From NCBI GenBank assembly GCA_963804645.1, contig CAWDRG010000019.1, forward strand, positions 64,001 through 128,000: a DNA stretch of 64,000 nt. The letters run 5' to 3'. Positions within the stretch are counted from its first letter, which is position 1. Every line of letters begins with the position of its first letter. Position numbers and translations under genes: made by a program. Origin of the DNA: an uncultured Bacillota bacterium (lineage in GTDB: Bacteria > Sysuimicrobiota > Sysuimicrobiia > Sysuimicrobiales > Segetimicrobiaceae). The notes under the pieces were generated by a model. That model ran no database searches, was not told the DNA's origin, and saw only the letters and a program-made list of their open reading frames with translations. This document shows, piece by piece, positions 1 to 64,000 of the stretch.

Positions 1-2514
1 CGCGCGGGTATCAGCCGTGGGGATCGCGTCGTGTGTGTCCTCTCCGACAGCGCGGAAGCAGCTGTGGCGCTGCTGGCGGTCGCAAGTGCGGCGGTCTGTG
101 TGCCGCTCCATCCGTCCTGCGGGGCCGATGAATTCGACGTCTACCTCGGCGAGGTGCTGGCCAAAGCCATCCTGATCGACGGTTCGGAGTCGTCCGTGCG
201 GAGCGTGGCACAGCGACGCGGCATGCCGATCGTCGAGATCGGCCGGCGGAACGGTGCCGTGGACGTCATCGCCCCACTCCCGGATGCCACACGCACCGCG
301 GTCCCAACTGTCGTTCCGTCTCCCGGGGACACCGCGATCGTGTTTCGTACGTCGGGCACCACCGGGCGGCCGAAGCGAGTGCCGCTGACGCACGCGATGC
401 TGTGCGTTCGTGCATTTCTTGCATACGAAAGTAACGCGGGGTCCCAGGTGTCGGCCGAGGATCGCTGTCTCAACCTCATGCCGCTTTGCTACTATGCCGG
501 CTTCTACACTCTGCTGACGGCGCTCGCGGCCGGCGGCAGCATCGCGTGGCCGCAGAGCCTCGACCCCGACGCGTTTTTCGCCGCGCTCGAGGTCTTCCGC
601 CCGTCGTGGTATGCGGCCACGCCGACGGTGCACAGCGCCATCGTTGCTCACGCCGCGCGGTACGCCGATCTGATCGCCAGGTACCCGCTGCGATTCATTC
701 GATCCGCGACGGCGGAATTGGCGCCGCCGCTGTGGGCGGACCTGGAGCGAGTCTTCAACGCCCCGGTCGTGTCCACGTATGCGACGACCGAGACGTCACG
801 GGTGTGCATGAACGCGCTGCCTCCGGGCCTGCACAAGGCGGGCTCGCTGGGACGGTGCGTCCCTGGGTCGGTTGGGATTCTGGACGCGCAGGGATACCTG
901 GTGCCCGTGGGTGCGGAGGGCGAGATCGGGGTACGAGGCCCCACCGTGTTCACCGGCTACGAAGACGACCCGGAGGCCACGCGGGCGGCGTTTGTCCATG
1001 GCTGGTTCCGCACAGGGGACAGCGGCCGCATCGACGCGGATGGGTTCCTGTTCCTTACCGATCGGATCAAGGACGTGATCAATCGGGGTGGGACGAAGAT
1101 CTCACCCCACGCCGTCGAGATGGTGCTGTTAGCCCATCCCGCGGTCGCGGCCGCGGCCGTGTTCGGCATGCCCCATGCGACGCTCGGCGAAGACGTGGTG
1201 GCGGCGGTCGTGCCGCGATCGGGCAGTGCGGTGACGGAGCGTGACCTGCGCGCCTTCGCGGCGGCGCGGCTTTCGGCGTTCGAAACACCGGACCGCGTGC
1301 TGCTGGTGGAGCGGATTCCAACGAGCGCGGTGGGCAAGGTGCAGCGTCGGATGCTGGCGCAGCAGCTGGCCCCACTGCTGACCGTGCAGCACGAGATGCC
1401 GGCGACGGATCTTGACCGCGCGATTGCGGAGGTGTGGACCCGCGAACTGCGGGTGCCGACGAGTCTCCACGACAACTTCTTCGCCCTGGGCGGAGACTCG
1501 CTCACGGCGGTGCGGGTGGTCAGCGAGGTCTCCCGGATGTTCCGAACGGCGCTGCCGGTGAACACGCTGCTGCAGGCGTCGACGGTGGCGCAGATGGCCG
1601 ACCTTATTCGGCAGGGGGACCGGCTGCCGCCGTGGTCGTCGCTGGTGCCGATCCAGGCGGGACGCGGCCGGCCGCCGCTGTTCTGCGTCCACGGCGCACA
1701 AGGCAATATCCTGGATTTCCGCGAACTGGCACAACACTTGGGGTCGGACCAGCCGGTGTACGGACTACAGTCACAAGGCCTTGACGGCGTGCTCGCCCCC
1801 TACACCCGGATCGAGGACATGGCCGCCCACTACTTGCGGGAAATCGAGGCGGTGGCGTCCCACGGCCCCGAGTTTCTGTGCGGCTTTTCCATGGGTGGCA
1901 TCGTCGCCCTCGAGATGGCCCGGCAACTGCACGCCGCCGGTCGTCGCGTCGCCCTCCTCGCGATGCTGGACACCCGTTTGAACCGGTTGGCGTCTCTCCC
2001 GGGCCTCACGACCGGGCAGCAAATCGTGTTTCATGTCCGGCATTGCGGGGAGGCCGGGCTTCGACTCGCTCGGAACTCCGCCGCCGACGGCGCGAAGTAC
2101 CTGCTCCCCGGAACGGTCGCGGACACGAGGAGATCCACCCTGGGACGGCCGGATCAGCGCGATCCCGGCCCGGACGTACCTGCGATCATGAGGCGTATCG
2201 AGGAACTCAACGTGCGGGCCACCAAACACTATCGTCCCCAGGTCTACCCGGGTAAGATCGTGGTCTACCTCGCGAAAGATGCCGTCTGGTCGTCACGATA
2301 CGCCTCCCTCCTGGGATGGCGGTATCTGGCGGGAGGGGGACTGGACATCGCGGTGATCCCCGGAGATCATGACTGCTTTCTCTCTGCGCCAGCAGAATTG
2401 GCGGCCAACCTCCGGGCCAGAATTGATCAGATCCTCGAAACATCTCGGATGTCGCATCCCGCAGTGGCCCATCACGAGCGGGCGGCCGGCATCGCGAGTG
2501 AGGGACGGGCATAA
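1..2514 (+). CDS. NRPS-like / acyl-CoA-ligase-type adenylation + carrier (T) + thioesterase protein, 5'-partial
   Basis: Frame is open from base 1. A-domain motifs RTSGTTGRPK, GWFRTGD, DRIKDVINRGG; Ppant motif FFALGGDSL; TE motif GFSMGG and C-terminal GDH. Confidence 0.85.
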   Translation, partial: RAGISRGDRVVCVLSDSAEAAVALLAVASAAVCVPLHPSCGADEFDVYLGEVLAKAILIDGSESSVRSVAQRRGMPIVEIGRRNGAVDVIAPLPDATRTAVPTVVPSPGDTAIVFRTSGTTGRPKRVPLTHAMLCVRAFLAYESNAGSQVSAEDRCLNLMPLCYYAGFYTLLTALAAGGSIAWPQSLDPDAFFAALEVFRPSWYAATPTVHSAIVAHAARYADLIARYPLRFIRSATAELAPPLWADLERVFNAPVVSTYATTETSRVCMNALPPGLHKAGSLGRCVPGSVGILDAQGYLVPVGAEGEIGVRGPTVFTGYEDDPEATRAAFVHGWFRTGDSGRIDADGFLFLTDRIKDVINRGGTKISPHAVEMVLLAHPAVAAAAVFGMPHATLGEDVVAAVVPRSGSAVTERDLRAFAAARLSAFETPDRVLLVERIPTSAVGKVQRRMLAQQLAPLLTVQHEMPATDLDRAIAEVWTRELRVPTSLHDNFFALGGDSLTAVRVVSEVSRMFRTALPVNTLLQASTVAQMADLIRQGDRLPPWSSLVPIQAGRGRPPLFCVHGAQGNILDFRELAQHLGSDQPVYGLQSQGLDGVLAPYTRIEDMAAHYLREIEAVASHGPEFLCGFSMGGIVALEMARQLHAAGRRVALLAMLDTRLNRLASLPGLTTGQQIVFHVRHCGEAGLRLARNSAADGAKYLLPGTVADTRRSTLGRPDQRDPGPDVPAIMRRIEELNVRATKHYRPQVYPGKIVVYLAKDAVWSSRYASLLGWRYLAGGGLDIAVIPGDHDCFLSAPAELAANLRARIDQILETSRMSHPAVAHHERAAGIASEGRA

Positions 2515-2648
2515 CGGCCGGCCCGATCTTCGCTGGAGTGACTCGATGTGAATCGGGCTGCCGGGACCTTCAGGGCTGTGCGGTGGGCTGACCTACGCGT
2601 GGCGTGTGATGTCTCGTCCGTCGCGTCTGCCATCGCCAATCGTGCGCC

Positions 2649-3170
2649 TCAACGAAACACCGGGTCAACCGCTGCGAGCGCCGCGTAATCGACCTGCCAA
2701 TCCTGTCCGTTGGCGCGCATGTTGACGCGCACCGGCGTAGTCCGCGTCCGACCCGCGGTGGTCCGTACCGTCGCGGTGAAAGCGGCTACCGCGGTGTCTC
2801 CGCGGAGGGATACCTGGACGCGGGTCAGCGAAAACGCGGCGATCGCCGAATGCTCCATAGGAGTGGGCCAATCAGCCGGGCGATTGTAGGTGAACCGCTC
2901 CACCCAGGCCTGCGCCTGCGCGGCGCCGGCGTGCGCGAACCCGTCGTACACCTGCGTGACGGCATTCTCGGCGAGTGCGGCCGGCGTAGACGGATAGCCG
3001 ACGAGCAGACCGGCGGTCTGATCCGCCGTCACCGCGTCATGGGCCCAGTGCCAGGGCGGCACGTCCGGGAACGGTGCGGCGACGCTTGCCTGAGGCGCCG
3101 CGCACAGGAGGGCGGCGAACGTGAAGCCGATCATCCGGCTTCCGGTCACGACTGCGCGAAATCTCCTCAC
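2649..3170 (-). CDS. Secreted protein with an N-terminal SLH-like motif
   Basis: Signal peptide, then FPDVPPWHWAHDAV...GLLVGYP, which resembles an S-layer homology repeat. Confidence 0.6.
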   Translation of the reverse strand: MRRFRAVVTGSRMIGFTFAALLCAAPQASVAAPFPDVPPWHWAHDAVTADQTAGLLVGYPSTPAALAENAVTQVYDGFAHAGAAQAQAWVERFTYNRPADWPTPMEHSAIAAFSLTRVQVSLRGDTAVAAFTATVRTTAGRTRTTPVRVNMRANGQDWQVDYAALAAVDPVFR

Positions 3171-3561
3171 GCGCGATTCCCCCTTCGGCAGCCTTCCTCC
3201 ATATTAACGAAACGGCGGCGGTGCCGGTTCGATGTGCCGGAGTCACCTGTGACCGCGGTCGGGGGTGACCTCCGAGGTCCCGAGGGCTGGCGCCGCTGCC
3301 CAGGTTGCCAGCGCGCGGCCGGTTGGCCGGCCGGATATCGCGAGGTCGCGGGCGAACGCCCAGAAGGACACTCCGATCTGGGCGACGAAATACGACCGGG
3401 CAGTGGCAGATCGTTCCGGTGAGGCGCGGACGTTGACCGGGGGGTGGGCCAGGAGCCTGCCCCTTGTTGTGTTATGTTGGGCGATCGTGGGATCGTGCCG
3501 TCGCGGTGGAAGCGACCGTGTTGGATCCAGCGCCCAACCGGATAGCTGAGAGGGGGACCTC

Positions 3562-4440
3562 ATGAAGTGGCGGTGGACGGGGTTGCGGATGTTCTTGGCG
3601 GTCGCCTCGCTGGCGGGTCTGCTGTGTTCGATCGTGACGGCCGCGAGCGCCGACACCAACATGTACGACGGCCAGTGGCGCTTTACGTTCGTGCCCTATC
3701 TCTGGTTTCCGACGATCAACGGCACGCTGAATTTCACCACACCCGGCCCACGCGGTGGTGCCAACCTTCCCGGACAGACTCCTCCCGGGACCAATGTGGG
3801 CGTGACGCTTGGACCCAACAGCTACCTCGCCAACTTGAATTTCGCGTTCCTGGGATACTTCGAGGCGCGCAAGTCGAACTGGTCGGTATTTGCCGACTTG
3901 GTTACTATGAGTTTGTCGAGCCAGACTTCCGAGGTGACTACGTTCGACATCGGCCAGGGTCGGGTCAATCTCGACCCATCGGTGAATACCAGCACGTCTT
4001 CCTCGTTCTCAACCACCCTCGCTACGCTCGCCGGCAGCTACACGGTCCTGCACCAGAATAACACCACCCTGGACGTGTTCGCCGGCGCCCAATTGGCGAG
4101 CGCGAACGCCGGCGTCAGTTGGACGCTGACCGGGCCGCGCGGCATGTTTCCGCAGTCGGGAACCGCCAGCGGGAGCCAGCAGGTGATCGCGGGGATTGGC
4201 GGCATCAAGGGGAACATCCAGCTCGGCGGCGCCGACAGTCGGTGGTTTATTCCTTATCTCTTCGATGTCGGAGGCGGTGGGTTCACGACGTACCAGGCCA
4301 TGGCCGGCATCGCGTACGCCTTCTCGTGGGGCGACGTCGCGCTGACGTACCGGCATCTGTACATCGACATGGGATCGGGGAACTTGGTGCAGAATTTCAC
4401 GATGAGCGGGCCGATGCTCGGGGTGGGATTCCACTGGTGA
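3562..4440 (+). CDS. Putative outer-membrane beta-barrel protein
   Basis: Signal peptide, WRFTFVPYLW, alternating aromatic strands, C-terminal GPMLGVGFHW; RBS-like GAGGGGG upstream. Confidence 0.6.
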   Translation: MKWRWTGLRMFLAVASLAGLLCSIVTAASADTNMYDGQWRFTFVPYLWFPTINGTLNFTTPGPRGGANLPGQTPPGTNVGVTLGPNSYLANLNFAFLGYFEARKSNWSVFADLVTMSLSSQTSEVTTFDIGQGRVNLDPSVNTSTSSSFSTTLATLAGSYTVLHQNNTTLDVFAGAQLASANAGVSWTLTGPRGMFPQSGTASGSQQVIAGIGGIKGNIQLGGADSRWFIPYLFDVGGGGFTTYQAMAGIAYAFSWGDVALTYRHLYIDMGSGNLVQNFTMSGPMLGVGFHW

Positions 4441-4845
4441 GATCGCGGCCGGCGACCGTGTCCCGGCCACGTGGATTCATGCTCCTGAACGGATCGCTCC
4501 GACCCGACGCTGCTCGATAGTGTGCAGTGGGTTGCTCGCGGGTCGACTCGCTCCGAGTCGGGCCTGGTACGCGCTCGAGTGAACTGACTCCGGCGAAGCC
4601 GCACGCGATCCGGCCCATCGTCCACCGGGGGCCGCGCGGGCGTGTCCGAAGCACCCCGTGTGTGTGCGGCGCCGACGCAGGTATCTCGCATCCGGATGGC
4701 AAACCCCGCTGTGGAAGGATCGCGCGGCCCGGCCGCGGCGAGCCTTGCGTCACGCCCACGTGACGTCGCGCCCGGTCGGCGGGTGGGTCGGGGCGCGTAT
4801 GGTGTCGGGCCGCGCCTCGGGTCGATGGGCGAAAAGGGGGATGAG

Positions 4846-5496
4846 ATGCATATCGCATTTGGCGCCAAGGTCGTCGACGCGGATGGCAAGGCAGTTGGCA
4901 CGGTTCGCTACGTCGTGCTGAACCCGGACACCCGCCAGGTTGACGGGCTCGTCGTGCACCAGGGGATCGTCCGAAGCCGCGAAGTGGTGGTGCCGATGGC
5001 GAAGGTGGCGGGCACCGATCAACCGATTCGGCTCGCCTTGAAGGCCGCGGATCTCGACAACCTGTCCCTCTTCAACCCAGCGCACATTCGGCGCATGCCG
5101 GATCATTGGGACATGCCCATCGGATTCGACGAGCGCGACCTGTTCATGGTGGGCGGGGCGACCTGGGCGGAAGCGACTCTGCCGTTTGAACAGACTTCCC
5201 ACGCCGTGTCGGGAACACCGCAGTGGGAGAAGGACACGAACAAGGCGGACTACGATGCCCCGGAGCCGGACATCGCGAAGGGCACGCCCGTCTACGACAG
5301 CGCCGGCAAGCGCGTCGGCGATGTCGAGTCGATCGACATCGACCAGGCGTCGCGGAAGATCACGTGGATCGTCGTGCGGAAGGGACTCCTGTTCGGGCGG
5401 GACACGACGATTCCGGCGAGCCTCATCAAGTCGGTCACGGATCGCGTGACGCTCAACGCGCCGGCCGACGCCGCGAAGAAGCTTGAACCGAAGTAA
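4846..5496 (+). CDS. Tandem PRC-barrel domain protein
   Basis: Two repeats, GAKVVDADGKAVGTV and GTPVYDSAGKRVGDV; ATG at 4846 follows a G-rich RBS. Confidence 0.8.
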   Translation: MHIAFGAKVVDADGKAVGTVRYVVLNPDTRQVDGLVVHQGIVRSREVVVPMAKVAGTDQPIRLALKAADLDNLSLFNPAHIRRMPDHWDMPIGFDERDLFMVGGATWAEATLPFEQTSHAVSGTPQWEKDTNKADYDAPEPDIAKGTPVYDSAGKRVGDVESIDIDQASRKITWIVVRKGLLFGRDTTIPASLIKSVTDRVTLNAPADAAKKLEPK

Positions 5497-5599
5497 GCCT
5501 CCGGTGCGGAGACCGACCCGGGTCGTGATCCGCACGCCGGGCGCGGCACGTGATCACGGACAGCGCAGGGGGCGACCGATGCGTGCTGGGCATCATGGG

Positions 5600-6133
5600 A
5601 TGAAGACGGCGGCGTGGCTGGGGGCGGTCGTGACGGCCGTGCTGCTCATGTGGTCAGGGCCGGCGGGGGCGGGCGTAACCGTGCACGTGCCCGCGAGCAC
5701 CCACGTCGGTCTTGAGTTCATGACCCCAGTGTACACGGCCACGGCCGTCAATGGAAACACCGTCAACTTTCGGATCGCCGCGGACGTAATCGTCAACCGC
5801 TACGTCGTGATCAAGCAGAGCACCCCGCTGACGGGCACGGTGACCAGTGCGACGGGCCCCGGCAGGTTCGGCCGGCCGGCACGGGTGATGATCGGGTACC
5901 TCAGCGTGAAGGCCGTCGATCGTCGGCCGCTTGCGCTGAACGGGTTCGAGATTTCCCCGCAGCGCACGGGCCGGGCGGGAGCCGCCGGCGCGATGGCGGC
6001 GGGGGCGCTGCTCACCCACAGCGCGTGGGGCCTGCTCGGCGGTGCCTTGGTCAAGGGGAACGATGTGCAGGTGCCGGTGCATTCCGTGATCGGCGTCACC
6101 ACGCAGGCCCCCGCGACGGTCGTGGTCCCGTAA
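5600..6133 (+). CDS. Secreted hypothetical protein
   Basis: Signal peptide (MKTAAWLG...AGA), beta-rich body, glycine-zipper-like segment. Confidence 0.6.
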   Translation: MKTAAWLGAVVTAVLLMWSGPAGAGVTVHVPASTHVGLEFMTPVYTATAVNGNTVNFRIAADVIVNRYVVIKQSTPLTGTVTSATGPGRFGRPARVMIGYLSVKAVDRRPLALNGFEISPQRTGRAGAAGAMAAGALLTHSAWGLLGGALVKGNDVQVPVHSVIGVTTQAPATVVVP

Positions 6134-6182
6134 CCGCAGACACCCTCCGCACCGCTCCAGTCAGGTCTCGACCGAGACGAAA

Positions 6183-6216
6183 GCACCGTGGCGCCCCAAC
6201 CGGGGCGCCACGGTGT
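6183..6216. terminator. Strong hairpin between convergent genes
   Basis: GCACCGTGGCGCCCC-AACC-GGGGCGCCACGGTGT. Confidence 0.7.
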
Positions 6217-6318
6217 TGACTCAGGCCTGCCTCGACGAACGGACCTAGCGCGTCTTCGGCCGATGCGCGTGCGTCATGCTGAGAAGACCGACCGGCCAGC
6301 CAGCAGTGGTGCCGTGCG

Positions 6319-6939
6319 CTAGTGAATCGTGTACTTGGTCAGCGTGACCGACTTGTTCCGCACGTCCGCCGGCCACGCGGCCTCCGGCCCGAACGTGATC
6401 TTCACGATCGTCTTCGCCGCCGGCGAGTACCAGGCGAAGCCCGTGCCGACCTGCTGCTGCGCCGGGGGATTGCCACTCGGCATCGTCAGGACCGAGCACA
6501 GCAGCTCCACCGCGGAGAACGTCCCGGCCGGCACCGTCACCGATTGCACCGGGCCGACGCGCCACACGAAGTCAGCCTTCGTCCCCTTGTCGATCCACCG
6601 TTTGTTGGCGGTGAGGGGCCACTTCAGGAACAGGAAGTTGCCGATCTGCTCGCGCTTGAACATCGCGCCCCACTCCATGTTGGGCCGCACGCCGGCGCCC
6701 ATCCCAGCGATCGTGTAGGACCCGTCGGTTGCGGCGCTCTCGACGGTCATAGCCACCGCGCCGCCCATGGGGCCCTTCCACGTCCACGTGTCACCGTGGT
6801 ACCATGTCGGCGCGGTCAGCGGAAGCTTCGCCATCGCCATGGGCATCGACTGTGCGTTGAGCTGCAGCGGGAGCATGCCCGCTACCAAAACTAATCCGAG
6901 GATCGCTGCGAACGTGCCAAGCTTGAACCTACGAACCAC
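6319..6939 (-). CDS. Secreted hypothetical protein
   Basis: GTG start after GAAGGGGAAGG; signal peptide; VTVPAGTF beta-hairpin motif and WYSP..K..VK. Confidence 0.7.
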   Translation of the reverse strand: MVRRFKLGTFAAILGLVLVAGMLPLQLNAQSMPMAMAKLPLTAPTWYHGDTWTWKGPMGGAVAMTVESAATDGSYTIAGMGAGVRPNMEWGAMFKREQIGNFLFLKWPLTANKRWIDKGTKADFVWRVGPVQSVTVPAGTFSAVELLCSVLTMPSGNPPAQQQVGTGFAWYSPAAKTIVKITFGPEAAWPADVRNKSVTLTKYTIH

Positions 6940-6996
6940 GATATCACCTTCCCCTTCGATTGGTTTGGTGCAAGTTGTGGAACCGCACGTGCCCAC

Positions 6997-7026
6997 AAAA
7001 ATGCCCCGGTCGCAAAAGGCCGGGGC
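6997..7026 (-). terminator. Intrinsic terminator inside the leader of the gene at 6319-6939
   Basis: Minus strand: GCCCCGGCC-TTTTGC-GACCGGGGC-ATTTTT. Confidence 0.65.
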
Positions 7027-7054
7027 TAGGCCAGTCGACTCGTCTCTCACTAAA

Positions 7055-7084
7055 ACCTTAGCATTCCCCAATGAGGGTTGTCAA
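7055..7084 (-). promoter_or_regulatory. sigma70-type promoter (IS target site 1)
   Basis: Minus strand: TTGACA-18 bp-TAAGGT with a TG extended -10. Confidence 0.75.
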
Positions 7085-7089
7085 CCGAT

Positions 7090-8511
7090 CGAATCAACTC
7101 ACCTAAAATCTTACTATGAGCCGCATCGTCAAATCACGAAGGATCTTACCGGGCGCGCCGTCCCAGTCTATCGCCCCGGAGGCCCCGGTGACCCCTGCCG
7201 CTCGTCGCGAATACGTCCGCGCCGTTCGCCCACGCTACACGCTTGCGCCGCGCAAACACCGGCGCGCGATCCTGGACGAATTCTGTGCCACGACCGGGTA
7301 CCATCGCAAATACGCGATCACGGTGCTAAACGGCCCGTTGCCCACACCGGCCCCCCCACGCCGTCGGCAGCCCGTCTATGCCGAGCAGACGGTCACCGTG
7401 CTCGCGGCGATTTGGGAGGCCGCGGGATACCCCTGGTCCGCACGGCTCCAGGCGCTGCTGCCGCTCTGGTTGCCCTGGGCCCGCCGTCATTTCACCATCC
7501 CGCGGGCGGTGCTGCGTGCGCTCCCCAAGATGAGTCCCAGTACGATCGACCGGCGCCTGCGCAGTCGGAAGCGCCAGATCCGCCGTCGGCTCTACGGCCG
7601 CACCAAGCCTGGCACGTTGCTCAAGAGCCATATCCCCGTCCGCACCGAGCACTGGGACGTCACGGCCCCCGGCTTCGTGGAAGTCGACTTGGTCTCCCAT
7701 TCCGGCAACTCGGCCGTGGGGGACTTCCTCCAATCGCTCAACCTGACGGACATCCAGACGGGGTGGGTGGAGTCTCGGGCCCTCCTGAGCAAGACGCAGC
7801 GCGGCGTGCAGCGGGCGCTCGCGGAGCTGCGGGCGGCGCTGCCCTTTGCGCTCCGCGGCCTCGATTCCGACAATGGCTCGGAGTTCATCAACACGGTGTT
7901 GTGGGAGTATTGCCGAGGGTCGAAGATCGAGTTCACCCGCAGCCGGCCCTACAAGAAAAACGACAACGCCCACGTGGAGCAGAAAAACTGGACCCACGTG
8001 CGCAAGCTGTTGGGCTGGGACCGCTACGACTCCGCCGAGGCGCTCACGGCGATCAACGACCTCTACCGCCACGAACTGCGCCTGATGATGAACCTCTTTC
8101 AGCCGTCGGTCAAGCTGGTCGGCAAGACGCGGGTCGGCGCCAAGGTCCACCGGACCTACGATCGCGCGCAAACGCCCGTGGATCGGCTCCTCGCCTCCAA
8201 ACAGGGCGATCCGCGACAACTCCGGACCTTAGCGCGCCTGCGGGCCAAGATCGATCCCTTCGCCTTGGGGGCCGCCATCGATCGCAAGCTCGAGCGCATC
8301 TATCAGCTGGCCAACCGGCGTCACAGTCCCCGCGCCAGCACCCCAGAGGCCCGCCCGGTCGACGCGCGGTTCCAGCCGCGCGCGCACCACTGGAACAACG
8401 ACTGGTTGTTTGCCAAGCGACAGGATCGTCGCGCCACCGCCGGTTCCGCGGTAAGAACTTAAATGACCTGACGATACCCTCTCCGGTAAGGTTCTTTAAT
8501 GACTTGACACG
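7090..8511 (+). mobile_element. 1422-bp DDE insertion sequence, copy 1 (ISNCY-like / IS481-related)
   Basis: Ends CGAATCAACTCA... and ...TGACTTGACACG; CCGAT duplicated at 7085-7089 and 8512-8516; near-identical inverted copy at 54084-55505. Confidence 0.92.
7188..8462 (+). CDS. DDE transposase (integrase core)
   Basis: GFVEVDLVSH, LDSDNGSEF, NDNAHVEQKN; GTG at 7188 after GGAGG (the ORF track starts at 7116). Confidence 0.9.
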   Translation: MTPAARREYVRAVRPRYTLAPRKHRRAILDEFCATTGYHRKYAITVLNGPLPTPAPPRRRQPVYAEQTVTVLAAIWEAAGYPWSARLQALLPLWLPWARRHFTIPRAVLRALPKMSPSTIDRRLRSRKRQIRRRLYGRTKPGTLLKSHIPVRTEHWDVTAPGFVEVDLVSHSGNSAVGDFLQSLNLTDIQTGWVESRALLSKTQRGVQRALAELRAALPFALRGLDSDNGSEFINTVLWEYCRGSKIEFTRSRPYKKNDNAHVEQKNWTHVRKLLGWDRYDSAEALTAINDLYRHELRLMMNLFQPSVKLVGKTRVGAKVHRTYDRAQTPVDRLLASKQGDPRQLRTLARLRAKIDPFALGAAIDRKLERIYQLANRRHSPRASTPEARPVDARFQPRAHHWNNDWLFAKRQDRRATAGSAVRT

Positions 8512-8689
8512 CCGATCCGACTCGGCGGCCGGCGCGCGCAAATGTAACGACGCGCCACCGCGGAGCGTGTTCGTCGCGAGCACGCGGTGACCGGGGCGCG
8601 GCAAGGTGCGGCCCCGCACCGCGGGGAAGTTCGTCCGCCGACGTCCGGACGCGATCGCGCTGGTGGCGGCTGAGGGAGGGTTCCGGGGA

Positions 8690-9424
8690 ATGGTGACCAT
8701 CGAGACTCTGATCGTGGCCAGCGTGCTCGCCGCGACCTATCTCGGGGCCGCGCGGGTGACGGTGGTCCGGGGAGGGTTTGCCCGTCGATGGCTGTCGGCC
8801 GCCGCCGGCGTCTCTGTCGCCTACGTGTTCATGGACATCCTCCCGGAGCTTGAAACACAGCACCAGCTTTACGTCGCGGCGATTGGGGAGAACGCGTTTT
8901 TCACGGAGCAGCGGATCTATATTGCCGCGCTCATCGGGTTCGTGCTGTTCTATGGATTCGATCGCTTTCTCTTCCGGCGTGCGGCCGGTGGGGACACGCC
9001 CGCCGAGCACAACGCGACCGATGCGGCCTTTTGGGTGCACGTCGGCGGCTACGCGGTGTACAGCTGGTTGATCGGGTACCTCCTGATCGAACGAGCGGAC
9101 TTGGGCGCGCGGGTGCTTGCGCTGTACGGCATCGCCATGATGCTCCACCTGACCTTGGTCAGCCACACGCTCGTCCGGCGTCACGGCCAGGCGTATACGC
9201 GGGTCGGTGCATGGATCCTGGCGGCGAGCATTCTCGCGGGGTGGGCGACCGGTGTGATGATCGAGATGCCCGTCGTTGTGATCGCGCGAGTGTTCGCGTT
9301 CGTGGCCGGCGGGATTGTGATGACCAGCATGAACGAGGAGCTCCCGGCCGGACAGGACGGAAATTTCTGGTGGTTCTCCGGGGGCGCGGCGGTCTACGCG
9401 TTCATTCTCCTCGCGACTCACTGA
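8690..9424 (+). CDS. Multi-pass membrane protein, possibly a ZIP-like transporter
   Basis: About 7-8 hydrophobic segments; AGVSVAYVFMDILPEL and EELP motifs. Confidence 0.6.
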   Translation: MVTIETLIVASVLAATYLGAARVTVVRGGFARRWLSAAAGVSVAYVFMDILPELETQHQLYVAAIGENAFFTEQRIYIAALIGFVLFYGFDRFLFRRAAGGDTPAEHNATDAAFWVHVGGYAVYSWLIGYLLIERADLGARVLALYGIAMMLHLTLVSHTLVRRHGQAYTRVGAWILAASILAGWATGVMIEMPVVVIARVFAFVAGGIVMTSMNEELPAGQDGNFWWFSGGAAVYAFILLATH

Positions 9425-9529
9425 CGGCGAGACGGCGCTCCGCGCAGCCATGCCAGTCGTTCGCGCGGTATCCTGAATGAGGGGGGATGTGTCCGGCGCC
9501 GAGCTGCCGGTGCCCCCGTACAGCGCCGG

Positions 9530-10531
9530 TCAGAACTTGCTCAAGAGGAGGCGCACGGCGACGGCCGTCAGGATGCTGGTCCCGATGGCCACCATCCGCG
9601 CCATGACCGCCTCGCCCACCGGCCACCTCTGAATCGTCGCGACGTGCTGCTCCAGTGCTTTGGCCGCGTTGATGCGTCCGATCTGCGCCGTGAGGGCGTC
9701 CAGCGACCACTCGGCCTCGACGGGGGCGAACGCCTCGCCGTGGAGCCGTCGGACGTGGACGAGATACCGCCGCCTCGCGGCGATGAGCTGCTCGTGAAGC
9801 CGGTATAGGGAGAGGAAGAACGCCGCAATCCCCACGGCGAAGTGCCCCAAGACATAAATGGTGGACTGCCGGTCATGGGCGGTCGCGAGGGCGAAGGGAA
9901 CGAGTGCCACGACGAACAGCGTGAACGCCGCGGAGGCCAACTGCCCCAGCGGAGCCAGGCCCAGGCTCCGATCTTGGTGAAACGCTCGGAGCCGCAACGG
10001 TTGCCGTCCGAGACGGTCCAGCCCGAGAAACAGCGTCACGATCGCCCACATCGCACAGTTGCTCGGCAGCCATCCGACGGCGAGGAGCAGGGTGACGGCG
10101 ATGGCGCCCGGCGTGGGATGGCGCAGGAGGTCGTAGCTCCAGACCGACGCGGTCAGCGGACAGAGGAGCAGCGGGCCGATCGTGCTGTTCATCAGACGAA
10201 ACGGATGCGTCCTGGGGTCCGTCGCACGCGCGCCGACCAGTTCGTCGATGAGCGGCTGCAGCGCGTTCACGCGCCGCGCGAGCAGCCGCACCCCCCACAG
10301 CGAGAGGATGTTCACGTACGCGGACCCGAGCGAGAACGCCATGCCGGGGTACGCGGGGACGTGGTACACGCGGTGCGCGAGTTCGTACGTGATCAGCGTG
10401 AGACTTCCCCAGAGGACGACCCACAACGCCCACGGCGGGCCGAGCTTCGCGAGGACGCGCTCGGACAGGGGGGCGATCATGCCGGCTGCGGCACGATCGT
10501 CGAGGGGGGTGTTCACGACGCCGACGGCCAT
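9530..10531 (-). CDS. Hypothetical membrane protein
   Basis: Several TM segments and a DRSLGLAPLG loop; start uncertain. Confidence 0.6.
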   Translation of the reverse strand: MAVGVVNTPLDDRAAAGMIAPLSERVLAKLGPPWALWVVLWGSLTLITYELAHRVYHVPAYPGMAFSLGSAYVNILSLWGVRLLARRVNALQPLIDELVGARATDPRTHPFRLMNSTIGPLLLCPLTASVWSYDLLRHPTPGAIAVTLLLAVGWLPSNCAMWAIVTLFLGLDRLGRQPLRLRAFHQDRSLGLAPLGQLASAAFTLFVVALVPFALATAHDRQSTIYVLGHFAVGIAAFFLSLYRLHEQLIAARRRYLVHVRRLHGEAFAPVEAEWSLDALTAQIGRINAAKALEQHVATIQRWPVGEAVMARMVAIGTSILTAVAVRLLLSKF

Positions 10532-10671
10532 GGGTGCTCGACGGCACTAGTACGGGGAGCGGAGGGACGGTCCCTGCTGCGCCGGACGCGCCTTCGCGCA
10601 GGGCGGCGCACGGTCCCGGCGAAGACACCCGGCGTACGGGCGGGTTCGGTGGGCCGCGGAGGAGGCGCATC

Positions 10672-11859
10672 GTGTACGATCTGGTGTTGACGGGCGGCAC
10701 CCTCGTCGATCCGGCGCAGGCCGTCCGGGCCGTCCGGGATGTCGCATTCGCCGCCGGGCGCGTGGCGGCGGTCGGGACCGGGCTCGCCGCGGCCGGCGCC
10801 GCGGAGGCGATCGACTGCAGCGGGCGCATCGTGGCCCCGGGCATGATCGACCTGCACGTGCACGTGTTCTGGGGGGTGACGTATCTCGGGATCGAAGCCG
10901 ACCCGAACTGCATCGCGAGGGGCGTGACGACGGCCGTCGACGCCGGGTCGGCCGGGGCCGACACCTTCCCAGGGTTCCGCAAGTACGTCATCGATGTGGC
11001 GGCCACGCGGCTGTTCGCGCAGCTCAACATCTCGTCGCAGGGCATGATGAACAGCCAGATCGGCGAGCTGGACGAGCTGCGGTACGCGAACGTGCCGCGC
11101 GCGGTGGCGATGATCGAGCGGCACCGGGACGTGATTCTCGGCGTCAAGGTGCGGCTGACCCGGAACAGCATCGTCGGCCGCGCCGCCGGCATCCGGCCGC
11201 TGTACCTGGCGCGCGAGGCGTCGGACGCGGTCGGGCTGCCGATCATGGTCCACCCGCAGGACGCGTGGTGCGCGTCGCTGGACGACATCCTCGCGGTGAT
11301 GCGCGGCGGCGACATTCTCACGCACTGCTTCCACGGGCTGTCGCACGGGATTCTGGACGCGGACGGCCGCGTGCGTTCCTCGGTCCGCGCGGCGATGGAG
11401 CGCGGGGTCATCTTTGACGTGGGGCACGGGGCGGGCAGTTTCAGCTGGCAGGTGGCCGAGCGGACGCTCAAGCAGGGCGTCGAGCCGCAGACGATCTCAA
11501 GCGACCTCCACGCCCAGAACGTGCACGGCCCGGTGTACGACTTGGCGACGACCGTGACCAAGTTTCTCCACCTCGGCCTTCCGCTCGAGACGGCACTCCA
11601 CAAAGTCACCGCCACGCCGGCGCAGGTCATCCGGATGGCGGACGAGATCGGGACGCTGCGGGTGGGCGCCTGGGGCGACGCGGTGGTGTTCGATTTCGAG
11701 GAGGGGCCCGTTACTCTCACGGATTCGCACGGCGAGACGCGGGTGGGGCGCCAGCGGCTCGTACCACGCACGGTCGTGCGCGCGGGCCGTGTGTATCGGG
11801 AGCCGGGCGGGCCGAGCGCGTCGCACGTGCACCAGCACGGCCACCATCATCACGGATAA
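10672..11859 (+). CDS. Amidohydrolase/deacetylase family metallohydrolase (dihydroorotase-like) with a His-rich tail
   Basis: PGMIDLHVH, GVTTAVDAGSAG, DVGHGAGSF, ISSDLH; GTG after GGAGGAGG. Confidence 0.85.
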   Translation: MYDLVLTGGTLVDPAQAVRAVRDVAFAAGRVAAVGTGLAAAGAAEAIDCSGRIVAPGMIDLHVHVFWGVTYLGIEADPNCIARGVTTAVDAGSAGADTFPGFRKYVIDVAATRLFAQLNISSQGMMNSQIGELDELRYANVPRAVAMIERHRDVILGVKVRLTRNSIVGRAAGIRPLYLAREASDAVGLPIMVHPQDAWCASLDDILAVMRGGDILTHCFHGLSHGILDADGRVRSSVRAAMERGVIFDVGHGAGSFSWQVAERTLKQGVEPQTISSDLHAQNVHGPVYDLATTVTKFLHLGLPLETALHKVTATPAQVIRMADEIGTLRVGAWGDAVVFDFEEGPVTLTDSHGETRVGRQRLVPRTVVRAGRVYREPGGPSASHVHQHGHHHHG

Positions 11860-11968
11860 GGCGGCGGCCTGGGACGCGGAGTCGCCTCCGGTCCGTCGAC
11901 CGGATCGAGGCGGGTGATTTCGCGCGGGGCCGTGGGTACCGCGGTACGCATCCTCGGGAGGTGAGGCG

Positions 11969-12559
11969 ATGCACCCGACACTGCATCCGGACATGGAGCG
12001 GTTCGTCGACGACGTGGCGGCGATCGTGCGCCGGGGCGGAGGCGAAGAGGTCGTCACCGCGAGCGTGGCCGAGCGCCTCGAGACGCTCCTCGGGTCGGCC
12101 GGCGTCCTCGATCCCCGATGCACCACCCCGCATGTCGATAACTACGTCCTCTATCCGGTGTGGGTGGCCCCCGACGGCGGCTTCTCGGTCGCGGCCGCCG
12201 TGTGGAACGTCGGGCAAGTCACGCCCATTCACGACCACGGCACCTGGGGGGTCATCGGGATCTACCGCGGGGTCGAGCACGAGGTCCGCTACGAACTCCA
12301 GCGCGGCCCAGCGGGGCATGCGCTCCGCCAACTGTCGGAGCGGGATATCCGTGCGGGCCACGTGATCGTGTGCTGCACCTCGGATCACGACATTCACCGC
12401 GTGAGCTGCGGGTCGCCTGTGCCGTGCGTCGGCATCCACGTGTACGGCGCGGACATCGGGACGCTGCCGCGCCATGTCTACGATCCGGCGACCGGGCAGA
12501 TGCGGACGTTCGTGTCGGCCTGGACTCCACTCGACGCGCCGCCGCCGGGCGGCGAGTAG
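11969..12559 (+). CDS. Cysteine/thiol dioxygenase family cupin
   Basis: TPIHDHGTWG, DIHRV, IHVYG. Confidence 0.85.
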   Translation: MHPTLHPDMERFVDDVAAIVRRGGGEEVVTASVAERLETLLGSAGVLDPRCTTPHVDNYVLYPVWVAPDGGFSVAAAVWNVGQVTPIHDHGTWGVIGIYRGVEHEVRYELQRGPAGHALRQLSERDIRAGHVIVCCTSDHDIHRVSCGSPVPCVGIHVYGADIGTLPRHVYDPATGQMRTFVSAWTPLDAPPPGGE

Positions 12560-12723
12560 CGCATCTCGGTTCGCGCGCGCAGCGTCCCGATCTGCGCCCG
12601 CGCGGCCCCGCGTTGTCTCGAGGTGCCTCCGAGCGGAGGGATGGGTTCCGCCGCCGCGAACTGACTGGGGCAGGACCGCCGCCGTCCGCGGCGTGCGGAG
12701 GTCACAGGGTTGGTGATCGGGCC

Positions 12724-13866
12724 ATGATCCCATTCGACCGAGAGCGGTTCGAGCGCGCCGCGCGGAAGCGCGGCATCGACGTCGTGCTGGCGACCAGCCG
12801 CCACAACGTCGCGTATCTTACCGGCGGCTATTACAACATGTTTTTCGCCCGCGACCAGCGCTTCGGGGCCGGCCAGTACCTGTCGGCGGTGGCCGTGCCG
12901 GCGGCCCGCATCGAAGGGGCGTTCTACATTGGCCGGGACAGCGAGCGGGACTTTCTCGCCGCGTTCGGACCGCTGTGGATCACCGACGTGCAGTCGGCCC
13001 CCCGCCGCCCGAACATGACGGTCGAAGTCGCGGCGAAAGCCGCCGAGCTGCTGCGCGCCCGGGGACTGGGAGCCGGGACGATCGCGGTGGAGCTGCCGTT
13101 CCTGCCCGCCGACGCGTTTGCCGTGCTCCGCGGCGAGCTGCCCGGCGCGACGTTCGTCGACGCGACACCTGCGCTCTCCGACGTGCGCGCGGTCAAGCGG
13201 CCGGGTGAGCTGGAGCGGCTCGAGCTGGCGCACCGCCGGGTTGCCGACGCCATTCACGCGACGTTTGCGGCGGGCCGGCCGGACGACACGCTGCGGGACC
13301 TGGCCGCCGCCGTCGAGCGCGGCGTCGAGGAGCGCGGGGCGGAGTACCTGTACGCCCTGACGAACGTCGGCCCCGGTCTGGCGCGGGCGGCGACCTCGGA
13401 ACGCTGGGGGCGCGGCCGTCCGCTGCACATCGATGCGGGTGCCGAGGTCGACGGCTATCGCGCCGACGTCGCGCGCATGGGATCGATCGGCGCCGCGCCC
13501 GCCCGCGCGCTTGAGATGTTCGAGGCGTGCGTCCGCGCCCAGGCCGGGATTCGCGGGCGCGTCGGGCCCGGCGTGGCGTGCCGCGACCTGTGGCGGATCG
13601 GCACCGACGCGATGGCCGCCGGACCGTTTGGGCGGTTTGGGAAGTTCCAGGCCCACGGCATCGGTCTGGTGAGCCACGAAGTGCCCGCGGTGACGCCGGA
13701 GAGCGACGCGGTGCTGGAACCGGGCATGGTCGTGTCGGTCGAGACCGATTACCTCGATCCCGAGATCGGGCACATCAAGCTGGAGGACTCCGTCGTCGTC
13801 AGCGGCGCGGGATGCGAAGGGCTCGGAGACGTACACCGCGGGTGGTCCACGGTCGCCGGCGCGTAG
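12724..13866 (+). CDS. M24 (Xaa-Pro peptidase/creatinase) family protein
   Basis: HID.G...DGYRADVAR, HGIGLVSHE, LEPGMVVSVE, IKLED. Confidence 0.85.
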   Translation: MIPFDRERFERAARKRGIDVVLATSRHNVAYLTGGYYNMFFARDQRFGAGQYLSAVAVPAARIEGAFYIGRDSERDFLAAFGPLWITDVQSAPRRPNMTVEVAAKAAELLRARGLGAGTIAVELPFLPADAFAVLRGELPGATFVDATPALSDVRAVKRPGELERLELAHRRVADAIHATFAAGRPDDTLRDLAAAVERGVEERGAEYLYALTNVGPGLARAATSERWGRGRPLHIDAGAEVDGYRADVARMGSIGAAPARALEMFEACVRAQAGIRGRVGPGVACRDLWRIGTDAMAAGPFGRFGKFQAHGIGLVSHEVPAVTPESDAVLEPGMVVSVETDYLDPEIGHIKLEDSVVVSGAGCEGLGDVHRGWSTVAGA

Positions 13867-14015
13867 CGGCGGCATCCGTCCGGCACGTCCTCACGTCTAT
13901 CGGCTCCCCCGATGGTGCATAACGCGGCGAGAGGGGCTCCATCTCGTCCCCGGCGATCGTTTCTCGGCCGCACATCGCGGACGCGTGGGCGGTTGCGCAG
14001 GAAAGGAGGAGCGCC

Positions 14016-14831
14016 GTGCGGCCGGTCGCTGCTGCCGTCGCGCTCGGATTCATCATCCTGACCACCGGCATCGCCCGAGGGCAGGTTCCCGCCGCGGGCG
14101 CGGAGGGGATGTCGGTGACCGACGTCCCGCTTGCGAACGGGGCCGTCGACCGCACGCTCCTGCTGATGCCGTCCGGGCCGCCGCGCGCGGTCCTGGTGAT
14201 GTTTTCCGGCGGCGACGGGGTGCTCCACATCGACCCGACCGGTGCCATCGGCATCTCCGGCAACTTCCTCGTGCGCACGCGCGACCTGTGGGTCCAGCAG
14301 GGGTTCGCCGTGGCCATTCCCGACGCGCCGAGCGATGCTGCGGCGGGCCTCCAGGGGCGCCGCCTCAACCGAGGCTACGCCGACGTGATCGCGCGCGTTG
14401 TGGCCTTTGTCCACGCCGAGACGCAGATGCCCGTGTGGCTCGTTGGCACCAGCGCGGGGACGCCCGCGGCGGCGTTCGGTGCCGCGATGCTCCCGCATGA
14501 CGCGGTGGCGGGTCTGGTGCTGACCTCAAGCGTGAGCCGCGCCGTCCCCGACTCGCCGGAGACGGTCTTTCAGGCAAACCTGAAGGTCATTACCGCGCCC
14601 ACGCTCATCCTGTCGAACACCCACGACGAGTGCAAGTCCACGCCTCCCTCCGACGGCCCCCGGATCAAGGCGGCACTCGGCCGCGCCACGCCGGTCGAGT
14701 TTCAGACCGTGGCGGGCGGGACGCTTTCCGAGTCCACCGATCCGTGCGATTCGTACGCGTACCACGGGTTTTACGGGATTGAGCCGCAGGTGGTGCAGAA
14801 GATCTCGGACTGGATCCTCCGGCATTCCTGA
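14016..14831 (+). CDS. Secreted alpha/beta hydrolase
   Basis: Signal peptide, GNFLVRTR, nucleophile elbow GTSAG, C-terminal HGFYG. Confidence 0.8.
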   Translation: MRPVAAAVALGFIILTTGIARGQVPAAGAEGMSVTDVPLANGAVDRTLLLMPSGPPRAVLVMFSGGDGVLHIDPTGAIGISGNFLVRTRDLWVQQGFAVAIPDAPSDAAAGLQGRRLNRGYADVIARVVAFVHAETQMPVWLVGTSAGTPAAAFGAAMLPHDAVAGLVLTSSVSRAVPDSPETVFQANLKVITAPTLILSNTHDECKSTPPSDGPRIKAALGRATPVEFQTVAGGTLSESTDPCDSYAYHGFYGIEPQVVQKISDWILRHS

Positions 14832-14892
14832 CGCGTTCGGCCGGGGGACGATCGACCGAACCAGCGACGCCCGGACCGGCGCGCGGCCCGGG

Positions 14893-15897
14893 TCAGCCGA
14901 GTCGGTGCATCCAGAGCAGCGAGACGGCCATCGTGCCGACGAACAGCGCGGCGACGCCGAGCGAGGCGATCCCGCTGACCTCGATCGGCCGGATCTCCCA
15001 CCCGATGATATGGCCGAGCCGCGTGTACACCCGGTCGAGATCGCCCTGGGTGGTGACGCGCTGGTACGTCCCGCCGGTGGTGAGCGCGATCCGCTTGAGC
15101 GTTTCCTCGTCGAGCTGAATATAGGCGTTGCGTCCGCCGAGTTCCAAGAACGTCCCCTCCGGACGCCCCAGCCCGATCGTGTACACCGTGACCTTCAGCT
15201 GTTTGGCCACGGCCGCGGCTTCCTCCGGCGGCACCCCGCGGTTGCTCTGCCCGTCGCTGAGCAGCACGACCGTCGCGGGGACCAGCCGGTCGGTATCGAC
15301 GGGCGGCGTGGCCGGGACCGTGGGCGCACTGTACGCGTTGAGGGGGTTGGTGAGGCGCGGGCGGCCGGGCAGCGCGTACACCGCCTCGAGCAGCCCGTCG
15401 CCGATCGCGGTCGCAAACTCGACCTGGAGGTTGTTGATCGCGTCGATCACCTGCGCGTGCTCGGCGGTCGGTGGCGTGACCAGGGTGGCGTAGCTGCTGA
15501 ATGAGACCAGCCCGACCTTGGTGTCTTTCGGCAGCGCCGTGACGAACTTCACCGCCGCCGCCTTCGCCGCGTCGAGCCGGCTCGGCGTCACGTCTCTCGC
15601 ACGCATGCTGCGGCTCACGTCGATGCTCATCATCACGACCGTGCGGTTGTCGGGGGTCGGCACGGCGGCAACCGGACGCGCGACCGTGAAGATCACGGCG
15701 CACAGGGTCGCGAGATAGAGGACCGCCGGCACGTGGCGGCGCCAGCGGCCGCCGGCCGCGGCCGCGCGCGTCACGAGATCGAGGGTGGAGTACGTCATGC
15801 GCTCCCGCGGGGGGCGCCGCACGATCCAGATGTACGCGCCGACGAGCGCGGGCACCGTGAGATAGACGAGGAGGGCCGCCGGCCAGAGGAAGCTCAT
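14893..15897 (-). CDS. VWA-domain membrane protein (BatA-like)
   Basis: MSFLWP N-terminus, MIDAS DVSRS, TAIGDGL, LLSDG, C-terminal TM. Confidence 0.85.
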   Translation of the reverse strand: MSFLWPAALLVYLTVPALVGAYIWIVRRPPRERMTYSTLDLVTRAAAAGGRWRRHVPAVLYLATLCAVIFTVARPVAAVPTPDNRTVVMMSIDVSRSMRARDVTPSRLDAAKAAAVKFVTALPKDTKVGLVSFSSYATLVTPPTAEHAQVIDAINNLQVEFATAIGDGLLEAVYALPGRPRLTNPLNAYSAPTVPATPPVDTDRLVPATVVLLSDGQSNRGVPPEEAAAVAKQLKVTVYTIGLGRPEGTFLELGGRNAYIQLDEETLKRIALTTGGTYQRVTTQGDLDRVYTRLGHIIGWEIRPIEVSGIASLGVAALFVGTMAVSLLWMHRLG

Positions 15898-16230
15898 CGT
15901 CGTCCGCGCGCTCGGGCGTCGGCCGACGGACCGCCGCACCGGGCGGCCGCCGTCATGCTCACGATCGTGTGTGGCTCCGTCACGCGCGTCACCATGCGCG
16001 CGGCCGCCGGGGCGAGATCCTGACGGCGTCGTGCGAGCACGCTCGACGTCGCCCGCCGCGTCGACCCATCGCCCGTCCATTATACGCGTTGGGCGGACGC
16101 CGCGGGGGAAGACGTGCGCCATCGGCCCGACGCGTCTCCGATAGGATCGCGTCCGGATGCTGGCGAACGAGCACAGCGCGGCGCGAGGCGATGCGATCGG
16201 CATCCGCCCCGGCGCCGATCACACCTGCCG

Positions 16231-17217
16231 ATGATTGCCTACATCGTTCGCCGGTTGCTGCTGGCTACGCTGACGGTCGGAGTGATCAGCGCGCTGTCGT
16301 TCGTCATTATCAAGCTGCCTCCCGGCGACTACGTGACGAGCTACATCGCCGAGATGGAGGCCGGCGGCGGCACGGTCAGCCAGGCCGAGGCGGACGCGCT
16401 GCGCCACCAACTGGGACTGGACCAGCCGCTGTACGTCCAGTATGGGAAGTGGATGGGGCGGCTGCTGCGGGGGGACTTCGGCGTGTCGCTCGAGTACCGG
16501 CGGCCGGTCGTCGACGTCATCGGCGATCGGCTGTGGACCACGATCACGCTGTCCCTCACCGCCTTGTGCTTCACGTGGGTGCTCGCGCTGCCCCTCGGCA
16601 TCTACTCCGCCGTGCGGCAGTACTCGATCGGCGACTACGTGGCGACATTCATCGGTTTCGTCGGCGTGGCCGTCCCGGGATTTCTCCTCGCGCTCGTGCT
16701 GCTGTACGCCAGCTTCGTGCTGTTCAACGCCAAGGTGGGCGGGCTGTTCTCGCCCGCGTACCTCGACGCGCCGTGGAGCGCCGGGCGAGTCTGGGATCTG
16801 GCCCGGCACCTGCCGCTGCCGGCGCTGATCCTGGCGATCTCCGGAATCGCGCAGACGATGCGGATCATGCGCGCGAACCTGCTCGACGAGCTGCGCAAGC
16901 CCTACGTGACGACCGCCCGCGCGAAGGGCCTGAGCGCGACGCGCGCGCTGCTGAAGTATCCCGTGCGGGTGGCGCTCAATCCGTTCGTGAGCACCGTGGG
17001 ATACTCGCTGCCCTACATCGTCTCCGGCAGCATCATCGTCTCGATCGTCCTGAACCTGCCGACCGTCGGGCCGCTGCTGGTCACCGCGCTGCTCGCGCAG
17101 GACATGTTCCTGGCCGGGGCGATCATTTTGATGCTGGGCGTCATGACCGTCGTCGGCACCCTCGCGTCGGACCTCCTGCTCATGTGGGTCGACCCAAGGA
17201 TCCGGCTGGAAGGCTGA
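16231..17217 (+). CDS. Peptide/opine ABC transporter permease (OppB/DppB-like)
   Basis: LRGDFGVSL and the EAA loop YVTTARAKGL. Confidence 0.9.
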   Translation: MIAYIVRRLLLATLTVGVISALSFVIIKLPPGDYVTSYIAEMEAGGGTVSQAEADALRHQLGLDQPLYVQYGKWMGRLLRGDFGVSLEYRRPVVDVIGDRLWTTITLSLTALCFTWVLALPLGIYSAVRQYSIGDYVATFIGFVGVAVPGFLLALVLLYASFVLFNAKVGGLFSPAYLDAPWSAGRVWDLARHLPLPALILAISGIAQTMRIMRANLLDELRKPYVTTARAKGLSATRALLKYPVRVALNPFVSTVGYSLPYIVSGSIIVSIVLNLPTVGPLLVTALLAQDMFLAGAIILMLGVMTVVGTLASDLLLMWVDPRIRLEG

Positions 17218-17219
17218 CC

Positions 17220-18347
17220 ATGGCGACGGTCCGGGAGTGGGACGGCGCGGCCGCGGGCGCGGAAGATCGGGCATCGGTGGCCACCCAGTGGCAGCTCATG
17301 TGGTGGCGGTTCCGTCGGCACCGCCTGGCGCTCGTGAGCGCGGGGCTCATCGCCGGCCTCTACGTGGTGGTGCTCGGGGCCGACTTCGTCGCCTACTCCG
17401 ATCCGCTGGCCTCGAACGCGCAGCGCTCACTGATTCCGCCCCAGCCGATCCATCTCTTCGACCGCGGCGCCTTCCGGCCGTTTGTGTACGCCGTGACCGG
17501 CGCCCGCGATCCGAACACGTTCCAGCGGGTCTACGTCCAGGACCGGAACACCAAGCGGCCGATCCGGCTCTTCGCCCGCGGCTTCCGGTATCGGCTGTTC
17601 GGGGTGATCCCGCTCGACCGCCATCTGATCGGCGTCGCCGGCGCCGACGCGGAGGACGCGCTCTTCGTCCTTGGGACCGACGTGCAGGGCCGGGACCTGT
17701 GGTCCCGCCTCATGTACGCCACGCGGACCTCGATGACGATCGGCCTGGTCGCCGTGGCGCTCAGCCTATGCCTCGGCGTCGTCCTCGGGGGCCTCTCCGG
17801 GTTCTACCCGGGCCTCGTCGACATGGTGATCCAGCGTGTGATTGAGATCATCCGGTCGATCCCCACGATCCCGCTTTGGATGGGACTCGCGGCCGCGATG
17901 CCCCAGACCTGGAGCGTCACGCGCGTTTACTTCGCGATCACGATCATCATCTCGTTCATCGGATGGACCGACCTCGCCCGCGTGGTCCGTGGACGGTTCC
18001 TGGCGCTGCGCCAAGAGGAGTTCGTGACCGCCGCGGAGGTCGCGGGCGCCAGCGTGCCGCGGATCATCTTCCGCCATATGGTGCCCTCGTTTCTGAGCCA
18101 CATCATCGCCGCGACCACGCTGGCGCTGCCGGCGATGATCATCAGCGAGACGTCGCTGAGCTTCCTCGGTCTCGGTCTGCGGCCGCCGGCGCTGAGCTGG
18201 GGCGTCCTGCTTCAGAACGCGCAGAACATCGAGTCGGTCGCCCTGTCTCCGTGGCTGATGAGCCCGGCGGCGTTTGTGATCCTCGCGGTCCTCGCCTTCA
18301 ACTTCCTGGGCGATGGGCTCCGGGACGCCGCGGATCCCTATGGCTAG
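17220..18347 (+). CDS. ABC transporter permease (OppC/DppC-like)
   Basis: LGTDVQGRDL, EEFVTAAEVAG, ETSLSFLGLG. Confidence 0.9.
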   Translation: MATVREWDGAAAGAEDRASVATQWQLMWWRFRRHRLALVSAGLIAGLYVVVLGADFVAYSDPLASNAQRSLIPPQPIHLFDRGAFRPFVYAVTGARDPNTFQRVYVQDRNTKRPIRLFARGFRYRLFGVIPLDRHLIGVAGADAEDALFVLGTDVQGRDLWSRLMYATRTSMTIGLVAVALSLCLGVVLGGLSGFYPGLVDMVIQRVIEIIRSIPTIPLWMGLAAAMPQTWSVTRVYFAITIIISFIGWTDLARVVRGRFLALRQEEFVTAAEVAGASVPRIIFRHMVPSFLSHIIAATTLALPAMIISETSLSFLGLGLRPPALSWGVLLQNAQNIESVALSPWLMSPAAFVILAVLAFNFLGDGLRDAADPYG

Positions 18348-18407
18348 GGCCCCGCGGCGCGTTCGCGGGCGGGACGCCTGCGCGGCCTGGGCCGCAGGCC
18401 GCGGCGG

Positions 18408-19436
18408 ATGAGCACGCCGGCGGCGCCGCCGCTCCTCTCCGTCCGCGGCCTGCGGACGTATTTCTTCCCGGACGAGGGGATCGTCAAGGCGGTCGACGGG
18501 GTGGATCTCGACGTGCGCCCCGGACAGGTGCTGGGGGTCGTTGGGGAGAGCGGGTGCGGCAAGAGCGTGACCGCCCGGTCCATCCTCGGGCTCGTCGAGC
18601 GTCCGGGACGGATCGTCGGGGGCGAGATCTGGCTTCGGCGCGGCGCGCCCGGCGCCGAGCGGACGGTGGACTTGGCGCGGCTGGATCCCGACGGGCCGGA
18701 GATCCGCTCGATCCGAGGCGCGGAGATCGGCTTCATCTTCCAGGAGCCGATGACGTCCTTCAGCCCCGTGCACAGCATCGGCAACCAGATCACCGAGGCG
18801 ATCACGATCCATCGGGCCGTGCCGAGGGCGGAGGCCCGGCGCACGGCGGCGGCGCTGCTCCGCCAGGTCGGCGTCTCGCGGCCGGAGCAGCGTCTCGACG
18901 AATACGCCTACCAGATGAGCGGCGGCCTGCGGCAGCGGGCGATGATCGCGATGGCGCTCGCGGGAGGTCCCCGGCTGCTGATCGCCGACGAGCCGACGAC
19001 CGCGCTCGACGTCACCACGCAGGCGCAGATCCTCGACCTGCTCCGCCGTCTCCAGACCGAGCGGGGCATGGCGGTGATCCTGATCACGCACAACCTCGGC
19101 GTCGTGGCGGAGATGGCGGACGAGGTCGCGGTGATGTACCTCGGGCGCGTCGTTGAGCGCGCGCCGGTCGACGAGATCTTCTACGCGCCGAAGCATCCCT
19201 ACACGCGGGCGCTCCTGCGGTCGCTCCCGAGCGTGGAGGCGGTGCCGCTCACCCGGCTGCCGACGATCAGCGGCTCGATCCCGCACGCGTACCAGCGTCC
19301 GGCCGGCTGTCCGTTCCACCCGCGGTGCCCCGAGCGGATCGCGGGCGTGTGCGACGTCGACGAGCCGGCCGAGACGTCGGTCGGGCCCGGCCATACGGTT
19401 AGGTGCGTGCTCTACGCGCCGGGCGGCGGCCGATGA
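18408..19436 (+). CDS. ABC transporter ATPase (OppD-like)
   Basis: [25 protein letters not shown]-terminal Cys motif. Confidence 0.92.
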
Positions 19437-20503
19437 ACGCCGGCGGGGGGCGCGCGGCCCCGGTGCTGGAGGTGCGGGGCCTGCGGAAGGTGTTTCCGAT
19501 CCGACACGGGTTTCTGCGCCGGCGGGTCGGGGAAGTGCGGGCGGTCGACGATGTGAGCTTTGTGATCGAGCGCGGGGAGACCCTCGCGCTGGTGGGGGAG
19601 AGCGGGTGCGGCAAGACCACGACCGCGCGGTGCATCCTGCGCGTCATCGATCCCACCGCGGGGCAGATCCTGTTCCGCCGGCCCGACGGGACCGCGGTCG
19701 ACCTGGCCGGGATGCCCCGGGCCCGCGTCCGCCCGCTGCGCCGACATCTCCAGATGATCTTTCAGGATCCCTATTCGTCGCTCAATCCGCGCATGACCCT
19801 GCTCGACATCATCGGGGAACCGCTGCTAGTCCACGGCATGCGGGACCGCCCCCAGCGCGTCGCGCGCGTGCGCGAGCTGCTGCAGCTCGTGGGGCTGCGG
19901 CCCGAGTACCTCCAGCGGTATCCGCACGCGTTCAGCGGCGGGCAGCGGCAGCGCATCGGCATCGCGCGCGCGCTCGCGCTCAATCCCAGCGTGGTCGTCG
20001 CCGACGAGCCGGTCTCGGCCCTCGACGTGTCGGTCCAGGCGCAGATCCTCAACCTGCTCCTCGACCTCCGGCGTGAGCTCGGGCTCACGTACCTGTTCGT
20101 CGCCCACGACCTGAGCGTGGTGAAGCACATCAGCGACCGGGTCGCGGTTATGTACGTGGGTCAGATCGTCGAACTCGCGGAGACGACCGCGCTGTACGCC
20201 GCGCCCAAGCACCCCTACACCGCGGCGCTGCTCTCCGCGGTCCCGAAGCCGGACCCGCGGGCGCGGTCCACGCGGATCGCGCTGGAGGGGGAGGTTGCGG
20301 ATCCGTCGCGTCCGCCCTCCGGATGTTACTTCCACCCGCGCTGCCCGTACGCGGTCGACCTGTGCCGGACCGCGGCCCCGCCGCTGGTGGAAATCGCTCC
20401 CGGGCGCCTGGCGCGGTGCCATCGGGCCATGGAGCTCCATCTCGCCGGCGTCCCCACGGCCCCGCCGTCCGGCGGTGCGGGTACGCCGATGCTGCGGAGG
20501 TGA
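19433..20503 (+). CDS. ABC transporter ATPase (OppF-like)
   Basis: [24 protein letters not shown]. Confidence 0.92.
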
Positions 20504-20508
20504 GGGTG

Positions 20509-21471
20509 ATGCAGTACCGTCAGCTGGGACGCACCGGGTTGCGCGTGTCCGTGTTCGGCTTGGGGACCAACGCGTTTGGGGGACGCGCGGATGAGGCGAC
20601 CTCCATCGCCCTGATTCACCACGCGCTCGAGCACGGCGTGAACCTGATCGACACCTCGAACCGCTCGCCCGCGACCCCGACCATGACCGAGCTGTCGGAG
20701 ACGATCATGGGCCGGGCGCTTCGGGGGCGGCGGGACCAGGCGATCATCGCGACCAAGTGCGGGAAGAAGACCGGCGACGGCCCGAACGACGCCAACTGCT
20801 CGCGCTGGCACATCCTGCAGGAGGTCGAGCGCAGTCTCCGGCGCCTGCAGACCGACCACATCGATCTGTACCAGATCCATTGGTTCGACCCGACGACCCC
20901 GCTCGAGGAGACGCTCCGGGCGTTCGACGACCTGGTCCGCGCCGGCAAGGTCCGCTACGTCGGCTGCTCCAACTACACCGCGTGGCAGCTGTGCAAGGCG
21001 CTGTGGACGAGCGACCGGCACGGGCTGGCGCGGTATGATTCCGTCCAGCCGGCGTACTCGCCGGCCGACCGGCGGATCGAGCCCGAGCTCATCCCGCTGT
21101 GCCTCGACCAGGGGGTCGGCGTGCTCGTCTACTATCCGCTCGCCGGCGGGATCCTCACCGGCAAGTACCGCCCCGGGAGCGAGCCGCCGCAGGGGTCGCG
21201 CGCGCGGACCCAGCCGGGCTTCGCCGCCCAGCTGAACGCGCGCAACCTCGCGCTCGCGGTGGAGATGGAGCGGCTCGCCGCGGACGTGGGCGCGACGGTC
21301 GCGCAGCTGACGCTGGCGTGGGTCATGCGGCGGCCGGGGGTCACGAGCGCGCTCGTCGGCGCGACGACCCTCGCGCAGCAGGAGGAGAACCTCCGGGCGG
21401 TCGATCTGCCGCTCAGTGAGGGCACGCTGCGGCGGATCACGGAACTGTCCGATCCGTTTGTGGCCTTCTAG
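20509..21471 (+). CDS. Aldo/keto reductase
   Basis: YRQLGRTGL, IATK, SLRRLQTDHIDLYQIH, YVGCSN. Confidence 0.9.
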   Translation: MQYRQLGRTGLRVSVFGLGTNAFGGRADEATSIALIHHALEHGVNLIDTSNRSPATPTMTELSETIMGRALRGRRDQAIIATKCGKKTGDGPNDANCSRWHILQEVERSLRRLQTDHIDLYQIHWFDPTTPLEETLRAFDDLVRAGKVRYVGCSNYTAWQLCKALWTSDRHGLARYDSVQPAYSPADRRIEPELIPLCLDQGVGVLVYYPLAGGILTGKYRPGSEPPQGSRARTQPGFAAQLNARNLALAVEMERLAADVGATVAQLTLAWVMRRPGVTSALVGATTLAQQEENLRAVDLPLSEGTLRRITELSDPFVAF

Positions 21472-21486
21472 GAGGTGGGGACGGCG

Positions 21487-22503
21487 GTGGCAGCGATGGA
21501 GCGCGGAGAGCGGGTGCGCCGGGCGCTCGCGGGCGGCCCGGTGGATCGGCCGCCGATCAGCTTCTGGTGGCACAGCTTCACCCGGGAGAACGCGGCCGAC
21601 ACACTGGCCGCGGAGACCGCGGAGCAGTTTCAACGGTACGCGTGGGACTTGATCAAGATTCAGTCGCGCGCGACGTCGTTCGCGGAGGGCTGGGGCGTGC
21701 GCTACCAGCCCTCGACGGCGCCGGCCGTGTCTCCCGTCATCATCGAGCGTCCGGTGCGGTCGGCCGCCGACCTGCGGCGGATCCGCCCGCTGGAGCCGTC
21801 CGCCGGGGCGCTCGGCGAGCAGCTGACGCTGCTGCGCCTGGTGCGGCGGGCCGTCGGGCCGGATGTGCCGATCCTCCAGACCGTGTTCGCGCCGGCGATG
21901 GTGCTGTCGTACCTGCTGGACCCCGGGCCGGCCGGCGCGGCTCCGCTGCGGGACCTGATCCGCGCCCACGGGGCGGATGTGCACGCGGCGCTGTCGGCGA
22001 TTCGCGACACGATGGCCGCCTACGCCCGCGTGTGCCTCGCCGGGGGCGCGGACGGGATCTTTCTCGCGGTGAAAGCCGCGAGCGCCGATCAGATGACGCG
22101 CGCGGAGTACGAGGAGTTTGGGCTGCCGTACGATCGGGCGGTCCTGGACGCCGCCGCCGGGGGATGGCTCAACATGCTCCATCTGTGCGGGCCGCGCCTC
22201 TACTTCGACGTGGTCGACCGGCTCCCGACCCCGCTCGTGAACTGGGCGCTCGAGCCCGGCAACCCGACGCTGGCGGAGGGACGGGACCGGAGCCGGCGCG
22301 CGGTGATCGGCGGGGTCACCCCGAAGCCTGGACTCCTCGATCTGTCTCCCGAGCAGGTCGAAGCCGAGGTCGGCGCGGCGATCGCGGACACCGGCGGCGT
22401 GCGGATGATGATCGGACCGGGCTGCTCGATCCCTCCGGACACGCCGGAGGCGAACCTGCGGGCCGCGTGCGCGGCGGTGGCGCGATACCGGGCCGGCGCG
22501 TAG
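21487..22503 (+). CDS. Uroporphyrinogen decarboxylase-like (URO-D/CIMS superfamily) protein
   Basis: VDRPPISFWWH, GADGIF, HLCG, IGPGCSI; start could be 21475, 21487 or 21496. Confidence 0.75.
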   Translation: MAAMERGERVRRALAGGPVDRPPISFWWHSFTRENAADTLAAETAEQFQRYAWDLIKIQSRATSFAEGWGVRYQPSTAPAVSPVIIERPVRSAADLRRIRPLEPSAGALGEQLTLLRLVRRAVGPDVPILQTVFAPAMVLSYLLDPGPAGAAPLRDLIRAHGADVHAALSAIRDTMAAYARVCLAGGADGIFLAVKAASADQMTRAEYEEFGLPYDRAVLDAAAGGWLNMLHLCGPRLYFDVVDRLPTPLVNWALEPGNPTLAEGRDRSRRAVIGGVTPKPGLLDLSPEQVEAEVGAAIADTGGVRMMIGPGCSIPPDTPEANLRAACAAVARYRAGA

Positions 22504-22687
22504 GGGTGAGGTCTGCGCGCGGCGGCGGGCCGCGCCGCGGGTCGGCCACCGGCGACCATCGCCCGCGTCTCGTGGGAGGAAACCGCCCGGTGCCTTGGAA
22601 CACCATCGGGGCAGGTGTGCGCCTCCCGTACACGAGCCTCGCCCCGCGCGCTGCGTCGGCGCCGACGCGGCTTGGAGGATCCCCCGG

Positions 22688-23512
22688 ATGAAGCTCGGGT
22701 ATACGATCTCCGTGTCCGACGCGCCGGCCTCGGCGCCCGTCGATCCGTCCGCGGCGCTGCTCGACGTGCTTCGGGTGCTCGGGGACCTCGGCTTTGACGG
22801 CGTTGAGCTCTCGATTCGCGATCCTGCGCGCATCGATCTCGACGCGGTCGCGTCCCTGGCGGCGTCGCTCGGGATCGTCGTGCCGGCGATCGCGACCGGG
22901 CAGGCGTACACGCAGGACGGGTTGTCGCTGACCGCCCCCGAGGCGTCGTCGCGCGAGGGCGCGGTGGCGCGGCTCTTGGCCCAGGTCGAGGCGGCGGCCC
23001 GCCTGCAGGCCATGCTGACGATCGGGGTGATCCACGGGCCGATCCCCGCGGGGGAGCGCCGCGAGCAGGCCGAAGAGCGGTTGCTCGCCGCGCTGGGCCG
23101 GGTCGCGCAGGCGGCCCGCCGCCGCGGCGTGCGCCTCGTGGTCGAGCCGATCCAGCGGTATTCGACGAACTGGCTGCACACCGCGCATGAGGTGATGCAG
23201 CTGCTCGGGCGGCTCGGGGAGGAGAACGTCGGGGTGCTGCTCGATACCTTCCACATGAACATCGAGGAGGCGGATCCGGCCGCGGCGATGCGCGAAGCCG
23301 CGCCCCGCCTGTGGCACTTTCACGTCGCCGAGAACAACCGGCGCGCGCCGGGGTGGGGGCATTTGGACTTTGGGGCGAGCGTCGCCGTCCTCCGGACGCT
23401 GGGGTACGACCGGTTCGTGTCCGCGGAGGTGTCGCAGGAGCCGACCCTCGAGGCCGCGGCCCGGCAGACGCTCTCGGTGATGCGGCCGCTCGTGCCTCGC
23501 CGGCGCGGGTGA
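22688..23512 (+). CDS. Sugar phosphate isomerase/epimerase (IolO-like TIM barrel)
   Basis: FDGVEL, VEPIQRY, DTFHMNIEE, NRRAPGWGHLDF. Confidence 0.85.
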   Translation: MKLGYTISVSDAPASAPVDPSAALLDVLRVLGDLGFDGVELSIRDPARIDLDAVASLAASLGIVVPAIATGQAYTQDGLSLTAPEASSREGAVARLLAQVEAAARLQAMLTIGVIHGPIPAGERREQAEERLLAALGRVAQAARRRGVRLVVEPIQRYSTNWLHTAHEVMQLLGRLGEENVGVLLDTFHMNIEEADPAAAMREAAPRLWHFHVAENNRRAPGWGHLDFGASVAVLRTLGYDRFVSAEVSQEPTLEAAARQTLSVMRPLVPRRRG

Positions 23513-23579
23513 GTCGAGGTTCTGCGCGTGTCGCGGCGCACCGTGCCGCGTTCGCAGCATCGGACTGGGGGGTGGGGCG

Positions 23580-24377
23580 ATGAACCTGTACGCGAAGCAC
23601 GACGCAGCGACCGGACTGCGCGAGGTATTCAATCCCGGAAACTCGGAGAGCGGGGGGCTCGAGCTGGCCCTGCTGCGGCTCGACGCGGGCGGTTCGATTG
23701 AGACCGCCGCCAAGGGACGGGAGTCGCTGCTGACGATCCTCGGGGGCCGCTGCGGCGTCTCGGTGGACGGCATGGGGAGCTGGAAGGGACTGGGCGAGCG
23801 CGCCAACGTCTTCAGCGGGGTCGCGGCGTCGGTGTACGTGCCGGCCGGGGCGCCGTACCGCGTGGTCGCCGAGGGCCCGCTCGAGGCGGTGATCTGGCGG
23901 GCCCCGGCCCAGCCCGGCGGGCAGGCGTACGTCATCCAGCCGTCCGACGTCGCGGTCGCCGTGCGGGGCACCGGCGCGTTTCGCCGGCGGGTGCACACGA
24001 TCCTCGATACATCCCGTCCGGCGCAGGCGCTGGTCGCCGGCGAGACGTTCAACGAGCCGGGCGCGTGGTCGAGCTATCCGCCGCACAAGCACGACCGGCA
24101 CGATCCGCCGAACGAGGTCAAGCTCGTCGAGATCTACCACTACAAAGTCGATCCGGCCCAGGGCTTCGGCATGCAGCGCGTCTATTCTCCGGAGCGCCAC
24201 TTTGACGAGACGTACATCGTCGAGGACGGCGACTCGGTGCTCATCCCGTTCGGGTTTCACCCCGTGGTGGCGGCGCCGGGGTATCAGCTGTGCTACCTGT
24301 GGGCGCTCGCGGGGGAGGGGCGCACGCTGAAGATGCAGGAAGACCCAGCCCACAGCTGGGCCGGCCGCGCGAAGTAG
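23580..24377 (+). CDS. iolB: 5-deoxy-glucuronate isomerase
   Basis: WSSYPPHKHD, EIYHY, GFGMQRVY, GFHPVVAAPGY. Confidence 0.88.
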   Translation: MNLYAKHDAATGLREVFNPGNSESGGLELALLRLDAGGSIETAAKGRESLLTILGGRCGVSVDGMGSWKGLGERANVFSGVAASVYVPAGAPYRVVAEGPLEAVIWRAPAQPGGQAYVIQPSDVAVAVRGTGAFRRRVHTILDTSRPAQALVAGETFNEPGAWSSYPPHKHDRHDPPNEVKLVEIYHYKVDPAQGFGMQRVYSPERHFDETYIVEDGDSVLIPFGFHPVVAAPGYQLCYLWALAGEGRTLKMQEDPAHSWAGRAK

Positions 24378-24389
24378 GCGAGCCCGCGC

Positions 24390-25559
24390 ATGGCAGGGAG
24401 ACGGCCGCAGCGCTTGGCCGGGATGGCCGGCATCGGCGTCGATGCGATCGGCGCCGCCGCCGACGCGCTGGGCGACCCGTCGGTCCTGCGGTTCGAGAAC
24501 CTGGACACGGATCTGCGGCCCCATCCGGTCGTGATCGACGCGACCCGGCGGGCCCTCGTGGACGACCGCAACAACAGCTACCTGCCGTTCGTCGGGCAGG
24601 CGCGGCTGCGGGAGGCCGCGGCCGCGCACGTGTCGCGTCTCTCCGGCGTGCCGTACTCCGCCACCCGCAACGTGATCATCTCGGCCGGCGGGCTGTCCGG
24701 CATCCTCAACGTCCTGCTGGCTCTGATCGACACCGGCGACGAGGTGGTCCTGACCGACCCCACGTACATCGGACTGATCAACCGGGTGCGGCTCGCCGGC
24801 GGGGTGCCCCGCCTGGCGGCGTTCACGGACGATCGAGGCGAGTGGCGTCTCGACGTCGGCGCACTGCGCGCGGCGGTGACGCCGCAGACGCGCGCGCTGC
24901 TCATGATGAGCCCGTCGATGCCGTCGGGCGCTGTGCTGCGGCGGGACGACTGGGAGGTCGTCGTCGGGCTCGCCCGCGAGCGCGATCTGTGGCTGATTTA
25001 CGACGCGGCGATGGAGCGCATTCTGTACGACGGCCGGGCGTACGTCCACCCGGCGTCGCTGCCGGGCGCGGCCGACTGCGTCGTGACGGTCGGCGCCGCG
25101 TCCAAGGAGCTGCGCATGATCGGGTGGCGGGTCGGGTGGATCGTCGCGCCCGAGCGCCTCATGGCGGACTTGGCCCTGGTGTCGATGGGCAACGTCGTGG
25201 TCCCGGTCGGCATCGCACAGGAGGCGGCCGCGGCCGCCCTCGAGTTAGGCGACGCCGACGTGCAGGCGGCCGTGGCCGAGTGGGGCCGCCGGCGCGACGC
25301 GCTGCTGGGCGAACTCACCGGCCTGCCCGCCGTCATACCGGGCGGCGGCTGGTCGCTGTTGGTCGACGGCGCGCCGCTGGGTCTGACCGGCGCCGAGATG
25401 TCCCGGCGCCTCCTCGCGCGGGCGGGCGTCGCCGCGACGCCCATGGACGGCTGGGGGGAGGTCAACGGCGGGCAGTTTCTGCGCTTCGTCTTCGCGAACG
25501 AGCCGGTCGAGCGGATCCGCGGCGCCGGCGCGCGGATCAGGGCGGCGCTGGGGGTCTGA
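24390..25559 (+). CDS. PLP-dependent aminotransferase class I/II
   Basis: GDEVVLTDPTY, LIYDAAM, SKELRMIGWRVG. Confidence 0.85.
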   Translation: MAGRRPQRLAGMAGIGVDAIGAAADALGDPSVLRFENLDTDLRPHPVVIDATRRALVDDRNNSYLPFVGQARLREAAAAHVSRLSGVPYSATRNVIISAGGLSGILNVLLALIDTGDEVVLTDPTYIGLINRVRLAGGVPRLAAFTDDRGEWRLDVGALRAAVTPQTRALLMMSPSMPSGAVLRRDDWEVVVGLARERDLWLIYDAAMERILYDGRAYVHPASLPGAADCVVTVGAASKELRMIGWRVGWIVAPERLMADLALVSMGNVVVPVGIAQEAAAAALELGDADVQAAVAEWGRRRDALLGELTGLPAVIPGGGWSLLVDGAPLGLTGAEMSRRLLARAGVAATPMDGWGEVNGGQFLRFVFANEPVERIRGAGARIRAALGV

Positions 25560-25609
25560 TCGGGTCGCGGAACGAGCCGCGTCGGGCCGGGAGTGACGAG
25601 CCCCCTCGT

Positions 25610-26857
25610 TTACTTGACACCGGGGGGCGAGACGGAGACCGTGGGATCGGCCCAGCGCGTGTTGGGGATCAGCGGATACCAGGCCGGCCGGCCCGGGTCC
25701 CGGTCATAGGGGTAGCCGCCGACCCGGCGGTAGTGTTCGGCGTAGCGCCCGAGACGTTCGCGGTCGAGCCGGACGCCCAGGCCCGGGGCGGTCGGCACGG
25801 CGATCGCCCCGCCGCGATACGGGAGCTTGCCGCCCTCGAGAATGTCGTCGGTGAGCTGATGGTAGTGCGCGTCCGCGGCGAACGTGAGGTTGGGGAGGAC
25901 CGCGCCCAGGTGCAGCATCGTCGCGAGCTGCACGCCGAGCTCTCCCGAGGAATGCACGCCGATCCCCAGCTGGAACGTCTCGCACACGCCCGCGGCTTTG
26001 ACGCACGGCCGGATACCGCCCCAGAACGTGGTATCCAGCAGCACCACGTCGACCGCGGGCTGCAGCACGTTGGCTGCCAGTTCTTCGAAGTTGATGACCA
26101 CGGTGTTGGTCGCGAGCGGGACGCGGACGCGCTCCCGCACGCGGCGGAGGCCGTTCATGCCCCAGGTCGGATCTTCAAAATAGTCGTTGCGGAGGGGCTC
26201 GATCGCGCGGCCGAACCGCGTGGCCTCCTCGACGCTGAGCACCGCGTTGGGATCGTAGCGAAGCGAGTCCTCGGGGAATGCGGCCGCGAGCGCGCGGTAG
26301 CAGTCGAGCTCGTAGTCCGGCGGGTAGACGCCGCCCTTCAGCTTGTGCGTGCGAAACCCGCAGCGCCGCTGCAGGTCGCGGGCGTGCGCGAGCAGCTGGT
26401 CGATCGTCCGCACCTCGCCCGCCGCCGGGCCCGCGTACCGGAAGAAGAGGTAGCTCGCGAACGGGATCTCGCTCCGCAGCGGCCCGCCGAGCAGCACGTG
26501 CACGGGCACGCCCAGCGCCTGTCCCGCGATGTCGAGGCAGGCGAACTCGATCGCGGCGTGCAGCTGGGTGCGGTTGTTGTAGAGGCTCGCGGTCGGGTTG
26601 CTGATCTTGAACCGCAGCGCCTCGAGCTCGAACACCGAGTGGCCGACGAGGTACGGGGCGAGCGCCAGGATCGCCTGTTCCGCGCTCTCGCCGCCGCCGC
26701 CCAGCTCGCCGAGGCCGACGAGCCCGTCGTCCGACCGCACCTCGACGATCGTCCGGACGAACCGGCCCCAGTGCGCGCCGTTGCTGTGCAGCAGCGGCGC
26801 CTCGAGGGGCACGGCCACGGTCGTCGCCCGAAGGTCGGCGATGCGCGGCGGGTTCAT
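25610..26857 (-). CDS. Enolase-superfamily acid-sugar dehydratase (glucarate dehydratase-like)
   Basis: HKLKGG, YDPNA, EDP, LATN, HSSGELG, DAHY. Confidence 0.85.
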
Positions 26858-26906
26858 CGGGCAGGCCGCTGCGGTGTCGGCTGTCTTCCCACGGCTCCGG
26901 GACCCG

Positions 26907-27287
26907 CTACTTCTTCTTCTCGGCTTCCTCGATCAGCGTAGCGACCGTGGACACTGTCGCCACGGGCTCGACCGCCACGATGTGGTTCGGGTTCAGCACC
27001 ATGCGGTCCGGGCCGTGCCACTGGGTTGACAACCGCACCAGCGTGTTGCTGACCGCCTTGGTGTTGGGGTCGACCTGGGATTGGACGTAGTAGACGTCGC
27101 TCAGCACCGGGTGGGCGGTCCCATATCCCGACAGCCGCCCGAAGTAGACGACGCCGCTGTCGAGCATGACCGCCTGGAACGGGGTCGTCCAGGTCGGCGG
27201 GGCCTCGCGCTCCCAGTACCATGCCGCCCCCCCCACCACCACGATGAGCACGGCGACGATCACGATGATTCGCTCCAATCTTGGCAT
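26907..27287 (-). CDS. Small membrane-anchored hypothetical protein
   Basis: N-terminal [28 protein letters not shown]. Confidence 0.65.
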
Positions 27288-27505
27288 ACAGCACCTCAAG
27301 TCGTGTGATATGTCGACGGGCGACGTCCACGTCCGCCATCATACTACACTACTACGTCTGTTCAAGGCCCTGGGACTCTCGTCGGATGCGGCCGAGCGGG
27401 AGCCCTCGCGCCGGCGCCGGACGCAAGGGGAGATGCGCACTGCGTCGAACCCCCTCGAAGGCCGCGTGCGCGGCGGGCAGGCGCGATCTCGACGGAGGTG
27501 GACGC

Positions 27506-29578
27506 ATGGCAACCCTGCGGGGACGTCGCGAGGTGTTCCGATGGCTCGCCCGCTGCGCCGGGGCGGCGGCGGTCGTCCCATCGCTCTGGACGGCGCTCGG
27601 ACGGACGCCGCCGGCGGCGCGGGCGGCGGTGTCGCGCATCGGCGCGTCGCTGATCGGGAAGCTCGAAGGTCCGGAGGTCGTGACGGATCCCTCGCGGTTC
27701 CCGAAAACCCTGAGCGAGGCGCCCGCGCTGCAGGCGCTCGTCGCGGCGGGCAAGCTGCCGGCGGCGAAGGACCGGATCGGAGACGATCCGCTGGTGCTGA
27801 AGCCGGCGCACGACATCGGGAAGTACGGCGGCACGCTGCACCTGGCGTTCACCGGTCCCGCGGATTTCGTCGGGGGTGTCCGGTTCGGGTCGGGGCCGGA
27901 CTCGCCGCTGATGTACGACTACACCGGGCACACGATCGTCCCGAACGTCGCCAAGGGATACGAGATCAGCAAGGACGGGCGGGTCATCACGCTGCACCTG
28001 CGGCGCGGGATGCGGTGGTCGAACGGGACGCCGTTCACGGCGGACGACTTCCTGTTTTGGTTCGAGGATATGTACGGCAACAAGGACCTCGTCCCCCAAT
28101 CGGAAGAGCTGATGCAGGCCGGCGGCAAGCCGATCGTGATGGAGAAGGTCGACGCGTACACGGTCCGGTACAATTGCCCCGCCCCGAATTTCCTGTTTCC
28201 CCAGCAGCTGGCGGGAGGGACGCACGTCGCGAGCCCAGCGTGGTACGGCCTCACGGGGCTCGGCGGCTACGCGCCGAGCCAGTACCTGAAGCAGTTTCAT
28301 CCCAAGTACACCTCGGCGGACGAGCTGCAGCAGAAGTTCCGGGCCGCGAAGTTCGACGATTGGGTGAGCTACTTTAAGAACCGCAACTCCTGGCACCTCA
28401 ATCCGGACCTGCCTGTGGTCTCGCCCTGGAAGTCCGTGTCCGCGGCGACCGGGTCGGTGTGGGCGCTTGAGCGCAACCCCTACAGCATCTGGATCGACAC
28501 CGCCGGGAACCAGCTGCCGTACGTCGACCGGGTCGAGATGACGCTCACCCAAGACCTCGACGTGCTCAGCCTTCGCGCGATGTCGGGGGACATCGACTAC
28601 CAGTCGCGCAACATCCTGATCGACAAGATGGCGCTGTTGATCCAAAACCAGTCGAAGGGTAACTATCAGGTCCACCTGGACCCCGGCGAGTACGGCTCGG
28701 ACATGGCGCTGTTCTTCAACATGAGCTTCGACGCCGATCCGGAGATCGCCAAGTGGTTCAACACGACGGACTTCCGACGCGCCCTCGCGCTCGGCATCGA
28801 CCGCGACCAGATCAACGAGGCGTTTTGGCTGGGGACGGGCACGCCGGGCTCGGTCGTCCCGGCGGAGACCAACGCGTACAACCCGGGCCCGGACTACCGG
28901 ACGCTGTGGGCGACCCACGACCCGGCGCGGGCAAACGGGATGCTGGACCGCATCGGGCTCAAGGCGAAGGACGCGGAGGGCTTTCGCCTGCGGACCGACG
29001 GCAAGGGGCGGCTCAGCATCACGGTGACGACGATCTCGGCGCAGCTGCTGCCGTTTTCGGACATCTGCGAGATGATCAAGGAACAGTACAAGCAGATCGG
29101 CATCGACCTGGTCATCCAAGAGGTGGAGCGAAGCCTCGCGCTGACGCGGGCCGCCGCGAACCAGCAGCAGCTGGCGGCGTGGCCGAACGACGGCAGCGAC
29201 CGGCTGTTCGTCTCGCCGGTGCACGTCTTCCCGTACGAGGAGAGCAACACCGAGGTCACCGGGCCGCTGTACGCGCGGTGGTTCAACACGGACGGGACGC
29301 AGGGGAAGCAGCCCCCGCCCTGGATCCGGCTGATGATGGATGACTGGCGCAAGGCGTTCGGCGTGCCCGCGTCGGAGCAGATCCGCCTCGGCAAAGAGAT
29401 CTGGCGGACCGCGGCCGACAACGTCATCGCGATCGGCGTGGTGGGCCTGGGGCCGGCGTCGACCGGCGTGCGCGTCGTGAAGACTAACCTCGGGAACGCG
29501 CCGTCCCGGGAGCTCAACTGCTCGCCGCTCTTCAGTCCGGGCGTCTCCCGGCCGCAGACCTTTTACTGGAGGAGCTAG
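27506..29578 (+). CDS. Family-5 ABC substrate-binding protein with a probable Tat signal
   Basis: RREVF N-terminus, GKYGG, LRRGMRWSNGTPFTADD, GNQLPYVD. Confidence 0.9.
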   Translation: MATLRGRREVFRWLARCAGAAAVVPSLWTALGRTPPAARAAVSRIGASLIGKLEGPEVVTDPSRFPKTLSEAPALQALVAAGKLPAAKDRIGDDPLVLKPAHDIGKYGGTLHLAFTGPADFVGGVRFGSGPDSPLMYDYTGHTIVPNVAKGYEISKDGRVITLHLRRGMRWSNGTPFTADDFLFWFEDMYGNKDLVPQSEELMQAGGKPIVMEKVDAYTVRYNCPAPNFLFPQQLAGGTHVASPAWYGLTGLGGYAPSQYLKQFHPKYTSADELQQKFRAAKFDDWVSYFKNRNSWHLNPDLPVVSPWKSVSAATGSVWALERNPYSIWIDTAGNQLPYVDRVEMTLTQDLDVLSLRAMSGDIDYQSRNILIDKMALLIQNQSKGNYQVHLDPGEYGSDMALFFNMSFDADPEIAKWFNTTDFRRALALGIDRDQINEAFWLGTGTPGSVVPAETNAYNPGPDYRTLWATHDPARANGMLDRIGLKAKDAEGFRLRTDGKGRLSITVTTISAQLLPFSDICEMIKEQYKQIGIDLVIQEVERSLALTRAAANQQQLAAWPNDGSDRLFVSPVHVFPYEESNTEVTGPLYARWFNTDGTQGKQPPPWIRLMMDDWRKAFGVPASEQIRLGKEIWRTAADNVIAIGVVGLGPASTGVRVVKTNLGNAPSRELNCSPLFSPGVSRPQTFYWRS

Positions 29579-29603
29579 CCGGGGTGAACCCCGGCGCCCC
29601 CCC

Positions 29604-30800
29604 ATGAGCACGCGCCAGCAGGTCAACATCGGGATGGTCGGCGCCGGGTTCATCGCGGAGACGCGCGCTCGGTGCTACGCGGGCGTCACCGGGTGCGACG
29701 CGCGGATCGTCGCGGTGATGAGCCGCTCCCGCGAGCGCGCCGATGCCTACGCGCGGAAGTACGGCGTGCCCGACATCTACGGCGACTTCCAGGAGTTGCT
29801 CGCGAGACCCGACATCGACCTGGTGGACTTGTGCGTCCCGAACCACCTCCACCGGTCGATGACGGAGGCGGCCGCCGCGGCAGGCAAGCACATCGTCTGT
29901 GCCAAACCGCTGACCGCGTTCGACGGCGGCACCGCCGCCGCGGATACCGATTTTCGCACGGTGCCCCGGACCGAGATGCTCCGGGCGGCGCTCGAGAACG
30001 CCGACGCCATGGTCGCCGCGGCGGAGCGGGCGCGCGTGCACCTCATGTACGCCGAGAACTGGGTGTACGCGCCGCCGATCACGAAGGCCGACCGGTTGAT
30101 CGCCGCCTCCGACGGGGTGATTCTCGAGATGCGCGGCGGTGAGTGTCACAGCGGGTCGCACTCTCCGTACTCGCGCGAGTGGCGCCACGCCGGCGGCGGC
30201 GCGCTGCTGCAGCTGGGGGTGCACCCGGTCGGCGCGATGCTGCACTTGAAGCGCCAGGAGGGCCTGCGCCGCAGCAGGCAGGCGATCCGGCCGTCCGCGG
30301 TGGTCGCCGAGGTCGGCGACCTGACCAAGACGCGCGGGTTTCAGGAGGAGCGCGAGCACTGGGTCGGCGTAGGATGGGTCGACGTGGAGAGCTGGGGCGC
30401 GCTGATCATCACCTTCGACGACGGCAGCCGGGGGATCGCCTGGGCGTCTGAGGCGGTGCTCGGCGGCATGGAGAGCAGCCTCGAGATCTTCCTGTCGAAC
30501 GCCCACCTGAAGTGCAACATGGAGCACACCGGCCTCGTGGAGGCGTACGCTCCGAGCCCCGCGGTGTTCGAGGGCGAGTATCTGATGGAGAAGCTCGAGA
30601 CGAAAGCCGGCTGGAGCGCCCCCGCGCCGGACGAGGACTGGGCGCAGGGACACCGGCACGTACTGCAGGACTTCGTCGAGTGCGTGGCCACCGGTCGTGC
30701 CCCGCTCGCGGACGGCCGGCTGGGACGGGATGTGATCGAGACGGTCTACGCGGGCTACGTGTCCGCCGCCGAAGGGCGCCGCGTGGCGCTGGGCCGCTAG
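29604..30800 (+). CDS. Gfo/Idh/MocA oxidoreductase
   Basis: VGAGFIA, PNHLH, AAGKHIVCAKP, GGGALL..GVH. Confidence 0.88.
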   Translation: MSTRQQVNIGMVGAGFIAETRARCYAGVTGCDARIVAVMSRSRERADAYARKYGVPDIYGDFQELLARPDIDLVDLCVPNHLHRSMTEAAAAAGKHIVCAKPLTAFDGGTAAADTDFRTVPRTEMLRAALENADAMVAAAERARVHLMYAENWVYAPPITKADRLIAASDGVILEMRGGECHSGSHSPYSREWRHAGGGALLQLGVHPVGAMLHLKRQEGLRRSRQAIRPSAVVAEVGDLTKTRGFQEEREHWVGVGWVDVESWGALIITFDDGSRGIAWASEAVLGGMESSLEIFLSNAHLKCNMEHTGLVEAYAPSPAVFEGEYLMEKLETKAGWSAPAPDEDWAQGHRHVLQDFVECVATGRAPLADGRLGRDVIETVYAGYVSAAEGRRVALGR

Positions 30801-30836
30801 CCCGCGCCGACGCCGTCGGGACAGGAGACGCGACCG

Positions 30837-31853
30837 ATGCGCGTCGGGGTTGACCAGTACACGCTGAAGCACCTCGACGGGGTCCGCGGGAGTGCGCTGC
30901 TCGACCTCGTCCGCGCCCACGGCCTCGACGGCTGCCAGTTCCGGGACCCGCACGAGGTGAGTCCCACGCTGGACCCCGCGGAGCTGCGCGACGTGCGCGC
31001 GCACGCCCGCGCGCACGGCATGTATCTCGAGGTCGGGATCTCGTGTCCGAATCCGCACGCGCCCGGCCCCGTCGCGCTCCAAGACGGCGGCGGCGACCTG
31101 CGCGCGGGACTCCGGCGCCAGCTCGAGGCGGTCGCGGCGGCGGCGGAGGGGACGCGGTCGGTCCGCTGCTTCGTCGGCAGCCGGGGGGCCCGCCACCGCC
31201 ATCCCGTGCCGTGGCCGCGGCAGGTCGCGGACACGATCGCCGTGGCGCGGGACCTGACGCCGATCCTGCGGGACCTCGGGCTCAAGCTCGCGTTCGAGAA
31301 CCACGCCGAGGCGAGCACCTTCGATCTGGTCCGCATCGCGGAGACGCTGGGGAGCGACGTGGCCGGCATCACGCTCGACACCGGCAACATCGCGATCACG
31401 GTCGAGGATCCGCTGCTCGCCGTCCAGCGGGCGGCCCCGTACACGATCGCCACGCACGTGAAAGACGGGATCGTCGTGTTCGCGGACGACGGGCTCGTCT
31501 ACAATCCCCGTGCGTGCGGCGACGGCGTGGTCCCGATCCCCGAGATCCTCCAGACGCTGTCCGCGACGGCACCCGATCTCACCGTCTCGATCGAAGATCA
31601 TGGGGGACTCTACGAGATCCCGATCTTTGAGGATGAGTTTGTGGCGACCCTCCCCGATCTGCAGCCGCGCGAGATGGGGCGCGTCGTCCGCCTGGCGCGC
31701 GAGTGCGAGCGGCGGATCGCGGCGGGGACGCTGGACAGCCTGGAGGCTGCGGAGCGGACTCCGTGGGAGGCGCGCGTGTTTCCGCGGCTGGACCGCGCCG
31801 CGGCGTACGTGCGGGCGGTGGTCGGGCGGCTCGAGTCCCCGGCGCGCGGCTGA
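30837..31853 (+). CDS. Sugar phosphate isomerase/epimerase family TIM barrel
   Basis: AFENH, LDTGN, THVKD, CGDG. Confidence 0.8.
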   Translation: MRVGVDQYTLKHLDGVRGSALLDLVRAHGLDGCQFRDPHEVSPTLDPAELRDVRAHARAHGMYLEVGISCPNPHAPGPVALQDGGGDLRAGLRRQLEAVAAAAEGTRSVRCFVGSRGARHRHPVPWPRQVADTIAVARDLTPILRDLGLKLAFENHAEASTFDLVRIAETLGSDVAGITLDTGNIAITVEDPLLAVQRAAPYTIATHVKDGIVVFADDGLVYNPRACGDGVVPIPEILQTLSATAPDLTVSIEDHGGLYEIPIFEDEFVATLPDLQPREMGRVVRLARECERRIAAGTLDSLEAAERTPWEARVFPRLDRAAAYVRAVVGRLESPARG

Positions 31854-31966
31854 CCGCTTCCCGGTCTTCACGGGTCGCGGTCTCGGGGCCGCGCCGGGAG
31901 GCGGCGCCGAGAACCGGGCCGCCCGCGTCGCGCGGGCCATCGATCACTGAGGAAGGGGGGAGAGGC

Positions 31967-32416
31967 ATGCCGCGAGCCGCGAGACGCGCCGGGCCGACCC
32001 GGACGCAGATGTACGGCTATTGCGCGTCCGACATCCGCGGCAAGACGCCGGCCGGCGCCCGGATGCTGGCGCGGTACGTGCCGGGCGCGCTGGTGGGCTA
32101 CGGCCAGCTGCGGCGCGCGACGACGCATGAGACCTCCCTGCCGAAGCCGGTCCGCGAGCTGCTCATCATCGCGGTGCAGGCGGCGCTCAAGAAGGATCCG
32201 TCGGGCCACGCCCGGTCCGCAGTGGACGCCGGGGTGTCTCCCAAGAAGATGCACGACGCGTGCGCGCTCGTGCGGTGGCTGGCGGGCATGCCGGCCTATC
32301 AGGTGGGGATGCTCGCGGTCGCGGCCGCGGAGACGCACGCCGCGAGCCGGAAGCGCCCGTCCCGGCGGCGCGCGTCCCGCGCCCGGGCGACGGCACGCGC
32401 GCGGACGGCCCGATGA
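31967..32416 (+). CDS. Carboxymuconolactone decarboxylase (AhpD-like) family protein
   Basis: LPKPVRELL, H.RSAVDAG, AGMP; overlaps the tcuA start (ATGA). Confidence 0.6.
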   Translation: MPRAARRAGPTRTQMYGYCASDIRGKTPAGARMLARYVPGALVGYGQLRRATTHETSLPKPVRELLIIAVQAALKKDPSGHARSAVDAGVSPKKMHDACALVRWLAGMPAYQVGMLAVAAAETHAASRKRPSRRRASRARATARARTAR

Positions 32417-33852
32417 GCGCGGCCGCCCGCCGGTCCGTGTTCGCGGCCGCGCCGCCGGTCGAGGCGTCGTACGACGTGATCGTGGTCGGCGGCGGCCACG
32501 CGGCGCTGTCGGCCGCCCTGTCTGCGCGTGAGGCCGCGGCGACGGTGCTGCTGCTGGAGCGCGCCCCGGTGTACATGCGCGGGGGCAACTCCCGGCACAC
32601 TCGCAACGTCCGCTGCGCCCATCCCCCGAATGATCCGTATCTGACCGGCGAGTATCTCGAGGACGAGTTCCTCGACGATCTCAAGCGGGTGGGAGGCGGC
32701 CGCGTCAACGAGGCGCTGGCGCGCTTCACGATTCGGGCGTCGGTGGACCTGCCGGCGTGGATGACCCGCCACGGCGTTCACTGGCAGCACGCGCTGCGGG
32801 GCACGCTGTCGCTCGGACGGACCAACCGATTCTTTCTCGGCGGCGGCAAGGCGCTTGTGAACGTGTACTACGAGACCGCGGCGCGCGCGGGCGTCCGGGT
32901 CCAGTATGAGGCGAGCGTCGAGGATCTCCTGCTCGACGGGCTGCGCGTCGAGGGCGTGGTCGTCCGGCGCCACGACGGCACCCCGCAGCTCGTGCGGTCC
33001 AGGGCGGTCGTCGTCGCCTCCGGCGGCTTCGAGGCCAACCTCGATTGGCTCAAGGAGTATTGGGGAGACGCCGCGGACAACTTCGCCGTCCGCGGCACGC
33101 CGTACAACGACGGTCGGGTGCTTCGGGCCCTCCTCGACCGCGGCGCGATGCGCGTGGGGGACCCCAAGGGGTTTCACGCGGTCGCCGTCGATGCCCGCGC
33201 CCCCAAGTACGACGGCGGGATCGCGACCCGCCTCGACGCGATCCCGTTTGGGGTCGTGGTGAACCGGCACGGCGTGCGGTTCTACGACGAGGGGGAGGAC
33301 CTCTGGCCGAAGCGGTACGCGACCTGGGGCGGCCGCGTCGCGGACCAGCCGGGGCAGATCGCCTACTGCATTGTGGACGCGCAGGCAATGGGGCACTTCC
33401 TCCCTCCGCTCTACAAGCCGTTTCAGGCGGGGTCGATCGCGGAGCTCGCGGCGGCGATCGGGCTGGACGCGCCCACGCTGGTGCGCACGATCGAGGCGTT
33501 CAACCGCGCGGCCGCCGGCAACGCCGACGTGCGTCCGGAGGTGCTGGACGGCCTCGCGACGCGCGGGCTCATGCCGCCGAAGAGCAACTGGGCGCGACCG
33601 ATCGACCGGCCGCCCTATTACGCGCTGCCGCTGCGCCCGGGGATCACGTTCACCTACATGGGGGTGGGAGTGGATGAGACGGCCCGAATCGTCGATCGCG
33701 ACGGCCAGGCGTTCGAGAACCTGTACGCGGCGGGCGAGATCATGTCCGGCAACATCCTGGCGAGCGGGTACCTCGCGGGGTTCGGCATGACGATCGGGGG
33801 CGTGTTCGGGCGTCTGGCGGGACGGGAGGCCGCGGCGCATGCCCGCGTCTGA
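32413..33852 (+). CDS. tcuA: FAD-dependent tricarballylate dehydrogenase
   Basis: GGNSRHTRN, RTNRFFLGGGK, EDLWPKRYA.WG, PGITFTY, GYLAGFGMTIG. Confidence 0.88.
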   Translation: MSAAARRSVFAAAPPVEASYDVIVVGGGHAALSAALSAREAAATVLLLERAPVYMRGGNSRHTRNVRCAHPPNDPYLTGEYLEDEFLDDLKRVGGGRVNEALARFTIRASVDLPAWMTRHGVHWQHALRGTLSLGRTNRFFLGGGKALVNVYYETAARAGVRVQYEASVEDLLLDGLRVEGVVVRRHDGTPQLVRSRAVVVASGGFEANLDWLKEYWGDAADNFAVRGTPYNDGRVLRALLDRGAMRVGDPKGFHAVAVDARAPKYDGGIATRLDAIPFGVVVNRHGVRFYDEGEDLWPKRYATWGGRVADQPGQIAYCIVDAQAMGHFLPPLYKPFQAGSIAELAAAIGLDAPTLVRTIEAFNRAAAGNADVRPEVLDGLATRGLMPPKSNWARPIDRPPYYALPLRPGITFTYMGVGVDETARIVDRDGQAFENLYAAGEIMSGNILASGYLAGFGMTIGGVFGRLAGREAAAHARV

Positions 33853-34936
33853 CCTGTACCAGGAAGCCGCACGGCAGATGACCGTGTGCAACGCGTGCCG
33901 CTACTGCGAAGGCTACTGCGCCGTGTTTCCCGCGATGGAACTGCGGCAGTCGTTCACGAACGGCGACCTGACGCAGCTCGCGAATTTGTGCCACGACTGC
34001 CGGGCGTGCTACTACGCGTGCATGTACGCGCCGCCCCACGAGTTCGGCATCAACGTGCCCCAGGTCCTCGCGGCGGTGCGGCAGGACAGCTACCGCCGGT
34101 ACGCGTGGCCCGCGGCGTTCGGCCGCCTCTTCGCCGACGTGCCGCTCGCCGGGGTCCTCGCCGCGGCGGCGGTGGCCGGCGTCGTGCTGCTGGCGTGGAT
34201 TCTCGCCGGCCCGGGGCGGCTGCTGTCCGGGCATGCGGGGCCGGGCGCGTTTTACCAGGTGGTCGCGTACTGGGCCATGGTCGTCCCCGGCGTGCTGGTC
34301 GGCGGGTACTGGGCCGCCGTCTGGGTCGTCGGCGGCGCACGATTCTGGCATGATACCGGGACGGCCGCTCGCGGGCGCGTCGGCGTGCGCGCGGTGCTGG
34401 GCGCCGCGCAGGATGCGCTGGTCCTGCGGTGGCAGCGCGGCGGAGGGCCCGGCTGCCCGTACCCCGGGCCGCACGCGTCGTTCGGGCGGAGCATCCTGCA
34501 CATCCTGGTGGTCGCGGGGTTTCTGGCCGCGGTCGCCTCGACGACGCTCGCGGCGATCTACCAGGACCTCCTCGACCGGCTGCCTCCGTATCCGCTGACG
34601 AGCGCGCCGGTGGTGCTCGGCGCCCTCGGGGGCGCGGCCATGATCGTCGGGACCGTCGGCATGCTGGTCCAGAAGGGCGTGAGCGACCGCGCCCCGGGGA
34701 GCGAGGGGCAGCGCCCGCTCGATGCCGCGTTTGTGATCACGCTCGGGGTCGCGTCGCTGACCGGCATCCTCACGCTCGTGCTGCGCGCGACGCAGGTGAT
34801 GGGGGTGATGCTCACGGTGCATCTCGGGGTCGTCGCGGCGCTGTTCCTGACGGCGCCCTACGGCAAGTTCATTCACGCGGTGTATCGGTTTCTCGCGCTC
34901 GTACGGCACCGCCTCGAGCAGGACCATGCGGCCTGA
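33839..34936 (+). CDS. tcuB: Tricarballylate utilization 4Fe-4S membrane protein
   Basis: CNACRYCEGYCAVFPAME, LANLCHDCRACYYAC, PYGKFIH. Confidence 0.9.
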   Translation: MPASDLYQEAARQMTVCNACRYCEGYCAVFPAMELRQSFTNGDLTQLANLCHDCRACYYACMYAPPHEFGINVPQVLAAVRQDSYRRYAWPAAFGRLFADVPLAGVLAAAAVAGVVLLAWILAGPGRLLSGHAGPGAFYQVVAYWAMVVPGVLVGGYWAAVWVVGGARFWHDTGTAARGRVGVRAVLGAAQDALVLRWQRGGGPGCPYPGPHASFGRSILHILVVAGFLAAVASTTLAAIYQDLLDRLPPYPLTSAPVVLGALGGAAMIVGTVGMLVQKGVSDRAPGSEGQRPLDAAFVITLGVASLTGILTLVLRATQVMGVMLTVHLGVVAALFLTAPYGKFIHAVYRFLALVRHRLEQDHAA

Positions 34937-35222
34937 CCGCAGCGCGGACGCGCCGGGACGGCGGGGGTTTACCGTGGTCGAGATCCTGGTGGTGCTGCTG
35001 CTGCTCGCGCTCGCAATCTGGCTCGTGCGGACGGGGTATCACGCGCTGACCCACCACGCGCTCGAGCGTCCCGGATCGGTCAGGCTCGCCGTCGCGCGGC
35101 CCGCGGCCGCGCCGCCGAGGCCCGCGTCCCTCGTGCGCGCGCCGTGGCCGGCCGCCGCCGCGCTGGCTCCGCGCGTGCCGGGGTCCTGGACGCCGCGACG
35201 CGATCGATCTTCGCGGCCATGA
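34926..35222 (+). CDS. Small protein with a prepilin-type (class III) N-terminal motif
   Basis: RRG|FTVVEILVVLLLL; the 3' half overlaps an antisense gene. Confidence 0.4.
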   Translation: MRPDRSADAPGRRGFTVVEILVVLLLLALAIWLVRTGYHALTHHALERPGSVRLAVARPAAAPPRPASLVRAPWPAAAALAPRVPGSWTPRRDRSSRP

Positions 35223-35517
35223 CGAAGTCGCTCTCCGTCAGCCCGTCGATCTTGTGCGTCCACAGGTAGACGCGCACCTCGCCCCAGCGGACGTACAGAT
35301 CGGGATGATGGCCCTCCCGTTCGGCGACGGCGGTGATCGCGTTAACGAAGTCCACGGCCTGCACGAAGTTGTCGAACCGGTACGACCGCATGAGCTTCTT
35401 GCGGTCCTCGATTGTCCAGTCCGGAAGCTGCTTGAGGAGCGGCCGGATCTGGCTCGGCGTGAGCGGGGGCGTGCCGCCCAGGCACGGCACGCAGCGGCGA
35501 TCGGCCAGGCTGGTCAT
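35080..35517 (-). CDS. Pterin-4-alpha-carbinolamine dehydratase
   Basis: CVPC..G, EGHHPD, WTHKIDGLTESDF; GGAGG RBS. Confidence 0.9.
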   Translation of the reverse strand: MTSLADRRCVPCLGGTPPLTPSQIRPLLKQLPDWTIEDRKKLMRSYRFDNFVQAVDFVNAITAVAEREGHHPDLYVRWGEVRVYLWTHKIDGLTESDFVMAAKIDRVAASRTPARAEPARRRPATARARGTRASAARPRAARRRA

Positions 35518-35936
35518 GACGATACCTCCGTGAGTGTCGATCGGCGTGATTCCCTCCATTATACGGTCCCGTCCGGTGCCCGCAACGGAGACGTGCCGTG
35601 CCGCCGAGCGGCGCGGGGATGCCGACGGGGACGTCCGTGCCGACGCGGCGCGTTCCGGCGGAAGGAGTTGTCGAAATCCAACCTGAACCATCAGGACGAG
35701 CCCGGTTTTCTTGTCGCCGCATGGATTGACCGCGAACCGGCGTGCTCGTCGGGATGCCGACGCGGGACGTCCGGCACGCACGCCCCTCGGGGTATTGGCT
35801 GGCGCCATCCGCACGATCGGGGCGACCTCGTTGTCGCCGACGGGACACACGCCAGTCCCAGCCGAGAGGCCGCCGCGGTCCCGTGGGCACCGGGGTCGAC
35901 GTCTGCGTAGGTATGCGCCATCAGAGGAGGCTCCGC

Positions 35937-37244
35937 ATGGGTGGACTGCTGATTGAGAACGGACGGGTGATCGACGGGACCGGCACGCCGCCGCGGCCGC
36001 GCGGCTGGGTGTTGACCGACGGGGAGCTCATCACCGCGGTGGGCGAGGGGACGCCCCCGGCGTCCAAGGTGCCGGACGGCGTGCGCCGGATCGACGCGAA
36101 GGGCGGCAGCATCCTGCCCGGTCTCATCAATCTCCACGTGCACATCCACCGGCGCCATCTGCACCGTCCGATGAGCCAGACGGCGTTCCGCGCCGGCGCG
36201 CGCGCGGTGGAGGCGCTGCCGGACACCCTGCGCATCCTGTGGGCCCTGCGCAACCTGTGGTGGGAGATGCAGGAGGGGGCGACGACGTTCCGCGAGATTT
36301 CCTCGAAGCACCGCATCAACCTGACGATCAAGCAGGCGATTCAGATGGGGATCTTCAAGGGCCCGCGGCTGTTCTGCTGCGGGCAGGGCGTCGGCATGAC
36401 GGGGGGCCACGGCAGCCACGGTGGCGGCGGGACGTCCGAAGCGGACGGCCCCGACGAGGTCCGGAAGGCGGTGCGGGCCGAACTGAAGGCGGGGGTGGAC
36501 TTCATCAAGGTGATGGCGTCGGCCGGGCTCGCGGCGATGCCGGATGAAGATCCGCGCATGGTGGAGTTCTCGGTCACCGAACTGCGCGCCGCCTGCGAAG
36601 AGGCCCACGCACGACACCGCCGCGTCGCCGCGCACGCGTATCCCGCGCAGGCGATCAAGAACTGTGTGCTCGCCGGGGTGGACTGCATCGAGCACGGATC
36701 CATCATGGACGACGAGACGATCGCGATGATGGTGGAGCGGAAGACCTGCTACGTCCCGACGATGACCGGCATGTACAATTTCTGGCAGCGCGAGGTTCAG
36801 TACGGCCGCAAGGATATCGCGGACACGATCCGGGCGGTGATCCTCGAGCCCCATCGCGTGAGCGTCGCGAAGTGCCACGCGCAGGGCGTGCGCATCGGGA
36901 CGGGCACCGACACCCTCGGGCAGCTCAATCAGGAGATCGAGATGCTGCACGACTGCGGGATTCCGACGATGGACTGTTTGCGGGCGGCGACGTCCATCGG
37001 CGCGGAGATCATGGGACTCGAGGACGAGATCGGCACGCTGGAACCGGCGAAGCGGGCCGACGTCCTCGTCGTCGACGGCAATCCGGTGGAGAATCTCGCG
37101 GCGCTCAGGAACGTGCGGACGGTGATCCACGACGGGTGGATCGTCGACGGGGAGACGCTGGCGGTCTTCGGCGGGGCGCACTCGCTGCGGACCGCCCCGA
37201 CCGTGGAGGCCGCCGTCGGCGCCGGGGCGGGTGGGCACGCGTAA
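35937..37244 (+). CDS. Amidohydrolase family protein
   Basis: PGLINLHVH, TGGHG, AAHA, IEHG, GTD. Confidence 0.88.
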   Translation: MGGLLIENGRVIDGTGTPPRPRGWVLTDGELITAVGEGTPPASKVPDGVRRIDAKGGSILPGLINLHVHIHRRHLHRPMSQTAFRAGARAVEALPDTLRILWALRNLWWEMQEGATTFREISSKHRINLTIKQAIQMGIFKGPRLFCCGQGVGMTGGHGSHGGGGTSEADGPDEVRKAVRAELKAGVDFIKVMASAGLAAMPDEDPRMVEFSVTELRAACEEAHARHRRVAAHAYPAQAIKNCVLAGVDCIEHGSIMDDETIAMMVERKTCYVPTMTGMYNFWQREVQYGRKDIADTIRAVILEPHRVSVAKCHAQGVRIGTGTDTLGQLNQEIEMLHDCGIPTMDCLRAATSIGAEIMGLEDEIGTLEPAKRADVLVVDGNPVENLAALRNVRTVIHDGWIVDGETLAVFGGAHSLRTAPTVEAAVGAGAGGHA

Positions 37245-37296
37245 CCGGCCCGCCGGCGCGCCGTCGCCGTATCCGCACCGCCGAGGAGATGGAACG

Positions 37297-38805
37297 ATGA
37301 GGTATGCGCTGCAGGTCGTCTGCACGCTCGCGTGCGTGCTCGTGCTCGCGGTCCCTGGCGCGGTGTTGAGCGCGGCCGACACGAGCGTGAGCATCGCCCA
37401 GGGGATCGATGCCCAGACGCTCGACCCGCAGATGGACACGCTGGGATCGAGCACCGCCATCTTCAGCAACCTGTACGATCCGCTGGTAATGATCGACAAC
37501 ACCGGGAAAGTCGTCCCGGCCCTCGCGACCGGGTGGAAGTTTCTGAACGACACCACGTTGGAACTGACGCTGCGGCGCGGCGTGACGTTTCAGAACGGCG
37601 AGGCCTTTACCGCCCGCGACGTGGTCTTCACGCTGCAGCGCATGATGGCCACGGACCACCCGGTGCTCACGCATCCGTGGATCGCCGACATCGTCAAGAG
37701 CGTGATCGCGGTCGACGACTACACCGTCCGCATCACGACCGAGGCGCCGGACGCGCCGCTGCTGCGCCGGCTGGAGCTGTGGTTCATTCTGCCTGCCGAT
37801 ACGTTTCAGAAGGAAGGCGCCCAGGAGTTCGGGCAGCATCCGGTCGGGACGGGCGCGTACCAGGCCGGGCCGTGGGCGAAGAACGACCATCTGACGCTCA
37901 ACGCGTATGCCGAGTACTGGCGCGGGGCTCCGAAGATTTCGCAGGTGACGTTCCGCGTGATTCCGGAGGACTTTGCCCGGTACGTGGCGTTGAAGACGGG
38001 CGCAGCGGACATGGTCGTCAACCTGCCGCCGGAGCGGGTCGCGGAAGCCCAGCAGGACCCGAATCTCCGCGTCGAAGCCATCCACGCGTCGCGGACGATC
38101 TTCATCGGGATGAACACGTGGAACCCGCCGTTCAACAACGTGAAGGTGCGCCAGGCCCTGAACTACGCCGTCGACGCCACTCAGATCGTCCAGACGATCC
38201 TGAAGGGCGACGGCTACCCGAATCCGAGTCCCGTCAACCAAACCACGTTCGGCTACTGCCCGACCCTCACGCCGTACCCGCACGATCCGGCGAAGGCCCG
38301 AGCGCTCTTGGCGCAGGCCGGGTACCCGCACGGCTTCACCGCGACGCTCGCGACGACGATCGGCCGGTACCTGGACGACGTGCAGGTCGCGCAGGCGGTC
38401 TCCGGGCAGTTGGAGACCGTGGGGGTCCACGCGCAGGTGGCGCAGGAGGAGTGGCCGGTGTACTGGGGCGCGTGGCTCAGCAAGAAGCAGCCCGGCATGT
38501 ACCTCCTGGGCTTCGGCGGCGCGCCGCTCGACGCCGACTACGTGATGGCCAGTCATTTTGATTCCACCCGCCGCGGCCTCTACTACAACAGCCCGACGAG
38601 CGACAAGCTGATTGCCGAGGGCCGGCGCACCACGAGCGACGCGGCGCGGAAGCAGATCTACTGCCAGCTCCAGCAGTATCTGCAGGCGCAGGCGCCGTGG
38701 ATCTATCTGTTCGATCAGCAGGATATCTACGGCCTGACGAAGCGCGTGGTGTGGCAGCCGCGGGTCGACGAGTTGATCTGGATGTACGATGCGAAGCTCC
38801 AGTAA
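37297..38805 (+). CDS. Family-5 ABC substrate-binding protein
   Basis: Signal peptide, TLDP, LRRGVTFQNGE.FTA.DV, PVGTGAY, VRQALNYAVD. Confidence 0.9.
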   Translation: MRYALQVVCTLACVLVLAVPGAVLSAADTSVSIAQGIDAQTLDPQMDTLGSSTAIFSNLYDPLVMIDNTGKVVPALATGWKFLNDTTLELTLRRGVTFQNGEAFTARDVVFTLQRMMATDHPVLTHPWIADIVKSVIAVDDYTVRITTEAPDAPLLRRLELWFILPADTFQKEGAQEFGQHPVGTGAYQAGPWAKNDHLTLNAYAEYWRGAPKISQVTFRVIPEDFARYVALKTGAADMVVNLPPERVAEAQQDPNLRVEAIHASRTIFIGMNTWNPPFNNVKVRQALNYAVDATQIVQTILKGDGYPNPSPVNQTTFGYCPTLTPYPHDPAKARALLAQAGYPHGFTATLATTIGRYLDDVQVAQAVSGQLETVGVHAQVAQEEWPVYWGAWLSKKQPGMYLLGFGGAPLDADYVMASHFDSTRRGLYYNSPTSDKLIAEGRRTTSDAARKQIYCQLQQYLQAQAPWIYLFDQQDIYGLTKRVVWQPRVDELIWMYDAKLQ

Positions 38806-38832
38806 CGCGCGGGCGCCCCGCCGACCAGCCCC

Positions 38833-39750
38833 GTGCAAGGGTACTTGACGCGGCGGATCGCGCACTCGCTCGTCGCGCTGCTCGGCGTGACGTTGGTGGC
38901 CTTTGTCTTTGTGAACGCGAGCGGGGATCCGGCCGCGCTCTTGCTGCCTGGGGATGCCACGCCCGCGCAGGCGGCGGCCCTGCGGCGTTCGCTCGGCCTC
39001 GACCGTCCGTTCCTGACGCAGTACGGTCTGTTCGTCTGGCAAGCGGTCCACGGGAACTTCGGCGTGTCGTTTCGGCAGCAGCTGCCGGCCGCTCCACTGA
39101 TCCTGAGCTACGCGCCGGCGACCGCGGAACTCGCCGTCGGCGCCTCCGTCGTCTCGGTGGTGGTCGCGGTGCCCCTCGGCATCATCGCGGCCTCCTATCG
39201 CGGCCGCCTCTACGACTGGCTGACCTCGGTCTTCGTGCTGATCGGGCAATCGGCGCCGATTTTTTGGCTGGGGCTGATGGCGATCTGGATCTTCAGCCTC
39301 GAGCTTCGCCTGCTGCCGCCGTTCGGCCGAGGCACGCTCGCGCAGCTGGTCCTGCCCGTGATGACGCTGGCCTGGTACGTGAGCGCCCTGCTGACCCGCA
39401 TGACGCGCGCGAGCATGCTCGAGGTGCTGGACCAGGACTACATCCGCACGGCGCGCTCGAAGGGATTGAGCTGGCTTCCCGTGATTCTGAAGCACGCGCT
39501 CCGCAACGCGGCGATTCCGGTCCTGACCGTGTTTGGGCTGCAGTTCGGCGAGCTGCTGGGCGGTGTCGTGGTGACCGAAACCGTGTTTGCGTGGCCGGGG
39601 ATGGGGCGCGCGATCGTGGACGCGATCAACGCGCGCGACTACCCGGTGGTCCTGGCCGGCGTCGTGGTCCTGGCGACCATCTTCGTCGCCGTCAATCTGC
39701 TGGTCGACCTGTCCTATGGACTGCTCGACCCGCGCATCCGCTATCAATAG
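38833..39750 (+). CDS. ABC transporter permease (DppB-like)
   Basis: GNFGVSF, DYIRTARSKGL, ETVFAWPG. Confidence 0.9.
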   Translation: MQGYLTRRIAHSLVALLGVTLVAFVFVNASGDPAALLLPGDATPAQAAALRRSLGLDRPFLTQYGLFVWQAVHGNFGVSFRQQLPAAPLILSYAPATAELAVGASVVSVVVAVPLGIIAASYRGRLYDWLTSVFVLIGQSAPIFWLGLMAIWIFSLELRLLPPFGRGTLAQLVLPVMTLAWYVSALLTRMTRASMLEVLDQDYIRTARSKGLSWLPVILKHALRNAAIPVLTVFGLQFGELLGGVVVTETVFAWPGMGRAIVDAINARDYPVVLAGVVVLATIFVAVNLLVDLSYGLLDPRIRYQ

Positions 39751-39762
39751 ATCGGGCGGCGT

Positions 39763-40620
39763 GTGACGGCCCGTCTGCGGGGACTGGTGCGGGATCCGAA
39801 AGGGGTGGCGAGTTTCGCGCTGCTGCTGGCGATCGTCGTGGCGGCGCTCGCGGCCCCGCTGATCGCGCCGGCGAATCCGCTGCAGCAGTCCCTGCCGTCC
39901 AGTGACCTGGCGCCGATGGCATCGGGGCCCGGCGGGGCGAGGCACTGGTTGGGCACCGACGAGTACGGCCGGGACGTGCTCAGCCGGGTGATCTACGGGG
40001 CCAGGGTCTCGCTTTTGGTGGCCGTCGGCGCGGTGTTTCTCGCCGGGGTCGCGGGGGTGACCCTGGGGATCCTCGCGGGGTTTCTCGCGGGTCCGATGGA
40101 CGCGGTGACGATGCGGCTGGTGGATATCCAGCTCGCCTTTCCGACCGTGTTGCTCGCCATCGCCTGGATCGCGTTCATCGGCAACAACTTGGCGTCGCTC
40201 ATCGCCGTCGTGGCCCTCTCGGGATGGGCGTCGTACGTCCGCATTGCCCGGGCCAGCGCGCTCTCGCTGCGCGCCGTGCCGTTCGTCGAGGCGACGGTCG
40301 CTGCGGGGGCGAGCCGGACCCGCATCATGCTCCGCCACATCGCGCCCAACGTCATGGGCCCCATCATCGTCCTTGCGACGCTGCAGCTCGGCCGGGCGGT
40401 GCTCCTGGAGTCCACGTTGAGTTTCCTCGGCCTCGGGGTGCAGCCGCCGACCCCAAGCTGGGGCAGCATGCTGGCAGACGGACGGGCGCAGCTTGACGTG
40501 GCGTGGTGGATTGCTGCGTTTCCAGGCCTGGCGATCACGCTCCTGGTGCTCGGCGCCAATCTGCTGGGGGACGCCCTGCGCGACGCGCTCGATCCGCGCT
40601 TCGAACAGCGGCGGGCGTGA
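39763..40620 (+). CDS. ABC transporter permease (DppC-like)
   Basis: HWLGTDEYGRDVLSR, ESTLSFLGLG, PSWG. Confidence 0.9.
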   Translation: MTARLRGLVRDPKGVASFALLLAIVVAALAAPLIAPANPLQQSLPSSDLAPMASGPGGARHWLGTDEYGRDVLSRVIYGARVSLLVAVGAVFLAGVAGVTLGILAGFLAGPMDAVTMRLVDIQLAFPTVLLAIAWIAFIGNNLASLIAVVALSGWASYVRIARASALSLRAVPFVEATVAAGASRTRIMLRHIAPNVMGPIIVLATLQLGRAVLLESTLSFLGLGVQPPTPSWGSMLADGRAQLDVAWWIAAFPGLAITLLVLGANLLGDALRDALDPRFEQRRA

Positions 40621-40717
40621 GCGGGGACGCGGGAGCGCTCGGCGCGCGCCGAGCCATGGGGGCCTTGGCGGCGGGGGGACGTGGGTCCCACCGCTCGAGC
40701 CGCCTCAGGCTCGTCCG

Positions 40718-40861
40718 CTAGTCGTCCTCGGAGTCGACCCACTCCTCCTCGTCGGGCACGAACGGCCGGTGGCAGTGCGGACAGACGATCGGGTCGTTTT
40801 CCTCGGGAAGAAACAGGACCAGGACGGTCGCGGCGCAGTGCGGACACAGGACTCGGATCAT
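40718..40861 (-). CDS. 47-aa zinc-ribbon microprotein with an acidic tail
   Basis: CPHC...CPHC followed by DEEEWVDSEDD. Confidence 0.6.
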   Translation of the reverse strand: MIRVLCPHCAATVLVLFLPEENDPIVCPHCHRPFVPDEEEWVDSEDD

Positions 40862-41099
40862 GACGCTATCGTACCACGCGCCGCGGCGAGAACAGGAAGC
40901 GCGGGACGCGTCCCAGAATGCGGAACCGTCGCGATCGTGCGTGTGCCGCCCCGCACCGCATCCCGCGCGCCTCTCGATGCACCACGTCGTGGATGGAGAT
41001 GATCGATGCTGAACGGCGTCTCGGCCCGGTCGTCCAGAGGTAGGGGCGGGAGCCCCGGCGGTCCCGGCCGCGTCCCGGCGGCGTCGAACGGGCGCGCCC

Positions 41100-44024
41100 G
41101 TGGCTGACACGGCGGTGTCGCAGGACCTGGCCCACGATCTCCGGCGGCGCATCCGGGGCGAAGTCCGCTTCGACGCGGTCTCGCGGGCGCTCTACAGCAC
41201 GGACGCCAGCATTTACGAGATCGAACCGATCGGCGTCGTCCTGCCCCGGGACGCGGACGACATCCAGGCCGTGCTCGAGATCACACGCCGGGCGGGCGTC
41301 CCCGTGCTGCCGCGCGGCGGCGGGACGAGCCTCGCCGGCCAGACGGTCGGCCGGGCCGTGGTCATGGACTGCTCCAAGTACATGAACCGCGTCCTCGAGG
41401 TGGACGCCGACGCCGGGTGGGCGCGCGTGGAGCCCGGTATCGTGCGCAACGAGCTGCTGGCGGCCCTAGCGCCGTTGGGGCTGATCTTCGGGCCCGAGAC
41501 GTCCACCAGCAGCCGCGCGACAATCGGCGGGATGATCGGGAACAACTCCTCGGGATCGCGGTCGCTCGTGTACGGCAAGACGGTCGACACGGTCACCGCC
41601 GCCCGCGTCCTGCTCGCCGGCGGCGAGCCGCTCGCGTGCGCGGCGCTTGACGCGGAGGACGCCGCACTGCGCGCGCTGGGAGACGGCGCGGAAGGCCGGA
41701 TCTACCGCGAGGTGCTGCGGATCGTCGCCGCCACGCGGGAAGAGGTCGCCCGCCGGTTCCCCAAGGTCCAGCGCAGGGTCGGCGGCTACAACCTGGACGA
41801 GTTTCCGCCCGGCGGACCGGTGAACCTCGCCAAGCTGCTCGTCGGCTCCGAGGGGACCCTCGGCGTGGTCGTGGAGGCGACGGTGACGCTGGCGCGCCGG
41901 CCCGCGGCCACAGCACTCGCCGTCTTTCAGTTTGACGACATCATCCCGGCGCTGGAGTACACGCCCGAGATTCTCGAGACCCAGCCGACCGCGGTCGAAC
42001 TGACCGACAAGTTCATCCTCGACATGGCGCGCCAGGCGCGCGAGCACCGCCACCGGCTGACCTTCGTCGACGGCGACCCCGGCGCGATCGTGGCCGTGGA
42101 ATATGCCGGCGACAGCCCGGAGGCGCTGACCGCCAAGCTCGACGCGCTCGAGGTGCGGATGCGCCGCGCCGGGTTCGAGGGCCCGATGCGCCGGATCACC
42201 GAGCCCGGCGCCCAGTCAAACCTGTGGGCCGTGCGGGAGGCCGGGGTCGGGCTGCTGCTCGGGATGAAGACCGCCCGCAAGCCGGTCGCGTTCGTCGAGG
42301 ACAGCGCCGTGGGGCCCGCGCGGATCGCCGAGTACACCCGACGGTTTCGCGAGATCGTCCGCCGGCACGGCACCGAGGCGTCGTTCTACGGGCACGCGAG
42401 CGTCGGGCTGCTGCACACCCGGCCGATCCTGGATCTGAAGCAGGCCCGCGACATCGAGGAGATGCGGGAGATCGCGGGCGAGATCGCGGACCTGGTCCAA
42501 GAGTTTGGCGGGGCGCTCAGCGGCGAGCACGGGGACGGGCTCTCGCGCGGGGCGTTCATGGAGCAAATGTTTGGCTCCGAGCTCTACCAGGCGTTCCGGG
42601 GGATCAAAGCCGCGTTTGATCCCGAGGGACTGATGAACCCCGGCAAGATCGTCGGGGCTCCGCCCATGACTGAGTCGCTGCGGTACGGCCCGGCCTACCG
42701 CGCCGTCGTGCCGGCGACGATCCAGGATTTCACCCGGGACGGCGGCTTTGCCAACGCCGTCGAGCTGTGCAGCGGCGTCGGCGCGTGCCGGAAGCAGCGG
42801 AGCGGCACGATGTGCCCGTCGTACATGGTCACGCTGGAGGAGGCGCACAGCACGCGCGGGCGGGCGGACGCGCTGCGCGCGGCCATCGCCGGACACCTGC
42901 CTGACGCGCCGCTCGTGAGCCGAGCGCTCTACGAGGTCATGGATCTGTGCATCGGCTGCAAGGCGTGCAAGGCGGAGTGCCCGAGCAACGTCGACATGGC
43001 GAAGTTGAAGCACGAGTTTCTCGCCGCCTACCACGATGCGCACGGGCTGCCGGCGCGCGCCCGGCTGTTCGGGGGCGTCGCGGCGATGGGCCCGCTCGGC
43101 TGCGCCACCGCGCCGCTGTCCAACTGGGTGCTGGCGAGCCCGCCGGTGCGGTGGGCGCTCGACCGCGTCCTCGGGGTGGACGCGCGGCGGCGGCTGCCCG
43201 CGTTCACGCGGCAGCGGTTCTCGAAATGGTTCGCCGCCCGCCCGCGCGCGGCAGCCCCGCCGACGTCCGGCGCCGCGCCCGCGGGGCTGCCCGGCGGGGG
43301 ACGGGTGCGGCTGCTCGTCGATACGTTCACCGAGTACTACTATCCGGAGATCGGCCGAGCGGCCGTACGCGTGCTGGAAGCCGCCGGGTGCGAGGTGGCC
43401 CTCGCGGGCACGGTGTGCTGCGGGCGCCCCATGATCTCGCAGGGGATGCTGCGCGAGGCGAAGGCGCTCGCGGAGGAGAACGTCGGCCGCCTGCGCGCGT
43501 TCGCGGAGGGCGGCGTGCCCATCGTCGGGCTCGAGCCGTCGTGCGCGGCGACGCTGAAGGACGAGTACCCGGACCTCGTGCCGGGGCCGGCGGCCGAAGC
43601 CGTGGCGCGGCAGACGTTTCTGTTTGAGGAGTTTCTCGCCGCGCTCGCAGCGGCGGGGGTGCGCGTCCCCTACGCCCGGGAGGACCGCCGCGTGGTGCTG
43701 CACGGCCACTGCCACCAGAAGGCGCTCGTCGGCATCGGACCGTCCGCCGCCGCGCTTCGGGCGGTGCCGGGGTGGCAGGTCGAGCCGCTCGACTCCGGCT
43801 GCTGCGGCATGGCGGGGTCGTTCGGGGTGGAGCGCGAGCACTACGACGTGTCGCTGGCGATGGGCGAGCGCGTGCTGTTCAAGGCGGTCCGGGCGGCCCC
43901 CGCCGACGCGCTGATCGTCGCCGCCGGAGCGTCGTGCCGGCAGCAGATCGCGCACGGCACCGGCCGGCGTGCGGTGCACCTCGCGGAAGCGCTCGCCGGC
44001 GTCCTCGACGGGGGGGCCGCGTGA
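41100..44024 (+). CDS. FAD-linked oxidase / Fe-S fusion (YdiJ or D-2-hydroxyacid dehydrogenase-like)
   Basis: YSTDAS, RGGGTS, GSEGTLG, SGEHGDG, CIGCKACKAECP, CCG domains. Confidence 0.9.
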   Translation: MADTAVSQDLAHDLRRRIRGEVRFDAVSRALYSTDASIYEIEPIGVVLPRDADDIQAVLEITRRAGVPVLPRGGGTSLAGQTVGRAVVMDCSKYMNRVLEVDADAGWARVEPGIVRNELLAALAPLGLIFGPETSTSSRATIGGMIGNNSSGSRSLVYGKTVDTVTAARVLLAGGEPLACAALDAEDAALRALGDGAEGRIYREVLRIVAATREEVARRFPKVQRRVGGYNLDEFPPGGPVNLAKLLVGSEGTLGVVVEATVTLARRPAATALAVFQFDDIIPALEYTPEILETQPTAVELTDKFILDMARQAREHRHRLTFVDGDPGAIVAVEYAGDSPEALTAKLDALEVRMRRAGFEGPMRRITEPGAQSNLWAVREAGVGLLLGMKTARKPVAFVEDSAVGPARIAEYTRRFREIVRRHGTEASFYGHASVGLLHTRPILDLKQARDIEEMREIAGEIADLVQEFGGALSGEHGDGLSRGAFMEQMFGSELYQAFRGIKAAFDPEGLMNPGKIVGAPPMTESLRYGPAYRAVVPATIQDFTRDGGFANAVELCSGVGACRKQRSGTMCPSYMVTLEEAHSTRGRADALRAAIAGHLPDAPLVSRALYEVMDLCIGCKACKAECPSNVDMAKLKHEFLAAYHDAHGLPARARLFGGVAAMGPLGCATAPLSNWVLASPPVRWALDRVLGVDARRRLPAFTRQRFSKWFAARPRAAAPPTSGAAPAGLPGGGRVRLLVDTFTEYYYPEIGRAAVRVLEAAGCEVALAGTVCCGRPMISQGMLREAKALAEENVGRLRAFAEGGVPIVGLEPSCAATLKDEYPDLVPGPAAEAVARQTFLFEEFLAALAAAGVRVPYAREDRRVVLHGHCHQKALVGIGPSAAALRAVPGWQVEPLDSGCCGMAGSFGVEREHYDVSLAMGERVLFKAVRAAPADALIVAAGASCRQQIAHGTGRRAVHLAEALAGVLDGGAA

Positions 44025-45178
44025 TGGTGGGGCAGGTGTCCAAGGAGGAAGTTCTCGGCCGGCTTGACCGGACGCGGCGGAACGCAGCGGAGCGGGGCTT
44101 CGACGGCCTCGTCGTGATCGGCCGGTCCTTTTACGATCGATGCGGGGACCTCGCCTATCTCACCAATCACTTCCCGCCGTTTCCGGCGACCGTGTTCAGC
44201 GAGACGCAGAAAGGACTGGGGCATGGCGTGCTCGTCCTGCCCGTCCGCGGCGAACCGGCGCTGGTGATCGACGGGCGGGCGTACCGCAAGGAGATGATGG
44301 TCGTCGACGAGATCGTGGCGGATACCGATCTTGCGCGGGGCGTCGTCGGGGTGCTGCGGAGCCGCGCGCTCGGGACCGCGCGGGTGGGGCTCGTTGGCGA
44401 CGACATCATGCCGATCGCGATGTACCGGATGATCACCGAGGCGCTGCCCGCACTGCGGGTGGAGCCCGCCGACGAGATCGTCCGGCGGCAGCGCATCGTG
44501 AAGAGCGCCGCCGAACAGGCGCTGCTGCGGCACGCGGCCGAGGTCTCGGACGCCGGCCTGCGCGCGGCGCTCGGGCGCGTCCGTGAGGGCGCCACCGAGG
44601 CGAAGGTGTGCGCGGCCGGGATCGCCGCGGCGATGGAGGCGGGCGCCGATTTCGTGCGCTATCTGCGGGTGCACTCCGGCGTGTACAGCTCGTACGGGTC
44701 GCGCTGGCCGCAGGCGCTGCCCCGATGCATGGAGCGCGGAGATCTCGTCGCGATGGACATCATCGGCGCCGCCGGCGGGTACCAGTTCGACGTCCTGCGG
44801 ACCACGATCGTGGGCGCGCCCGACGCCGAGCACCGTACATTTCTGGATGCGGTGGCCCGCGCGGCGGACGCGGCGGTGGCCGCCGCCCGGCCGGGGGCGA
44901 TCTGCGGCGATCTCGTCCGAACCGCCAACGGACTGCTCGACGACGCCGGCTACGGCACGCACGCGCGGACGTTCATGGGGCACGGCATCGGGCTCGAGAC
45001 CGTGGAGGAACCCTATCTCACGCCGGAGGTGACGTCCCGCCTCGAGCCGGGCATGGTGATCTGCGTGGAGCCGGGCGTGTACATCCCGGGGTGGGGCGGC
45101 GCGAGCATCGAGCATGAATTGATCGTGACCGACGGCGCCCCCGAGGTCATCACACCGACACCGGCGCGCCAGTGGTGA
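44024..45178 (+). CDS. M24 family peptidase
   Basis: MD.....GYQFD..RT, GHGIGLE..E.P, PGMVICVEPG. Confidence 0.85.
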   Translation: MVGQVSKEEVLGRLDRTRRNAAERGFDGLVVIGRSFYDRCGDLAYLTNHFPPFPATVFSETQKGLGHGVLVLPVRGEPALVIDGRAYRKEMMVVDEIVADTDLARGVVGVLRSRALGTARVGLVGDDIMPIAMYRMITEALPALRVEPADEIVRRQRIVKSAAEQALLRHAAEVSDAGLRAALGRVREGATEAKVCAAGIAAAMEAGADFVRYLRVHSGVYSSYGSRWPQALPRCMERGDLVAMDIIGAAGGYQFDVLRTTIVGAPDAEHRTFLDAVARAADAAVAAARPGAICGDLVRTANGLLDDAGYGTHARTFMGHGIGLETVEEPYLTPEVTSRLEPGMVICVEPGVYIPGWGGASIEHELIVTDGAPEVITPTPARQW

Positions 45179-45259
45179 CGATCGCGCGGCACGCGTCCGC
45201 GGAGCCGGGGAATCGATTGACCGAGGTCTCGACCCGGGGCCTCCGAGGGCGGTGTCATC

Positions 45260-45745
45260 GTGGGACTGACGCGCCGTAGGATCGTGGGCGACATGGTGCT
45301 CGGCACCGCCTTGCTCGCCTTTGGGCAGGAGGCCTCCGCGCAGTCCGATCCGCTGCCGTCCTGGAACAACGGACCCGCGAAACGGGCGATCACTCAGTTC
45401 GTGGCAGCCACCACCGATCGGTTGAGCCGCCAGTATGTGACGGACCGACCGCTCCGGCCGCGTGGCGTTGACGGGGATTCTCAGCCTCGTGGGATGTCAG
45501 AAAGCCTGCCTCGCGATCGTCCCCCAGCCCGTCACTCCCGCCGTCACACCGAGCATCCAGGTCAGTACGACCATGGGAAAGATCTCCGAATGGACGCTCG
45601 CGCGCCGCTCGTGGAGAGTTTCCCGTGTGACCATAACGGCCAGATCCACGTCTCCGACGTGATCGGGCCGGAGATGTCCGTGGCGCTGTCGGGCGCCCCG
45701 CCGAATGCCGTGCTGAACGTGCGGGCGTGGATCGTGCTCTCCTGA
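45260..45745 (+). pseudogene. Probable truncated or chimeric gene: the N-terminus resembles secreted HAD-like hydrolases
   Basis: Tat-like RRR signal and DPLPSWNNGPAKRAITQFV, after which the expected DxDGT motif is absent. Confidence 0.4.
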
Positions 45746-45764
45746 CGCGCCGCCGGGGACGGGG

Positions 45765-46163
45765 CTAGGATTTGAACACGCCGCGGCCGACGGCGACCGG
45801 CGTCCCGGCCTCGTCTACGACCTCGATGTCGGCGACGGCCGTCGACCGGCCGACCCTGACGGCGCGCGCGGTGGCCGTGAGTGCTCCGGGGGCGGCCGGC
45901 CGCAGGTAGTCGACGCGGAGATCGATCGTGGGCACGTCGTGGCCGACCGCGGCGATGATCGCGAAGTCGCCGGCCGCATCGATCAGGGAGGCGATCGCAC
46001 CTCCGTGGATGTAGCGTCCCGCGGCGTCGTCCCCCGCGAGGAGGTCCTCGCGAAACGGCATCCGGATGACGACCTCACCTGCCGACGCGCGCGTCATCTC
46101 CAACCCCAGCAGCCGGTGGTACGGCGACTGCCGCAGCAGTTCCGCGAGCGAGTCGGGCGGCAT
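45765..46163 (-). CDS. PaaI family thioesterase
   Basis: IHGGAIASLID, TIDLRVDYLRP. Confidence 0.9.
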   Translation of the reverse strand: MPPDSLAELLRQSPYHRLLGLEMTRASAGEVVIRMPFREDLLAGDDAAGRYIHGGAIASLIDAAGDFAIIAAVGHDVPTIDLRVDYLRPAAPGALTATARAVRVGRSTAVADIEVVDEAGTPVAVGRGVFKS

Positions 46164-47725
46164 CACTCGCCGCCGCCCTTGAGGATGCCGAAGGACGACT
46201 CGGCGCGCTTCCGCAGCGCCGCCCGGTCGACCTTGCCGGTGCTGCCGAGCGGCGCCGCGTCGATGACCAGGACGCGCCGAGGATGGGCGTACGCGGGGCC
46301 GCGGCTCAGGAAGAACTGCTTCAGCTCGTCCTCGGCGACCGTGTGCCCCTCGTGCAGCACCACGAACGCCACGGGAGCCTCTCCCTTGACCGCGTGCGGG
46401 ACCGGGACGACGAAGACCTCCCGCACGGCGGGATGGCGGAGCAGCGTGTCCTCGACTTCTTTGGGGTAGACGTTCTCGCCGCCGACATTGATCATGTCGT
46501 CCATCCGCCCGAGCACGTAGTAATAGCCGTCCTCGTCGCAGCGCGCCAAGTCGCCCGTGTGCAGCCATCCGTCCGCGTCGATCTTCCTGGCCGTGAGCTC
46601 CGGCGCCTTGTAGTACCCTGCGGCGACCCCCGGATTACGCGTCCACAGCTCTCCGGGCTCACCCGGACCGGCCGGGTGCCCGTCGGGCGTGACGACGCGC
46701 ACCTCGCAGCCCGGGAGGGGCAGGCCGCAGCTGCCGAGCTTCCGGGGCCCGAAGCGCGGACTTTCAAACACGACCGGCCCGCCCTCGGTGAGGCCGTACC
46801 CCTCGCTGATGCCCGCGCCGAACGTCGCCTGAAACTCCGCGAGGAGGTCCGGCGGCACCATCGCCGACCCGCACGCCGCCCACCGGATGGACGTGACGTC
46901 GTGCTCGGCCAGCAGCCGGCGCTCGTTCAGCAGCAGGCGGTACATCGCGGGCACGCCCGTGAGGTACGTGCAGCGGTGCCGCGCGATCGCGCGAATGACC
47001 TCGGCCGCGTCGAACCCGGGGAGGATGACGACGGCGCCGCCGGCCATCAGCAGCGGTTTCACCGCCGAGGCCATCGCGTTCTTATGGTACAGCGGAACCG
47101 CCACCAGCCCGCGGTCGGTCTCGTCGAACATCATGATTCGGCGGACCATGTCCATGTTCCAGTACTGGCCGCCGTGCGTCAGGAGCACGCCCTTGGGCCG
47201 GCCGGTCGACCCGGAGGTATACGGCTGCATGCACACGTCGTCCGGGGAGACCGCGGCGCTCTCGAACTCCGGGGAGGCGTCGTCGAGCAGCCGGTCGTAC
47301 GGCAGGGCGCCCGCCGGCGGCCGCTCCGTCACCACCAGCGCGCGGAGCGCCGGCACGTCCGCCTTGAGCCGGACCGCCTGGTCCGCCAGCGCGTGCGCGG
47401 CGATCAGTACCTGCGCATCCGAGTGCTCCACGCAGTACCGCAGCGTGTCGTAGCCGAGCCGCACGTTCAGCGGGACCGGGACCGCGCCGGCCCGCATCGT
47501 GCCGAAGCACAGTTCGATGAACCGCCATTCGTTCGGGAAGAGCAGGGCGACCCGGGCGCCCGCGCCGACGTCGAGACCGCGGAGCAGGCTCGCCACCCGG
47601 CGCATCCGGCCGTCGAGCGCTCGATAGGTCAGCGTGACCCCATCCTGGATGACCGCCGGCCGTTCGGGGAACGCGCACGCCGGCACGTAGATCAGTTCGC
47701 CGAAGTTGGTGGGAGACGTCTGCAT
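46163..47725 (-). CDS. AMP-dependent acyl-CoA ligase
   Basis: YTSGSTGRPKG, GYGLTE, GWLHTGD, GGENVYP. Confidence 0.9.
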   Translation of the reverse strand: MQTSPTNFGELIYVPACAFPERPAVIQDGVTLTYRALDGRMRRVASLLRGLDVGAGARVALLFPNEWRFIELCFGTMRAGAVPVPLNVRLGYDTLRYCVEHSDAQVLIAAHALADQAVRLKADVPALRALVVTERPPAGALPYDRLLDDASPEFESAAVSPDDVCMQPYTSGSTGRPKGVLLTHGGQYWNMDMVRRIMMFDETDRGLVAVPLYHKNAMASAVKPLLMAGGAVVILPGFDAAEVIRAIARHRCTYLTGVPAMYRLLLNERRLLAEHDVTSIRWAACGSAMVPPDLLAEFQATFGAGISEGYGLTEGGPVVFESPRFGPRKLGSCGLPLPGCEVRVVTPDGHPAGPGEPGELWTRNPGVAAGYYKAPELTARKIDADGWLHTGDLARCDEDGYYYVLGRMDDMINVGGENVYPKEVEDTLLRHPAVREVFVVPVPHAVKGEAPVAFVVLHEGHTVAEDELKQFFLSRGPAYAHPRRVLVIDAAPLGSTGKVDRAALRKRAESSFGILKGGGE

Positions 47726-47752
47726 GAGCATCGGTGCCGGTCCTCTCGACGG

Positions 47753-48739
47753 CTACTCCTGCGGCCGAATGATGATCTTGCCGAACACGTCCCGCTCTTC
47801 CAGGAGACGCTCGCCCTCCGCGGTGGCGGCGAGCGGCAGGCGGCGGTCGATCACCGGGCGCAGCTGCCCCGACTGCACCGCACCCAGCACCGCCTCGAGG
47901 TCCGCGCGGCTCCAGCCGTCCGAGCCGAGCACGGTGAGCTCGCGGGTCCACACATAGCGGAGGTCGGTCTTCGCGTCGTACCCGGAGGTGGCGCCGCACA
48001 CCAGGAGCCGGCCGCCCTTGCGCAGGCTGCGGATGCTGCGCGGCCACGTGTCGGCCCCGGTGTAGTCGACGACGACGTCCACCCCGCGCTTCTGCGTGAG
48101 CCGCCAGACCTCCCGGTCGAACTCGACGTCCCGGTAGTTGATGAGGTGGTCGGCGCCGAGGGCCGCGAGCTTCGCCAGCTTGTCCTCGCGCGACGCCGCC
48201 GCGTACACGACGCACCCCGCGAGCTTCGCGATCTGGACGCACGCGGTCCCCACGCCGCCCGCCGCGCCGAGGATTAGGACGCGCTCCATCGGCTGCAGAC
48301 CGCCGCGAGTCACGAGCATGCGCCACGCCGAGCCGTAGGCGATCGGCAGGGCCGCGGCGTCGTCGAAGGTCATCGCGTCGGGGAGCGGGATGAGGTTCGC
48401 AGTCGGCACCCGGACGTACTCGGCGAGGCCGCCGGGGATGTCCTCGCCGATCGCGCCCCCGTCGATGGCGGGATCGACCACCACGCGCTCGCCCACCCGC
48501 ACCGCCGAGTCGCCGGGACCGATCTCCGCGACCACCCCCGCGATATCCCCGCCGGACGTGAACGGCAGGGGCGTGGGCTTCCCGGGCATGCCGCGCCGCA
48601 CGAACACATCGAGGTGGTTGAGGCCGCAGGCGTGGACCTGGACGACGGCGTGCCCCGGCCCGGCGCGGGGCGTCGGCACATCCGACTCGAGCCGCAGTAC
48701 GTCGCGTCCCCCGTGTTCGTGAAAGACGACCGCCCGCAT
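47753..48739 (-). CDS. MDR-family (zinc-binding / quinone) oxidoreductase
   Basis: GLNHLD, GAAGGVG, CGATSG, FGKIII. Confidence 0.88.
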   Translation of the reverse strand: MRAVVFHEHGGRDVLRLESDVPTPRAGPGHAVVQVHACGLNHLDVFVRRGMPGKPTPLPFTSGGDIAGVVAEIGPGDSAVRVGERVVVDPAIDGGAIGEDIPGGLAEYVRVPTANLIPLPDAMTFDDAAALPIAYGSAWRMLVTRGGLQPMERVLILGAAGGVGTACVQIAKLAGCVVYAAASREDKLAKLAALGADHLINYRDVEFDREVWRLTQKRGVDVVVDYTGADTWPRSIRSLRKGGRLLVCGATSGYDAKTDLRYVWTRELTVLGSDGWSRADLEAVLGAVQSGQLRPVIDRRLPLAATAEGERLLEERDVFGKIIIRPQE

Positions 48740-48860
48740 GATGTCTCCACCCCGTGCGGCGGACGGCCCCGTCGGCCCGCCCGCACTGCCGCTGTGGAAA
48801 CTTCGCGGCGTGCGGGCGCATCACCTAGATAAGATGAACGAGCCGGCGACCCGCGTAATA

Positions 48861-49110
48861 CCTGAATCCGGCGGCATCTGCGCAGACTTTGGAGCAAGCA
48901 CGACCTGCTCGCGGAAGCTCGCGAATTGCTTGGGCCGGTGCGATCCAAGGGACGAAATTGTGCCCTTCCAGGATAATCTACACTCCAGTGTAGATTATCC
49001 TGGCAGGGCACAATTTCGTCGTCCATCGGCCCGCCGGTGCATGTCATTGGCAAGCTTCCGCGAGCAGATCGTGCTGGCTCTAAAGTCTGGACATTTCCGC
49101 CGGATTCAGG
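48861..49110. mobile_element. 250-bp foldback MITE with IS1380-like ends
   Basis: CCTGAATCCGGCGG...CCGCCGGATTCAGG; TAATA duplicated at 48856-48860 and 49111-49115; palindromic along most of its length. Confidence 0.8.
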
Positions 49111-49166
49111 TAATACGTGGGTTGCCACCAGGACGGAGGCCTATCCACATACGGGGGTGCCGGCTC

Positions 49167-50275
49167 ATGGATCAGCATAGCATAGTGGTTGGTCTGGATG
49201 TCCACAAAGGGAGCATCACGGCCGCGGTCCTGCCGCCAAACGTTGCGCGGCCTCAGGAGACGTGCACGATCGAGAACGACGCGCGGGCCGTCGAGCGCTT
49301 GGTGAAACGGATCATGAAGAACGGGAATGCGGTGTTTGTGTACGAGGCGGGGCCGTGTGGATATACGCTGCACCGGCAGTTGTATCGTCTGGGCTGCCAG
49401 GCGGCGGTGATCGCCCCGGGCCTGACGCCCGTGCGTCCCGGCGATCGGGTCAAAACGGATCGGCGTGACGCGGAGAACTTGGCCCAACTCTATCGCGCGG
49501 GGCAACTCACGGAAATTCGGGTGCCCACCGGGGAAGAGGAAGCGGCCAGAGACCTCGTCCGTGCGCGCGAAGACGCCGTGGCCGACCGGCTGCGCGCCCG
49601 ACATCGGCTGAGCAAATTTCTCCTTCGTCAAGGACGGCTGTACGATGGCAAGCAAGCGTGGAGTCAGAAGCATTACGCGTGGCTCCGTCAGCAACGGTTT
49701 GAGTTGACGTTGGCCCAGCAGACGTTTGATGCGTATCTCCGCGGGGTCGAAGAAGCCGACGCCCGGTTGGCGAGTTTGACCACCCAGGTGCTCGAACTGG
49801 CGCAACGGCCGAGCTATGCGGCGCTTGTGCAAGGCCTGCGCTGTCTGAAAGGCGTCGACACGCTGACCGCGATCACACTGATTGTCGAAACACAGGACTT
49901 CCGGCGCTTTGGGCACGCCCGCGCGTACATGGACTTCACCGGCTTGGTGTGCTCCGAGAACAGCAGCGGAGACAGGACCCGCCGCGGCTCTATTACGAAA
50001 GTCGGCAACGCGCATCTCCGCCGTGTCCTGGTCGAGCGGCCTGGAGCTACTCGCATCACAACAGCAGCGGCGCGACGATCACCAAACGACGCCACGGCTG
50101 TCCGGCGGCAGTGGTGCAGATCGCCCGCCGTGCGCAGGACCGGCTTCACCGCCGCTACTGGCGCCTGACCCAGCGCAATAAGCCACGGCCAGTCGCGATC
50201 GTCGCCGTCGCGCGGGAGTTGGCAGGATTCGTCTGGGCAATCGCGCATAGCGTGTCGAGCACCACCGCGGCGTAG
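49167..50275 (+). pseudogene. IS110 recombinase #1, frameshifted near 50036
   Basis: GLDVHK, YEAG, KTDRRDA, SENSSG; LRRVLVE continues as AAWSY...AVARELAGFVW in another frame. Confidence 0.88.
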
Positions 50276-50339
50276 AGTACCAGGAACAGATTCCGAGGAT
50301 CGACGGACGTGTTCTGGACCTGGAGGCGAAGCAGCGGTC

Positions 50340-50472
50340 AGGAGCATCCTCGAGGGGTCTATGTGGCGGACAGGCTGACGTCTGTGCCGACCCACGTTCC
50401 TAGATTGAGGCAGCTCCCGACGAATCACAATCATGTGCGCTCTGCCCGCTTCGTGCGGGTAACCGCCGAATA
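50340..50472 (+). ncRNA. Putative bridge/seek RNA of IS110 #1, 5' part (continues at about 51905-51925)
   Basis: Stem-flanked internal loop carrying GGGGTCTA and CCTAGA, which match its own empty site CACCTAGACCTC; stem arm GAATCAC pairs with GTGATTC at 51910-51916. Confidence 0.65.
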
Positions 50473-50484
50473 CGCATGAAAATG

Positions 50485-51690
50485 TCAAGGCTTTTCTCGC
50501 TGCCTCGTGCCGTGGCGGGTAGCGACGAAGGCTCGGTAGTGTCCCTCCGCATCTTGTAAGACCTGCCGTTCTTCAGCCGGCGTCAACGTTTGCTCGTTGG
50601 TCTTGTCCGGCTTGCGTGGACGGCCCCGTCGGCTGGGTGCGCCTGCGGTCAGCTCCACTCGACGTAGCTTGTGCGCCGTAAGACTCGGAGGCGTCCATTT
50701 GTAGTCGGTCCTATCCGCGAGCAGGTGCCAGGCCACCACCGCTAGCTTGCGCGCCACGGCGACGATCGCGATGGCGCGCCCGCGGCGAGCGCGCACACGA
50801 TCGTAGAAGGCATGCAGAGGACCGGGCACACGGATTGCGGACTGGGCCGCTTCGACCAACAGCCCACGCGCATGCGCCTGTCCCTGTCGGCTGATGTGGC
50901 CTGTATGAGCGGGTCGCTCACCGGATTGGCGCACCCGTGGATCCAGGCCCAAATAGCCGACCAACTGCGTCGGCCGCTGAAACCGTGCGACGTCTCCGAT
51001 GACAGCGAGGAGAGCGACCGACGTGATCAACCCCACACCAGGGATCGTCATCAATCGCGTCGCCTGCGGATCCGCGAGAGCGGCCTGCGCGATCCGTTGT
51101 TCGGCTAACTTGATCTCCGCGTCGACGGCGGTGAGCAGGCGGAGCGCACTATCGACTTGGTCCTTCTCTTCGCGCGGAAGCGGCACACTCGCGAGCCAGC
51201 GACAGCCGGCCTTCCCGAACAGGTCCGTGAAGGAGTGTCCAATGAGATTGCGGTGCAGCACCCCGTGAATCCGATTCCGAAGACGCGTCCGCTGCTGAAC
51301 CAGCGACTGATGATGGGCGACCTGATGGCGGAGCGCTCGTGTCACCGGATCTGGTGTCCACACAGGCGGGATAAAATCCGCCGCGAGCAATTGTGCCAAA
51401 ATTGCGCTGTCCACTCGGTCAGTCTTGACCTTGGCACTCGCGATGGCCCGCGTGCGCATTGGATTGGACACAATGACTTCACCGGCATGCTCACTCAGCA
51501 ATTCGGCGATCGCCCATGTATTCACGCTCGCCTCGAGGACGACGCGATCCGTCGAGTGCAGCGTGCGCGCAAAAGCTCGCAATGCGGCGGGCGTCGTCTC
51601 AATGCGTTGCCGTTGCTGAACCTTGCGTCCGTGTTCAAGTACGGCGACTTCAGCAAAGCGTTTGTGGACGTCCAGCCCTATCGATCGCAT
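50485..51690 (-). CDS. IS110 recombinase #2 (intact)
   Basis: IGLDVHK, VLEAS, KTDRVDS, TIPGVG, RQSG, VAVARKL. Confidence 0.92.
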   Translation of the reverse strand: MRSIGLDVHKRFAEVAVLEHGRKVQQRQRIETTPAALRAFARTLHSTDRVVLEASVNTWAIAELLSEHAGEVIVSNPMRTRAIASAKVKTDRVDSAILAQLLAADFIPPVWTPDPVTRALRHQVAHHQSLVQQRTRLRNRIHGVLHRNLIGHSFTDLFGKAGCRWLASVPLPREEKDQVDSALRLLTAVDAEIKLAEQRIAQAALADPQATRLMTIPGVGLITSVALLAVIGDVARFQRPTQLVGYLGLDPRVRQSGERPAHTGHISRQGQAHARGLLVEAAQSAIRVPGPLHAFYDRVRARRGRAIAIVAVARKLAVVAWHLLADRTDYKWTPPSLTAHKLRRVELTAGAPSRRGRPRKPDKTNEQTLTPAEERQVLQDAEGHYRAFVATRHGTRQREKP

Positions 51691-51699
51691 GCAGACCCC

Positions 51700-51860
51700 C
51701 TTGGGACCCAGCCGGGCACCACAACACCTACGCATCCGCGCTCGCAGCGCAACCGGGTCAGTCGCAGGGGCGGCCAGATATCAGATCGGACTCGTGGTCC
51801 ATATTCGCGACGGCCTGCCCGTTGCTGGTGGTCCCTTGTGCCCCATGGCCCGGCTCCGCT
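51700..51860 (-). ncRNA. Putative bridge RNA of IS110 #2 (5' non-coding region)
   Basis: Minus strand: GGCCG-TCGCGAATAT-GGAC(CACGA)GTCC-GATCTGATATC-TGGCC target loop; a second loop around GCGC(TGCGA)GCGC carries ATGCGTA, matching the element end. Boundaries are approximate. Confidence 0.7.
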
Positions 51861-52206
51861 ACGATAAGTCGGAACCGGGTGGGACACCTCTTTCATAACC
51901 GATATCAGAGTGATTCACCGTCGCGAACGCTTCGCTTCCAGGACCCGAATACGCCGTCCATCCTCTGGGACGACGGAGGGCCGTTCGTGGCTTGACCTAC
52001 ACGGTACTTGACAGGCTCGTTCATATCAGACCTCGGGCGCGAGGCTCCGGTGGAGGAGGTCGCGGCCGATCCGCGAATCGTGATCCACGCACCGGGACGG
52101 TTCGTGGATCACGGAACCACGACATGCACGTATGCGCGCGGGCGGGGATCGCCGTTGTCGCCGCACGCCGCCCACCCCGATACCCCAGTTCCCTGGAGGC
52201 GCCGCC

Positions 52207-53028
52207 ATGAACGTGTTTGCCAGTCCGGAGATGATCCGATCGCTCACGCCGCTCAGCCGCTTCGACCGGTCACCCGACGGCCGGCCGCGGGTGCCGGACG
52301 ACGTGCTGGGACGCATCGCGCAGTCGTCGATCGAGCAGGCTTGGAAGACCCTCGGTCTGGCCGGGTACGATCACCAATTCGAGGGCAACTGGCTCCAAAC
52401 GCATCCCGGCCGCGTGCTGGTGGGCCGGGCGGTGACGGCCGTGTTCATGCCGTTCCGGCCGGATCTCGACGACGTGGTCATCGCGGGATCGGGCAAGCCC
52501 GCGGGGGAGCGCAAGGGGGGCGCCGGCCAAAACTCGTGGGTCATCGACAGCCTGCTTCCCGGCGACGTGCTCGTGGCAGACTTGTACGGCAAGATCGAGA
52601 ACGGGACGCTCGTCGGCGACAACCTCTCGACGACGCTCAGCCGACGGACGGGGGCCGGGGCTGTGATTGAGGGAGGCATTCGGGACTATGAGGGCGTGAA
52701 GCAGATCCCGTCCCTGCAGATCTTCTGCCGGGGCCTGCATCCGACCGCGATCCGCGAGATGTCGCTCGTCGGGGTCAACATCCCGGTGCGCATCGGCGGC
52801 GTGACGGTGCTGCCGGGCGACGTGGTGCTCGGCAAGGAGACGGGGGTGATCTTCATTCCGCCCCATCTCGCCGAGGACGTGGCCACGCGCGCGGAGGACA
52901 TCCGGCTGCGCGACATCTTCAGCAAGCAGCGGCTGGCCGAGGGGCGGTACACGGCATTCGCGATCGACAAGGACTGGACTCAGGACATCGAGGACGATTT
53001 TCGGAACTGGAAGACCGCGCGCGGGTAG
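52207..53028 (+). CDS. RraA-family (HMG/CHA aldolase-like) protein
   Basis: LVGRAVTA, GDNL, GGIRD, GVTVLPGDVVLG...GVIFIP. Confidence 0.85.
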   Translation: MNVFASPEMIRSLTPLSRFDRSPDGRPRVPDDVLGRIAQSSIEQAWKTLGLAGYDHQFEGNWLQTHPGRVLVGRAVTAVFMPFRPDLDDVVIAGSGKPAGERKGGAGQNSWVIDSLLPGDVLVADLYGKIENGTLVGDNLSTTLSRRTGAGAVIEGGIRDYEGVKQIPSLQIFCRGLHPTAIREMSLVGVNIPVRIGGVTVLPGDVVLGKETGVIFIPPHLAEDVATRAEDIRLRDIFSKQRLAEGRYTAFAIDKDWTQDIEDDFRNWKTARG

Positions 53029-53121
53029 GACCGCGCACGTCGGCGCCACCCGCGCGGCGAGGGTGGGAGAGGCGCAGCCCCCGTCGGACACGCGGCCGGT
53101 CTGAGCGCGCGCCGCCGCGGC

Positions 53122-53979
53122 TTACCCCTCGGGGGTCCCGATGATCCGTGCGATGTCAGACGCGAAGCGCGTCTGGCTGTCATCCTCGGGCGCGTACCCG
53201 AGGACGCGCCGCGCGCTGGCCAGGCTCCAGAAGCGGTGGGTGTTGCCGCTGATCCCGTAGGCGATCAAGAACGGGACGTCGTGGACGTCCGCGATATTCT
53301 CCGTCTCTACCATGCGAATGACCTCTTGGACCTGGTCCCTCTTGGACAGGTACGCGCCGAGCGCGCGGTGCATGCGTTTGAGATCGCCGGGCGGCACCTG
53401 GGGTAGATCGGTGTCGCGCGGCGCGCCGATCCGCCAGGCCACGACCTCCAGCGGACGCCCGTCGACCCGGCCGGTCGCGAACACGAAGCCGAGGAGCTCG
53501 TAGGCGGCTTTGGACCAACCGTACCAGTTGTCCGAGCGGGGCAGCATCTCCGGCGTGACCATCTCCAGTTGCTCGGCCCAGATCAGCGGCTCGTAATAGT
53601 CCGCCGCGTGATTGGAACTCGTGAGGACGACCCGCCGCACGTTCTCCTCGAGCGCGGTGCGGCAGACGTTGTATGCGATCGCCACGTTCTCGTATTCCGC
53701 CCAGAACTTCGTGTCGTCAGTGTCGTGCGCCCGCGCGGCCGCCGACGGCCGGATGAACGCGCAGTGGACCACCGCGTCGGCGCCGCGGAAGAGCGCGCGG
53801 TACGCGTTGCGGTCGCGCTGCGTCAGGTCCGCCAGCACGACACCCGGCACCGGCACGCCGTTCCGGTCCGTCGCCCGCACGTCGATCGGCACGAGGTCCC
53901 ACCGATCACGGAGTTCGGGAAACATGCGCTGCGCCACGTACCCGGTGGCTCCCGTGAGGACGACCCGCCGCTTCGGCAT
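53122..53979 (-). CDS. NAD-dependent epimerase/dehydratase (uronate dehydrogenase-like SDR)
   Basis: LTGATGYVA, SSNHA, YGWSK, RIG, LGYAPEDD. Confidence 0.85.
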   Translation of the reverse strand: MPKRRVVLTGATGYVAQRMFPELRDRWDLVPIDVRATDRNGVPVPGVVLADLTQRDRNAYRALFRGADAVVHCAFIRPSAAARAHDTDDTKFWAEYENVAIAYNVCRTALEENVRRVVLTSSNHAADYYEPLIWAEQLEMVTPEMLPRSDNWYGWSKAAYELLGFVFATGRVDGRPLEVVAWRIGAPRDTDLPQVPPGDLKRMHRALGAYLSKRDQVQEVIRMVETENIADVHDVPFLIAYGISGNTHRFWSLASARRVLGYAPEDDSQTRFASDIARIIGTPEG

Positions 53980-54083
53980 CGAGGGACCTCCTGTGCCCGC
54001 GCTGGCCCGGCCGCGGTCGCACACGCCGGTGAGGTGCTTCGCGATGCGCCGTCGTGAGTTCCTCGGTGGGCGCCCGTGTTTCA

Positions 54084-55505
54084 CGTGTCAAGTCATTAAA
54101 GAACCTTACCGGAGAGGGTATCGTCAGGTCATTTAAGTTCTTACCGCGGAACCGGCGGTGGCGCGACGATCCTGTCGCTTGGCAAACAACCAGTCGTTGT
54201 TCCAGTGGTGCGCGCGCGGCTGGAACCGCGCGTCGACCGGGCTGGCCTCTGGGGTGCTGGCGCGGGGACTGTGACGCCGGTTGGCCAGCTGATAGATGCG
54301 CTCGAGCTTGCGATCGATGGCGGCCCCCAAGGCGAAGGGATCGATCTTGGCCCGCAGGCGCGCTAAGGTCCGGAGTTGTCGCGGATCGCCCTGTTTGGAG
54401 GCGAGGAGCCGATCCACGGGCGTTTGCGCGCGATCGTAGGTCCGGTGGACCTTGGCGCCGACCCGCGTCTTGCCGACCAGCTTGACCGACGGCTGAAAGA
54501 GGTTCATCATCAGGCGCAGTTCGTGGCGGTAGAGGTCGTTGATCGCCGTGAGCGCCTCGGCGGAGTCGTAGCGGTCCCAGCCCAACAGCTTGCGCACGTG
54601 GGTCCAGTTTTTCTGCTCCACGTGGGCGTTGTCGTTTTTCTTGTAGGGCCGGCTGCGGGTGAACTCGATCTTCGACCCTCGGCAATACTCCCACAACACC
54701 GTGTTGATGAACTCCGAGCCATTGTCGGAATCGAGGCCGCGGAGCGCAAAGGGCAGCGCCGCCCGCAGCTCCGCGAGCGCCCGCTGCACGCCGCGCTGCG
54801 TCTTGCTCAGGAGGGCCCGAGACTCCACCCACCCCGTCTGGATGTCCGTCAGGTTGAGCGATTGGAGGAAGTCCCCCACGGCCGAGTTGCCGGAATGGGA
54901 GACCAAGTCGACTTCCACGAAGCCGGGGGCCGTGACGTCCCAGTGCTCGGTGCGGACGGGGATATGGCTCTTGAGCAACGTGCCAGGCTTGGTGCGGCCG
55001 TAGAGCCGACGGCGGATCTGGCGCTTCCGACTGCGCAGGCGCCGGTCGATCGTACTGGGACTCATCTTGGGGAGCGCACGCAGCACCGCCCGCGGGATGG
55101 TGAAATGACGGCGGGCCCAGGGCAACCAGAGCGGCAGCAGCGCCTGGAGCCGTGCGGACCAGGGGTATCCCGCGGCCTCCCAAATCGCCGCGAGCACGGT
55201 GACCGTCTGCTCGGCATAGACGGGCTGCCGACGGCGTGGGGGGGCCGGTGTGGGCAACGGGCCGTTTAGCACCGTGATCGCGTATTTGCGATGGTACCCG
55301 GTCGTGGCACAGAATTCGTCCAGGATCGCGCGCCGGTGTTTGCGCGGCGCAAGCGTGTAGCGTGGGCGAACGGCGCGGACGTATTCGCGACGAGCGGCAG
55401 GGGTCACCGGGGCCTCCGGGGCGATAGACTGGGACGGCGCGCCCGGTAAGATCCTTCGTGATTTGACGATGCGGCTCATAGTAAGATTTTAGGTGAGTTG
55501 ATTCG
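54084..55505 (-). mobile_element. 1422-bp DDE insertion sequence, copy 2
   Basis: Inverted near-identical copy of 7090-8511; TTTCA duplicated at 54079-54083 and 55506-55510. Confidence 0.92.
54133..55407 (-). CDS. DDE transposase (copy 2)
   Basis: Same protein as 7188-8462 except PEARP vs PEASP. Confidence 0.9.
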   Translation of the reverse strand: MTPAARREYVRAVRPRYTLAPRKHRRAILDEFCATTGYHRKYAITVLNGPLPTPAPPRRRQPVYAEQTVTVLAAIWEAAGYPWSARLQALLPLWLPWARRHFTIPRAVLRALPKMSPSTIDRRLRSRKRQIRRRLYGRTKPGTLLKSHIPVRTEHWDVTAPGFVEVDLVSHSGNSAVGDFLQSLNLTDIQTGWVESRALLSKTQRGVQRALAELRAALPFALRGLDSDNGSEFINTVLWEYCRGSKIEFTRSRPYKKNDNAHVEQKNWTHVRKLLGWDRYDSAEALTAINDLYRHELRLMMNLFQPSVKLVGKTRVGAKVHRTYDRAQTPVDRLLASKQGDPRQLRTLARLRAKIDPFALGAAIDRKLERIYQLANRRHSPRASTPEASPVDARFQPRAHHWNNDWLFAKRQDRRATAGSAVRT

Positions 55506-55510
55506 TTTCA

Positions 55511-55540
55511 TTGACAGGGGGACGCGTCGGATTGTAAGGT
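55511..55540 (+). promoter_or_regulatory. sigma70-type promoter of tRNA-His (IS target site 2)
   Basis: TTGACA-18 bp-TAAGGT, 13 nt upstream of the tRNA. Confidence 0.8.
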
Positions 55541-55553
55541 GGGGTATGCACGC

Positions 55554-55629
55554 GGTGGCCGTAGCTCAAGGGCAGAGCACCAGACTGTGGCTCTGGGGGT
55601 TGCGGGTTCAAGTCCCGTCGGCCACCCCA
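55554..55629 (+). tRNA. tRNA-His(GUG)
   Basis: G-1, acceptor GTGGCCG/CGGCCAC, C discriminator, encoded CCA, anticodon arm CCAGA-CTGTGGC-TCTGG, TTCAAGT T-loop. Confidence 0.97.
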
Positions 55630-55726
55630 CGTCTCCGCCTGATGCCCGTGCCCGTGGTGGCGGGCCCCGAGTCCGAGGACCTGCGCGTCGTCGCCGATCG
55701 ACACCTGCACCCCGGGAGGCGATCCC

Positions 55727-55939
55727 ATGCGTGAGGAAGAGCAACCGGTCGTGATGACCGGGATCGACGTGCAGTTCGACGCGGCCGGCGGCCGCTGGGT
55801 CGCGGCCTGCGACGACCCGGGCGGCGACGCGCGTCTCGTCGTCGCCGCCGAGACGAGAGCGCGCGCGGAACGGCTGCTCGACGAGCGGTGGCGCGCCCGG
55901 CTGGAGGGGCTCGACCGGGAGGCTGAGGAAGAGCGCTAG
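55727..55939 (+). CDS. Small hypothetical protein
   Basis: 70 aa, GGAGG RBS, fills the gap between tRNA and MBL gene. Confidence 0.5.
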   Translation: MREEEQPVVMTGIDVQFDAAGGRWVAACDDPGGDARLVVAAETRARAERLLDERWRARLEGLDREAEEER

Positions 55940-55997
55940 GCGGTCGGCCGGTCGGGAGGGCTGACCCGCGCGCGGTGCGAACTTCTCCGGAGTCGCC

Positions 55998-56789
55998 ATG
56001 TCCGTCGCCCACTCACGCCCGCCGGCAGACCTCGAGACCCTCGTCGCGCCCAACGCGTCCCCGTACACCCTGGACGGGACGAACACGTATCTGCTCGGTG
56101 GGCCAGACATCGTGGTCATTGACCCAGGTCCCGACGACGCCGGACATGTGTCCCGCATCCTCGCTCACGCCGCGGGGCGGCGCGGCCGGGTCTCGCTGAT
56201 TCTGGTGACCCACGGACACGAGGACCATGAGGGAGCCGCGCGGTCGCTCGCCGAGGCGAGCGGGGCGCCGGTCGGCCGATGGCACGGGGGGGACCGACCG
56301 CTCGATGATGGGCCGGTCATTGGGGAGGGCCCGGTGCGTCTCCGCGTTCTGCACACGCCCGGGCACGCGCCCGATCATGTCGCGCTGCTGTGGGAAGAGC
56401 GGCGCACGCTGTTTTCGGGCGATCTCGTGCTCGGACGGGGGACGGTCACGGTGTCGCCGCCCGAGGGGTCGATGGACGACTATCTGCGGTCGCTCGCGCG
56501 CGTTGCGTCGCTCGATCTTGCGGCGATCGCGCCGGGACACGGACCCATGATCGAAGATCCCGCGCCCCGTGTGGCCGAATACCTGGCGCACCGCCGGTTG
56601 CGGGAGCGGCAGGTGCTGGAGGCGGTGGCCGCCGGGCCGCGGACGCCCGGGGAGATCTCGGCGCTGCTGTACCCGGATCTCGACCCGCGGCTGCACCCTG
56701 CGGCAGAGGGGAACGTACTCGCGCACCTGCTGAAACTCCTCGGCGAGGGACGTGTCGAGCGCGCGGGGAATCGCTACTACACGCCCTGA
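55998..56789 (+). CDS. MBL-fold hydrolase (LACTB2-like, C-terminal winged helix)
   Basis: APN.SPYTLDGTNTY, THGHEDH, HTPGH, FSGD, PGHG. Confidence 0.9.
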   Translation: MSVAHSRPPADLETLVAPNASPYTLDGTNTYLLGGPDIVVIDPGPDDAGHVSRILAHAAGRRGRVSLILVTHGHEDHEGAARSLAEASGAPVGRWHGGDRPLDDGPVIGEGPVRLRVLHTPGHAPDHVALLWEERRTLFSGDLVLGRGTVTVSPPEGSMDDYLRSLARVASLDLAAIAPGHGPMIEDPAPRVAEYLAHRRLRERQVLEAVAAGPRTPGEISALLYPDLDPRLHPAAEGNVLAHLLKLLGEGRVERAGNRYYTP

Positions 56790-56825
56790 CGGCGGGACGG
56801 GCGGACGCGAGGGGAGTGGATAGTG

Positions 56826-57038
56826 ATGGCGGTGCCGGTGACAGTCGAGCATGCGGTACATGATCGGAACGGGGGAGACGTGGTCGTCGGGAGCAAGGTC
56901 CGGATCGACGGGCAGCCCGACCCGGTCGAGGTGCACGAGATCGACCCTCGCTACGGCACGCTCGTGGTGTTGGTGCCGGGCCGGGCGGGGCAGCACATGG
57001 GATTGATGCTGCACGCATCAGACGTCGTCCTGGCCTGA
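56826..57038 (+). CDS. Small hypothetical protein (possibly an SH3/KOW-like barrel)
   Basis: DRNGGDVVVGSKVRI; RBS GGAG. Confidence 0.55.
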   Translation: MAVPVTVEHAVHDRNGGDVVVGSKVRIDGQPDPVEVHEIDPRYGTLVVLVPGRAGQHMGLMLHASDVVLA

Positions 57039-57050
57039 CGAGGTTGCCTC

Positions 57051-57087
57051 AAAGCAGTCGGCGGGGGCTTCCGCCCCCGCCGACTGC
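57051..57087 (-). terminator. groEL terminator (possibly bidirectional)
   Basis: Perfect 15-bp stem GCAGTCGGCGGGGGC-TTCC-GCCCCCGCCGACTGC with TTT following on the minus strand. Confidence 0.8.
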
Positions 57088-57107
57088 GCCGAACCGGATC
57101 GTGCGTC

Positions 57108-58835
<1,728 letters not shown>

Positions 58836-59034
58836 TGGGGAATGAACGGCATCGCGGAGGCTCGGGGCCGATTTGACGGGTTTATCCCACTATCGCTCAG
58901 TATTTCTCTCGATATCTCTCGCGATCTGAATGGGACGACATCAGCCTTGGCGGGTAAGGCGGACGCATGGTGGGGGAGTTCCGCGCCTGGGTGTCAAACT
59001 TCAATGCCGGAGCGTCGAGAGGGAGGAATTGGGA

Positions 59035-59730
59035 GTGGCCTCGTGGGGGCGTGCCACCGCGGCGTTGTTGTGCCTCGCGGGCTTTCTCCTGGTCTTGCAG
59101 GTGCGGGCATACCGGGAGCTGAGCGCGGGTATTGAACTGCCGTCTCGGCGCCTGGAAGATCTCCTCGTGCTGATTCGGCGCCAGCAGGACTCGGACCGGG
59201 CGCTGCGCGACGAGGTCGCGTCGCTCGAGGCGAAGCAGCAGGAGATCCGAGCGACCGAGGCCGCGGGGCGCAGCCTCGCCGACGCGATGCGCCATGAGAT
59301 GGACGGGTACCGGCTGGCCCTGGGCATGACTGCGGTGGCCGGCCCGGCGATCTCCGTGACGCTCGCGGCAGACCCGAAACACGTCTCCGTGCCCCAAGCG
59401 CAGGACGTGGCGGCCATGGTCAACGAGCTCTGGGGAGCCGGGGCCGAGGCAGTATCGGTCAACGGGCTCAGGATGCTGGCGACCGATGGCGTCGTGTCGT
59501 CGGGGCGGGGCGTCCGGATCGCCGGGCGTCCCACGGGCGAGCCGTATGTGATCGTGGCGATCGGCGACCCCGCGGTCCTCGACGAGGCCTTGACGGTGCC
59601 CGGGGGTGCCGTCGACGGATTGCGCGGGGTCGGGCTCACGGTGACGCTGCGGCGGATTCCCCAGGCGGTGCTCCCGGCGTTCTCACGGACGGTCGAGTTT
59701 CACGTCGCCCGGCCGCTCCCCGGCCCCTGA
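59035..59730 (+). CDS. DUF881 domain protein
   Basis: TM plus coiled coil, LG...V.GP, VNELWGAGAEAVSVNG.R, PYVIVAIGDP. Confidence 0.88.
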   Translation: MASWGRATAALLCLAGFLLVLQVRAYRELSAGIELPSRRLEDLLVLIRRQQDSDRALRDEVASLEAKQQEIRATEAAGRSLADAMRHEMDGYRLALGMTAVAGPAISVTLAADPKHVSVPQAQDVAAMVNELWGAGAEAVSVNGLRMLATDGVVSSGRGVRIAGRPTGEPYVIVAIGDPAVLDEALTVPGGAVDGLRGVGLTVTLRRIPQAVLPAFSRTVEFHVARPLPGP

Positions 59731-59784
59731 TGGATCGCAGCGGGGCCGCAGCGGGTCGTACCGGCGGCGCTCTACCGGAGGGGG

Positions 59785-59941
59785 AAAATGATCGACGGCC
59801 GCCGCCCGGTGCGGGTTCCCGCCCTGGGCTGTCGCAGCCGTCGATGTCCCGTCCTGGAGAAGCTGCCCGCCTTGCGCCGGTGAGGCGTCAACGCTTGTCT
59901 GACTCGCCGGCGTCGCAGACCGCTCTTATCGAGACGGGTAC
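59785..59941 (-). ncRNA. Candidate structured small RNA
   Basis: Promoter at 59944-59973, two long adjacent hairpins (59846-59941 and 59791-59845), then TTTT. Confidence 0.5.
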
Positions 59942-59943
59942 AT

Positions 59944-59973
59944 AAACTACCACGTTCGTGAGTCGGTTGTCAA
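59944..59973 (-). promoter_or_regulatory. sigma70-type promoter (IS target site 3)
   Basis: Minus strand TTGACA-18 bp-TAGTTT with a TG extended -10. Confidence 0.7.
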
Positions 59974-59989
59974 GAGTCGAATCACGCCA

Positions 59990-61413
59990 TGTATTAGCTC
60001 CATGACTTTGTCACCCCTTAACGGCTCAGTGATTCTGTCACCCTGGGAGGATGACCAGGGAGACGATCACCTTGACCAAGCAGGAGCAACAGCGTGCACA
60101 TGTACTGTCTAAGGTGCAGGAGGGCACTCTTACGGCCAGTGCGGCGGCGAGCCTCATGAGCCTGTCGGTGCGGCACGTCCGGCGGTTGCTGGCGGAGGTG
60201 CGGGCGCAGGGACCCGCCGCCTTGGCCCACGGGAATCGCGGGTGCGTGTCCCACCGGCGCTTGTCCGACGCCGTACGGACCCAGGTCGTGACCTTGGCCC
60301 GCACGACCTATGCCGGCATCAATGATCATCAGCTCACCGAGCTCCTGCGGGAACGGGAAGCCCTCACCGTCTCGCGGCCCTCGGTCCAGCGCCTGCTGCG
60401 CGAAGCTGGCATCGGGAGTCCGCGGACCCGCCGCCCGCCTCGCCATCGCCGCCGCCGCGAGCGGATGCCGCAAGCCGGCTTGCTCATTCAGATGGACGGC
60501 AGTCACCACCCGTGGCTGGAGGACCGCGGGCCCCGCCTCGTCCTGCTCGCCGCGATCGATGATGCGACGGGCGAATTGCTCGGCGGCATCTTTCGCGAGG
60601 AAGAGGACTCGCACGGCTACCTGCTACTCCTCCGCCAGCTGATCACGCGCTATGGCGTGCCTGCGGCCATCTACACTGATCGTCACGGCATTTTCCATCG
60701 CGATCCCCGCACGCCCCTGACGGTCGCGGAGGAGCTCGAGGGACGACTGGAATCCACCCAGGTCGGCCGCGCGATGCAAGAATTGGGCCTCAAGTGGATC
60801 CCGGCCAATTCGCCGCAGGCGAAAGGTCGAGTAGAACGGCTCTTCGGCACGCTGCAAGATCGCTTGGTCGTCGAGCTGCGACTCGCGGGCGCGCAAACGG
60901 GCGCGCAGGCCCAGCGGGTCTTCAACCGCTTTCGACGGCGGTTCAACGCCCGCTTTGCCCACGCGCCCGCAGACGCCACACCGGCGTGGCGCCCCGCGCC
61001 GCCAGATCTGGAGCAGGTCTGTTGTTTCAAGCACGAGCGCAAGGTCCAGCACGACAATACCGTCCAACTGCAGGGCCGGTGGCTGCAACTGCGCCCCGGC
61101 CCCAACGGCCGCAGCTACGCCGGCCTCCGCGTGACCGTTCGAGCGCACTTGAACGGCACGCTCGCCGTCGTCTATCGGGGACAGCCACTGGCCGTCCGGA
61201 CGTTGTCGCACGCTCCGCGCCGGGCCACGGCGAGCCACAGCGCCACCACCGCCCAGCCCGCGGCGGCGGCCCCCGCGCCGCGCACTCCAACCGTCCCGTC
61301 GTCCACCCACCCCTGGCGACGGATGATCCAAGACGACATCTACAGGCAGCGCTTGCTCCAGAGGTGACATTTTCACAAATCCGTTAGGGTGACAGGATTA
61401 CTGAGCTATGACA
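59990..61413 (+). mobile_element. IS1202-like / ISNCY element A with a long target duplication
   Basis: IRs TGTATTAGCTCCATGACTTTGTCACCC and (reverse complement) TGTCATAGCTCAGTAATCCTGTCACCC; flanks GAGT(C)CGAATCACGCCA at 59974-59989 and 61414-61430. Confidence 0.88.
60051..61367 (+). CDS. DDE transposase, IS1202/IS481-like
   Basis: N-terminal HTH, IQMDGSHH.W, YTDRH, SPQAKGRVER, C-terminal HPWRR. Confidence 0.9.
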   Translation: MTRETITLTKQEQQRAHVLSKVQEGTLTASAAASLMSLSVRHVRRLLAEVRAQGPAALAHGNRGCVSHRRLSDAVRTQVVTLARTTYAGINDHQLTELLREREALTVSRPSVQRLLREAGIGSPRTRRPPRHRRRRERMPQAGLLIQMDGSHHPWLEDRGPRLVLLAAIDDATGELLGGIFREEEDSHGYLLLLRQLITRYGVPAAIYTDRHGIFHRDPRTPLTVAEELEGRLESTQVGRAMQELGLKWIPANSPQAKGRVERLFGTLQDRLVVELRLAGAQTGAQAQRVFNRFRRRFNARFAHAPADATPAWRPAPPDLEQVCCFKHERKVQHDNTVQLQGRWLQLRPGPNGRSYAGLRVTVRAHLNGTLAVVYRGQPLAVRTLSHAPRRATASHSATTAQPAAAAPAPRTPTVPSSTHPWRRMIQDDIYRQRLLQR

Positions 61414-61418
61414 GAGTC

Positions 61419-62848
61419 CGAATCACGCCATCTAAAATCTTACCGGGGCCCCGATCGTCGCGCCATCGAGAATCTTACCAGCGTTACACTCATCTTACGC
61501 CCCGGGAGGCCGCAGTGACTCCTCGATCCAGACGGGAATATGCCGCGATCATCCGCGAGCGCTATGCCAAGGCGACCCGCGAGGCGAAGCAGCGGATCCT
61601 CGACGAATTCTGCGCCACGACCAAGTACCATCGAAAATATGCGATTGCGGTGCTGGGGCATGCCCCTACACCGGCGGCCGCCCCACGGCGACGGCGACGC
61701 CCCACGTACGGCGCCCAGACGATCTCCGTACTCGCCACGATTTGGGAGGCGGCCAGCTATCCATGGTCGGCGCGGCTCAAAGCGCTCTTGCCGCTCTGGC
61801 TGCCCTGGGCGACACGCCACCTGCCCATCGCGCCCGGCGTGGAGCGGCAGTTGCGTCGGCTCAGCGCCCGGACCATGGACCGCCGCCTCGCCACGAAGAA
61901 ACGGCGCCTGCAGCGGCGCTTCTACGGCCGCACTAAGCCGGGGACCCTGCTCAAGCACCACATCGCCATCAAGACCGAGCATTGGGAGGTGAGTACGCCA
62001 GGCTTCACCGAGATCGACTTGGTCTCCCACTCGGGCAATGCCGCCGACGGCGACTTCCTCCAGTCGCTCAATCTCACGGATATCCACACCGGCTGGGTCG
62101 AAACGCGGGCCGTCATGGGCAAGGGACAAACGGCCGTCCGCGCGGCCTTGGAGGAGTTGCGGCAGGCCCTGCCGTTTCCCCTGCGCGGCATCGACTCTGA
62201 CAATGGCTCCGAGTTTATCAACAATCATCTCGTGCGCTACTGTGCCGATCGGAAGATTCAATTCACCCGCGGCCGCCCCTACAAAAAGGACGACAATGCC
62301 CACATTGAACAAAAGAACTACACGCATGTCCGCAAGCTGATGGGCTGGGAGCGCTACGATTCGCCGCACGCCCGCGCCCGCATGAATGACCTGTATCAGC
62401 ACGAAGTGCGGCTCATGATGAATCTCTATCAACCGTCCGTGAAGCTGCTCCGCAAGGAGCGCATCGGGTCCCGGCTCACGCGGCGCTATGATGCCCCCAA
62501 GACCCCGCTCGATCGCCTGGCGGCTACGCCGGGCGTCGACGCGGCCACCATCCGCGCGCTCCACCAGCTCCGTGCCCAACTCGACCCGTTCGCGTTGGCC
62601 GCCGCGATCGATCAGAAACTCAGCGTCATTCACCAGGCTGCCAATCATCGCCTCAGTCCCCGCGATGCCACCATGCCGCCCCCGGCCGTCACACCGTCCG
62701 TTCGCGCCACCCATGCTCCTCACCGCTGGGACCACAACTGGTTCTTCCCGAAGGCGGTCGCCCAACGTCGCGGCGGCCGCACTCTGGTAAGAACTTAAAT
62801 GGCGCGATGATACCTTCCCGGGTAAGATTCCTTAATGGCTTGACGGGG
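61419..62848 (+). mobile_element. DDE insertion sequence B, a diverged relative of 7090-8511
   Basis: Left end CGAATCACGCCATCTAAAATCTTACC; right end GGTAAGATTCCTTAATGGCTTGAC; flanked by GAGTC on both sides. Confidence 0.88.
61515..62798 (+). CDS. DDE transposase B
   Basis: GFTEIDLVSH, IDSDNGSEF, DNAHIEQKN; GTG after GGAGG. Confidence 0.9.
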   Translation: MTPRSRREYAAIIRERYAKATREAKQRILDEFCATTKYHRKYAIAVLGHAPTPAAAPRRRRRPTYGAQTISVLATIWEAASYPWSARLKALLPLWLPWATRHLPIAPGVERQLRRLSARTMDRRLATKKRRLQRRFYGRTKPGTLLKHHIAIKTEHWEVSTPGFTEIDLVSHSGNAADGDFLQSLNLTDIHTGWVETRAVMGKGQTAVRAALEELRQALPFPLRGIDSDNGSEFINNHLVRYCADRKIQFTRGRPYKKDDNAHIEQKNYTHVRKLMGWERYDSPHARARMNDLYQHEVRLMMNLYQPSVKLLRKERIGSRLTRRYDAPKTPLDRLAATPGVDAATIRALHQLRAQLDPFALAAAIDQKLSVIHQAANHRLSPRDATMPPPAVTPSVRATHAPHRWDHNWFFPKAVAQRRGGRTLVRT

Positions 62849-62865
62849 GAGTCCGAATCAACTCA

Positions 62866-62980
62866 TGTAATAGGTCAATGAATTTGTCACCCGGTAACGG
62901 GCCAGTGATTCTGTCACCCTGGAATAATGAACAGGGAGACGATCACCGTGTTACGGTGACAGGATTACTGAGCTATGACA
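62866..62980 (+). mobile_element. 115-bp non-autonomous derivative C of the element A type
   Basis: A-like left end plus the first codons (MNRETIT) joined to a right end identical to A's terminal GGTGACAGGATTACTGAGCTATGACA. Confidence 0.8.
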
Positions 62981-63055
62981 GAGTGCGAAGTGCCTGGTAG
63001 TGTCCTAATTTGGTTGCTCCTATTTCTTAGTCGGGGATTAGCGCGGGACGGACCG

Positions 63056-63247
63056 TTACCCGCGTGGGCGGCGCCGCCGGTATGCGCTGAACCCGGCGAG
63101 GCCGATGGCCAGCAGCAGGAGTAACCCGGTGACGACGGTTTGGGACTGGTGGGTGGTCGGAGTGGCCAGCGCAGAAACCGCCGCAATCCCTAGCACCACC
63201 AATGCCAAGACGATGCCAAGCAGCCACCAGCGATTCATCGCGGTCAT
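63056..63247 (-). CDS. Small two-TM membrane protein
   Basis: 63 aa, two hydrophobic helices, basic tail, GGAGG RBS. Confidence 0.55.
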   Translation of the reverse strand: MTAMNRWWLLGIVLALVVLGIAAVSALATPTTHQSQTVVTGLLLLLAIGLAGFSAYRRRRPRG

Positions 63248-63316
63248 ACTAACGCCTCCTACTCTATGCTGCCGGTTCGATGTCCGTGATTCCAACGACG
63301 GCATCGTACAATTTGC

Positions 63317-63630
63317 TCATGTTCCACGTGTACGTTTCCAGCCCTGCCGCGACCGCGGGACGACTTTGAGCGTCGAATGCACCCGCACGACGTTGTAGTG
63401 GGCGAAGTGTAATGTCAGGGCGCTCTTGAGATTGCAGAGCCTCTTCGAGAAGGCGTTCGTTCGCCGCGTGAACCGACGTACCTGCATCCGAATCGTGAGG
63501 TTCTGGCGCTCGACGTAGGATGTCGAGATGTCTTGAAAATCGGGGTTCCCAACGATCGGCGCCGGAATCGCCTGGGTGATCCGTGGTCGACAGTACCGCG
63601 CTTCGTCGGCGACCTCCGCGCCGCAGAGTT
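63317..63630 (-). pseudogene. IS1-family transposase fragment
   Basis: ISTSYVERQNLTIRM..RRFTR.TNAFSK, HFAHYN..RVH.TL; no N-terminus. Confidence 0.8.
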
Positions 63631-63631
63631 T

Positions 63632-64000
63632 CACTGGTTTCACGCGATGCGCGGGCTGCACCACCGCGAGCCGGGCGCGGCAGGCGCCGCGCTCTTGATC
63701 CGCGGGCTCACGGTGAGCGTGATCGCCGACCGGGTGCACGTGCACCCCGCGGTGCTGCGGCTGATCGCGCGCACGGCGGGGACCGGCCGGATCGCGCTTG
63801 TCACGGACGCAGTGTCCGCGGCGGGCATGGAGCGCGGCTTGTACACGCTGGGCGCGGAGACGATCGATGTGCGGGACGGCGCATCGCGGCTGCCGGACGA
63901 AACGCTCGCGGGCAGCGTGCTGCGCCTGGACCGGGCGGTGCGCAACTTCGCGGCGGACGCGGAGGTCAGCATCCGCGAGGTGGTGCAGGCGGCGACGCTC
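63632..64000 (+). pseudogene. nagA: N-acetylglucosamine-6-phosphate deacetylase, 5'-truncated and running off the window
   Basis: FHAMRGLHHREPG, IADRVHVHP, LVTDA, LAGSVL; the upstream half is replaced by the IS1 remnant. Confidence 0.8.

Follow-up and report, generated by a model that had tools for sequence, protein, structure and literature searches.

Insertion sequences of two dissimilar transposase types lie, in one orientation, against the -35 box of probable host promoters

Why should insertion sequences of two kinds, in a single stretch of bacterial DNA, all begin at the edge of a putative promoter, and what reads that address? The window (the whole stretch analysed, 64,000 nt) comes from an uncultured soil bacterium and carries elements termed ISA, ISA2 and ISB. 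A sequence-only reading had pointed to three sites where TGTCAA is followed by the duplicated target and the left end of an element, and had concluded that every traceable insertion abuts a -35 box. When coordinates and sequences were read again, all three sites were as described, each with a -10 box 18 bp from TTGACA (TAAGGT, TAAGGT and TAGTTT) and with the same orientation, the left end (IRL) pointing towards the promoter and the promoter firing away from the element.

At the first site, promoter P1 (7055..7084, minus strand) consists of TTGACA at 7084-7079, an 18-bp spacer and TAAGGT at 7060-7055 (on the forward strand, TGTCAA at 7079-7084 and ACCTTA, the reverse complement of TAAGGT, at 7055-7060). 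It fires leftwards, away from ISA copy 1, and a probable gene start, identified by eye as a GTG behind GGAAGGTGA, follows some 95 nt downstream (minus strand). ISA copy 1 (7090..8511, plus strand, 1422 bp) starts with CGAATCAACTCACC at its IRL, ends with AATGACTTGACACG at its IRR, and is flanked by the 5-bp target duplication CCGAT (left 7085..7089, right 8512-8516); its transposase ORF spans 7116-8462, with a probable true start at GTG 7188 behind GGAGG. The second site holds ISA copy 2 (54084..55505, minus strand), with the duplication TTTCA at 54079-54083 and 55506-55510, next to promoter P2 (55511..55540, plus strand; TTGACA 55511-55516, 18-bp spacer, TAAGGT 55535-55540). Downstream of P2 lies tRNA-His (55555-55629, plus strand), the sole tRNA-His among the 51 tRNAs found.

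The third site is a pile. Promoter P3 (59944..59973, minus strand; TTGACA 59973-59968, 18-bp spacer, TAGTTT 59949-59944) reads on the forward strand as AAACTA (59944-59949, the reverse complement of TAGTTT) and TGTCAA (59968-59973), followed by GAGT, and is the common target of four stacked insertions of both element types (59968-62980). Nearest to it lies ISB (59990..61413, plus strand; ends TGTATTAGC...TATGACA; transposase 60051-61367), whose duplication has a left copy of 16 nt, one base short (59974..59989, GAGT + CGAATCACGCCA), and a right copy of 17 nt (61414-61430), made up of the ISA2 duplication GAGTC and the 12 bases with which the ISA2 left end begins. ISA2 follows (61419..62848, plus strand; duplication GAGTC 61414-61418 and 62849-62853; transposase 61389/61515-62798), and then a 12-bp ISA left-end stump (62854..62865, plus strand, CGAATCAACTCA), which is what is left of the oldest layer that can still be read. 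The pile ends with a 115-bp miniature element of ISB type (62866..62980, plus strand), unique in the genome, which has ISB's left and right ends (87% and 97% identity) without a transposase.

The target promoters belong to the host, and their activity is suggested by sequence and context. One metagenome contig joins position 54077 directly to 55505, skipping 1427 bases (1422 + 5), and thus represents the empty tRNA-His site. Five genomes of the same genus without the element keep TTGC(A/G)(C/T)-N17/18-TAA(G/C/A)GT before the same tRNA-His. A tRNA gene directly downstream of the promoter is found in the window and also at loci L017 and L063. The best ORF ran in the direction of the promoter in 49/59 left flanks vs 29/59 right flanks.

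In the host genome, the duplication borders directly on a -35-like hexamer at all 8 traceable ISA-type targets, with TAnnnT after another 17-18 bp (a left-truncated copy on contig C11 and a 215-bp fragment on contig C6 were left out of this count). The claim about every traceable insertion thus stands for ISA-type elements in this genome, and so does adjacency to a -35 box, but not to an exact TTGACA in general: four of the targets have weaker hexamers (TTCCCC, TTGCGG, TTGACG and TTGCGC), each keeping its -10 box at a spacer of 17-18. The other four lie exactly on TTGACA-N17/18-TAnnnT, a sequence with only 79 occurrences on both strands of the 5.3-Mb genome, i.e., 7.4e-6 per position and strand (binomial 2e-19). 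Five ISA copies, 99.8-100% identical, attest to recent mobility and occupy four targets (two copies in tandem share one promoter), all of which read as promoters. On contig C6, a second full ISA2 copy stands in tandem with ISA, with TACAT at all three junctions.

The rule was then followed across the family, at least 7,900 relatives of the ISA transposase having been scored. The set comprised 78 distinct insertions from many phyla (71 of 80 collected loci and 7 targets in the host genome), and 14,870 random flank positions served for comparison. T directly follows the 5-bp duplication in 67/78, and TTG starts the hexamer in 40/78 (random 1.4%; right flanks 0/73), an exact TTGACA being present in only 7/78. 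TAnnnT stands at spacer 17-18 in 60/78, compared with 1.1% of random positions and 2/73 right flanks, and TTG and TAnnnT occur together in 34/78 (random 0.03%). The spacer measures 17 in 41 insertions, 18 in 19 and 19 in 6, while the -35 register is fixed, which is the tolerance expected of sigma-70. The extended -10 signal, G at -14, occurs in 41 of the 71 insertions with nAnnnT. In the target logo, spacer and duplication carry almost no information, and positions 29-34, where spacers 17 and 18 are mixed, score below positions 6-8. Verified duplications are of 5 bp in 46/52 cases, and it is in every case the left end that lies towards the target. A second independent set, from the host's phylum (27 loci examined, 15 new insertions), gave TTG in 12/15 and TAnnnT at 17-18 in 12/15.

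As an explanation of these counts, mere chance, or random insertion on which only purifying selection then acted, has next to no probability: binomial probabilities against random positions of the same loci range from 1e-32 to 1e-101, the register holds to the single base, and orientation is strictly kept, as the right flanks without TTG illustrate. The one general point in its favour is the better survival of insertions between genes.

The family-wide picture is less absolute than that of the host genome. Strict TAnnnT is missing in 15/78 insertions, and at least 7/78 (9%, roughly 1 in 10) have no nAnnnT at spacer 16-19 and lie at no promoter, so that 'every' does not extend to the whole family. 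Three of these seven have 4-bp duplications, and five come from one genome. TTG is found in 0/7 of them vs 40/71 of the insertions with nAnnnT. The -35 and -10 signals are thus present together or absent together, and the -10 box is about as frequent as the -35, which argues against simple TTGACA reading, an option that the sequence-only reading had kept; the whole promoter, rather than one hexamer, appears to matter in targeting.

These off-target insertions also bear on a two-step explanation, in which -35-like hexamers are bound as lookalikes of the right end and the -10 box results from the survival of harmless insertions. Targeting of sequences resembling their own ends has been described for other insertion sequences, and the right-end tip of most ISA-family members carries TTGACA or TCGACA, 2 bp from the tip. 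Nevertheless, such mimicry predicts TTG without a -10, the reverse of what the promoter-missing insertions display. The near-identical ISA copies, all at promoters, leave little time for selection, and the genome has only 641 TTGnnn-N17/18-TAnnnT sites against an estimated ~10^5 TTG hexamers, so that selection would need to remove >99% of insertions. This explanation is therefore held to be quite improbable.

The two proteins that obey the rule have little in common: BLASTP of the ISA against the ISB transposase detected no similarity (E 0.5), and the sequence-only reading was right that two transposase types share one rule. The ISA transposase scores 24.2 bits on the Pfam rve model, below the cut-off of 32.6 (Pfam rve range 24-29 bits). 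Residues D191, D250/D252 and E288 are invariant in 65 ISA-family sequences, and the family profile matches HIV integrase cores (E 0.002). The best Foldseek match of the structural model, whose mean pLDDT is only 64.5, is IstA 8b4h (E 0.023). ISA is best described as an unclassified DDE transposase of predicted integrase fold; ISA2 shares 70% DNA and 59% protein identity with it. Assignment to IS481 fell below the cut-off of 224 (43.7 and 44.6 bits). Membership of the 5-bp element in IS1202 (ISAba32 subgroup) was not borne out either, with no NF033594 match at E <= 0.001, ends CGAATC...GACACG (CG...CG, not TGT...ACA), and V295, not Q, seven residues after E288. The ISB transposase, in contrast to ISA, scores 383 bits on NF033594 ISNCY_2 (cut-off 250) and has the motif VERLFGTLQ, with Q seven residues after the catalytic E (E262 invariant and Q269 nearly invariant in the alignment of ISB-type sequences). 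With its ends TGT...ACA and a duplication of 16/17 nt in the window, ISB belongs to the IS1202 family, ISTde1 type, on the features tested (model, duplication, ends, Q at E+7). Neither transposase was retained as Mutator-like (p-MULT), as both score only on integrase-type, IS481, IS3 and ISNCY models.

Despite this dissimilarity, ISB-type insertions follow the same rule in 23/25 cases (TAnnnT at spacer 16-19; 22/25 at spacer 17-18), with TTG in 19/25 (right flank 1/25; random 1.3% for TTG and 2.1% for TAnnnT). Leaving out one locus, which comes from an unpublished genome, gives 19/24 and 22/24. Of the 25 duplications, 12 measure 16 bp, 8 measure 17 bp, 3 measure 15 bp and 2 measure 18 bp. The flanks thus confirm that both element types land in one orientation at the upstream edge of what appear to be promoters, leaving gene and promoter core intact. 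Exact TTGACA is found in 11/25 ISB-type targets vs 7/78 ISA-type, a hint that the -35 is to some extent read directly, in a family-specific way.

More generally, each transposase could recognise a bipartite -35/-10-like motif on naked DNA, without RNA polymerase. This would suit a position exact to the base in both types, the TTGACA at the tip of the ISA-family right end, the ISB-type wealth of exact TTGACA, and the helix-turn-helix-like N-terminal regions of both proteins (a confident helical N-terminal domain in ISA). However, the degeneracy of the motif is that of sigma-70 recognition (TTGnnn, TAnnnT, extended -10 G, spacers 16 to 19), and the bases around TTGACA in the element's own end are not favoured in the target logo. 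Moreover, such reading would have to evolve in both of two transposases without detectable similarity. Since both hit the same target at the same -35 edge, a common host factor is simpler than two separately evolved bipartite DNA readers, and direct readout is considered unlikely.

The favoured explanation is that these active DDE insertion sequences choose sigma-70-type promoters, and that the target is probably read by RNA polymerase holoenzyme bound at the promoter rather than by the transposase alone. The contact could involve sigma region 4 (or else the alpha C-terminal domain); alternatively, the DNA bend made by sigma at the -35 element could be recognised. Integration occurs in one orientation with the left end towards the promoter, so that the duplication (5 bp in the ISA family, 15-18 bp in the ISB type) starts at the base adjoining the first T of the -35 hexamer; one strand-transfer site would then fall at the -36/-35 step. 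Because the determinant lies wholly on the promoter side, the site outlives the insertion and can be hit again, the newest element of a stack lying nearest the promoter. The benefit would be a safe harbour, allowing multiplication without gene breakage and, the target being universal, in any phylum. As a caveat to tethering, the ISA-family right end has TTGACA 2 bp from its own tip, and the transposase may hold a domain reading that hexamer.

In bacteria, published accounts of promoter-directed transposition concern Mutator-like elements only, and a search of the published literature found no report of a -35-abutting rule for the ISA or ISB families. TnGBS, the ISLre2 family and the ISKra4 group are prokaryotic Mutator-like DDE transposases which, like ISA and ISB, target promoters; in the TnGBS group, orientation is set by asymmetric inverted repeats, and a safe-haven reading has been proposed (Guerillot et al. 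2014, PMC3942029). The differences lie in the fold (Mutator-like vs integrase (rve) type) and in the geometry. In the TnGBS group, the right end faces the promoter, 15-17 bp from the -35 (PMC3942029), whereas in ISA and ISB it is the left end, 5 bp (ISA) or 15-18 bp (ISB) from the hexamer. The geometry is sharper here, because the duplication touches the -35 hexamer.

XerCD sites are the target of the ISAba32 subgroup of IS1202 (Siguier et al., bioRxiv 10.1101/2022.12.17.520857; Harmer and Hall, PMC10132070). Its geometry is that of ISA, with the left end exactly one 5-bp duplication from a protein-binding site, a constant orientation, and several elements piled at one site; ISA, in turn, shares with ISAba32 a duplication of 5-6 bp and a left end that adjoins the target site. 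The target differs, being the XerC arm of dif-like sites instead of a promoter, and the authors' alternatives are a contact to the host protein bound there or recognition of the site architecture (10.1101/2022.12.17.520857; PMC10132070). ISB shares the ISTde1 traits (family model, 16-17-bp duplication, TGT...ACA ends, Q at E+7), a subgroup for which the available text of the two sources describes no target, stating only that Xer sites are not targeted (10.1101/2022.12.17.520857; PMC10132070). PMC10132070 has 0 mentions of 'promoter' and 10.1101/2022.12.17.520857 has 4, none of which concerns an insertion target.

The nearest named relatives of the ISA transposase, at ~38-42% identity over 85-90% of the length, are transposases from rhizobial plasmids labelled as unclassified 'ISNCY' or Y4rL-like, Pfam Y4rL_C being the name on one related Atlas cluster. 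Three delimited Y4rL-like relatives have 7-8-bp duplications and other ends, and do not lie beside promoters (by eye, n=3). Further afield, yeast Ty3 and Ty1 and Dictyostelium TRE5-A integrate beside genes of RNA polymerase III, to which they are led by binding to transcription factors. The transcription machinery is there, too, the address of a harmless landing, and tRNA genes are also among the ISA targets; those eukaryotic retroelements, however, have known protein tethers, whereas for ISA and ISB a tether is only inferred.

The same strategy now appears in two further, unrelated transposase families, both very common in uncultured soil and sediment bacteria, with relatives in many other phyla. 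As a broader proposal, put forward tentatively and at slightly less than even probability, at least two unrelated integrase-type lineages would independently use promoter-bound sigma-70 RNA polymerase, with strand transfer at -36/-35; the spacing seen in IS1202 (5, 16 or 27 bp) would set the second cut on the same DNA face, and docking on a DNA-bound host protein would be a general strategy. Xer-site and promoter targeting are thereby suggested to be two versions of one docking principle. The rule explains why insertion sequences pile up head to tail in front of genes, and it aids annotation, as the position of a host promoter can be read to the base from the left end of an element, even in phyla without known promoters. 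With one gene and 1.4 kb, these elements offer a simple system for studying how a transposase reads the transcription machinery. If docking on RNA polymerase is true, they would be natural one-gene integration tools for insertion beside promoters in any bacterium.

Three sites in the window, which belongs to a 5.3-Mb assembly of about 69% G+C, had been described in the sequence-only reading as insertions abutting a TTGACA box with a -10 box 18 bp away. The description holds at each of them: TGTCAA, which reads TTGACA on the opposite strand, directly precedes the duplicated target, after which comes the element's left end, i.e., the end facing the promoter, and a TAnnnT hexamer (TAAGGT, TAAGGT, and TAGTTT, respectively) lies 18 bp past the -35 hexamer. 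Sites 1 and 2 hold ISA, a 1422-bp element found at 7090-8511 (plus strand) and 54084-55505 (minus strand), each copy with a 5-bp duplication; its inverted ends are imperfect and about 26 bp long, and it has a single ORF of 448 codons. The third site is a stack (59968-62980) of ISB (59990-61413), an element distinct from ISA; ISA2 (61419-62848), an ISA relative with 70% DNA and 59% protein identity; and a 115-bp miniature element of the ISB type (62866-62980), derived from ISB and devoid of transposase. At site 2, the tRNA-His gene, the sole one found in the assembly, starts 14 nt after the promoter.

BLAST detected five ISA copies in the genome (99.8-100% identity), along with two ISA2 copies, one truncated copy, a divergent copy on contig C5, and a distant one on contig C15. 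The eight traceable targets, each read outwards from the left end of its element, comprise TTGACA-N18-TAAGGT at both window sites 1 and 2, TTGACA-N18-TAGTTT at the window stack, TTGACA-N17-TACAGT on C6, TTCCCC-N18-TATAGT on C9, TTGCGG-N18-TATCGT on C13, TTGACG-N17-TAGGCT on C5, and TTGCGC-N18-TACGCT on C15. The C9 and C13 targets have weak -35 boxes, yet their -10 boxes are TG-extended. Just 79 TTGACA-N17/18-TAnnnT sites exist in the whole genome. On C6, ISA2 and ISA stand in head-to-tail order with TACAT at all three junctions, which indicates that one promoter was struck twice. A 505-bp repeat (G000:C13:24925-25428, G000 being this genome) splits the ISA copy on C13 at a point 61 bp short of that copy's right end. 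This repeat, with an apparent TA duplication and further copies on C2 (100% identity), C10, C9, C19, and C15, seems to be a miniature transposon family in its own right.

The ISA transposase gives only a weak score with the integrase-core model and falls far below the cut-off for IS481; among named proteins, the 'ISNCY' transposases of rhizobial plasmids come closest to it, with about 40% identity. Pfam searches of its N- and C-terminal parts returned sub-threshold matches only. AlphaFold models reached a mean pLDDT of 55 (14 sequences) and 64.5 (65 sequences), and Foldseek comparison of the model, at this low mean pLDDT, gave no match in the PDB at E <= 0.001. The longest ORF opens at an ATG at 7116, just 26 bp inside the element tip (window 7116-7190); the GGAGG box upstream of the GTG at 7188, together with the family consensus, makes this GTG the probable true start. 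The tips of the family carry TTGACA 2 bp inside the right end and TAAAAT 14 bp inside the left end (e.g., window 8498-8511 and 7090-7115). A junction promoter formed in a circle was considered, with a distance of 16 + x bp between the TTGACA of the right end and the TAAAAT of the left end. This fits only if x is 1-2, and the spacing is unsuitable if the 5-bp duplication is carried in the circle, leaving this as a hint; the TAAAAT belongs to a symmetric repeat found at both ends.

The generality of the arrangement was assessed with related elements, as the sequence-only reading had proposed in calling for a flank logo of other copies. A scan with one genome per species yielded 591 related stretches, and flanks were taken from 80 of these 591 loci, covering many phyla (Acidobacteriota, Binatia, Rokubacteria, Nitrospirota, Planctomycetota, Verrucomicrobiota, Chloroflexota, and Elusimicrobiota among them, with a few Proteobacteria and Firmicutes). 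Left ends were called, without reference to the flanks, by a weight matrix derived from 36 elements in which the 5-bp duplication was clean and inverted repeats were present. After nine loci lacking a left flank or left end were dropped, the remaining 71 and seven targets of this genome made up 78 distinct insertions. A T occupies position 6 in 67 of the 78 left flanks. TTG is found there in 40/78, compared with 1.4% of random positions (n = 14,870) and 0/73 right flanks, and the exact TTGACA in 7/78. TAnnnT at a spacer (the distance from -35 to -10) of 17-18 is present in 60/78 left flanks, against 1.1% of random positions (n = 14,870) and 2/73 right flanks; widening the spacer to 16-19 gives 63/78, against 2.1% and 3/73. 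Both signals occur in the same flank in 34/78 cases on the left, as opposed to 0.03% at random. The result is alike for insertions with a verified 5-bp duplication (35/46) and for those with no verified duplication of any length (22/26). Logo information is confined to the -35, the -10, and a G at -14 (41/71), with none in the spacer, duplication, or right flank of these insertions. A second set, drawn from 94 genomes of this phylum and taking in a clade with 41-45% identity, added 15 new insertions, 12 with TTG and 12 with TAnnnT at 17-18. Both sets speak for the -35-abutting rule of the sequence-only reading.

A -10-like hexamer is missing from seven of the 78 insertions, and TTG from all seven. 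A single Binatia genome accounts for five of these exceptions; the duplication is 4 bp long in three, and several lie within long open frames. The Binatia off-target copies (L057, L058, L060, L061, and L065) constitute five of eight usable ones; of nine loci considered, L080 belongs to another genome. Targeting may have become relaxed in this lineage, or the copies may stem from a burst so recent that purging has yet to act. The rhizobial-plasmid relatives L082, L083, and L209 (ISNCY or DDE-type, about 40% identity, 1.7-1.9 kb, with different ends) have duplications of 7-8 bp and, as judged by eye (n = 3), no promoter alongside.

The second transposase type follows the same target rule, as had been claimed, and ISB and ISA share no BLASTP similarity. 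ISB is assigned by its sequence features to the ISTde1 type of the IS1202 family: it matches NF033594 with 383 bits, has a 16/17-nt duplication and TGT...ACA ends, and carries a Q seven residues past the catalytic E. From 30 phylum loci and 80 metagenome loci (80 of about 595), 25 delimited ISB-type insertions with 15-18-bp duplications were collected. TTG adjoins the duplication in 19/25 left and 1/25 right flanks (random, 1.3%), the exact TTGACA in 11/25 and 1/25 (random, 0), and TAnnnT at a spacer of 16-19 in 23/25 and 1/25 (random, 2.1%). When L094, a locus from an unpublished genome, is left out (n = 24), the left-flank counts are 19, 11, and 22, respectively. Some 9.3-10.3 kb ahead of the window (G000:C19:53688-54670) lies a third, decayed ISB-like copy, whose transposase contains a stop. 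Its left end lies 17 bp from TTGTCT-N17-TACCAT, the promoter of the genome's only tRNA-Arg(TCT).

Several observations concern the ownership of the promoters. A mismatch-free contig from a public peat metagenome run joins 54077 to 55505, with 1427 bases absent; these are the element together with a single duplication copy, and the promoter is left in place. In a second run, a contig ends at the boundary of the element. The RNA runs contained almost none of the words sampled. Five same-genus genomes without the element have TTGC(A/G)(C/T)-N17/18-TAA(G/C/A)GT before tRNA-His; in the sister genomes this promoter is alignable and the upstream DNA is not syntenic, so the empty site is taken from the metagenome contig instead. 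Across the family, the best open frame runs in the promoter direction in 49/59 left versus 29/59 right flanks (Fisher 2e-4), and a targeted promoter followed by a tRNA gene also occurs at loci L017 and L063. These comparisons show the targeted promoters to be the host's own and the element to be mobile. At site 1, a G+C-rich hairpin followed by ATTTTTGT lies on the minus strand (6995-7045), between the promoter and the probable gene start. It resembles an intrinsic terminator, about 15-45 nt past the expected transcript start, and could be a leader or attenuator, or a very short RNA; the region has no Rfam match, and an Rfam search of the whole window returned tRNA only.

The stack lies on a single promoter edge. 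From the promoter outwards come ISB, whose 17-nt duplication is made up of GAGTC and the 12 bases with which ISA2 begins at its left end; ISA2, with GAGTC on both sides; a stump of 12 bases left over from the left end of an ISA; and the ISB-type miniature element. The simplest history would be four insertions at this edge, in the order ISA, miniature element, ISA2, and ISB, each newcomer displacing the older elements outwards. The layering shows that the ISA and ISB types use one anchor, all requirements being on the promoter side. Right of the miniature element (62981-63010), GAGTG CGAAGTGCC... matches the expected second duplication copy at 10/17 positions, and its start resembles the left end of the C15 copy, the distant ISA-like one. 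No transposase remnant was detected within 3.5 kb on that side, and the sequence may be an older stack layer or a recombination scar.

The insertion position is fixed relative to the initial T of the -35 hexamer, the orientation is strict, and spacers of 16-19 are tolerated. The -35, -10, and extended -10 signals co-occur at insertion targets, and this is the pattern that the sigma-70 holoenzyme recognizes. Beside this co-occurrence, it appears very improbable that the pattern arose because targets mimic the TTGACA that the element carries at its own right end, with selection acting as well. Direct bipartite reading of the DNA by the transposase would also address both hexamers, and appears unlikely; because two unrelated transposases share the sigma-70-type pattern, we infer that the target is most likely read by promoter-bound polymerase. 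Such targeting by the polymerase could proceed through contact with it, sigma region 4 being the nearest part, or alternatively through the bending of the DNA that it causes there, at the -35 element. From standard DDE chemistry, the cut adjoining the hexamer would fall on the promoter template strand, at the -36/-35 step, and the other, by the same strand assignment, 5 or about 16 bp upstream.

Among known systems, work on the Mutator-like TnGBS, ISLre2, and ISKra4 elements places insertion 15-17 bp upstream of the -35, with the right end facing the promoter (PMC3942029). Passages in two accounts of IS1202 (10.1101/2022.12.17.520857; PMC10132070) describe the ISAba32 subgroup as lying one 5-bp duplication away from Xer sites, with the left end first and pile-ups, and give no target for the ISTde1 subgroup. 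On this description, the geometry of the ISAba32 subgroup is like that of the ISA type, whereas the target differs (Xer site versus promoter). Full-text literature searches, with the preprint's supplementary table outside their reach, turned up no account of insertion directly beside -35 boxes by elements of the integrase or IS1202 type. The docking of insertions beside promoters is real, general, and statistically overwhelming, and the mechanism of promoter targeting is what we infer from it. Promoter-directed DDE transposition, already known, now extends to two more families, in which the geometry is sharper.

Follow-up and report, generated by a model that had tools for sequence, protein, structure and literature searches.

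Two insertion sequences, one inside the other

The window (the whole 64,000-nucleotide stretch of DNA analyzed here) contains an IS1111-type insertion sequence, element #1, which carries two foreign insertions: a hairpin MITE in its left end, and a second, antisense insertion sequence of the IS110 family, element #2, in the DNA for its RNA (Table 1).

Table 1. Features of the nested elements, with predicted RNA segments, in window positions
Feature	Position	Strand	Remarks
Element #1, IS1111-type insertion sequence	about 48829..52027	+	two foreign insertions within
Core AG of #1	48827-48828 and 52028-52029		outside the element
#1 left subterminal inverted repeat ATGAACGAGCC	48834..48844	+	11 bp, read from sequence
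Hairpin MITE ('PAL') in #1 left end	48862..49109	.	248 bp; flanks GTAATAC at 48855-48861 and 49110-49116
#1 transposase gene	49167..50275	+	PF01548, PF02371 and NF033542 match
#1 bridge/seek RNA, 5' portion	50276..50472	+	consensus fold, covariation, conserved alignment
#1 target loop, 5' guide GAGGGGTCT	50352-50360	+
#1 target loop, 3' side CCTAGAT	50399-50405	+
#1 donor loop, first half: stem GAATCAC	50422-50428	+	3' guide starts at about 50465
Element #2, intact IS110-family element	50473..51904	-	1432 bp including one TA core copy; antisense to #1
Putative -35 box TTGACA, #2 circle-junction promoter	50483-50488	-	17-nt spacing if circular
#2 transposase gene	50485..51690	-	401 aa from MRSIGLDVHK; PF01548, PF02371
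#2 donor-loop 3' guide ATGCGTA	51729..51735	-	equals right-end terminus ATGCG plus core TA
#2 target-binding loop	51776..51810	-
#2 3' guide GATCTGATATCT	51776-51787	-
#2 loop hairpin between guides	51788-51800	-
#2 5' guide TCGCGAATAT	51801-51810	-
Putative -10 box TATGAA, #2 circle-junction promoter	51892..51897	-	read from sequence
#1 bridge RNA, 3' portion, and right end	51905..52027	+	outer stem, subterminal repeat and terminus included
#1 donor guide remainder TCAGA	51905-51909	+
#1 donor loop closing stem GTGATTC	51910-51916	+
#1 right subterminal partner GGCTCGTTCAT	52014-52024		11 bp

The right end of #1 (...CATATC, then AG) is common to all family members in the alignment, and the left end was set from relatives and from copies C16 and C17, in which CTAGATAAGATGAACGAGCC... 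runs directly into GTGGGTTGCC. Two other delimitations were rejected. Placing the left end at 49110 and taking the hairpin (48862-49109) for the target of #1 was dropped because relatives carry the end on to ~48829 and show the hairpin to be an inserted MITE, and a #1 that stops at 50472 and adjoins #2 is ruled out by the uninterrupted C16 copy. The terminal repeats of the MITE (CTGAATCCGGCG...) are those of an IS1380-family element found at the same #1 site in copy C21A, and a DNA contig that lacks the MITE jumps from 48854 to 49110. This IS1380-family element is unrelated to #2 and likewise uses one fixed site in #1. An Rfam scan of 48000-53000 returned only sub-threshold microRNA-like matches, on the MITE hairpin.

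As in the IS1111 group, #1 encodes a DEDD recombinase with a downstream noncoding region (~325 nt, vs ~80 nt of native left end and leader upstream of the gene). Its 11-bp subterminal inverted repeats fall within the 7-17 bp of that group, and a repeat of 11 bp is described as an IS1111-group hallmark in the accessible sections of PMC11208160 and PMC11187229. The gene of the window copy has a frameshift near 50034, where C6 and C16 have one A more and an open frame; a public contig aligned to the gene also has an extra A behind 50034. Against IS621, a PDB search gives a weak match (2.7e-5) for #1.

The transposase of #2 carries the DEDD (RuvC-like) and Tnp recombinase domains of IS110 elements (PF01548, 2.2e-21; PF02371, 6.5e-25; NF033542, 2.2e-72, over the cut-off), with ISCro4 (2.6e-21) and IS621 (1.3e-18) as best matches in the PDB search. 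An alternative start at the upstream ATG at 51735 is less likely. The two putative promoter boxes lie at opposite ends of the element, and a promoter formed at the circle junction is known for the IS110 family from the accessible part of PMC11208160. We propose that #2 is an active or recently active RNA-guided IS110-family insertion sequence.

Predicted guide RNAs and their matches

The 214-nt leader of #2 has a consensus fold across 15 clade members of 28 pairs, 3 of them compensatory, with two internal loops; in the hairpin of the target loop, 3 pairs carry compensatory changes in these 15 members. The element is thus predicted to have the long noncoding end with a two-loop structured RNA that is typical of IS110 elements. 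Five G-U pairs are present in most sequences, which fits transcription of the #2 RNA from the transposase strand. The two guide strings that the initial annotation had placed in this RNA do form the two sides of one internal loop (51801-51810 and 51776-51787, minus strand). Aligned with the site CGAATATCAGA, CGAATAT and TCTGATAT of this loop match opposite strands and overlap on the core, which is the relation of loop sides to target expected of IS110 elements.

The guides of the first loop are invariant in the variants of the source genome (G000; 2a, 2b, and 2c) and in the loci L083 and L084. In all #2 copies of the source genome, the 5' guide is one C short of the host site, leaving 7 contiguous matches, or a bulge. 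By comparison, the #2 of genome G013 has one extra C in this guide, giving a 10-nt match to its own host site CGCCGAATAT, a possible co-variation of guide with host. When the 200-nt leader was shuffled with dinucleotides kept, 15 of 2000 shuffles matched the 30-nt site by an 8-mer on one strand and a 7-mer on the opposite strand, with the match position unconstrained.

The second loop of #2 matches its own ends through the 3' guide, as in IS110 elements, and this guide covaries with the right end: relatives with ATCCGT in the guide have ...CATCCG at their right ends. The 5' side agrees with the left end only in part (6 of 8 with a wobble, by eye), and the palindromic CCGG leaves this match ambiguous. 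The guides are not in the order of IS110 elements; their order is mirrored and fits the IS1111-type order, as given in the accessible text of PMC11187229.

For #1, the first-loop guide equals 7 nt of the element's own right flank in 4 of the 5 members extracted (G000, G012, G014, and G011 C63), and only 4 nt in the fifth (G020 C10). This covariation across relatives shows that the first loop would read the insertion target. In 5 of 6 aligned members, the string ATATCAG on the 3' side of the second loop recurs as the right-end terminus with its core; the sixth (G011 C62) has one mismatch. This supports a role as donor guide. As the initial annotation had it, GAATCAC (50422-50428) and GTGATTC (51910-51916) pair in the consensus fold of four uninterrupted relatives. 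The #2 insertion splits the guide in this second, donor loop. Judged from the alignments, this site is the only part of the #1 RNA gene linked to the terminus of #1 itself.

Empty and occupied sites

The source genome holds six copies of #1. C16 is uninterrupted; in the other five, #2 occupies one and the same base, always in one orientation. The C16 copy joins 50472 directly to 51905, which bears out the earlier claim that excising 50473-51904 restores a natural sequence. The 11-mer across the #2 site occurs once in the 5.3-Mb genome, within this empty copy, and both #2 junctions bear the dinucleotide TA. A DNA metagenome contig and an RNA-library contig each join 50469 to 51902, i.e. without #2; the latter runs from 50399-50469 into 51902-52032, and RNA libraries may contain DNA. 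One of the six #1 copies is intact in the RNA region and left end.

The #1 hosts are ~100% identical in the source genome, and their segment 51905..52027 is 100% identical in five copies, whereas the residents differ. Compared with the window copy, the #2 of C6 is 100% identical, that of C17 81%, and that of C21 about 75%. The #2a residents of C19 and C6 are identical and lie in identical #1 copies, the #2c residents of C21A and C21B are likewise identical to each other, and the variants share 82% (2a/2b), 75% (2a/2c), and 91% (2b/2c) identity. Residents that are only 75-91% identical within near-identical hosts point to repeated insertions rather than to one inherited event.

Of 23 family genomes, four contain the nested junction (G000, G013, G019, and G020), all of them relatives from one family. 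In G013, the host #1 is 95% identical to that of the source genome and its #2 is 98.4% identical to 2c, while the #1 of G019 and G020 is of another subtype and their #2 leaders are other variants. We find no match whatever to #2 in G011 and G012, and in G014 only a #2 relative with other guides; the #1 relatives of these three genomes are all uninterrupted. Two #1 relatives are altered at the site itself: the whole loop is deleted in G020 C10, and the core is changed in the unoccupied G011 C62.

Homologs with these guides are not mostly found elsewhere, in keeping with the initial annotation: 4 of 7 loci are in canonical #1, two are truncated beside a #1-like motif, and one is at a near-cognate site. 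Counted by copies, 10 of the 11 that have these guides and a readable host flank sit in canonical #1-family elements (five in G000, plus G013 C11, which is L078, G020 C22, L079, L081, and L082); three metagenome matches are 99.9% identical to G000 copies and so are not independent. Outside the 11 are G019 C321, which has the same nested junction on a contig that ends before the loop, and L080 and L084, which are too truncated to be scored and whose hosts share just a short motif with #1; BLAST of the L084 and L080 flanks against #1 gives no significant homology, and they are not counted as #1 hosts. The eleventh copy is L083, a metagenomic copy with the same guides at the near-cognate site CGCGAATA|CCAGGGTGATC; BLAST finds nothing in its flanks that is homologous to #1, and the nearest ~500 nt contain no transposase.

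Relatives in the #2 clade with other loops sit at targets that match those loops. For example, one with the loop GCCTTTAT lies at ...GCCTT-TA and interrupts an ISNCY transposase gene between profile positions 235 and 236, another with GTTGGTA lies at GTTGG-TA, and a third with CAGGCGA lies at its complement at G030 C78. Further targets in the clade are a type II asparaginase gene and an antitoxin-like gene, the latter recognized by eye only. The C-terminal ISNCY fragment has no Pfam match, the flanks of G036 C30 (IS256-like by eye) and G014 C53 have no NCBIfam match, and the G018 C512 flank yielded no usable ORF.

Origin of the nesting and known systems

Given the anatomy of the locus, the empty site, its repeated occupancy, the guide matches, and their covariation, it is very probable that #2 is programmed by its own RNA onto the donor-guide DNA of #1 and has landed there repeatedly. 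The leader of #2 would encode a two-loop bridge RNA, in which the 5' side of the first loop reads like the #1-plus strand to the left of the insertion point and the 3' side complements the sequence on its right, both sides overlapping on the TA core. The recombinase-RNA complex would recognize about 13 bp, CGC(C)GAA-TA-TCAGA, and the circular form of #2 would be recombined into this 13-mer in a fixed orientation. The 13-mer would be the DNA for the 3' guide of the #1 donor-binding loop, which must match the #1 right-end terminus plus core. Each new #1 copy would then be a new landing site, #2 would split the donor loop as a consequence, and it would be carried in multicopy, non-essential, horizontally mobile sequence. 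RNA-guided catalysis by #2, loss of #1 RNA function, and the fitness logic are what we infer from these sequences. In the initial interpretation, the target-loop match and the #1 donor guide hold, and the insertion recurs; that #2 is a parasite and disables its host is a further step that the arrangement may imply, just as #1 may be unable to change the site easily and landing there may be neutral.

An alternative is that #2 entered #1 once by chance in the distant past and that the composite spread as a unit, its position being shared by descent. Identical residents (in C19/C6, with identical hosts, and in C21A/C21B) and the close match of both host and resident between G013 and the source genome would be expected from such spread, and since the #1 ends are intact, the mechanism would allow an intact #1 to mobilize the composite in trans. 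Within the source genome, however, hosts and residents are incongruent, with hosts ~100% identical and residents 9-25% different. An empty C16 copy and empty relatives exist, the #2 loop spells the site and is conserved while the remainder diverges, and relatives with other loops occupy other matching sites. As such, a single insertion is very unlikely. We give even less credence to an arrangement that serves the cell or #1, with #2 as a brake on surplus #1 or the donor-loop DNA as a decoy trap for #2. The single intact #1 among six and the IS1380-family element that also strikes one fixed #1 site could be read this way, but there is no sign of host-level selection and selfish site-specific insertion predicts the pattern.

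It is harder to set aside the notion that #2 is aimed at a 13-mer merely located in #1, with the clade retargeting to any conserved multicopy sequence and no specialization on bridge RNA. The relatives in ISNCY transposase, type II asparaginase, and (by eye) antitoxin-like genes are consistent with this, as is L083 at a near-cognate site outside recognizable #1, and it differs from the programmed landing set out above in evolutionary intent only. Still, the #2 lineage diverged to 75% identity and kept its loop, nearly all scorable copies (10 of 11) are in canonical #1-family elements, and the target is the sole #1 RNA-gene segment tied to #1's terminus, and we therefore regard the lack of specialization as rather unlikely. 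At the other extreme, we tentatively suggest as a possibility that the #2 lineage is a dedicated hyperparasite of the IS1111-type family, in an arms race with #1. Here, #2 would be locked onto donor-guide DNA, which the host cannot alter without altering its own terminus. The one-base insertion in the G000 host site with the matching insertion in the G013 guide, the core change in G011 C62, and the loop deletion in G020 C10 could then be traces of this race. If such hyperparasitism holds, #2 may control #1 copy number, with each #1 transposition making a fresh site.

IS621 and ISCro4 are IS110-group bridge recombinases, described in the accessible parts of Durrant 2024 (PMC11208160) and Hiraizumi 2024 (PMC11208158). 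As far as these parts go, #2 resembles both in its DEDD and Tnp recombinase domains, its noncoding region upstream of the gene, its predicted two-loop RNA with sides pairing to opposite strands of target and donor and overlapping on a dinucleotide core, and -35 and -10 boxes that would make up a promoter once the circle closes. It differs from IS621 in its TA core, rather than CT, and in the mirror order, its 5' loop side being the complement of the transposase-sense strand; with this complement first, its guide order is the reverse of that of both IS621 and ISEc21. A 6-7-bp subterminal repeat (ATGAAA) also sets #2 apart from IS621/ISCro4, and where the target in that comparison is REP sequences, #2 targets another element's guide-RNA gene. 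By contrast, #1 is like the IS1111-group seekRNA elements ISEc11, ISPa11, and ISKpn4 (Siddiquee 2024, PMC11187229, accessible sections) in that its noncoding region is downstream, its subterminal inverted repeat is 11 bp long, and the first guide of its predicted RNA complements the top strand. The guide order of #2 is the same, yet its noncoding region is upstream. This combination bears on the relation of the two groups. Compared with known IS1111-group members, #1 forms an undescribed branch, which comes from an uncultured Firmicutes MAG lineage.

Among known IS110/IS1111-family elements are some that, like #2, home to a conserved functional sequence within a different mobile element. Their targets are protein-recognized DNA sites in unrelated elements, whereas #2 targets a guide-coding segment within the same superfamily. 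The group II intron RmInt1 homes into ISRm2011-2 and is, as #2 would be, an RNA-guided mobile element with its homing site within another mobile element; it differs in using retrohoming and in targeting coding sequence rather than a guide. We found no description of an IS110 element homing into another's bridge-RNA gene in the literature searched. The first descriptions of bridge/seek RNA elements date from 2024, and the cataloging of their natural target choices is still under way. Guide-encoding DNA may be an address, conserved and specific to its element, to which programming can direct another guided element, and the #1/#2 pair would be a natural system for conflict between two programmable recombinases. 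The #2 clade likewise offers a natural series of reprogrammed target loops (ISNCY transposase motif, asparaginase gene, and #1 RNA gene). For annotation, IS110-inside-IS110 composites may look like one odd element.

Nesting of element #2 in the RNA region of element #1

The stretch under study (50461-51925) falls in the long non-coding region of element #1, an IS1111-type insertion sequence, and holds the IS110-family element #2 in antisense orientation. In #1 this region is downstream of the transposase gene; together with the subterminal inverted repeat, it is a feature of the IS1111 group according to PMC11208160 and PMC11187229. The true left end of #1 is about 280 bases left of the apparent one and reads CTAGATAAGATGAACGAGCC... 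from 48825, as seen in relatives from four compared genomes (G011, G012, G013, and G020) and in the copies on contigs C16 and C17 of the bacterium's own genome, G000. Its transposase gene is broken in the window by a one-base deletion near 50034, the extra A being present in copies elsewhere. The ORF of #2 matches the NCBI IS110 RNA-guided transposase model and, in a PDB search, ISCro4 (2.6e-21) and IS621 (1.3e-18).

Features of the nested elements and of related loci (window positions unless a contig or locus is named)
Feature	Position	Strand	Remark
Element #1	~48829-52027	plus	IS1111-type
#1 transposase gene	49167-50275	plus	second IS110-family transposase
#1 subterminal inverted repeat, 11 bp	48834-48844; 52014-52024		ATGAACGAGCC; GGCTCGTTCAT
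Closing stem, second loop of #1 RNA	50422-50428; 51910-51916		GAATCAC; GTGATTC
Hairpin MITE, 248 bp	48862-49109 (48855-49116 in all)		flanked by GTAATAC both sides
Element #2	50473-51904	minus	IS110-family
#2 transposase ORF	50485-51735, likely start 51690	minus	both IS110-family domains
#2 target-binding loop	51776-51810	minus	first loop of #2 leader RNA
GCCTTTAT-loop element, G013	C7 (L043/L088)
GCCTTTAT-loop element, G013	C6 (L046)
GCCTTTAT-loop element, G000 C19b	C19:~48900-50500 (L006/L087)
GCCTTTAT-loop element, G018	C512 (L044)
Interrupted asparaginase locus, G027 C86	L096, 642-1349
Interrupted-gene locus, G030 C78	L097, 1049-1609
Diverged, inverted MITE in #1, G000	C6, about 106127-106392
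Tandem #1::#2c composites, G000	C21:1-4895 (L085)
Tandem IS1380-family elements in #1 copy C21A, G000	L085, 4896-7880

Across G000 (5.3 Mb, 22 contigs), the left part of #1 is found six times (C19, i.e. the window, C6, C17, C16, and twice on C21) while its right part (51905-52032) has five matches, all of them 100% identical, the sixth copy (C21B) running past the contig end. The C16 copy is uninterrupted: the base equivalent to 50472 is directly joined to that equivalent to 51905, and the empty site reads ...CCGCCGAATATCAGAGTGATTCACC.... In each of the remaining five copies, a #2-type element separates these same two bases, with identical junctions, the same orientation, and TA at both junctions. 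An 11-mer across the site occurs only once in G000, in the empty C16 copy. One inherited insertion cannot explain this nesting, because the #1 hosts are mutually ~100% identical and their residents diverge by 9-25%: C19 and C6 hold the same variant, 2a, which shares 82% identity with 2b (C17) and 75% with 2c (C21), while 2b and 2c share 91%. The pattern requires at least three separate insertions into the G000 lineage of #1.

Donor guide of #1 and target loop of #2

An alignment of six natural #1 relatives, uninterrupted or loop-deleted, reveals that ~50290-51950 is much more conserved than the coding sequence, and the consensus fold consists of an outer stem around two internal-loop modules. 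The 5' side of the first loop varies among relatives, matching in each case the element's own right flank (antisense strand, ending CT). Specifically, the G000 guide GAGGGGTCT corresponds to flanks ...GGGGT-CT (C6, C17) and ...GAGGT-CT (C19, C16), CGGTTCT to CCGGTT-CT (G012), CTGCGCT to GCTGCG-CT (G014), and GACTTCT to GGACTT-CT (G011 C63); in G020 C10 the match is partial, over four bases only. Because it covaries with the flank in this way, the first loop is identified as the target loop of #1; read on the sense strand, the core is AG.

The second loop is closed by GAATCAC and GTGATTC, which the initial annotation had expected to pair once #2 is removed, and its 3' side reads ...CGAATATCAGA. 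In five of six relatives (G011 C62 has one mismatch), ATATCAG in this loop is identical to the terminus at the right end, ATATC, followed by the core AG, which marks the segment as the donor guide of #1. Since #1 begins on the left with an A next to the core, the would-be circle junction is likewise spanned by ATATCAGA, in agreement with the earlier proposal. The insertion point of #2 is within this guide, between AATA and TCAGA. Two relatives are altered here: a ~120-nt deletion in G020 C10 (L055) removes the whole donor loop including the #2 site, and G011 C62 has CA in place of TA at the core of that site. Decay could account for either change, as could escape from #2.

The 214-nt leader of #2 also folds with two internal-loop modules. 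Its consensus fold in 15 members of the clade of #2 relatives has 28 pairs, with compensatory changes at 3, in the first hairpin; 5 of the 28 are G-U in most sequences, consistent with transcription from the transposase strand. The 5' side of the first loop, TCGCGAATAT, reads as the plus strand of #1 does to the left of the insertion, and the 3' side, (G)ATCTGATAT, is complementary to ATATCAGA(T). The TA core is covered by both sides, and the #2 loop spells the #1 site on either side of the insertion, as first noticed. These guides are the same in 2a, 2b, 2c, and two metagenomic variants save one 3'-side position, in elements that differ by up to 25%. The 5' guide is perfect over 9 bases against the family-consensus site CCGCGAATAT; in G000 it is one C short of this genome's site variant CGCCGAATAT, and the G013 copy of #2, whose host carries CGCCGAATAT, has an extra C. 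In the second loop, the 3' side ATGCGTA equals the right end ATGCG plus TA.

The guide strand order of #2 mirrors that described for IS621, and is the one that PMC11187229 reports for IS1111-type seekRNAs, yet the non-coding region of #2 is upstream of its gene. The clade as a whole combines this IS110-type layout with the IS1111-type guide order and a 6-7-bp subterminal repeat, ATGAAA, and may be an intermediate or a separate subgroup. Putative promoter boxes (TTGACA in the right end, TATGAA in the left) would be 17 bases apart in a circle, resembling the junction promoter across circle ends that PMC11208160 describes for the family.

Distribution of the guides and retargeting in the clade

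Of 23 family genomes, four contain the nested junction (G000, G013 C11, G019 C321, and G020 C22). In G019 and G020 the contig begins inside #2, and both have another #1 subtype and distinct #2 leader variants. Uninterrupted #1-family RNA regions are found in G000 C16, G011 (C62 and C63), G012 C38, and G014 C12; searching the family genomes gave no match to #2 in G011 or G012, and in G014 the sole match is a relative whose guides differ. Contig C26 of G013 stops at the #2 site.

An exact scan with 30 bases covering the #2 loop returned one locus in species-representative genomes and six in metagenomes. The initial annotation had proposed that #2 is apparently programmed for the donor guide of #1, and among these seven loci the guide-bearing homologs do not mostly occupy non-IS110 sites. 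Both canonical junctions in #1 are seen at four of the seven loci (L078, L079, L081, and L082), three of which are 99.9% identical to G000 copies and thus represent the same population. Another two are truncated leaders adjoining the #1-like motif TATCAG(C/G)GTGATGACC, one of them with CCATATCAG 85 bases downstream, as expected of an IS1111-type right end. The last, L083, is a complete element elsewhere, at CGCGAATA|CCAGGGTGATC, whose flanks have no homology to #1 by BLAST.

Clade relatives from the 23 family and 94 class genomes share the second module with #2 and differ in the first loop, and their flanks track that loop, which indicates that the clade retargets through first-loop change. 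The donor guide and right end are ATCCGT with ...CATCCG in relatives versus ATGCGT with ...CATGCG in #2. Elements with loop 3' side GCCTTTAT follow ...GCCTT-TA, antisense of SPQ(G/A)KGR(V/I)ER codons in a transposase gene. For example, the two flanks in G013 C7 match the NCBI ISNCY model at 2-235 and 236-361 of 368, i.e. split at 235/236. These sisters of #2, splitting an ISNCY-family transposase gene, add a further example of clade members that home to a conserved part of a mobile element. Elements with GTTGGTA or GTTAGTA follow GTTGG-TA (G051 C310, G027 C86), and in G027 a type II asparaginase gene is interrupted (NCBIfam TIGR00520, 8.2e-71, under the cut-off as the gene is partial). In G030 C78, the 5' side CAGGCGA is complementary to the sequence at the right junction, and the interrupted gene is presumably antitoxin-like, beside a toxin-like ORF, judged by eye only. 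By sequence, the clade's targets are varied and extend beyond mobile elements alone.

Proposed mechanism, public reads, and a third resident

By analogy with the family, #2 would excise as a circle, and its recombinase would bind the leader RNA. The 13-bp site in the donor-guide DNA of #1 would be paired on both its strands by the first loop, and the joined ends of #2 by the second; exchange at the TA core would insert #2 in a fixed orientation. Insertion would put 1.4 kb between the two halves of the #1 donor loop, so that an interrupted copy should make no working RNA; its ends should still be usable by an intact copy in trans. IS110/IS1111-family elements are already known to home site-specifically to conserved sequences, among them sequences of other mobile elements (e.g. 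Tn21-family inverted repeats and integron attC sites) and REP sequences. For insertion into the guide-coding DNA of another bridge-RNA element, full-text searches gave no description, although supplementary tables could list cases.

Peat metagenome DNA contigs include both filled and empty #2 sites, and left ends with and without the MITE. In a peat metatranscriptome library, a 207-base contig links 50399-50469 with 51902-52032, which corresponds to the donor module of #1 without interruption, together with the right end; further RNA-library contigs cover 50225-50414 and 50677-50931. Because RNA libraries can contain DNA and contigs give no strand or ends, these are a weak hint of expression.

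The terminal repeats of the MITE are those of an IS1380-family element, of which two tandem full copies are at the same GTAATAC in C21A; C6 has its MITE at this place too. The heptamer is the centre of a palindrome in the #1 left end and is occupied in three of six copies. All four genome copies of the IS1380-family element or MITE are at this single #1 site, with none elsewhere in G000, and #1 thus has a second, unrelated, site-faithful resident. On C21, the two #1::#2c composites are head to tail with 52 bases between them; the second is left-truncated exactly at GTAATAC, and the contig end falls within its #2 copy. This arrangement suggests rearrangement mediated by resident elements.

Follow-up and report, generated by a model that had tools for sequence, protein, structure and literature searches.

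Stacked insertion sequences at a −35 box suggest promoter-edge targeting by two unrelated transposon families

A stack of insertion sequences (IS) abuts the hexamer TGTCAA in the window analyzed here, by which we mean the whole stretch of 64,000 nucleotides (nt) whose positions serve as coordinates throughout. The stack, read from 59968 to 62997, very probably reflects repeated insertions by two IS families at the −35 edge of sigma-70-type promoters. Indeed, judging from the sequences compared, some seventy insertions by two unrelated families would in all likelihood share the identical target spot of promoters. This promoter-edge habit seems not to have been described before. A search of the open-access literature by titles and abstracts found no paper on insertion at a −35 edge, and among titles and abstracts on ISTde1 there was none on targeting.

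Anatomy and likely order of the stack

The initial annotation laid the locus out as TGTCAA, element A, element B between two copies of GAGTC, and element C, and rereading the letters of the window reproduced that string base for base (Table 1). On the plus strand, TGTCAA is the reverse complement of TTGACA, the −35 hexamer of a minus-strand promoter. A, the only full copy of its kind in the genome, is flanked by GAGTCGAATCACGCCA and GAGTCCGAATCACGCCA, which are equal apart from one C missing in the left copy. The right copy is B's left GAGTC (61414-61418) followed by the first 12 nt of B (61419-61430), and the left copy is GAGTC with an orphan copy of that tip, less the one C; a 17-nt version of the left string stands left of A in a metagenome contig, L137. 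A second full copy, on contig C6, set the left boundary of B; it is flanked by a TACAT duplication and matches at 99.65% over 1447 bp in an alignment beginning at 61419. GAGTC recurs on the right of B (62849-62853), and behind it stands an orphan 12 nt, CGAATCAACTCA (62854-62865), identical to the first 12 nt of all five copies of X, a 1422-bp element that had been called copy-1-type. GAGTC and this tip together form the left copy of the 17-nt duplication of C, which is 85% like the first 85 nt of A and keeps 31 nt of right end. The place expected for the right copy holds GAGTGCGAAGTGCCTGG, which agrees with the expected duplication at 10 of 17 positions. The initial annotation gave 8 of the first 9 nt here and took this to imply later deletion or decay; the match is 8 of the first 10. 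X, apart from its orphan tip, and the right copy of the C duplication are gone from the stack. Two exact 12-nt IS termini, both behind an identical 5-mer, adjoin elements of families that elsewhere produce 17-bp and 5-bp duplications, and so this anatomy is not due to chance.

Table 1. Features of the stack, its promoter and the two solo X copies in the window
Feature	Position	Strand	Remarks
Solo X: TGTCAA	7079-7084	+	
Solo X: left CCGAT	7085-7089	+	
Solo X: element	7090-8511	+	
Solo X: right CCGAT	8512-8516	+	
Solo X with TTTCA duplications	54084-55505	-	whole span with tRNA-His 54079..55629; 5 nt upstream of TTGACA
TTGACA of tRNA-His promoter	55511-55516		
tRNA-His	55555-55629	+	
Candidate structured non-coding RNA driven by the targeted promoter	59783..59939	-	ends approximate
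Predicted −10 hexamer TAGTTT	59944..59949	-	extended −10 type (TGg precedes); 18 nt from −35
Predicted −35 hexamer TTGACA, anchor of all insertions	59968..59973	-	9 orthologous loci
Left copy of A duplication, GAGTCGAATCACGCCA	59974..59989	+	16 nt
A, putative IS1202-family element, 16-17-bp-duplication (ISTde1) type	59990..61413	+	1424 bp; TGT...ACA ends
A transposase	60051-61367		
Right copy of A duplication, GAGTCCGAATCACGCCA	61414..61430	+	17 nt
B, rve-transposase family IS without a name	61419..62848	+	1430 bp; 5-bp duplication
B transposase	61515-62798		
Left copy of C duplication (right GAGTC of B and orphan X tip)	62849..62865	+	17 nt
C, miniature (internally deleted) A-type element	62866..62980	+	115 bp
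Place expected for right copy of C duplication, GAGTGCGAAGTGCCTGG	62981..62997	+	

We propose that two unrelated IS families inserted here repeatedly and independently, each time aiming at the base immediately upstream of the −35 hexamer. The polarity is uniform: both families insert one way, with the left end beside the promoter and the transposase gene directed away from the promoter. Duplications take in the 5 bp beside the hexamer in the B/X family and 16 to 17 bp in the A family. Because the hexamer itself is not part of the duplication, every insertion would rebuild the target, and each newcomer would come to lie between the promoter and the previous element; the stack gives no sign of target immunity. 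The order would then be X (duplicating GAGTC), the A-type element that became C (GAGTC and 12 nt of X), B (GAGTC), and A (GAGTC and 12 nt of B), with X and the right copy of the C duplication subsequently lost, probably through a deletion between the short GAGTxCGAA repeats on either side of X. We infer this order as the most parsimonious one, and the manner of X's loss likewise. It is the order first proposed; the alternation of types read into it is mere coincidence. That A followed B holds up, given the 16- to 17-bp duplications of A-type elements and the composition of A's own, and the tip left of C does belong to a lost copy-1-type element, as had been claimed, with the 12 nt matching the left end of X and contig L137 retaining the intact junction.

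Contig L137 supplies an intermediate state of the kind the initial annotation predicted: an A-type right end is followed by GAGTCCGAATCAACTCA, which continues for over 1 kb as intact X. The same contig (6920 bp, of which 54%, none of it left of the B copy, was covered) also carries another B on A's promoter-facing side, and the two flanks of that A do not match. In contig L138, an A-right/17-mer/B junction occurs at another locus, and A's flanks are again mismatched. Such flanks need an explanation by recombination, by excision followed by re-insertion, or by a chimera of short-read assembly over the 1.4-kb repeat, which means that the insertion record can be scrambled. The stack as a chronological record is thus readable only at its nested duplications and is lossy, with X gone here and an extra B and mismatched flanks in L137.

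Three of the four inner junctions of the stack are present in other assemblies. Contigs of sequencing run X1 bridge B-right/GAGTC/X12/C-left (62818-62895) with 0 differences and C-right/flank (62912-63257) with 2 differences, the runs used possibly including the sample behind the genome assembly. In run X1, loose ends place additional A and B copies behind TGTCAA+16 and TGTCAA+5, respectively, and a C-type end behind TGTCAA+17. It is extremely improbable, then, that the stack is a mis-join of repeats in a metagenome-assembled genome. The missing C in 59974-59989 and an extra G in 62845-62849 do resemble assembly errors, and no independent contig with the TGTCAA/A-left junction was seen in the metagenome and run assemblies, but the nested duplications are exactly as the two families produce them, and mis-joins make no orphan 12-nt termini.

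A second stack, with B next to X and TACAT three times, lies at promoter P1 of the only rRNA operon. A scan of 38 B-type sites of other genomes gave no clear stack and one doubtful one (L050), so that stacking is rare. Both full B copies in the genome adjoin X, more than expected with all promoters as equal targets.

The targeted promoter and its RNA

The initial reading of TGTCAA as a −35 box gained support from nine relatives. The orthologous promoter has TGTCAA in eight of the nine and CGTCAA in one, and the −10 motif TGnTAnnnT is kept in the nine orthologous loci, with a spacer that varies. Since hexamer and −10 are kept in 9/9 relatives despite the variable spacer, upstream of a conserved RNA, TGTCAA reads as a real −35 box, part of a predicted strong promoter of that RNA. 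The candidate RNA is about 165 nt long and 74 to 82% conserved in the nine relatives, which belong to the same bacterial family. Its RNAalifold consensus (−71 kcal/mol) has two domains and a terminal hairpin with a U tract, and a search of 59500-60050 against Rfam at E≤0.01 returned no family for it.

An A-type element, in each case a solo copy, occupies the same edge of the orthologous promoter in two of the nine relatives, and the site is empty in the other seven. The left side of the stack locus is syntenic in the relatives. When their empty sites were sought from the right side, the flank at 62981-64000 matched only a nagA fragment, which lies on other contigs in the relatives; leuC, the neighbor in the closest relatives, is here on contig C10 with no IS adjoining. 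Ancestry of the right flank of C could not be demonstrated from the relatives, which have other neighbors there. It shares the 6-nt string GCGAAG with the empty sites of two relatives, a match that is only suggestive.

A promoter rule shared by the two families

That duplications start at the first base after TGTCAA, claimed initially for this stack, proved to be a general rule for both families. For the B/X/Y family, 45 sites were compared, 38 of them out of 80 loci in other genomes (those with an exact 5-bp duplication) and 7 in this genome. In the promoter direction, the 6 nt past the duplication were T in 41, T in 33, G in 40, A in 23, C in 23, and A in 18 of the 45, with exact TTGACA at just 10 sites. 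TAnnnT followed at a spacer of 16 to 19 nt in 33/45, against 0 to 4 of 45 in registers shifted by at least 3 and 2/42 and 0/42 in right flanks. In the genome background, such a −10 accompanies 17.5% of TTGACA (n=566), 1.4% of TTGnnn (n=77092), and 0.7% of all positions. The 12 sites without a strict TAnnnT include several with nAnnnT and two, L050 and L011, that resemble no promoter. Surviving insertions are filtered by selection, and the −10 signal alone is no proof of polymerase guidance.

A-type sites, including solo copies as had been suggested for checking, follow the same rule. At all 10 phylum sites with both ends, a set that excludes one from an unpublished genome, the duplication starts at TTGnnn (TTGACA in six, TTGACT in two, and TTGACC and TTGCCT once each), with TAnnnT at 17 to 18 nt. 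All nine metagenome sites, with elements of 64 to 100% identity, conform with a −10 at 17 to 18 nt, and so does A', an element of this genome whose 17-bp duplication, ahead of the tRNA-Arg promoter, is perfect. TGn stands ahead of the −10 in 8 of 11 A-type sites, and the positions directly before the −10 are G-rich in the B-type site logo. Four relatives, the most distant sampled in the subgroup (34 to 37% identity, AT-rich hosts, 15- to 16-bp duplications), have no TTG hexamer, and the A-type rule therefore holds for a clade and is not demonstrated for the whole subgroup.

The solo sites also decide a question raised in the initial annotation, which held that A-type copies aiming only at B-type ends would speak against promoter targeting. 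A-type elements might be drawn to B-type left ends and B to the X left end, with the promoter incidental; both full B copies do lie beside X, A beside B here and in L138, and C once beside X. But A', the 10 phylum sites, and the nine metagenome sites have no B-type end in or near the duplication, no other IS end adjoins 43 of the 45 B-type sites, and the A-type elements at the orthologous promoter in two relatives stand alone. IS-end targeting is very unlikely, and we reject it as the main rule.

The two solo X copies in the window illustrate what is targeted. One faces a minus-strand promoter, TTGACA-18-TAAGGT, and Rfam applied to 5500-7200 found nothing downstream of it; for the other, TTGACA-18-TAAGGT is the promoter of tRNA-His. 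Targets with a gene downstream in this genome are tRNA-His, tRNA-Arg, P1 of the sole 16S rRNA gene, and the conserved RNA. On sequence grounds, the targets appear to be sigma-70-type promoters, with a TTGACA-like −35 and a TAnnnT −10 spaced 16 to 19 nt apart and a gene downstream. ARAGORN found just this genome's two tRNAs in 600 nt downstream of 57 sites, and a 16S match sought at other loci turned up none outside this genome's rRNA site, so the rule is not specific to stable-RNA genes. A test for long open reading frames starting 40 to 260 nt into the promoter-side flank (39/54, opposite strand 31/54) gave no discrimination, as expected at 69% G+C.

It is a serious if tentative possibility, not far from evenly balanced, that the transpososome recognizes the promoter by docking, in the manner of class II activators, on the RNA polymerase bound there, with sigma region 4 as the simplest contact. 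Docking is favored because two unrelated transposases use one register, the −10 and extended −10 are read by polymerase alone, and stacked sites are of the strongest promoter kind. Slightly more tentative is the fuller proposal that the two families dock on the sigma-70 holoenzyme and integrate at −37/−36, with insertion frequency tracking promoter occupancy.

Each transposase may instead read TTG(ACA) directly and cut beside the hexamer, polymerase playing no part; the −10 signal would then come from the purging of insertions elsewhere, mostly in genes, intergenic TTGACA being mostly promoters. We regard this as possible but unlikely. Nineteen of the 45 B-type hexamers match TTGACA at no more than three of six positions, and 13 of these 19 still have a −10 at the right distance. 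Base frequencies fall along the hexamer as in the sigma-70 promoters of Escherichia coli compilations, and the G-rich positions and TGn before the −10 are those of extended −10 promoters. Neutral intergenic TTG without a −10 should far outnumber promoters, given the 1.4% background, and the same readout and register would need to have arisen in two dissimilar transposases. Direct readout draws its strength from a site logo in which conservation is higher at the hexamer than at the −10 and from −35-like hexamers at or near the tips of right ends (...GGCTTGAC(A/G)nG in B/X and ...(C/T)GACA in A), which suggest that the transposases already bind such DNA. The target specificity of the ISAjo2 group, moreover, is placed in the transposase in one study (PMC10132070).

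The same end sequences suggest that a promoter could resemble an element's abutted right and left ends, TTGAC(A/G)-16/17-TAAAAT for B and X with the ends touching and ...GACA-16/17 nt-TGTAAT for A with a spacer of duplication length, and that the transposase confuses the two. Metagenome locus L140 does have an A-type right end, 16 nt, and then a left end, and junction promoters are usual in copy-out-paste-in elements according to another study (10.1101/2022.12.17.520857). Such mimicry is nonetheless improbable: the logo has no end sequence beyond the two hexamers (no GCCAT before and no CTTACC after the −10), a B/X junction with the expected 5-bp spacer would give a spacing of 21 to 22, and insertion occurs outside the stretch taken for a mimic. 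Docking on polymerase remains the reading that we favor.

Element families and known systems

B, X, and Y have a single rve-type DDE transposase, a length of about 1.4 kb, and a short duplication. In 45 elements, left ends read CGAATCA... or CGTATCG..., i.e., CG(A/T)ATC..., and right ends ...GGCTTGAC(A/G)(C/G)G, and each end has two subterminal repeats spaced about 36 bp. The nearest NCBIfam model is that of the IS481 family. Membership was rejected: the B transposase reached neither the cut-off of that model, NF033577 (44.6 bits against 224), nor that of Pfam rve (29.2 against 32.6), and the termini, CG(A/T)ATC... and ...TTGACnnG, are not the TGT...ACA of IS481. A structure prediction for B (pLDDT 74, pTM 0.68) matched HIV and PFV integrases, ShCAST TnsB, and IstA at Foldseek E values of 1e-5 to 1e-4, with low whole-chain TM scores of 0.21 to 0.30, and phmmer matched the transposase to integrase cores at E 5e-4. 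By this model, B would belong to the DDE/retroviral-integrase superfamily, with an RNase H-like core and then a small beta domain. The fold search of the whole model returned the general integrase/TnsB/IstA core alone, with nothing sigma-region-4-like noted for the helical N-terminal 136 residues. The A and B proteins have no BLASTP similarity, and B/X proteins do not match NF033594. In soil and peat metagenomes, 7996 of 8000 scored candidates were B/X relatives at E≤1e-20, named just "hypothetical" or generic transposase, and the family appears to be without a name so far.

The A transposase matches NF033594, transpos_ISNCY_2 (E 1.6e-114, 383 bits, cut-off 250), which we take to be the IS1202 group of ISNCY. 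TGT...ACA termini were found in A, C, A', and all 24 relatives with both ends, such termini being a precondition of the search that found those relatives. These are 11 of 29 phylum loci and 13 of 79 metagenome loci, all with duplications of 16 or 17 bp except three of 15 bp. Distant A-type relatives end in ...TTGACA. Reported marks of the ISTde1 subgroup are a 5- to 10-residue indel between the second D and E, an extra DD pair, and a Q after the E (10.1101/2022.12.17.520857). With the family model match, TGT...ACA termini, 16- to 17-bp duplications, and a length of about 1.4 kb, A, A', and C would fit this 16- to 17-bp subgroup of the IS1202 family. ISCARN53, ISCARN62, ISCARN63, and others belong to it as well.

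Known targets of site-specific IS are attTn7, dif sites, REP elements, integron attC, and the ends of other transposons. A one-base, one-orientation promoter rule common to two families would be a new bacterial class of "safe haven," a reusable site at which the core promoter is kept and the upstream activator/UP region displaced. For annotation, an element end with its duplication would locate a −35 box with single-base precision in uncultured phyla that lack promoter maps. Stacks at rRNA, tRNA, and small-RNA promoters would be recombination hot spots in genome evolution, with locus variants in metagenomes, and, as to mechanism, host-protein guidance of a single-protein transposase could be put to the test here. 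Docking on sigma, if true, would explain why stacks stand at such promoters and would provide a natural tool that places DNA at a defined base upstream of an active promoter left intact, possibly useful in genome engineering.

Within the IS1202 family, the ISAjo2/ISAba32 group inserts 5 bp from the XerC arm of dif/pdif, and the authors raised the idea that its transposase docks on a DNA-bound host protein, XerC (PMC10132070; 10.1101/2022.12.17.520857), the same logic as docking on sigma. As described in these sources, the group resembles the stack elements in its fixed orientation with the left end toward the site, its single transposase gene, the one duplication copy between element and site, and a site outside the duplication; it differs from A in using an Xer site and 5 bp instead of a −35 edge and 16 to 17 bp. 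The portions of these sources consulted state a target, within the family, just for the 5-bp group. B and X share the 5-bp duplication but have no IS1202 sequence similarity and CG... instead of TGT termini. Their assignment to the ISAjo2/ISAba32 group was rejected, the neighboring hexamer being a −35 with a −10 at 17 to 18 nt and NF033594 giving no match.

IS26, IS30, IS21, and the IS3 family insert into IS ends or beside a copy already present and also give side-by-side elements. In those cases the target is the element in residence or its end, whereas adjacency here would be, judging from the solo copies, a by-product of a shared external target. Ty3, Ty1, Dictyostelium TRE5-A, and Tf1 insert at a fixed distance upstream of polymerase III genes or at promoters. 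The likeness lies in insertion just upstream of the transcription machinery, often at tRNA or stable-RNA genes, with the core promoter spared and repeated hits. Those are eukaryotic retroelements tethered to known factors, whereas the elements described here are bacterial DNA transposons with a putative tether, which, if docking on sigma is true, would place them, among bacteria, in the role that Ty3 and Ty1 play at polymerase III genes.

Stack anatomy and order of insertions

The stack at the -35 box is a by-product of a target rule common to two insertion sequence families. The initial annotation had read it as three elements, A, B, and C, lying with short duplications beside a single TGTCAA, the reverse complement of the -35 hexamer of a minus-strand promoter, and the window sequence is identical to the string as given there. 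Element A has TGT...ACA termini, and its transposase, 438 residues long, scores 383 bits against NCBIfam NF033594 (ISNCY_2; cut-off, 250). C, a 115-bp miniature, combines 85 nt resembling the left end of A (85% identity) with 31 nt from the right end. The 427-residue product of element B shows a weak rve domain. The genome (5.3 Mb, 22 contigs, 68.6% G+C) holds a single full copy of A and, 10 kb upstream of the window, a 70% relative, A', which has kept a perfect 17-bp duplication and is interrupted by an insert of about 4.7 kb. B recurs as a full copy on contig C6 (99.65%) and truncated on C11. A 1,422-bp relative with 70% identity to B, here called X, is the copy-1-type element of the initial annotation; it is present in five copies, two within the window, and one of the five is broken up by an insert of about 0.5 kb. 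A third type, Y, lies on contig C5, and a match to a domain of group II introns (RF00029, 41.6 bits; cut-off, 40) adjoins its right end. Perfect 5-bp duplications flank each of the six intact X, B, and Y copies that lie outside the stack.

Coordinates of the stack and of associated features
Feature	Location	Remark
TGTCAA	59968-59973	
16-nt string GAGTCGAATCACGCCA	between TGTCAA and element A	
Element A	59990-61413	
17-nt string	61414-61430	GAGTCGAATCACGCCA string plus one extra C
Element B	61419-62848	starts inside 17-nt string
Right copy of GAGTC	62849-62853	
12 nt CGAATCAACTCA	62854-62865	
Element C	62866-62980	
GAGTGCGAAGTGCCTGG	directly after element C	
B/X-type ends with subterminal repeats	61419-61490, 62780-62848	also L055, L057, L018
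Conserved RNA candidate	59783-59939	minus strand
Transposase-like remnant and nagA part	63317-64000	right of stack
Second stack (C6)	L002 (G000:C6:43500-50000)	IS pair 1765-4620; 16S rRNA from 4988
Interruption of A'	G000:C19:48976-53707	
Interruption of an X copy	G000:C13:24924-25429	
Group II intron domain match	L001 2453-2549 (G000:C5)	
Duplicated or hybrid left tips	L032 1392-1412, L038 1391-1411	B-type loci
A-type end-to-end junction	L140 960-1000	1380-bp metagenome contig

X begins with CGAATCAACTCA and B with CGAATCACGCCA, which identifies one 12-mer of the stack as an orphan tip of X and the other as the tip of B itself. Under the target rule, each newcomer is inserted between the hexamer and the earlier occupants. 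B is flanked by GAGTC on both sides and the X tip adjoins the right copy; B was therefore inserted beside X, as on C6. The left flank of C consists of GAGTC and 12 nt of X, which places this A-type insertion at a time when X was still adjacent to the promoter, before B. The duplication of A consists of GAGTC and 12 nt of B, which makes A the last arrival. We infer the order X, C, B, A as the shortest history. This is the order that the initial annotation had proposed; its interpretation is supported, and its target rule is generalized by the further sites described below. The left copy of A's duplication is one C short, and the right end of B in the window has one G more than the C6 copy and metagenome contig L137; both differences probably reflect errors of assembly or indels acquired later.

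X itself and the right copy of C's duplication are missing from the window. The lost state does occur in nature: in L137, GAGTCCGAATCAACTCA comes after an A-type right end and leads into over 1 kb of X. X had GAGTC-CGAA on its left and, provided that the flank now seen is old upstream DNA, GAGTG-CGAA on its right, in which case a deletion between these short repeats would yield the present sequence; the closest relatives have GCGAAG or GCGAAT directly past the hexamer, a match of 6 nt only. To its right, the stack borders on rearranged debris: a transposase-like remnant in minus orientation and a C-terminal nagA fragment, the latter showing 87 to 93% identity to a stretch on C5 that is likely the intact gene.

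The target rule in two families

TGTCAA stands directly before the left duplication in four of the seven X and B copies in the genome. Read on the opposite strand, all seven independent B/X/Y sites, as well as that of A', present a hexamer, 17 to 18 nt, and TAnnnT, and this holds also at the poorer hexamers TTGACG, TTGCGG, TTCCCC, and TTGTCT. Eighty loci with relatives of the B/X/Y transposases were fetched from public genomes, by record title metagenome-assembled genomes of Acidobacteriota, Rokubacteria, Vicinamibacterales, Acidimicrobiia, Armatimonadota, and others. Both ends and an exact 5-bp duplication were found in 40, of which 38 were retained; L032 and L038 were left out for poor inverted repeats. 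The left tips of these two are duplicated or hybrid, CGTATCGAG then CGTATCGAGCC and CGTATCGAGG then CCTATCGCGC, respectively, which may be orphan tips from earlier events. In the resulting 45 sites, including the 7 from the genome under study, the six bases past the duplication were T (41), T (33), G (40), A (23), C (23), and A (18), and a T-A-(A)-n-n-T signal came next, at positions 29 to 35. TAnnnT was present at a spacer of 16 to 19 in 33 of the 45 sites, compared with 0 to 4 of 45 when the register was shifted by at least 3 and with 2/42 and 0/42 in right flanks. In the genome background, such a -10 accompanies 17.5% of 566 TTGACA, 1.4% of TTGnnn, and 0.7% of all positions.

A search of 94 genomes of the phylum for A-type elements gave 29 loci, 11 of them with both ends and a 16- to 17-bp duplication. 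In every one of the 11, the duplication is immediately preceded by a -35-like hexamer, with TAnnnT following at 17 to 18 nt, and in 8 the -10 has TGn ahead of it; leaving out L097, from an unpublished genome, the count is 10/10. A metagenome scan added 79 A-type loci, 13 with both ends. The rule was obeyed by all nine of these at 64 to 100% identity and broken by all four at 34 to 37% (two of the four being identical). The divergent loci, L202 to L205, lie on AT-rich metagenome contigs and have 15- to 16-bp duplications and a perfect TTGACA at the extreme right tip. No TTG hexamer was found beside their duplications, and the target of these elements, if any, would be different from the promoter edge. 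Among the loose contig ends of one peat run, A was found behind TGTCAA plus 16 nt, B behind TGTCAA plus 5, and a C-type end behind TGTCAA plus 17.

Promoters hit and frequency of stacking

Judged from their sequence, the targets of both families are promoters. The promoter TTGACA-18-TAAGGT, 14 nt before tRNA-His, has a solo X copy 5 nt upstream of it, and A' is situated before tRNA-Arg. A second stack, on C6, reads TGTCAA TACAT [B] TACAT [X] TACAT. It occupies the upstream one of two tandem promoters, TTGACA-17-TACAGT, 334 nt before the sole 16S rRNA gene; the gene-proximal promoter, TTGACA-17-TATAAA, is unoccupied. At the window promoter, the hexamer and extended -10 are kept in 9/9 relatives of the family, with a variable spacer. 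The downstream RNA candidate is conserved over about 165 nt in the nine relatives and folds into a common two-domain structure with a terminal hairpin and U tract; an Rfam search gave no match. Shorter matches on other contigs of several relatives suggest that it may have paralogues. The orthologous promoter edge is empty in seven of the nine, and the other two, which represent two other genera, show an A-type left end 16 or 17 nt past the hexamer (left junction only).

Both full B copies in the genome adjoin X, more than expected with all promoters equal, and newcomers may be subject to some residual attraction by IS ends. B-type ends were found at none of the A-type sites in the phylum and metagenome sets, and the 38 B-type sites in other genomes included no clear case of a stack. 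The stacked promoters are rRNA P1 and the small-RNA promoter, the latter hit independently in two other genera, which suggests that stacking stems from a small number of highly attractive promoters and not from the pull of IS ends.

Metagenome contigs hold further variants. L137 runs from a B right end through GAGTC and 12 nt of B, A, and GAGTC with the X tip to an intact X, its left part being the arrangement expected if another B had followed A into the promoter edge. In L138, A has the right flank seen in the window and a left flank from another promoter, one that bears a decayed B-type copy on C11 of the genome. The two contigs have an identical A transposase, and in both the two flanks of A are mismatched, through recombination between copies or excision followed by re-insertion, or else through a chimeric assembly spanning a 1.4-kb repeat. 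L139 has a clean solo A at a third promoter, with a 100% identical transposase. L140 is circularly permuted (A-type right end, 16 nt, left end); it is either an excised circle whose spacer has the length of a duplication or a tandem of two copies at one promoter.

Promoter recognition and relation to known elements

For both families, position, polarity, duplication lengths, and target regeneration are shown. Strand transfer of the right end occurs at the hexamer boundary in both, and that of the left end 5 or 16 to 17 nt further upstream. In the most interesting reading, the promoter may be recognized via RNA polymerase, with docking of the transpososome on promoter-bound holoenzyme perhaps guiding insertion. 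The transposases of A and B have no detectable similarity yet share a common register, which favors docking, as do the -10, present in 13 of 19 sites with a poor hexamer, the extended -10 signals, and the gathering of stacks at stable-RNA promoters. Alternatively, the transposase may read the target DNA directly: the hexamer is conserved better than any other part of the site logo, -35-like hexamers occur at the right tips of both families, and the insertions that survive have been filtered by selection.

Model match, termini, and duplication length agree with a placement of element A in the ISTde1 subgroup of the IS1202 family. In the available text of Siguier et al. (10.1101/2022.12.17.520857) and Harmer et al. 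(PMC10132070), a target is ascribed only to the 5-bp IS1202 group. No description of insertion at a -35 edge was found in titles and abstracts, a coverage that excludes subscription journals, and the rule common to the two families is apparently undescribed. B, X, and Y have only generic names in the public protein collection. B scored below the cut-off of the IS481 model, and the tests of IS481 membership applied here to B, X, and Y failed; its predicted structure assigns B to the integrase/TnsB/IstA superfamily, without finer detail. Each end of B, X, and their relatives contains a pair of similar subterminal repeats (GCCAT...AATCTTACC type) with a spacing of about 36 bp, and the right and left ends, if abutted, would form a junction promoter, TTGAC(A/G)-16/17-TAAAAT. 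Paired subterminal repeats are likewise found in Tn7, Mu, and ISAjo2-like elements. For the related dif-targeting group, docking on DNA-bound XerC has been suggested by Harmer et al. (PMC10132070), the same logic as the holoenzyme docking proposed here for A and B.
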